From an uncultured virus (IMG/VR IMGVR_UViG_3300012919_001127) (Duplodnaviria; Heunggongvirae; Uroviricota; Caudoviricetes): a stretch of 20,000 bases of DNA. The position numbers and the translations under genes are program-made. The stretch is taken from positions 55,000 to 74,999 of IMG/VR virus record IMGVR_UViG_3300012919_001127. One strand, written 5' to 3'. The notes beneath the pieces were generated by a model. It was not told where the DNA came from. It saw nothing but the letters and a program-made list of their open reading frames with translations, and did not search any database. This document shows positions 1-20,000 of this stretch, one piece after another. The stretch's first letter is position 1. Each line of letters opens with the position of its first letter.

Positions 1-267
1 GTTGAACATCAAAATTTAACAAGTCAATATTTTGTTCCGACTTGTATAGAGTGGTGTGGTGTAGATTCAGATATGTATGTAACCAGCAACAACGAAGAAG
101 CAGGTTCACAGAGGTTAGTAAATAAAATATACTTTCCTTTGTTAGAAAAGCAAGGTGAATTTAGTAAAGTAAAGGAAATAAATTATAGAAACACAGAACA
201 GATTGTTTGGAAACTAAACGCACATAAGTTTTTAGAAAATTTAAGAAAGTACCCATGTATAAAATAG
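1..267 (+). CDS. Hypothetical protein, 5'-truncated by the window edge
   Basis: Frame 1 is open from base 1 (VEHQNLTSQYFVPTCIEWCGVDSDMYVTS...), so the ATG at 73 is probably internal. It overlaps the next gene by 13 nt. Confidence 0.75.
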   Translation, partial: VEHQNLTSQYFVPTCIEWCGVDSDMYVTSNNEEAGSQRLVNKIYFPLLEKQGEFSKVKEINYRNTEQIVWKLNAHKFLENLRKYPCIK

Positions 268-1247
268 AAGATATCAAAGCAATACATTTAGAAGTCACAA
301 GTAGGTGTCAAGCAAAGTGTCCTATGTGTGCAAGACGTATCAATGGAGGTCCTTTGAATCCTTTTATGGGGTTAGATGAAATAAGCATAGACAAATTTAT
401 GGAATGGTTTCCAATAGACTTTATAAAACAACTTAATCATCTTGCAATATGTGGTAACTTAGGTGATCCTATTGTCGCAAAAGATACTTTGCCTATATAC
501 GAATATTTGAGAGAAGCAAATCCTACCATGACTTTACAAATGCACACAAACGGAAGTGGTAGAACTAAAGAGTGGTGGCAAAAAATTGCAAAACTACGAG
601 TACAAACTGTTTTTGCAATAGATGGACTAGCAGATACTCATGCCAAGTATAGAATAAACACTGATTGGAAAAAAATAATTGACAATGTAATGACTTTTGT
701 TGATGCTGGTGGAAAAGCAAGATGGGATATGCTAGTGTTCCAACACAATGAACATCAAGTTGAAGAGTGTAGAACTTTATCGCAAAGATTAGGTATGGAA
801 AGTTTCACTATAAAACACACAACACGTTTTAAAGATGGTAAGTTTGATGTTCTTAATGAACAAGGACAAACAATAGATACATTATATCCAACAGAATTAA
901 GTAAAAAGATGATGGGCAAGGTTAAAAAAGCATCTGCTGAACAGCTACCTACAATAAAATGCAAAGCAGTGAAGGATAGTATGCTGTATGTAAGTGCTTT
1001 AGGTAGTGTAACTCCTTGTTGTTGGTTAGATCAGCAGTTTTATCCGCATACACATGAGAATAGAATAGATTACATGAACAAAATTAAGGTTTGGCCTAAC
1101 TTAAATAATACTACTATGAAAGATATATTTGCAAGTGGCTACTTTGACCTTATAGCTGGTTGTTGGAATACAACAGGCTTGAAAGAATGTTCAAAACAAT
1201 GTGGCAGTTTTGACAAATTAAATGAACAATTCGTAGAAAGGACGTAA
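255..1247 (+). CDS. Radical SAM protein with C-terminal SPASM/twitch-like domain (type A)
   Basis: CxxxCxxC motif CQAKCPMC; GNLGDP at the GGEP position; HTNG; AIDG; C-terminal C...GSVTPCCW...CSKQC. Confidence 0.9.
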   Translation: MYKIEDIKAIHLEVTSRCQAKCPMCARRINGGPLNPFMGLDEISIDKFMEWFPIDFIKQLNHLAICGNLGDPIVAKDTLPIYEYLREANPTMTLQMHTNGSGRTKEWWQKIAKLRVQTVFAIDGLADTHAKYRINTDWKKIIDNVMTFVDAGGKARWDMLVFQHNEHQVEECRTLSQRLGMESFTIKHTTRFKDGKFDVLNEQGQTIDTLYPTELSKKMMGKVKKASAEQLPTIKCKAVKDSMLYVSALGSVTPCCWLDQQFYPHTHENRIDYMNKIKVWPNLNNTTMKDIFASGYFDLIAGCWNTTGLKECSKQCGSFDKLNEQFVERT

Positions 1248-1248
1248 A

Positions 1249-1539
1249 ATGATATTTTGGATAGGATTTACAGTGATGGTGTTGAATGAAGGATTTGTAA
1301 TAATGCGTCATGTACACCCTTGGTTTGCTAACAAAAGAGATCATCTAATTGCAACGTATGGTGCGAAGTGGAAAAAGTTTCACGCAACACTTGATTACGT
1401 ATGGATAGGTGGTGTCAGTTTAGGAATACTGTTAGATTTTTCTAATTGGAAATTATATGCAACAGCATTAGGAATCTTTTGGGGTATAGTTGCCGTAGGT
1501 GTTTACTTACCACTGTTAATAAAGAAACTTAAAAAATGA
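1249..1539 (+). CDS. Small integral membrane protein (about 3 hydrophobic segments)
   Basis: Hydrophobic stretches MIFWIGFTVMVL, VWIGGVSLGILL and ALGIFWGIVAVGVYLPLLI; basic C-terminus; starts 1 nt after the upstream stop; ATGA overlap with the next gene. Confidence 0.8.
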   Translation: MIFWIGFTVMVLNEGFVIMRHVHPWFANKRDHLIATYGAKWKKFHATLDYVWIGGVSLGILLDFSNWKLYATALGIFWGIVAVGVYLPLLIKKLKK

Positions 1540-2273
1540 AAAAGAAAACACTTGCATACATAATTGGCGGTGAAGCTAGATTGGTAGCAGAAACGTTTAG
1601 ACAAGATGAAATTTATCAACAGTTGTGTGAGAAGTACAAGGTGCATACGTATATACACAGTTGGACACAGCTTGGTAGATGGACCAAAGCGAATGAAAAG
1701 TATCGTTTTGGTACAAGGCCAGAAACCTCAAAGTTTTATCCGCCTGATTTTGAGATAGTAAAAAATTACAGGGAAGTTATCATGGAAGAGTATAGCATAT
1801 ACAATCCTAGGTTTATTGAAGTTGAAGATTATGATACATCTTTCAATGTTGAAAACTTTCCTTGTGGACAATATATTAGCAGGGCAAAAGCATTTAGAAG
1901 CATAGCTGGATTTAATTTAAAGAACGCAGAAAAATACGATTATGTTTGGTTAGGAAGATCTGATGCGGCGGGCAAAGGTCAGTTGCCAGAGTTTCAAAAA
2001 GGCAAAATACATTGTCCTGAAATAAGTTTTGATGACAACATTTTTAGAGCCGAAGATTGGTATTATGCAGGACCATATGATATGTTTAAAAATTTAGTTG
2101 TATGGGCAGATGATCCTATTACATCAATACAATCGATAATTAACAATCCTTGGATTATGGAATTAGGAGATAGAGTAAAGAATACACACGTTTGGCAAGC
2201 CATACTTACTGGTGATGCAGGAGAAAATATTTTTTTAAGAGATGAAATAAAATGGAAACTGTTAACTTACTAA
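1536..2273 (+). CDS. Putative glycosyltransferase-like protein
   Basis: Pattern AYIIGGEAR...HTYIHSW...YDYVWLGRSD...DWYYAG resembles small phage/polysaccharide-locus GT-like proteins (SGxxR..FIHxW..YDxxxRxRxD). The ORF is solid; the function is inferred. Confidence 0.5.
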   Translation: MKKKTLAYIIGGEARLVAETFRQDEIYQQLCEKYKVHTYIHSWTQLGRWTKANEKYRFGTRPETSKFYPPDFEIVKNYREVIMEEYSIYNPRFIEVEDYDTSFNVENFPCGQYISRAKAFRSIAGFNLKNAEKYDYVWLGRSDAAGKGQLPEFQKGKIHCPEISFDDNIFRAEDWYYAGPYDMFKNLVVWADDPITSIQSIINNPWIMELGDRVKNTHVWQAILTGDAGENIFLRDEIKWKLLTY

Positions 2274-2836
2274 TACTTGATTACGATGGCACACTTGCAG
2301 ATTGCAAGGAACTGCATCAACAGGCTTTTAGAAAGGCTTGTATGAAAGTGAATAACGCAATACGTTATACTGACGAAGAAGTAGAAGGAATGCCTACCTT
2401 TGTTAAGATTGATTATTTGAAAGCAAAAGGATATCAGTTTGACGAAACACTATTAATGGATCTTAAACAAGAATATACAATGAATGATATTAGCAAATAT
2501 GTTAAGTTTGATCAAGAACTAAAAGATATATTTGTTAGATTAAGCAAAAAATATAGACTTGCAGTTTGTTCAAATGCTACTCGTAAATTTGTAGATAAAA
2601 GTTTAGCAATACAAAAGTTAGATATGTTTGAGCCTGTGTGTACAGCAACAGAACACAAACCTAAACCAGAAGTTGATATGTATTACAATGCCATGTATCA
2701 TTACGGAGTATCGCCAATGCAAACAGTAATATTTGAAGATAGTCCACTAGGAATACAAGCGGCAACTTCAACCACGGCTACTGTAAAGCAAGTTAAAAAT
2801 GTAGAACATTTAAAGGGGTTGTTGAATGAGTATTAA
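2252..2836 (+). CDS. HAD-superfamily phosphatase (subfamily IA / beta-PGM-like)
   Basis: Motif I DYDGTLAD, motif II CSNA, motif III KPKP, motif IV FEDS. Confidence 0.9.
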   Translation: METVNLLILDYDGTLADCKELHQQAFRKACMKVNNAIRYTDEEVEGMPTFVKIDYLKAKGYQFDETLLMDLKQEYTMNDISKYVKFDQELKDIFVRLSKKYRLAVCSNATRKFVDKSLAIQKLDMFEPVCTATEHKPKPEVDMYYNAMYHYGVSPMQTVIFEDSPLGIQAATSTTATVKQVKNVEHLKGLLNEY

Positions 2837-3530
2837 GTTAATAATGCCTATGGCAGGTGATGGAAACAGGTTCAAAGAAAAAGGATATGATATACCCAAG
2901 CCTTTGGTTCCTGTAAAAGGTATACCAATGTTTCAATATGCTGAACAACAGATAGGTATTGACTTTGATGAACGTATTTTTATAGTGCGTAAGGATCATA
3001 ACATCACTGACAAAATTAAAGATTTATATTCTAATGCAACAGTCATAGAACTGGACCAACTTACAGAAGGTACTGCTTGTACACTTTACAAAGCCAAAGA
3101 ACTATTCGCTGAAGGAGATAGTGTGTTTGTTAGCAACTGTGATCAAAGTGTTGCATGGGATAGCAACAAGGTTAGAATAATTATAGACAATGGTATAGAT
3201 GGACTTATAGCAACCTTTACGTGTCCGGATAAAAATCCTAAATGGAGTTATGCAAAAACAGTTGCAGACAAAGTTGTAGAGGTTGCAGAAAAGAAAGCAA
3301 TATCAGACAGAGCAACAGTAGGATATTATTATTGGCGTGATGCAAAACAAATGTTTAGGAACATAGATCAAATGATTGAAGCTAATGATAGGGTCAACAA
3401 TGAATTTTACACTTGCCCTGTGTATAATTACACTATTAAGGAAGGTGCAAATGTGTGTGCATTTGATGTTGTTTCAATGCAAGGTATTGGGACACCAGAA
3501 GATCTAGAAAGTTACATAAATGAAAATTGA
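2826..3530 (+). CDS. Nucleotidyltransferase / GT-A fold protein (BcbE-like NTP transferase)
   Basis: N-terminal IMPMAGDGNRF...PKPLVPV signature; TEGTA; SNCDQ; EVAEK; NNEFY; GIGTPEDL. Confidence 0.85.
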   Translation: MSIKLIMPMAGDGNRFKEKGYDIPKPLVPVKGIPMFQYAEQQIGIDFDERIFIVRKDHNITDKIKDLYSNATVIELDQLTEGTACTLYKAKELFAEGDSVFVSNCDQSVAWDSNKVRIIIDNGIDGLIATFTCPDKNPKWSYAKTVADKVVEVAEKKAISDRATVGYYYWRDAKQMFRNIDQMIEANDRVNNEFYTCPVYNYTIKEGANVCAFDVVSMQGIGTPEDLESYINEN

Positions 3531-4128
3531 TATTAATGACATAAAATTTTGGATGGATGCAATCCGCAACAGTGATGATAGAGATCGCACACTTGAAACT
3601 TTTTGGGGAGGGCAAATCAAAAGCAAGTTGTGGTTAATAGAACAACTTGAGAAACACAAAGCAATTAGAAACGCAGAATGTATCATACACGGAGGTTGGA
3701 ATGGATTGTTGGCTTGTATGATATTCAATAGTGAACTTGGAATAAAACATATTACTAGCATAGACATAGATCCTAAATGTAAAGAAATTGCATCAACAAT
3801 GAATAAACGTTATGAGATGGAAGGTAAATTTGAATCTGTTACAGCAGATATGTGTGAATATGAATACAAAACTAATCCTTATTTTGTAATTAATACAAGT
3901 TGTGAACACATAACACAGGAACAATATAACAAGTGGTTAGATAAAGTGCCAGGTGATGCACAGATTGTTTTACAAAGCAACAATTATTTCGAACTAGAAG
4001 AACACGTGAATTGTATGAAAAGTCTTGCAGATTTTGAAAGAAAAAGTAAATTAAAAGTTTCTGAAAAGATGGAACTTGAATTACCTAAGTATACAAGATA
4101 TATGTTAATAGGAAGGAAAGATGACTAA
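3520..4128 (+). CDS. Class I SAM-dependent methyltransferase-like protein
   Basis: Motif I-like IIHGGWNG, acidic SIDID after beta2, TADM, VINTSCEH. Confidence 0.65.
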   Translation: MKIDINDIKFWMDAIRNSDDRDRTLETFWGGQIKSKLWLIEQLEKHKAIRNAECIIHGGWNGLLACMIFNSELGIKHITSIDIDPKCKEIASTMNKRYEMEGKFESVTADMCEYEYKTNPYFVINTSCEHITQEQYNKWLDKVPGDAQIVLQSNNYFELEEHVNCMKSLADFERKSKLKVSEKMELELPKYTRYMLIGRKDD

Positions 4129-5425
4129 AACTTTTTGCCCTTTGCCTTGGATACATTTAGCTACAAGACCTAATGGAGATGTTAGAGTGTGTTGTACTGC
4201 CAATGCCAGTGGTGCAGGTAAAGAAGATGAAAAGACAGCAGGACTTGTTAAGAAAGATGGTATAGCAATGAATTTGCGTGACCATACAATAGAAGAAGTG
4301 TGGAACAGTGAACACATGAGAAGAACAAGACTGCAAATGTTAAATGGCGAAGTGCCAAGCAGTTGCGTAAAATGTTTTAATGAAGAAGCAAAAGGTATAA
4401 CAAGTAAACGCCAATGGGAAACTGAAGAATGGAAACAACGTTTAGACTTTAACAAACTTATTGCAAGTACACAAGATGATGGTACTGCACCTGTAAATAT
4501 TCCTTACTTTGATCTTCGTTTAGGTAACTTATGTCAACTTAAATGTGTAATGTGTAGTCCACATGATAGTTCAAGTTGGATCAAAGAATGGAAACTACAA
4601 TATCCACAGTATAAAAACAAAGATTTAATTGCAGATCAAGGCTGGGACGATCAATATGATTATACTTGGTACAAGAAAGGATCTTTTATAGATTCGATGA
4701 AAAGTCAAGCAAAGCACATACAGGAACTATACTTTGCAGGTGGTGAACCATTATTGATACCTGAACACTATGCAATATTAGAATTTATGGTTGCGGAAGG
4801 ATATGCAAAAGACTGTAATTTAAGATATAATTCAAATGGTTTAGAATTACCAGACAAATTATTTCAGTTATGGGATCATTTCAAAGAAATTAGATTTAAT
4901 TTTAGCATAGATGCTTACGGAACACGTAATGAATATATACGTTATCCAAGCAAGTGGTCGGACGTTGAAACCAACTTAAAAAGACTTGATCAAAATACAA
5001 AGGACAACACAGTTATCAATATTGCCTGTGCAGTACAATTATTAAATGCAGGGTACATAGATGAACTAGCTGAATGGAAAATGGATCAAGGATTTAGTAA
5101 AATCAATCCTTCAATGTTCGGCGGAGGAATAATAGGAACACATTTAGTCTATTTGCCATCATACTTGAACGTACAAGTTTTACCTAAATCAGCTAAAGAT
5201 TGGATTAAGGAAAAAGTAGAAACTTTTATAGATAGACAAAAATTTAATTTAGAATTTAATCAACATCCGTATGGAGCACAACGTTGGCATGGTTTGTTAA
5301 AATACATGATGCAAGAAGACTGGAGTCACAAGTTACCAGCTTTACAAGAATATTTAAAAGTAACAGATGAAAGACGTGGGACAGATTTTAGAAAAACGTT
5401 TCCTGAACTAGGACAGTTTATATGA
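4121..5425 (+). CDS. Radical SAM protein with N-terminal twitch/SPASM-like domain (type B)
   Basis: N-terminal CPLPW...NGDVRVCC...CVKC precedes CQLKCVMC; AGGEP; YNSNG; FSIDA; YIRYP. Confidence 0.9.
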   Translation: MTKTFCPLPWIHLATRPNGDVRVCCTANASGAGKEDEKTAGLVKKDGIAMNLRDHTIEEVWNSEHMRRTRLQMLNGEVPSSCVKCFNEEAKGITSKRQWETEEWKQRLDFNKLIASTQDDGTAPVNIPYFDLRLGNLCQLKCVMCSPHDSSSWIKEWKLQYPQYKNKDLIADQGWDDQYDYTWYKKGSFIDSMKSQAKHIQELYFAGGEPLLIPEHYAILEFMVAEGYAKDCNLRYNSNGLELPDKLFQLWDHFKEIRFNFSIDAYGTRNEYIRYPSKWSDVETNLKRLDQNTKDNTVINIACAVQLLNAGYIDELAEWKMDQGFSKINPSMFGGGIIGTHLVYLPSYLNVQVLPKSAKDWIKEKVETFIDRQKFNLEFNQHPYGAQRWHGLLKYMMQEDWSHKLPALQEYLKVTDERRGTDFRKTFPELGQFI

Positions 5426-6012
5426 GAAAAATAATTGTAACAGGCAGTGAAAGTGTAATAGGAAAAGCTATAATGGAGGGTCTGTGGTGGTTTGTTGATG
5501 ATTACGAGATAATAGGACTTGATAAGAAAAATGGTCAAGATGTGCTAGACAATCTTGAGCTGATAGCAACAGCAGACATACTGATCAACAACGCATATAT
5601 TCCTGTAGATCAAAACGCATTGTTTATGGCTTGGTGTAAGACAAACAAGGACAAGGCCAAACTGTGTGTAAATATTAGCAGTCAAATTGCTAGTGCAGAA
5701 GATCCTAGCAAGTTTGCAACAGAACAGTATTACATAGATAAAAAGTATATGGACGAACAGAGTGTAGAGATAAACAAGAATCATTGGAAGTGCAAAGTTA
5801 GTGTAATAAGCCCTAACATCACTAAATCAAATTTATCTGAGCTAAACCTAGCAACGGGGCCTTTTAAAAAATGGGTTGAAAATTTATATAGTACCCACGA
5901 AAAAAATGGTACTTTGATAAAAGAAGAATCAATATCAAATTGTGTAAAATACATAATTGAAAGTTGGTTAGAAGGAACACACATTTCAAGAATAGAGGTT
6001 AGGAACCCATGA
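5422..6012 (+). CDS. Short SDR-like NAD(P)-binding oxidoreductase
   Basis: KIIVTGSESVIG, DILINNA, VNISS, catalytic YxxxK (YYIDK), VISP. Confidence 0.7.
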   Translation: MRKIIVTGSESVIGKAIMEGLWWFVDDYEIIGLDKKNGQDVLDNLELIATADILINNAYIPVDQNALFMAWCKTNKDKAKLCVNISSQIASAEDPSKFATEQYYIDKKYMDEQSVEINKNHWKCKVSVISPNITKSNLSELNLATGPFKKWVENLYSTHEKNGTLIKEESISNCVKYIIESWLEGTHISRIEVRNP

Positions 6013-6920
6013 AACTAACATACAAAGATCCTGCAAAAAATAATTGGTTCCTAGTCAGTTGGACATTGTCTAACAAGTGTAATTATAGATGTGAATACTG
6101 TCCAGACATATTACATAATGGAAGTACAGGACAACCTCAATGGTCAACTGTAAAAAGATTTGTGCAAAACTTTAATTTAAAAGATAAAAAAATTTGTTAT
6201 AGATTAAGTGGAGGAGAACCTACTTATTGGAAACACTTTATTGATCTTGCAGAACTTGTTAAAGAAGAAGGTCACAAGTTTACCTTTATAAGTAATGGCA
6301 GTCAAAGTCCTGAGTATTTTAAAAAGATTGCTCCTTACACAGATGGTATGATGTTAAGTTATCATAAAGCATACGCAAATCCTGAACATTTCATAAAAAT
6401 TATAAATGAAAGCAAAATAGAAACTGTGATAAACATGATGTTATTGCCTTGTGACTTCGAAGAAATTTTTGCACTTGCTGAAAAAATTTATAGCTCAACT
6501 GCAAGAGCTAGTATAGTTCCTAAGGTTATAGTTGACAAAACAAGTTCTGAAAACATCACAAATGAAGTTATGACATACACAGAAGCACAAAAACAATTAA
6601 TTAAAGATTGGCCTTTTTCACGTAAAGTAAATGATGAAGAATTACATAGGGGTGCTATGATGTTAAATGATGAAGTTGTAAATGCTAATGATTTAATATT
6701 GCAAGATAAAAACAAGTTTAGTGGTTGGAACTGTTGGGCAGGATTACACGGAGTCAATATAGATATGTGGGGAAATATGTATAGGGCTGACTGTCAGTTT
6801 GGCGGAGCAATAGGAAACTTAGAAAGATACAAACTGCCAAAGGAAAAAATACTTTGTGGCAAAGAAAGATGCAGTTGTTTAAGCGACATATACATAAGGA
6901 AAGAAAATGAAAAAGTATAA
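6009..6920 (+). CDS. Radical SAM protein with C-terminal Cys-rich twitch-like domain (type C)
   Basis: CNYRCEYC; SGGEP; ISNG; C-terminal CWAG...GNMYRADC...CGKERCSC. Confidence 0.9.
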   Translation: MKLTYKDPAKNNWFLVSWTLSNKCNYRCEYCPDILHNGSTGQPQWSTVKRFVQNFNLKDKKICYRLSGGEPTYWKHFIDLAELVKEEGHKFTFISNGSQSPEYFKKIAPYTDGMMLSYHKAYANPEHFIKIINESKIETVINMMLLPCDFEEIFALAEKIYSSTARASIVPKVIVDKTSSENITNEVMTYTEAQKQLIKDWPFSRKVNDEELHRGAMMLNDEVVNANDLILQDKNKFSGWNCWAGLHGVNIDMWGNMYRADCQFGGAIGNLERYKLPKEKILCGKERCSCLSDIYIRKENEKV

Positions 6921-7098
6921 AATTGGATTAATTCAGGCAGTTATAGTTTTAGTGCCAACATACTTGGTAGCATATCTCACAGATAAGATGGTTTATACCA
7001 TTCCAATGTTAGCGGCCGCAAGTTTTATTGCCGCATCATTTAGTAAAGACACAACTACTAAACGTATTGATGATATCTCTAAAGAAGGTAAAGATTAA
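6907..7098 (+). CDS. Small membrane protein (2 hydrophobic segments)
   Basis: IGLIQAVIVLVPTYLVAYL and VYTIPMLAAASFIAASF; fills the gap between flanking genes; TAATG overlap with the next gene. Confidence 0.75.
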   Translation: MKKYKIGLIQAVIVLVPTYLVAYLTDKMVYTIPMLAAASFIAASFSKDTTTKRIDDISKEGKD

Positions 7099-7649
7099 TG
7101 AAAATATTAGTTACAGGTAATCCAAACTATGAAGGACTATGCAAAGGTATATACGAAGCATACAATCATAATTTTGTAGAATTTATAGGAAGATGGAATG
7201 GTTGGGATCTTACAGATTATGAAAAGGTAGCAAATTATGCCAAGTCATATGATGTATTTGTTAACAGCCAATACGGTCCTAACGGAGAACAAGTTGAGAT
7301 GTTAGATGCTGTATACGAAAAGTTTGATAGCGGACACATAATTAACATAAGCAGTACAAGTTCTTACTGGGGTGATGGTTACAGTCCTAAAAATTACGTC
7401 GAAAATAAAACTTTGCTTGACGGAAGAAGCAAAAGGTTAGCAAAAAATGTATGCTGGGGTGACAGTAAAATACGGATCAGTAATATTGCTTTTGGTCAAC
7501 TAAACAGTCAAAGTCAAAAAAATAAAGATGATAATAGACACAAGATAAGTTTGCTCGAAGCAGGAAAATATGTGAAGTGGGTAATAGATTCACCTCGTGA
7601 TATTAATCTACATTATATCGCTTTGGATCCTATCCAAACAGGGGAGTAA
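7098..7649 (+). CDS. Short SDR-like NAD(P)-binding oxidoreductase
   Basis: KILVTGNPNYEGL, DVFVNS, IINISS, YxxxK (YVENK). Confidence 0.7.
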   Translation: MKILVTGNPNYEGLCKGIYEAYNHNFVEFIGRWNGWDLTDYEKVANYAKSYDVFVNSQYGPNGEQVEMLDAVYEKFDSGHIINISSTSSYWGDGYSPKNYVENKTLLDGRSKRLAKNVCWGDSKIRISNIAFGQLNSQSQKNKDDNRHKISLLEAGKYVKWVIDSPRDINLHYIALDPIQTGE

Positions 7650-8754
7650 GTTCTGGACAATGATCTAGTACTTTTGTGTTTCTAATTTTATCTAAATCAT
7701 TTGTGTAGTTTATAAAAGCATCAATATACTTAGGTGCTTGTTCAGATTGTGTATAATTTATCTTAGGTAATTTAAAATCAATCTTATCTAATATCTCGTT
7801 AGGCAAAACTCTTGGATTCAAATAAGGAGGGGCTGTAACCACATTGTTGAAATATATTTCCCAGTTGTCTTTTTTGTTTTCTTCAAACCACCAATGTATT
7901 TTATCAAGGTGTGCTATGTTGTAAGCCATCACAGTCACAGCAATAATTATTCTATCAAAATCATATTGTTTTAAATTTTCATTTAGTTGTTCAAATGTAA
8001 AATTTTTTCCGCCTCGAATGTATTCATATAAACCATCTGTGCCTTCCAAACTCACAGTCCATTTTGTTTCCTTGTATTGTTTGGCCAATTGAGCGACTTC
8101 TTCATCTACTATTGTGCCATTAGTAGTCCAGTCTATAGTTATGTTCTTTGCTATTCCTAAATCAATAAATTTTTTAAGTATCAACTTATTTGCAGGTTCC
8201 ATGTAAGGTTCGCCACCTTTGATGCTAAGATATCTCAAGTTCATGAATGGTGTTGGATCCTCAAACAGTCTAGCAACTATTTCATCGCTTTTATTGGTGT
8301 ATCCGAATTCTGGATCATCTATTCTACGTCCATAGGGGTTACCGTTTTGTGCTAATTTAAGATCATCTTTTACCCAAGCACTTGAATTTATTCCATCGCA
8401 CATTCTACACTTTAGGTTACAGATATTGCTCATATTGAATTCCAAAAAGTAGATATCTGTGAAGTTTTTGGAGTAATCATAATTGGTATTTTCTAGCATT
8501 GGATTCAAAATATCTTTGAAAAATAATCTCCTGCTATGACCCACAGAGAGCTCTTTTAAAGCACATTGTTGACACTCGGGCGGTAAGTGGCCCGCTCTTA
8601 TTGAATCACGTGTGTATGACGCTGTATAGCTGTTTAAAAGGTCATTTAAAGACGATTCTAGCACGTTTCCGTAACGTTTTAAGTACACACCATCAGGTAC
8701 TATGTCACCATTAAAACGTACCAAAATACTATGCCATGGTGCGAAGCATTTCAT
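7630..8754 (-). CDS. Radical SAM protein with N-terminal twitch-like domain (type B, degenerate CC)
   Basis: CFAPW...NGDIVPDG...CQQC, then CNLKCRMC, KGGEP, TTNGT, SLEG, YIRG. Start moved from the TTG at 8769 to the ATG at 8754, which has GGAG about 9 nt upstream. Confidence 0.88.
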   Translation of the reverse strand: MKCFAPWHSILVRFNGDIVPDGVYLKRYGNVLESSLNDLLNSYTASYTRDSIRAGHLPPECQQCALKELSVGHSRRLFFKDILNPMLENTNYDYSKNFTDIYFLEFNMSNICNLKCRMCDGINSSAWVKDDLKLAQNGNPYGRRIDDPEFGYTNKSDEIVARLFEDPTPFMNLRYLSIKGGEPYMEPANKLILKKFIDLGIAKNITIDWTTNGTIVDEEVAQLAKQYKETKWTVSLEGTDGLYEYIRGGKNFTFEQLNENLKQYDFDRIIIAVTVMAYNIAHLDKIHWWFEENKKDNWEIYFNNVVTAPPYLNPRVLPNEILDKIDFKLPKINYTQSEQAPKYIDAFINYTNDLDKIRNTKVLDHCPELTPLFG

Positions 8755-9193
8755 CGTATTTTTCTCCAAAAGCTGATCGTAGATCGCTTTCCATTTTTGT
8801 TTGAATTTCCTGTGGTGAATATATTCCTACGTTATCCCAATCTACAAGATAAGTGTTATCTCCATCTAAAAGTATATTGCTTAACACCCAATCATAGTGT
8901 GCATATGGCAAAGTTTGATCTAATGTTTCATTACAAAAAGTGTATATCCTTTTAAAAAATTTTGGTGTGTGTGGCACTTTGTTTGCCGGCGTGCCAGGTA
9001 CTATATGATAATCTATGAACATACTATTTTTTGTTGTGCCATAATCTAATACATATCCTGGTATCACTTTGTCTAAAATAGATATGTGTTCTTCTAAAGC
9101 AAACTCATCATGGATATACCAAACCTTACGATATCTATCATCTAACTTGTAAACTTCTCTTTTCTTTTCTATATTCTTTTTAATTAATTCCAT
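8729..9193 (-). CDS. Minimal protein-kinase-like (APH/choline-kinase-like) phosphotransferase
   Basis: Catalytic-loop motif HxDxxxxN (HYDWVLSNIL) followed by metal-binding LVDWD; N-terminal REVYK...YRK. Confidence 0.7.
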   Translation of the reverse strand: MELIKKNIEKKREVYKLDDRYRKVWYIHDEFALEEHISILDKVIPGYVLDYGTTKNSMFIDYHIVPGTPANKVPHTPKFFKRIYTFCNETLDQTLPYAHYDWVLSNILLDGDNTYLVDWDNVGIYSPQEIQTKMESDLRSAFGEKYDEMLRTMA

Positions 9194-10214
9194 AGTATCC
9201 TGCCACTTCTGGTAAGTATTCCTTGATGCTACAACCTCTATTTTTATCTAACACACCTATCCACTTTTTAAATTCTTCCTGCTTTTCAATACTTGTAGGG
9301 TGATTCATCCAGTAATCAAAATGTGCAATATTATCTTTCATTGCCTGTGGTGCATTTTTTATGTGTAGACAATCTGGAGTCATTAGCAAGTTATCAAATA
9401 TTTCTAATTGGTTTGCCTGTGCATATTCAACATAGTCATCATATTCTAAAACATTCATTATTTGCACAGTAGGACCTAAACTTACATCAGCTACCTCTCT
9501 AAATTTATTAAGGTTGTATTCTACAACGTCCCAATTACTACCCCAACGTATGTAATCATTTGTTCTGCCTATACCATCAATGCTAAAGTTCATGTTCACA
9601 CGTTCGAATCTTTTAAGTTCATTAAAAACTTTCGGATTAAACAATGTACCATTAGTGTTAAATCTTACTTCAACTGATGGATCTAGTTTTGCAAGAAACT
9701 TGTTTAGTCCTTTCACCATCATAGGTTCACCACCTGTAAGATATACTTCTCTTAAATTAGGATTACGTGCTAATGTTTCTCCCTGCTCATCTGTATACCA
9801 GTTGTATAAGCCATAGTCAAACCAACCCCATGGGCTTTCGCCTTTTGCCTTTAGTTCTTTGTGTTCTTCGTACAAACTACTAGAACTACCTGGGTAACAC
9901 ATGGTACAACGTAAATTACATTGGTTTCCAAACCTTATATCCAAATGACTTATACCAGGACCATATTCTCTTGGTCTTTGACGCATACTTGGTCTACCAG
10001 CTTCTTCCATCAGCTGACATTTTTTACAAGCATCTGGCCATTCATTGTTAGCAAGTTGCTCACGTGCTTTTGTAGGTGTTTCACTTGTTAACCATTGTTC
10101 TGGAGTCATTTGTTTTATGTTTTCTTTGTTTGTCTTTTCATTACTAATGCAACACAAACGAAACTCGCCATCAGGGCGTATCATTACTTGATGATCTAAA
10201 TACTTACACCTCAC
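9180..10214 (-). CDS. Radical SAM protein with N-terminal twitch/SPASM-like domain (type B)
   Basis: GTG start overlapping the upstream gene end; C...DGEFRLCC...CKKC, then CNLRCTMC, TGGEP, NTNGT, FSIDG, YIRWG. Confidence 0.9.
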   Translation of the reverse strand: MRCKYLDHQVMIRPDGEFRLCCISNEKTNKENIKQMTPEQWLTSETPTKAREQLANNEWPDACKKCQLMEEAGRPSMRQRPREYGPGISHLDIRFGNQCNLRCTMCYPGSSSSLYEEHKELKAKGESPWGWFDYGLYNWYTDEQGETLARNPNLREVYLTGGEPMMVKGLNKFLAKLDPSVEVRFNTNGTLFNPKVFNELKRFERVNMNFSIDGIGRTNDYIRWGSNWDVVEYNLNKFREVADVSLGPTVQIMNVLEYDDYVEYAQANQLEIFDNLLMTPDCLHIKNAPQAMKDNIAHFDYWMNHPTSIEKQEEFKKWIGVLDKNRGCSIKEYLPEVAGYYGIN

Positions 10215-11232
10215 CGCAAGTTACCTCACAAATTTTAAACCTATTTTCACTAGACCAACTTTCAGGCAGATCTTGTGCAAAGAAAGGACTGTCTAATATA
10301 ACTTCCAAAGGCATATCATTTACATTAAGCCAATCTACTTTTGATACTTCTTGTGCATAAGGGCTTTCTACTTCTCTTGGATATCTGTCAGATAGCATAT
10401 AGCAACAAGGAAATACTTCACCAACATGGCTAACTTGTATTTTTCTTTTCTTTTGCCATTTACAAGTTATACATGATTTCTTGAATCCATCAGCCAAACT
10501 GCCATGTTTTTGTTTCAAATCTTGTAAACGTTTTAAATTATCTAGTTTGCTTGTATCGTATTTTATTGTACGAGCTTGTTCCCGTTTGTTGGCTTTAAAT
10601 TTTTCTATTGCTTTATTAACCATACTATTCATAGCAGTAAAAGTATGTCCACCATTTATATCAAATTTTGCAAATCCCATTTTTTTACTTAATTCTTCTG
10701 CTTGTTCTAATTGATGTGCATTGTGTTCAAACACCAACATACGCCATCTTCCTAATCCACCTGCGTCTAAAAATGCTTGGGCGTTTTCCATTACCTTATT
10801 CCATTTAACATTTCTTCTGTAAAGATGATTTGTATCTTCTAAACCGTCTATGCTAAAAACTACATGAGTTGGAAATGGAAAGTCTTTTAATTTATTTGCT
10901 AGTTCATCAAAGTATTTAGGCTGTCTCATACCACCATTGGTATGTATATGGATAATAGGTTTTTTGTAGTTTTTTAAATAATCCAAACATTCAAACAAGT
11001 GTGGACTTACCAAAGGATCTCCATATGATCCATTGAATACAATCTGATTGATGTTTCTTAAAACATTCTCACTGAACAGATTTTTGAATGTTGCAGGACT
11101 CATATGTTCAAGAGGCATACGTGGATTTACTTCTACTCCACCTAAATTTCTTGAACAGTTACCACACATAGCATTACAATGAGCAGTAAAATCTACTGTA
11201 ATCGTATCTATATCTTCTATATCCAAATACAT
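10204..11232 (-). CDS. Radical SAM protein with C-terminal SPASM/twitch-like domain (type A, paralog of 255..1247)
   Basis: CNAMCGNC, GSYGDP, HTNGG, FSIDGLEDT, C-terminal C..C...GEVFPCC...CEVTC. Start reassigned to ATG 11232 (MYLDIEDI) because it aligns with the paralog start MYKIEDI and removes the overlap with the divergent gene. Confidence 0.9.
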   Translation of the reverse strand: MYLDIEDIDTITVDFTAHCNAMCGNCSRNLGGVEVNPRMPLEHMSPATFKNLFSENVLRNINQIVFNGSYGDPLVSPHLFECLDYLKNYKKPIIHIHTNGGMRQPKYFDELANKLKDFPFPTHVVFSIDGLEDTNHLYRRNVKWNKVMENAQAFLDAGGLGRWRMLVFEHNAHQLEQAEELSKKMGFAKFDINGGHTFTAMNSMVNKAIEKFKANKREQARTIKYDTSKLDNLKRLQDLKQKHGSLADGFKKSCITCKWQKKRKIQVSHVGEVFPCCYMLSDRYPREVESPYAQEVSKVDWLNVNDMPLEVILDSPFFAQDLPESWSSENRFKICEVTCGEV

Positions 11233-11233
11233 G

Positions 11234-11247
11234 ATAAGTATATTTAA
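11234..11247. promoter_or_regulatory. Candidate pair of crossed late-promoter-like motifs (ATAAGTA on +, TTAAATA on -)
   Basis: Located in the 35-bp spacer between divergent starts 11232(-) and 11268(+); both resemble the TATAAATA/ATAAATA/ATAAGTA motifs in other intergenic gaps of this window. Confidence 0.45.
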
Positions 11248-11267
11248 CTGAATTATAAGGTAGTTTA

Positions 11268-11978
11268 ATGGATATAGAACATACAAAAACCCTGGAAACA
11301 TTCTGGAAAGAACACAAAAAAGACGTAAATTTTTTATACCAAGATGTATTTGACCCAATGTGGTTAGTTGAAGAATCGCACTGGCCTTTCTTTAAACTAT
11401 CAGCACTGGACAATCAACCCTGGGCTAAAATGCACAACGAAGCAGAAAGTTTATTAGAGTCTTTTCATGATCATAGAGACGATTATGGCTATGGTTGGAA
11501 GAGCTTAACAATACATGGATTAGATGATGATACTCAAACATTAGACAGTTATGGTGATAGAGACAAAGTAATTAAACAATTAGATTGGACATGGGTAGCA
11601 GACAAGTGTCCTACTGTGAAAACTTTTTTAAAAGATGTATGGCCTATGGAGTATCTCAATAGAGTAAGATTTATGTTGCTGGAACCAGGAGGATATATTT
11701 TGCCTCATCAAGATAGAGATGCAAAAGAAAAAAGATTAAGTGTATGCAACATAGCCTTAAACAATCCTGATGACTGTGAATTTATTTTTAAGGATCATGG
11801 AGTCGTGCCTTTCCAAGATAAAGGCGGTGCGTTTTTAATGGACATCAGCAACGTTCATGCAGTATGGAACAAAAGTGATGTACCAAGGATACACATGATA
11901 ATACATGGTGAAGTTGGTAGAAGATTACGTGATATGTTTTATGTGTTAAGACAAAGTTATTATACTAATAGGGGATAA
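11268..11978 (+). CDS. 2OG-Fe(II) oxygenase, aspartyl/asparaginyl beta-hydroxylase-like
   Basis: RVRFMLLEPGGYILPHQD (HxD), distal HAVWN, RIHMIIH (2OG-binding Arg). Confidence 0.85.
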   Translation: MDIEHTKTLETFWKEHKKDVNFLYQDVFDPMWLVEESHWPFFKLSALDNQPWAKMHNEAESLLESFHDHRDDYGYGWKSLTIHGLDDDTQTLDSYGDRDKVIKQLDWTWVADKCPTVKTFLKDVWPMEYLNRVRFMLLEPGGYILPHQDRDAKEKRLSVCNIALNNPDDCEFIFKDHGVVPFQDKGGAFLMDISNVHAVWNKSDVPRIHMIIHGEVGRRLRDMFYVLRQSYYTNRG

Positions 11979-11979
11979 A

Positions 11980-12105
11980 ATGTTAACTTGGTTTTTAGTA
12001 GGAATATTAGCTGGCTTGTTCATTAGATGTACTTGTAAGCCACACAAATCTGTTGACGACAAGTTCAAAGATCCTTGGAACTGGACAGGGTTCGGAGGCG
12101 GTTAA
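11980..12105 (+). CDS. 41-aa small protein, MLTWFLVGILAGLFIRCTCKPHKSVDDKFKDPWNWTGFGGG (not in ORF track)
   Basis: ATG 1 nt after the upstream stop, with AGGGG upstream; its TAA overlaps the next ATG (TAATG); it fills the whole gap. Confidence 0.75.
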   Translation: MLTWFLVGILAGLFIRCTCKPHKSVDDKFKDPWNWTGFGGG

Positions 12106-13568
12106 TGAAAGACTGGAACAGTTTAACACACGATAGATACTATGAGGATCATAAATCAAATAATCAAGTAGGCATAGGCATACTTAATATTTCAAGAGAT
12201 ATAAAAAATGAATTTGTAAGTAAACGTTGTTTAGAAATGACTTACTTTTACATCAATAGAATGATGAAAATGAAAGTTGCAGATTACGTTGGCAGTTGGC
12301 ACAAGGTTGAAAACATTCTCGAAAACAGTCTTGCAAAAGGACATGAATATTGTATAGTGGCCGCACAAGGATTGTTGCTTTATAGGGGTCCTAATCTAGT
12401 AGAACAAAGTTTAAAATATGCAAAAGAAAATCCTAACTTCTTTGTTTGTGGACACATCATGGACAAAAAAGGACAAAATCATTATGCAACCAAAGGAGCA
12501 TATCCTGGTTTGCATAGGCAGTATCTTTTTGTTAATCTAAAAGTTTGGGAGCAACTTGGCAAACCTCCTTTTGATGAACTAGGAATATTTAGAGACAGAA
12601 TGCCTAAGTTACAAAATTTTAAATTAAGTGAAGAAAAGATTCATGCTGAATATACACCTGCTTGGATTGATACTGCTGAAGGAGAAAAACATTGGGCAAA
12701 AACATCAGACGGTAGTAATTGGATTGATATTGCTTTAAGGTCAAATATCAAAATTGATAATCTAACAAATGACATGAGGGCTTGTAAAGTATTTCTTTAT
12801 CCATATAACAAATCAGACATTCTTTCAAAGAGCTGGATACAAAAAGATTATTGGCAAGTTGAAGAATTAAATTATAATCAAAAGGCTTGGTTACGTAAAT
12901 TAGACCAACAGGAAAAGATAGAAAAGGATCGTGTTTATGCTTTTAATACAGAAACTTTATCTGGCGAAGGTAAACGCACAGAAAACATTGATCATTTGTT
13001 TAGTGTGGCCGCTGGATTCAAACCTTTGTCTATATTAAACACAAATGGATTCAATGATAACACAAAAATACATTACTTTGATTGGTGCGATGCAAGTTTA
13101 TTATATAAAAGAGACCTTATAGAAACGTGGAATGGGGTCGATTTACACCTGTGGCTGTTGGAACATGATCTAAAGTATAACTTTGCCTCAACGTATAGAG
13201 GCAATTACGAGCCATTTTGGCAACAAGAATTACAAGACTTTGGTGGTGCTGAAGCATTTAAAAAACTATGGGATAGGTATGTAAACCTTGAACACAATTA
13301 TTACAAAATAGATATTGTAAACGAACCCACAAACCTTTTTAATATTATCAAAGCACAGGAAGGCAACAAAGTTTTATGGACTACCAATGTATGGTCAAGT
13401 GAAATGTTGCATTGGAATCAAGGTCCAGATCAACTTAAAATCAAATGGAACAAATTTAAAAGTTTGGTACCTGATGATTTAATTTTGTATGGTGATGATT
13501 ATTGTGCTATTGATATGCGTCAAAGCATACGTGACAATTTAAATATAAGTTATCCTGAATTTAATTAG
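12105..13568 (+). CDS. Hypothetical protein, 487 aa
   Basis: Long ORF. Start reassigned from TTG 12075 to ATG 12105 (GGAGG at 12094-12098, TAATG coupling). No family recognised with confidence. Confidence 0.85.
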   Translation: MKDWNSLTHDRYYEDHKSNNQVGIGILNISRDIKNEFVSKRCLEMTYFYINRMMKMKVADYVGSWHKVENILENSLAKGHEYCIVAAQGLLLYRGPNLVEQSLKYAKENPNFFVCGHIMDKKGQNHYATKGAYPGLHRQYLFVNLKVWEQLGKPPFDELGIFRDRMPKLQNFKLSEEKIHAEYTPAWIDTAEGEKHWAKTSDGSNWIDIALRSNIKIDNLTNDMRACKVFLYPYNKSDILSKSWIQKDYWQVEELNYNQKAWLRKLDQQEKIEKDRVYAFNTETLSGEGKRTENIDHLFSVAAGFKPLSILNTNGFNDNTKIHYFDWCDASLLYKRDLIETWNGVDLHLWLLEHDLKYNFASTYRGNYEPFWQQELQDFGGAEAFKKLWDRYVNLEHNYYKIDIVNEPTNLFNIIKAQEGNKVLWTTNVWSSEMLHWNQGPDQLKIKWNKFKSLVPDDLILYGDDYCAIDMRQSIRDNLNISYPEFN

Positions 13569-14929
13569 TGTAAGTCTACCCAGCTAACACCAGTACGTAC
13601 TTGAAGTTTGTTTGAGGTTGTGTTGTAGATAACCATACCAGCACTTACTGAACTTAATGCGTCTCTTTGCACTTCTGTTAGGTTAGCAAATTTTACTGTA
13701 CTTGAGAATATTGCATCTCCGTCAACGTCTAGCACGGCAGTTGCAGTTTGTTTGTTTACACCTAATCTACCTTGTGAATCAAATGTTAAGTATTTTAGAT
13801 CTGGTGATGAGTTTGAACCTGCTTGGGTTACAACCTCCATTTTACCTTTCATTGTGTCTGTGCCAATTGGTGAGTTATTTGGATCTACTCTCCAAGCAAT
13901 ACCACCTGACTCAACAATGTTAGTTGTGCCTGTGTCATAACCTTGGAAACTTAACTTACCAATGTATTGACCAGCCACCATTGCATTTGGTGTTACTAAA
14001 TTATCTTTGAATCCTCTGAATACTAATGCAGTTAATGGATCAAAAGAACTGTTTGTCTTACCAAATATTTTTAAAGCACTACCACCTGCTGAGTTATCAT
14101 TGATTGTCATCGTGGTTGGTACACCAGCTGTCTTGCTTGATATAAAGAAGTCAGCCTGTAGTGCTGATAGTGTATCACTGTTGATACTAATTAATCCGTT
14201 GTCTAATCTTACAGTACTGTTGACAGCATCAACTAATATTGTTGAATCATCACCTGCTATCGTACCTTTGAAGTTTCCTGTTATACTTCCAGCAGTTATA
14301 CTTGGAGCCGCAACTGCTCCAGTAAATGTTGCCGCACCTGCATTGATTTCTTTTGATGTTGCATTAAAGAAACTTGTATTATCAGTTGCCTTAACATCAC
14401 CTTTGAATGTACCTGAAGCATTAATGGCTCCAGTTGCCTTGTTTACTATTACAGTTGAATCATCACCAATTATATTTGCATTTACACTTCCAGCATCAAT
14501 TGTATCTGTAATGTGTAAAGATCCAAAGTAACCTTGGTTCCATCTTAATGTTGCAGATCCAACATTTCTTGCACTATCAACATCTGGTAAAATGTGTGAT
14601 TCTACTTTTGCAGTTAAATTTAATGTATCAGAGCTGGCGTCACCTACTGTTAAATTACCGCCTAAAGTTAAGTTTCCATCAGCAGTAATATTACCTGTTA
14701 CTGTGATATTTCCAGTTGTGTTGATGTTACCTGTACCAACTAAATCAAAATTGTTAAGTGAAAGATTTGACCCTAATGCGGCGCCGGCTGTATCAACAGG
14801 ATTACCACCCTGTGTAGTTCCGTCTCCAACAAATAGCTTTTTGGTGTCTGTAGTATAGATCAATTCACCATCTGCTGGTGTAATTAATGCTCTTTGTGAG
14901 TCTGTTCCTCTTCTTAATTTTAACGCCAT
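13565..14929 (-). CDS. Virion fibre/structural protein with Mtd-N-like N-terminal domain
   Basis: N-terminus LKLRRGT...PADGELIYTTDTKKLFVGDG typical of phage fibre/Mtd N-domains; G/T/N/S-rich beta repeats; C-terminal GMVIYNTTSNKLQV..W; AGGAG RBS and late promoter upstream. Confidence 0.75.
   Translation of the reverse strand: MALKLRRGTDSQRALITPADGELIYTTDTKKLFVGDGTTQGGNPVDTAGAALGSNLSLNNFDLVGTGNINTTGNITVTGNITADGNLTLGGNLTVGDASSDTLNLTAKVESHILPDVDSARNVGSATLRWNQGYFGSLHITDTIDAGSVNANIIGDDSTVIVNKATGAINASGTFKGDVKATDNTSFFNATSKEINAGAATFTGAVAAPSITAGSITGNFKGTIAGDDSTILVDAVNSTVRLDNGLISINSDTLSALQADFFISSKTAGVPTTMTINDNSAGGSALKIFGKTNSSFDPLTALVFRGFKDNLVTPNAMVAGQYIGKLSFQGYDTGTTNIVESGGIAWRVDPNNSPIGTDTMKGKMEVVTQAGSNSSPDLKYLTFDSQGRLGVNKQTATAVLDVDGDAIFSSTVKFANLTEVQRDALSSVSAGMVIYNTTSNKLQVRTGVSWVDLH
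14215..14485 (-). repeat. Three degenerate protein-level repeats in the fibre protein (coordinates approximate)
   Basis: NANIIGDDSTVIVNKAT / KGDVKATDNTSFFNATS / KGTIAGDDSTILVDAVN. Confidence 0.6.
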
Positions 14930-14957
14930 TTATTACATCTCCTGGATCTGTTATATG

Positions 14958-14965
14958 TATTTATA
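14958..14965 (-). promoter_or_regulatory. T4-type late promoter TATAAATA
   Basis: Exact match to the T4 gp55 late consensus in the intergenic gap, 28 nt upstream of the fibre ATG, followed by AGGAG. Confidence 0.8.
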
Positions 14966-14978
14966 CCAAATAAGCATT

Positions 14979-15305
14979 TTACTTGCGGCGTTTTAGAAAG
15001 CGATTCGTGGACTTCTGTACGTCTTTTTTGACCCTATCAGTGTCTAGTTTAAAGTCCACGTGCTTGATACTGCTATCATATGTATGAAACAGCTCTCTGA
15101 GTGTTTTTTCTAGTTGTTTAGCAGGGTTCTTATTAACGTCTACTGCTATGTCCCATTGTTTACCGTTATTAAAACGCACCCTTAAAGAGTGTAAGTACTC
15201 TAGCGGTATTGCTCGAACATCAACGTCCCCGAATACATCGGGCCATTTGTTTACAACTTCTGGTGGAAGGCCTTTTGTTTTACGCCTTGCCACTGGATTT
15301 CCCAC
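14979..15305 (-). CDS. Hypothetical phage protein (basic, about 104-108 aa)
   Basis: Co-oriented ORF overlapping the upstream gene; GTG start at 15305 or 15293. Confidence 0.75.
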   Translation of the reverse strand: MGNPVARRKTKGLPPEVVNKWPDVFGDVDVRAIPLEYLHSLRVRFNNGKQWDIAVDVNKNPAKQLEKTLRELFHTYDSSIKHVDFKLDTDRVKKDVQKSTNRFLKRRK

Positions 15306-15882
15306 TTTTACTTGGGTCTAAATCCTCGGCCTGCTTTCGCAATTCAGTTGCTTCTTTAAACAGTCTATCAGCATCTGCTCTCATATTGTTTGCAAGTTGC
15401 TTATCTGTAAGCGGTTGTTCTTTTGCCGCTTCTACAGTTGCACTTGCTTCACCTGATGGAACAGTTTCAGCAGTAGCTATTGTGTCAACTGAACTTCCTC
15501 CAACTGCCAAATCAGCTACACCTACTCCTTTTTGTTCAGCGATCATTTTGTTAAGCTCGTCTAAACTTATTGTGGATGCGGTGTCTGGTGTCATTTCAAC
15601 ATCACTTGTAGATACTTTAGTTAGTTTACCAGTAAGATGGAATGAGTTTAACATCATGCTACCATCACCTAGTGGTGTTCTTTGCATCGCATCAGCAAGT
15701 TCGTCAGCTGTCTGTCCAGTGTTGCTTTCGATCAATGTCATTAATTTGTCATGATCAGCATCTTTGATATTTTCAGTTTGAACAACCAATGCACTATGTG
15801 GATCACCTGGTATTGTTCTGAAAACGACAGCAACTTTTCTTCCTGTCTCTTTCATTCTTCCTATGTGCTTCATATTAGCCAT
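15280..15882 (-). CDS. Hypothetical phage protein with C-terminal coiled-coil-like segment
   Basis: 200-aa ORF, GGAG RBS, 8-nt overlap with the upstream gene; LANNMRADADRLFKEATELRKQAEDL. Confidence 0.85.
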   Translation of the reverse strand: MANMKHIGRMKETGRKVAVVFRTIPGDPHSALVVQTENIKDADHDKLMTLIESNTGQTADELADAMQRTPLGDGSMMLNSFHLTGKLTKVSTSDVEMTPDTASTISLDELNKMIAEQKGVGVADLAVGGSSVDTIATAETVPSGEASATVEAAKEQPLTDKQLANNMRADADRLFKEATELRKQAEDLDPSKSGKSSGKA

Positions 15883-16198
15883 TTGCTTTGTCTCCTTCAG
15901 TAGGAGCAGTTGCTGGCGCAGGTGCGTCAGGTTGCTTTGCTACTTGTTGGTTTTGAATTGAAGTTAAAAAGGTATCTAACTTATTAAAAGTCTTACCTAC
16001 TGCTTCAAGTTCGTTGGCTTTGAAAGCCCCACGACTTTGTGCAACTTCAATAATAGTTTTTATAACACCAAGGTCTTGAACTGTTAGTTCAGTTGCCTGC
16101 GGTGCTTGTCCCGTCTTTGCATCACCCGTCGGTGCGGCCATAGTCGGTTGTGCCGGCTCAGTTACTGGAGCCTGTGCAGTTTTGTTTTCATCTGACAT
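15875..16198 (-). CDS. Hypothetical phage protein with Ala/Pro/Thr-rich termini
   Basis: AGGAG RBS; folded-looking core ELTVQDL...LDTFL flanked by low-complexity arms. Confidence 0.85.
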   Translation of the reverse strand: MSDENKTAQAPVTEPAQPTMAAPTGDAKTGQAPQATELTVQDLGVIKTIIEVAQSRGAFKANELEAVGKTFNKLDTFLTSIQNQQVAKQPDAPAPATAPTEGDKANG

Positions 16199-16233
16199 TT
16201 ATGTCTCCTATTATAATAGTATAATTATATACC

Positions 16234-16247
16234 TACTTAATACTTAT
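16234..16247 (-). promoter_or_regulatory. Candidate late-promoter-like motifs (ATAAGTA followed by TAAGTA)
   Basis: Two tandem TAAGTA copies in the gap upstream of the gene starting at 16198; a variant of TATAAATA. Confidence 0.4.
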
Positions 16248-16513
16248 TAATACTTCAAATGTGGACAGGCTAACATGAAATATGAAAGCTCTCTTTCATT
16301 TTCAAAACCAATTCTCATTTGGTTCTTATATTGGTTTTTGGAATCCAATACCATTGTTTTGCCTATGTGATATCTGCCTTTAAGATTTCCTTCAATCCAT
16401 TTTCTCATTGAATCTTCTAGATTGTATTGTTGTTCTATTTCAATATATTCAAAATGTGGTGCCTGATACTTGACCTCACGAAGTCCAAAAAAGTTTAGTG
16501 CATTTGGTTTCAT
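16247..16513 (-). CDS. Hypothetical phage protein, 88 aa
   Basis: Co-oriented ORF in a tightly packed run of genes. Confidence 0.8.
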   Translation of the reverse strand: MKPNALNFFGLREVKYQAPHFEYIEIEQQYNLEDSMRKWIEGNLKGRYHIGKTMVLDSKNQYKNQMRIGFENERELSYFMLACPHLKY

Positions 16514-16514
16514 A

Positions 16515-16592
16515 TTAAAATACCAATACGTTAATGATTATTAAAGAAACAATCAAGAGTGCCGTGTAGTCCCAATATGGAAATTGATCCAT
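16515..16592 (-). CDS. 25-aa hydrophobic peptide, MDQFPYWDYTALLIVSLIIINVLVF (not in ORF track)
   Basis: ATG overlaps the VWA gene stop (TAATG) with GAGG upstream; its stop lies 1 nt before the next ATG; it fills the gap exactly. Confidence 0.65.
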   Translation of the reverse strand: MDQFPYWDYTALLIVSLIIINVLVF

Positions 16593-17899
16593 TAAGCCCT
16601 CTTCTTCTCGTCATAATGACAAGTGATACCAAATGGTGCCTGTAAGTTCTTGTCATGATGTGAATGAATTACAAATACTGTATCACAGTAATTATCATCA
16701 CCCCAGCTATCCCAAGGATAACCATCTGTAAACATTATGAACCTTTTAGGAAGTATATCATTTTCTTTCATGTATTCCCAGTTGGCATTAAAGTCTGTAC
16801 CACCGCCACCAGTAACTTTGTATTCACTCAGTTCACTTCCGTTGTCGGCAGTAAAATCTTGTTCATTGTAAACGGCTGTATCAAAGCACCATAATTTAAT
16901 GTTATAGTCTTTGTACTCTTGCATGATACCTTGTACTTCACCTAAGAAGTCTTCAGCTTGTTCGTTACCAATTGAACCTGACATATCAATTGCAATACAA
17001 ATATCAATAGTTTCGTCAAACTGCATACCAGGAAGGATTGCACCAGTGTGCCAACCTCTTCTGCTAGGACGAGCAAAACTGTAATCATTTCTGATTGTAC
17101 TTTGTATTTGTTGTCTAAGTATTTCTCTCCAATTCATCTTTGGTTCAGTAAGATTCTTAATCATTCTTTCAATTTCTTTAGGAGTCTTACCTGCACCAGC
17201 GGCCTGTGCCGCAGACATCATGTTCTCTTTTATTTCATCTCTAATCTTAGAAAGTTCTTCTTTGCTATAAGACGGCTTACTACCTTTGCCATCTTTACTA
17301 CCAGACTTGCTTTGACCATCACCTTTTTCCCAATCAATGTGTTCGTCAAGTAGTTTACCTAATTGTTTTAATTCTTCTTTGTCAGCTTTCTTGTAAAGCT
17401 CATCATATACTGCTTCTGAAGTCCAACCTTCATATTTAAAGTCTTGGTATATAGGAATATCTGCAGGTTTTTCACCTATGCCGTCTCTTACAAGTGTATT
17501 GTTTACGATATAGTCTGCGGCAATGTTATGAAGCATAGCATCTCTATCTTCACGTCTTGTCATATGGTCATATACACAATGAAGTATCTCATGTGCAATT
17601 ACAAATTCAACTTCTTTGTTAGACATCTTTGCAAAGAATGGAACACTATAAAACAAGTGTCTACCATCTGTTGCGGCAGTAGGACACCAATCTGTTGCTT
17701 CTTTAATAACAAGCCTTGTAGCCATGTTACCAAAGAAAGGATGTCTAAGTAATAGTCCTACCCTTGCTACGATAATTTTATCTAAAACTTCTGCTCTTAG
17801 TTCGTCTGTAATTTCAACTTCTGGGGCATTTTTAATCTCTTCCCATCTGTCTAATACTTCTTGTTCTTTTGTTGATATATTAGTTGTCATTTGTGCCAT
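16592..17899 (-). CDS. Metallopeptidase-like (HEXXH) plus VWA domain protein (DUF2201-type MoxR partner)
   Basis: TAATDG, AHEILH (HEXXH), NIAADY; C-terminal MIDAS elements IDMSGS, GGGTDF, FTDG. Confidence 0.9.
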   Translation of the reverse strand: MAQMTTNISTKEQEVLDRWEEIKNAPEVEITDELRAEVLDKIIVARVGLLLRHPFFGNMATRLVIKEATDWCPTAATDGRHLFYSVPFFAKMSNKEVEFVIAHEILHCVYDHMTRREDRDAMLHNIAADYIVNNTLVRDGIGEKPADIPIYQDFKYEGWTSEAVYDELYKKADKEELKQLGKLLDEHIDWEKGDGQSKSGSKDGKGSKPSYSKEELSKIRDEIKENMMSAAQAAGAGKTPKEIERMIKNLTEPKMNWREILRQQIQSTIRNDYSFARPSRRGWHTGAILPGMQFDETIDICIAIDMSGSIGNEQAEDFLGEVQGIMQEYKDYNIKLWCFDTAVYNEQDFTADNGSELSEYKVTGGGGTDFNANWEYMKENDILPKRFIMFTDGYPWDSWGDDNYCDTVFVIHSHHDKNLQAPFGITCHYDEKKRA

Positions 17900-17922
17900 C
17901 TTTTCCTAATTGTTATAATACT

Positions 17923-17951
17923 ATTATATGATATTTAATTGAGTTTGTCAA
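17923..17951 (-). promoter_or_regulatory. Consensus sigma70 (early) promoter TTGACA-N17-TATAAT
   Basis: -35 at 17951-17946, -10 at 17928-17923, 17-nt spacer, upstream of the AGGA RBS and ATG 17899. Confidence 0.85.
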
Positions 17952-17953
17952 CC

Positions 17954-17988
17954 AAAAAGAGTGGGGGAAAACCGAAATTTTCCCCCTA
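17954..17988 (-). terminator. Rho-independent terminator after the MoxR gene
   Basis: Minus strand reads GGGGGAAAAT-TTCG-GTTTTCCCCC then ACTCTTTTT; UUCG loop. Confidence 0.8.
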
Positions 17989-18006
17989 GTATTCCAAAAT
18001 ATTGGA

Positions 18007-19092
18007 TTACTTCTCCTGTGCGGCTTTAATATATTTGCCATATTTTTCATGGAACTCATCAAAGCACTCAACCTCATCTGGGTCGATTGGAAGTTGATAT
18101 TGTGTAAGAGCTAACTTGATACCCATAACAACTAGTTCAGTATCAAAGTTGTCCATCGCAAAACGTAAAAAGTTATTGACTTTGTCATCAAACTTCTTAT
18201 CGCTCTTATCACTGGCTTCCTTCAGCTCGTAACATAAAGATACAGTTAAGGAATACATGGCACTGATTTCTTTTGTATCTAAAGTTTTAACCTTACCAGC
18301 CAATACATCAGATGGATTAGGTAATTGAGCTGACACTTTTCTGTGTGCCATAAATTTAACGGCAAGTCCTTCGCCGACTGAACCACTAACAAGATCTGTT
18401 GTGGTTGCTTCATCGTCATCATCTTCCAAAAGCTCGGAAACAAATGACCATGAACGAGGTGTTGCAAAAGATCTACTTGGACTCTTAGGATCAAAGTCAT
18501 ACAAGTCTTTCTTTGCAAAAGTCAAGTAACCTACTACATCCTCATGGATGCTATTCTTAACTGCCCAGCTAAACCAATCATCAAAGTCCACTTTCAATTC
18601 TAAGTGTACAAATCTGTTTGCCAACGGAGCAGGCATTCTGTAAGTTACACCTTTATCTGCTTCTCTGTTACCAGCGGCAACAATCAAAACATTGTCAGGT
18701 AATTTATATGTACCAACCTTCCTGTTAAGGATAAGTTGATATGCCGCGGCCTGTACTGCCGGAGCGGCTGAATTCATTTCATCTAAGAACAATACAATCT
18801 TCTTGTACTTCTTAGCCATTTTAGCATCTGGCAATTCTGCCGGAGGTGCCCATTTCATTGTGTTATCGTTTGCCGCATAATAAGGAACACCTTTAATATC
18901 TGTTGGTTCCCATAATGACAAACGAACGTCAATCATATATGCGTCAATGTCTTCACTAATCTGTGAAACAATGTCGGACTTACCAATACCTGGAGGTCCC
19001 CATATAAAGATTGGTCTTTGTTTATTGAATGCCCTTAGGATGCTTTTCTTTGCATTGTTTGGGCTAACTTGTCTTACTGCGATGTTTTCCAC
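18007..19092 (-). CDS. MoxR-like AAA+ ATPase
   Basis: Walker A GPPGIGKS, Walker B LFLDE, sensor AAGN, Arg finger ANRF, TPRSW; GTG start with AGGAG RBS; adjacent to the VWA gene. Confidence 0.92.
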   Translation of the reverse strand: MENIAVRQVSPNNAKKSILRAFNKQRPIFIWGPPGIGKSDIVSQISEDIDAYMIDVRLSLWEPTDIKGVPYYAANDNTMKWAPPAELPDAKMAKKYKKIVLFLDEMNSAAPAVQAAAYQLILNRKVGTYKLPDNVLIVAAGNREADKGVTYRMPAPLANRFVHLELKVDFDDWFSWAVKNSIHEDVVGYLTFAKKDLYDFDPKSPSRSFATPRSWSFVSELLEDDDDEATTTDLVSGSVGEGLAVKFMAHRKVSAQLPNPSDVLAGKVKTLDTKEISAMYSLTVSLCYELKEASDKSDKKFDDKVNNFLRFAMDNFDTELVVMGIKLALTQYQLPIDPDEVECFDEFHEKYGKYIKAAQEK

Positions 19093-19148
19093 TTTGTACT
19101 CCTTTGTTTAGTTTTTCAGTGCCATACTTTATTTCTAAGTATGTATAT

Positions 19149-19177
19149 ATAATAGCACCTATTACTCAAAAGGTCAA
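19149..19177 (-). promoter_or_regulatory. sigma70-type promoter TTGACC-N17-TATTAT with extended -10 TG
   Basis: -35 at 19177-19172, -10 at 19154-19149, TGC immediately 5' of the -10, AT-rich upstream tract. Confidence 0.7.
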
Positions 19178-19218
19178 CCGGAAAATGTATTATTTTACCA
19201 AAAAAGAATCCAATAAAA

Positions 19219-19614
19219 TCAAGGGTTTACTGATTCATCTGTCCGTTTTAATGCTTTAGCCAAACCATATTTACGAACATCGCCACTGAAAAGATGCAGT
19301 TCGAGTGCCTTCTTTTCATTCGTTACAGTCAATCCTTTGTTTGTTAGGAAGTATGGACAGTCAATAAACTTGTCCAAAAATATTACAACCTGTGTTGTAA
19401 TTTTAAAATCTGGTGGAAAAGGAATATCATATGTTGCAAGTTCTAATTTTTCCATTAAGAATAACATACCCGCTTCAGTAAGACGCAAACCACCACTGTC
19501 TTTTTCTCTGGTATTCTGCCACCATACTGGCATATATTCTGCAAGGGAACTTTCGCTTATTGCAATACCGGCCTGTTTCAAGAATACCTTGGTATAGGTT
19601 TCTTTCCAGTTCAT
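19219..19614 (-). CDS. Hypothetical phage protein, 131 aa
   Basis: TAATG coupling to the upstream gene; globular composition. Confidence 0.8.
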   Translation of the reverse strand: MNWKETYTKVFLKQAGIAISESSLAEYMPVWWQNTREKDSGGLRLTEAGMLFLMEKLELATYDIPFPPDFKITTQVVIFLDKFIDCPYFLTNKGLTVTNEKKALELHLFSGDVRKYGLAKALKRTDESVNP

Positions 19615-19904
19615 TATTCTTCCTTGACTGTTTCGCCGGACGTGAGCTTGACTACTGTGAAATCTTTGACATCAAACAATTCATTTAATTTGTTTGCTAG
19701 ATTAAAAGCATGACCTGGGTTTGAAAATGACACTTTTTTATATTTAGGTCCTGGATAGTTTGTCAGTGTGTTAGAGCTTTTTAAATTAAAAGGTTTATCC
19801 TTATAAAATACTGCCCAAATGGCTTCCGCATCAAGTACCTGTTCGGACTTGTAAGTTTTTCTATTAATGTTTTCTAAAACAACTGTTGGTTTAGGTCTAC
19901 TCAT
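19614..19904 (-). CDS. Hypothetical phage protein, 96 aa
   Basis: AAGGA RBS; ATAAATA motif upstream. Confidence 0.8.
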   Translation of the reverse strand: MSRPKPTVVLENINRKTYKSEQVLDAEAIWAVFYKDKPFNLKSSNTLTNYPGPKYKKVSFSNPGHAFNLANKLNELFDVKDFTVVKLTSGETVKEE

Positions 19905-19923
19905 ATTAACTTCCTTATACTAA

Positions 19924-19930
19924 TATTTAT
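19924..19930 (-). promoter_or_regulatory. Late-promoter-like ATAAATA
   Basis: 7/8 match to TATAAATA, 19 nt upstream of ATG 19904. Confidence 0.6.
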
Positions 19931-19969
19931 CTCAGTAAAGGAGTAATATACGTAGTTTATTGGATTATG

Positions 19970-20000
19970 CTACCAGTTCTTACCACCATCTACGGTAACA
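19970..20000 (-). CDS. Probable 3' end of an upstream gene (...VTVDGGKNW*)
   Basis: Open frame entering from the window edge and ending at TAG 19972-19970; too short to confirm. Confidence 0.4.
   Translation of the reverse strand, partial: VTVDGGKNW

Follow-up and report, generated by a model that had tools for sequence, protein, structure and literature searches.

What might a phage build with a long island of genes in which radical SAM (rSAM) enzymes stand among sugar-handling and tailoring enzymes? The window that we analyzed comprises the final 20,000 nt of a viral contig of 75 kb from an uncultured marine giant phage. The viral origin assumed in the original prediction is well founded: T4-type baseplate, gp46/47 and SegE genes are present on the contig, and the gp23 capsid gene was detected in all three large relatives (3/3). 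The largest relatives reach up to 268 kb, and the source is therefore a jumbo phage; its MoxR-type ATPase is closest to that of PA5oct (49.5%). The island had been placed at 255..13568. This block is real but larger than stated: another 14 kb or so on its upstream side carries three additional rSAM genes and additional sugar genes. The full island measures about 27 kb (contig about 41.5-68.6 kb), and the window carries its distal half. It begins immediately after four fibre-like genes, the first of which contains a Collar domain (1.9e-15). Its genes appear translationally coupled, as had been proposed, because their coordinates overlap or abut. The window contains the following features:

1..267, + strand: 3' end of a 194-aa gene starting upstream at contig 54682; no family match
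255..1247, + strand: rSAM enzyme with C-terminal Cys-rich (SPASM-like) region; PF04055 33.3 bits, SPASM 18.3, below cut-off
1249..1539, + strand: 96-aa protein with two hydrophobic segments, variable cassette; phrog_31495, only 7/80 loci
1536..2273, + strand: 245-aa protein, variable cassette; weak phrog_13607 match (3.4e-4)
2252..2836, + strand: HAD-IA hydrolase (beta-phosphoglucomutase-like), variable cassette; Pfam HAD_2 4e-21, TIGR01509 above cut-off
2826..3530, + strand: sugar-1-phosphate nucleotidyltransferase-like protein, variable cassette; phrog_3980 8.6e-51
3520..4128, + strand: predicted class I SAM-dependent methyltransferase (by fold); model pLDDT 88
4121..5425, + strand: N-terminal-twitch rSAM (NF033640), paralogue C; NF033640 426 bits, PF04055 35.5 bits
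5422..6012, + strand: short SDR-like oxidoreductase, 196 aa; N-terminal Rossmann motif, YxxxK, weak HMM match (1.6e-3)
6009..6920, + strand: rSAM enzyme, paralogue of an upstream 320-aa gene; PF04055 46.0 bits
6907..7098, + strand: 63-aa single-TM ORF; 3/80 loci
7098..7649, + strand: short SDR-like oxidoreductase, 183 aa; YxxxK visible
7630..8769, - strand: N-terminal-twitch rSAM (NF033640), paralogue D; NF033640 225 bits, PF04055 44.2 bits
8729..9193, - strand: mini kinase-like protein, 154 aa; HxD...N...DWD motif, Pfam APH 0.013
9180..10214, - strand: N-terminal-twitch rSAM (NF033640), paralogue E; NF033640 248 bits, PF04055 52.7 bits
10204..11232, - strand: rSAM/SPASM-like enzyme; PF04055 42.3, SPASM 22.0
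11268..11978, + strand: Fe(II)/2-oxoglutarate Asp/Asn beta-hydroxylase-family oxygenase; PF05118 45.3 bits vs cut-off 22.6
11980..12105, + strand: 41-codon ORF with hydrophobic N-terminus; 4/80 loci, not generally conserved
12105..13568, + strand: two-domain protein, predicted N-terminal GT-A glycosyltransferase-like fold; model pLDDT 63
13565..14929, - strand: tail-fibre-like protein bounding the island; Mtd_N domain (PF18454, 4e-12), beta-solenoid repeats
14958..14965, - strand: TATAAATA, T4-late-promoter-like motif preceding the fibre gene by 29 nt

The island encodes nine rSAM enzymes in total, six in the window and three upstream of it. All six genes that had been called in the window are open frames with a CxxxCxxC motif and score above the Pfam Radical_SAM gathering score (29.5). 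Their additional Cys motifs are also real: SPASM/twitch exceeds its cut-off of 21.5 in four of the six (4121, 7630, 9180 and 10204; Pfam), whereas 255..1247 falls below it and 6009..6920, where Pfam SPASM/twitch is absent, keeps conserved C-terminal Cys (alignment). The gene at 255..1247 is a paralogue of 10204-11232, with C236, C255, C256, C312 and C316 conserved in the alignment; the likely start of the latter is 11232 (relatives start at the shorter form), and its frame is open to 11358.

In three of the window genes the twitch domain precedes the rSAM core, an arrangement absent from the original prediction; the product of 4121-5425, for instance, presents SPASM at residues 6-85 and the core at 134-301 (Pfam). 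NF033640 of NCBIfam (N_Twi_rSAM, a family of radical SAM proteins with a twitch domain) is matched above its cut-off of 170 bits, over the full model, by these three proteins and by two encoded upstream, which score 313 and 401 bits; five of the nine island enzymes thus possess this inverted architecture. The five paralogues have diverged to 24-32% identity. Paralogue D lacks the CC pair in its twitch, and an alternative ATG start at 8754 is possible for its gene. The bacterial members of NF033640 are mostly single genes in unrelated neighbourhoods, in contrast to the five of this one island and the tandems of up to eight in relatives, and they therefore lend no support to a sugar substrate. 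NF033640 is a catalogue entry; no reaction assigned to it is known to us or appeared in the literature searched. We found no characterised enzyme for any island rSAM: the best NCBIfam equivalog scores are far below cut-offs, and PDB profile matches are restricted to the generic core (YydG and viperin span only the N-terminal core of 6009..6920). As originally stated, no characterised pathway matches this gene set.

The N-terminal twitch aligns with the twitch of BtrN, from butirosin biosynthesis, at 7e-7. BtrN-type enzymes act on sugar-like C-H bonds, and HygY, SpeY and NeoN are further twitch rSAM examples from aminoglycoside pathways. However, the BtrN twitch is C-terminal, overall similarity is confined to the generic core, and the island, unlike aminoglycoside pathways, contains no aminocyclitol genes. 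This likeness could indicate that the island makes a soluble small molecule, such as an aminoglycoside-like or nucleoside-like pseudo-oligosaccharide, instead of decorating a macromolecule. The solubility of every enzyme would fit such a product, as would a weak cytosylglucuronate decarboxylase match (3.6e-4) beside the NDP-sugar dehydrogenase and the DegT aminotransferases and carbamoyltransferases of relatives, enzyme types that such pathways often include. Pfam showed no cyclitol synthase, exporter or self-resistance gene in the island, however, and at least five transferase-like genes per island, together with a fixed place behind the fibres, fit polymer or protein decoration better. We consider a small-molecule product rather improbable.

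All identifiable genes other than rSAM encode sugar or tailoring enzymes. Just upstream of the window lies a UDPG_MGDP dehydrogenase (1e-19; NDP-sugar dehydrogenase subfamily, 1e-49). The HAD phosphatase call is well supported by Pfam HAD_2, although this gene is found in only 6/80 loci. The nucleotidyltransferase call is likely, given the PHROG match; Pfam NTP_transf_3 falls just under its cut-off (24.7 vs 27), and Arch_glmU/RmlA-type matches are also below cut-off. The methyltransferase call agrees with the fold model, whose top Foldseek PDB matches are the class I methyltransferases DnrK (3e-10), NodS and NTM1 (TM 0.6-0.69), and its gene is present in 79/80 loci. The 2OG-Fe(II) oxygenase presents an Asp/Arg hydroxylase fold above cut-off (PF05118, E 1e-11) and a visible HxD...H triad, as expected. 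Two further calls are upheld at the level of motifs, with low profile scores. Both SDR-like genes show Rossmann and YxxxK motifs, but for 7098..7649 adh_short_C2 (0.0065) and KduD/FabG-type matches (2e-4 to 1e-3) are all below cut-off; the kinase-like gene carries its motif, but its matches are low (APH, and OspG/SalKC at 0.02-0.05 in PDB profiles). The GT-like call for 1536..2273, in contrast, found no confirmation, as Pfam/NCBIfam profile searches gave no match. For 12105-13568, sequence-level profile searches returned no match, and the model aligns with GT-A enzymes over residues 26-279 (VIA-align Z 9-11). A GT8-like profile matches glycogenin at 4e-6. TM-like segments occur in none of the enzymes, only in the small ORFs of 96, 63 and 41 codons, and all island enzymes are predicted to be soluble.

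Conserved co-occurrence of these genes, on whose absence the original prediction was to fall, is strong. In all 12 long related loci (55-100% identity), rSAM320, rSAM330, NTwi-C, rSAM303, NTwi-D, the kinase-like gene and NTwi-E are kept in the same order; the methyltransferase is present in 11/12 and rSAM384 in 10/12. In a second set, 76 viral loci with 35-63% identity to the upstream paralogue NTwi-B, the head of the island (two GT8-like genes, a GT-A-like gene and tandem N-twitch rSAM genes) is encountered again. Among these, the GT-A-like family is found in 63, the GT8-like family in 55 and the u429 family in 65, with up to eight N-twitch genes in tandem. In the 268-kb relative, 9/9 rSAM matches lie inside 21 kb. 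Related islands also carry DegT aminotransferases, NDP-sugar epimerase/dehydratase, carbamoyltransferases, a sulfotransferase, SGNH proteins, GDSL/DUF6071 proteins and B12-rSAM genes. The cassette directly follows fibre-like genes here, and it follows Peptidase_G2 fibre-like genes in 4/9 diverse loci scanned. Cultured phages of two kinds, Ralstonia phage RsoM2USA and Vibrio phages K566/K567, have shorter cassettes. RsoM2USA presents the same order (two GT8-like genes, two GT-A-like genes, an N-twitch rSAM and a methyltransferase) next to an NDP-sugar epimerase and tail genes. In K566, four N-twitch-like rSAM genes are interleaved with one GT4-like gene and two GT8 genes that reach significance in Pfam. 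None of the cultured pelagiphages matched the island rSAM genes.

The results above show gene families, folds, solubility of the enzymes, conserved linkage and position, whereas substrates, product, target and the reaction of each rSAM enzyme are our inference. The soluble enzymes of the island probably constitute a cytoplasmic pathway in which activated sugars would be made and joined into a glycan, and radical chemistry would then edit this glycan. The HAD-IA phosphomutase/phosphatase and the nucleotidyltransferase would supply an NDP-sugar, which the upstream NDP-sugar 6-dehydrogenase and the two short SDRs would oxidise, reduce or epimerise. Two GT8-like proteins, two small GT-A-like proteins, 12105-13568 and a Pfam-less transferase-like family would then add sugars to an acceptor reachable from the cytoplasm. 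The methyltransferase, mini kinase and SGNH-type proteins may attach or remove small groups. The nine rSAM enzymes would cleave SAM at the CxxxCxxC [4Fe-4S] cluster and abstract H from unactivated C-H bonds, and the auxiliary (twitch/SPASM-like) cluster may resolve the radical, by analogy with BtrN-type dehydrogenases and epimerases. The unusual modified sugar decoration first proposed fits every identifiable non-rSAM gene and the accessory genes of related islands. Counting against it is the weakness of several transferase calls: pLDDT is 63 for the GT-A model, the small GT-A-like family has GT2 at 0.035 as its best Pfam match and no PDB match, and u429 has no family match of any kind in profile searches.

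Peptide maturation is the best-known role of SPASM/twitch rSAM enzymes, and a protein substrate is therefore also conceivable: a RiPP or the virion proteins could be modified directly (thioether or C-C crosslinks, epimerisation, formylglycine), the sugar genes being incidental. The SPASM/twitch matches, low-scoring matches to many peptide maturases (PapB, StsB, YydG, SkfB) and the Asp/Asn hydroxylase inside the island are consistent with this, and beta-hydroxylase-family oxygenases have been predicted to target co-encoded tail-collar proteins (Iyer et al. 2010, PMC2938197). However, all maturase scores are far below cut-offs, no rSAM gene contains an RRE/PqqD domain at E up to 0.01, and the island encodes no peptidase or exporter. 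No conserved precursor is present (the 41- and 63-codon ORFs occur in 4/80 and 3/80 loci), and the N-twitch genes co-vary with the transferases, making direct modification very improbable. Phage glycosyltransferases and rSAM enzymes also occur in DNA modification pathways, and the cytoplasmic location of all enzymes would allow the island to build a sugar-bearing base modification protecting the phage genome. Pfam revealed no DNA-binding or nucleotide-kinase genes in the island, however, which lies in the fibre region, outside the replication module. A thymidylate-synthase-family hydroxymethylase was found in 0/3 large relatives, whose 35-75% completeness makes this absence not decisive. We give this possibility little credence. 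Both alternatives, RiPP and DNA hypermodification, had been retained in the original prediction, and both lose ground because no RRE, no conserved precursor and, in 3/3 incomplete relatives, no ThyA-type hydroxymethylase was found.

For the glycan-editing pathway, we tentatively rank the phage's own fibre proteins first as the target. The fold matches of the 12105-13568 model include chlorovirus PBCV-1 A64R (Z 9.2) and mimivirus R699 (Z 9.9), soluble GT-A enzymes with which these viruses decorate their structural proteins in the cytoplasm. Mycobacteriophages also glycosylate their virions; to our knowledge, neither these systems nor those of chloroviruses and mimivirus use rSAM enzymes. The Asp/Asn hydroxylase possibly generates attachment sites on fibre proteins. 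Iyer, Abhiman, de Souza and Aravind (2010, PMC2938197) proposed a two-step scheme of this kind, in which hydroxylation precedes another modification, for oxygenases of the same family co-encoded with tail-collar-domain fibres; their second step is sulfation, whereas a GT-A-like gene follows the hydroxylase in our island.

Host LPS/LOS core ranks second, as a possible but doubtful target. Here, lipid A-core or some other glycoconjugate of the host would be modified by the same enzymes on the cytoplasmic side of the inner membrane, and host machinery would export the product, changing the cell surface to block superinfection, for example, or to keep progeny from adhering to debris. GT8 is the family of LPS/LOS core transferases, and the mini kinase weakly resembles small sugar/Kdo-type kinases. 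An LpxC homologue (Pfam 1.3e-40) is found two genes away from the N-twitch/GT8 cassette of K566, which counts against a fibre target; this cassette also adjoins a gene annotated as PagP by its depositors, although that gene has no Pfam match. Zaragoza-Solas et al. (2020, PMC7029224) interpret such islands as modifiers of the host surface, and ascribe modification of O-chains to glycosyltransferases in the pelagimyophage host recognition cluster. However, the island of about 27 kb contains no membrane-embedded transferase, flippase, polymerase or ligase (TM scan, Pfam), and the module stays right after fibre genes in marine phages and in the distant soil Ralstonia phage.

rSAM cassettes of this kind are mentioned only in passing in published papers. 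The Asp/Asn beta-hydroxylase found in our island is also a core gene of the pelagimyophage/cyanomyophage host recognition cluster (PMC7029224), but the part of that article considered here gives neither anatomy nor function for rSAM cassettes, and the present phage is a jumbo phage. Nishimura et al. (2017, PMC5332604) mention a T4-like marine viral genome from the environment, 183 kb long and with 12 rSAM genes, that may be a relative of our phage; in the portion of the article that we considered, these genes are only counted among Fe-S-related genes, with no cluster, sugar link or function described.

Finally, the island had been said to abut a late-promoter fibre gene. The fibre assignment stands (Mtd_N), but TATAAATA occurs once in the window against 2.65 matches expected by chance, i.e., fewer than chance. 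The TAA of the 11980..12105 ORF overlaps the ATG of the next gene. The 6907..7098 ORF is dispensable: a natural variant contig in run X16 skips 6905-7097.

All six radical SAM (rSAM) genes originally claimed for the window proved to be real, each presenting the CxxxCxxC motif and a PF04055 match of 33.3-52.7 bits (gathering cut-off of 29.5). The extent of the island had been understated: once those located upstream of the window on the same record are counted, its rSAM genes number nine, spread over about 21 kb. The upstream rSAM genes are two further members of family NF033640 (313 and 401 bits), one of which is referred to as NTwi-B, and an rSAM gene of 320 aa (rSAM320). The features of the window considered here are the following (minus strand where stated):

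255-1247, rSAM gene (rSAM330)
3520-4128, methyltransferase-like gene
4121-5425, N-twitch rSAM gene (NTwi-C)
6009-6920, rSAM gene (rSAM303)
7630-8769, minus strand, N-twitch rSAM gene (NTwi-D)
9180-10214, minus strand, N-twitch rSAM gene (NTwi-E)
10204-11358, minus strand, rSAM gene with a likely start at 11232 (rSAM384)
11268-11978, Asp/Asn beta-hydroxylase-family oxygenase gene (hydroxylase)
11980-12105, ORF of 41 codons
12105-13568, gene of a GT-A-like protein
16592-19092, minus strand, DUF2201/VWA gene and MoxR-type ATPase gene

Three of the window genes are full-length members of NF033640 (NTwi-C, 426 bits; NTwi-D, 225 bits; NTwi-E, 248 bits; cut-off of 170), and the other three rSAM genes are non-members (21-47 bits). 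In the NF033640 genes of the window the SPASM Pfam match lies at residues 3-85, ahead of the CxxxCxxC core, and we refer to this type as N-twitch. The twitch cysteines C6, C82 and C85 are invariant across five N-twitch paralogues; the CC pair is absent from NTwi-D. Extra Cys motifs had been attributed to all six genes: SPASM domain PF13186 (cut-off of 21.5) was recovered in NTwi-C (35.6), NTwi-D (26.6), NTwi-E (24.8) and rSAM384 (22.0), whereas rSAM330 stayed below the cut-off (18.3) and rSAM303 gave no match. We observed that rSAM330 and rSAM384 are paralogues sharing conserved C-terminal Cys residues, and that rSAM303 is a paralogue of rSAM320, which lies just upstream of the window. No NCBIfam equivalog model came near its cut-off for the rSAM genes. 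PDB profile searches with these genes aligned the shared core only (MoaA, SkfB, viperin, YydG, NifB and a CteB-like protein), with the exception of the N-terminal twitch, which aligns to the twitch of BtrN (7e-7). BtrN-type twitch dehydrogenases oxidize a secondary alcohol of a sugar or cyclitol, but the twitch segment is the sole part that aligns here.

The window represents the last 20,000 bases of a record of 74,999 bases (CheckV completeness of about 20%), and window position 20000 coincides with the contig end. The record is viral with a T4-like tail: its first 20 kb encode, based on Pfam, T4_baseplate, gp53, gp25, a gp5-type OB/spike protein and Rad50/Mre11-type gp46/47. A SegE-type GIY-YIG homing endonuclease gene (2.2e-34; contig positions 6050-6472, locus L009) adjoins the Rad50/Mre11-type genes. 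Viral origin, which was to be verified from hallmark genes, is thus supported by the T4-type baseplate genes of the record and by Gp23 capsid proteins in all three large relatives (about 2e-80). A search for a ThyA-type hydroxymethylase in these same three relatives, all incomplete, detected none, and this result, together with the location of the island in the tail region, argues against DNA hypermodification as the purpose of the pathway, a reading that we consider weaker. The baseplate genes are followed upstream of the window by an open frame of 4907 aa (contig positions 19878-34601; L010:878-15601), whose recognizable modules are all small: CBM_5_12 (chitin-binding type), FG-GAP and a stretch similar to the T7 tail-fibre N-terminus. 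This protein may be the counterpart of the giant VrlC-type protein of marine T4-like phages. Beyond it is encoded a fibre-like protein in which Collar and Gp10_C domains are recognized; its approximately 90 N-terminal residues recur in two more proteins encoded there.

The contigs that carry relatives of the island reach 267,783 bases. The largest is rated 75% complete, which suggests a genome of about 350 kb, and all nine of its PF04055 matches lie between 150.2 and 171.3 kb. Across five large relatives we counted 9, 9, 10, 8 and 8 such matches. When the entire window was compared by megablast with 50,697 phage records, no cultured phage showed nucleotide similarity to it. DNA nearly identical to the window, sharing 0.96-0.98 of the sampled words, occurs in 14 metagenome runs from marine or seawater samples; seven of these runs may be the contig's own source. 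Toward the contig end, the MoxR-type AAA ATPase (18007-19092, minus strand; phrog_1297, 1.5e-103) is closest to that of jumbo phage PA5oct (49.5%), followed by Phosso and Atu_ph07. It adjoins a DUF2201 metallopeptidase/VWA protein (Pfam, 3.9e-43), whose PHROG label of HNH endonuclease finds no support in its domains.

We then asked how well the gene content is conserved. A search with NTwi-C matched 151 viral stretches, 149 of them relatives, and 80 loci were kept. The order rSAM320, rSAM330, NTwi-C, rSAM303, NTwi-D, kinase-like gene, NTwi-E was preserved in 12/12 loci whose flanks are complete (identities of 55-100%); the methyltransferase was found in 11/12 and rSAM384 in 10/12, and the hydroxylase and GT-A-like genes come next in every full-flank locus that reaches that far. 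Scattered homologues had been named beforehand as the outcome that would speak against a pathway, and the core on the contrary shows strong co-occurrence. A cassette composed of the HAD, nucleotidyltransferase, 96-codon and 245-codon genes is variable, its genes occurring in only 5-9 of the 80 loci and there mostly in close relatives. A second search, with an alignment of NTwi-B, yielded at least 625 relatives among at least 637 matched viral stretches. We kept 76 of these loci (35-63% identity; many cut by contig ends), and island profiles identified the small GT-A-like family in 63/76, the GT8-like family in 55/76 (usually paired), the 429-aa family u429 in 65/76, the rSAM320/303 family in 40/76, the methyltransferase in 12/76 and the rSAM330/384 family in 9/76. 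The module opens with a nearly invariant series: proteins of approximately 300 and 110 aa, two GT8-like proteins, a small gene, a GT-A-like protein and an N-twitch rSAM of approximately 460 aa, followed by one to eight more N-twitch genes in tandem. The N-twitch family has thousands of metagenome members (2101 proteins at E up to 1e-5) and occurs in at least 625 viral stretches.

The partner genes of the window are assigned with varying confidence. The HAD-IA hydrolase is well matched (4e-21), and the nucleotidyltransferase-like protein matches PHROG (8.6e-51), with sugar-1-phosphate nucleotidyltransferase models reaching 8e-12 at best and staying under their cut-offs. The 202-aa product of 3520-4128 presents a class I methyltransferase fold (model pLDDT of 88), with Foldseek returning at least 500 chains, methyltransferases leading, at a probability of 1.00 and E of 3e-10 and below; its Pfam match stands at 0.0047. 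The hydroxylase matches PF05118 (45.3 bits vs 22.6) and shows an HQD motif and a later His, as in an HxD...H iron site. The first domain of the 487-aa GT-A-like protein aligned to many GT-A enzymes over 138-155 residues with Z of 9-11, relative to a common background of 7-8 (model pLDDT just 63). Two short SDR-like proteins are recognized mainly from visible Rossmann and YxxxK motifs, and a 154-aa kinase-like protein from a weak match. The product of 1536-2273, first described as GT-like, received no support. Upstream of the window we found an NDP-sugar dehydrogenase gene, two small DxD (GT-A-like) proteins with a faint GT2 signal only, three proteins with GDS-type N-terminal motifs that we judged SGNH-like by eye, and a paralogous pair whose joint profile with its homologues in phage RsoM2USA matches glycogenin (GT8; 4e-6) over the N-terminal half including the DxD. 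This pair did not match PF01501 at E up to 5. No family match was found for u429, and no usable match emerged from PDB profile searches with the GT-A-like protein, the methyltransferase, u429 or the small GT-A-like family. Two suggestions from the Atlas were discarded: GT10 for u429 (score of 0.79, at chance level), and a 688-aa PF05118-bearing cluster resembling 12075-13568 (0.84), whose hint of a fusion with the hydroxylase was too weak.

Nine diverse loci provided 134 candidate ORFs, of which we compared 104 to Pfam; the 30 omitted ORFs are mostly far downstream or small. The accessory genes encode an NDP-sugar dehydrogenase, an epimerase/dehydratase, two DegT-type aminotransferases, two carbamoyltransferases, a sulfotransferase, four GDSL/DUF6071 proteins and five B12-binding rSAM enzymes. 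The GDSL/DUF6071 proteins of these related loci are supported by Pfam, unlike the SGNH-like proteins of the present island, which were judged by eye. Four upstream fibre-like proteins carry a Peptidase_G2 chaperone domain. No GT8-like, GT-A-like or u429-like member among the 104 ORFs matched Pfam at E up to 0.001. The five B12-binding (class B) rSAM genes are distributed over four of the nine loci (L207, L234, L246 and L202), and in L202 genes for adenylosuccinate synthetase and IMP dehydrogenase (purine metabolism) lie just upstream.

All the identifiable partners handle sugars or add small groups, and the rSAM and transferase genes co-vary down to about 35% identity. The island is therefore best explained as a probable glycan pathway, in which the glycan is first built and then edited through radical reactions. 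We consider weaker the alternative of a soluble aminoglycoside-like product. Direct modification of proteins or maturation of a RiPP is also a weaker reading, since we saw no leader-binding domain, conserved precursor, peptidase or exporter. Indeed, no RRE/PqqD-like domain was detected in the nine rSAM genes (Pfam, E up to 0.01), although a divergent RRE could escape HMMs, and no precursor gene is conserved: the ORFs of 41 and 63 codons occur in 4/80 and 3/80 loci, respectively. The 41-codon ORF presents a hydrophobic start, a CTC motif and a GGG end, and overlaps the start of the GT-A-like gene through TAATG. In locus L045 it is 95% identical, the adjoining hydroxylase being only 73% identical, and it is absent from most relatives. 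We rejected it as a RiPP precursor based on its presence in 4/80 loci.

A 19-residue hydropathy scan identified no membrane-like segment in the enzymes at their likely starts, such segments being limited to the ORFs of 96, 63 and 41 codons, and Pfam revealed no flippase, polymerase, ligase or polyprenyl-phosphate transferase among the island genes. As the enzymes are soluble and the island lacks export machinery, the pathway must act on an acceptor accessible from the cytoplasm. We tentatively favor the phage's own fibres, to which we would assign somewhat less than half of the total likelihood, because the module keeps a fixed position immediately after fibre genes in phages from marine and soil sources and of Vibrio, because the hydroxylase adjoins the GT-A-like gene, and because beta-hydroxylase-family oxygenases have been predicted to act on co-encoded tail-collar proteins (PMC2938197). 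In T4-like phages, the host recognition cluster is described in PMC7029224 as a variable island of fibre and glycosyltransferase genes between VrlC and the neck protein gp14. The present contig has fibre-like genes and the 4907-aa protein upstream of the island. We class the island as a probable glycan island of the phage fibre region, in which uncharacterized rSAM enzymes are unprecedentedly numerous.

Cultured carriers of the N-twitch genes are limited to three records of the phage collection, and the 320-aa rSAM matched none (tblastn). Ralstonia jumbo phage RsoM2USA contains a short syntenic version that includes a fibre-N-terminus-like protein and homologues of a 120-aa protein (37%), both GT8-like proteins (34-37%), both small GT-A-like proteins (40-42%), one N-twitch rSAM (35%) and the methyltransferase (35%). 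Its neighbors are an NDP-sugar epimerase/dehydratase gene (1e-52) together with the genes of the tail sheath and baseplate. Every gene of this cassette is annotated as hypothetical, and the RsoM2USA paper, whose text lacks the word "radical", neither assigns them a function nor discusses them. A second N-twitch rSAM gene of this phage (126846-128228, L247; 35% identical to the upstream paralogue) lies about 90 kb from the fibre-side module, among neighbors without island-profile matches. In Vibrio phages K566 and K567, four N-twitch-like rSAM genes are interleaved with a GT4-like gene and two GT8 genes that do match PF01501 (8e-8 and 2.5e-12). GT8 enzymes have a known role in LPS cores, and an LpxC homologue lies near the Vibrio cassette; both points are consistent with the host envelope as the target. 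Fibre-region glycosyltransferases have been read in the same way (PMC7029224). We give this possibility a somewhat smaller share of the total than modification of the phage's own fibres.

As short versions of the island exist in cultured phages of two kinds, the question is directly testable, and the answer would settle between virion decoration and host re-dressing for the fibre-region glycan islands of marine T4-like phages. If the glycan-editing reading holds, a common aquatic group of giant phages devotes about 8% of its genome to radical reactions on sugars that are sensitive to oxygen, and the N-twitch family gains its first functional context. To our knowledge, no characterized phage glycan pathway uses radical chemistry on sugars. 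A search of the literature found nothing joining radical SAM, jumbo phages and glycosyltransferases. Two papers touch on the phenomenon in passing; in one of them (PMC5332604), a T4-like environmental genome of 183 kb, which may be a relative, was reported to contain 12 rSAM genes among its Fe-S proteins.

The bacterial members of NF033640 were also surveyed. A single protein recovered no relative in genome contigs; an alignment of 30 sequences matched 284 stretches, of which 262 were relatives, spread over Bdellovibrionota, Bacteroidota, Alphaproteobacteria, Elusimicrobiota and a Synechococcus. Among seven annotated loci (76 proteins) no neighborhood was conserved: a TPR-methyltransferase follows the gene in 2/7, and a GT2 and a methyltransferase are near it in 1/7. 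As these genes stand alone in unrelated neighborhoods, they offer no transferable function, and we rejected them as a basis for such transfer. A bolder and rather doubtful proposal is that N-twitch rSAMs constitute a new glycan-editing class that jumbo phages amplify and shuffle to diversify their own tail-fibre glycan. The enzymes would rewrite single sugars after transfer, by radical epimerization, oxidation, deoxygenation or C-C bond formation, and their genes would be amplified and shuffled in tandem, with 1 to 8 copies per island. If true, this would represent a radical-chemistry counterpart of receptor-binding-protein diversification.

Finally, we searched for signals of expression. The T4-late-promoter-like motif TATAAATA was not enriched and did not occur ahead of the operons of the island, and a sigma-70-type scan remained at background (92 sites vs 81.9 expected). 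Four RNA-library runs contain parts of the window, and they demonstrate no transcription of it; their contigs cannot rank genes. In two runs from a single study, coverage is even across the entire window and contigs extend over operons of both strands, which looks like DNA carry-over, and two runs from other studies gave short pieces at depths of 0-9. In one contig of an RNA-library run (X16), window positions 6905 and 7097 are linked by just four letters that differ from the window, so that a natural variant lacks the 63-codon membrane ORF.
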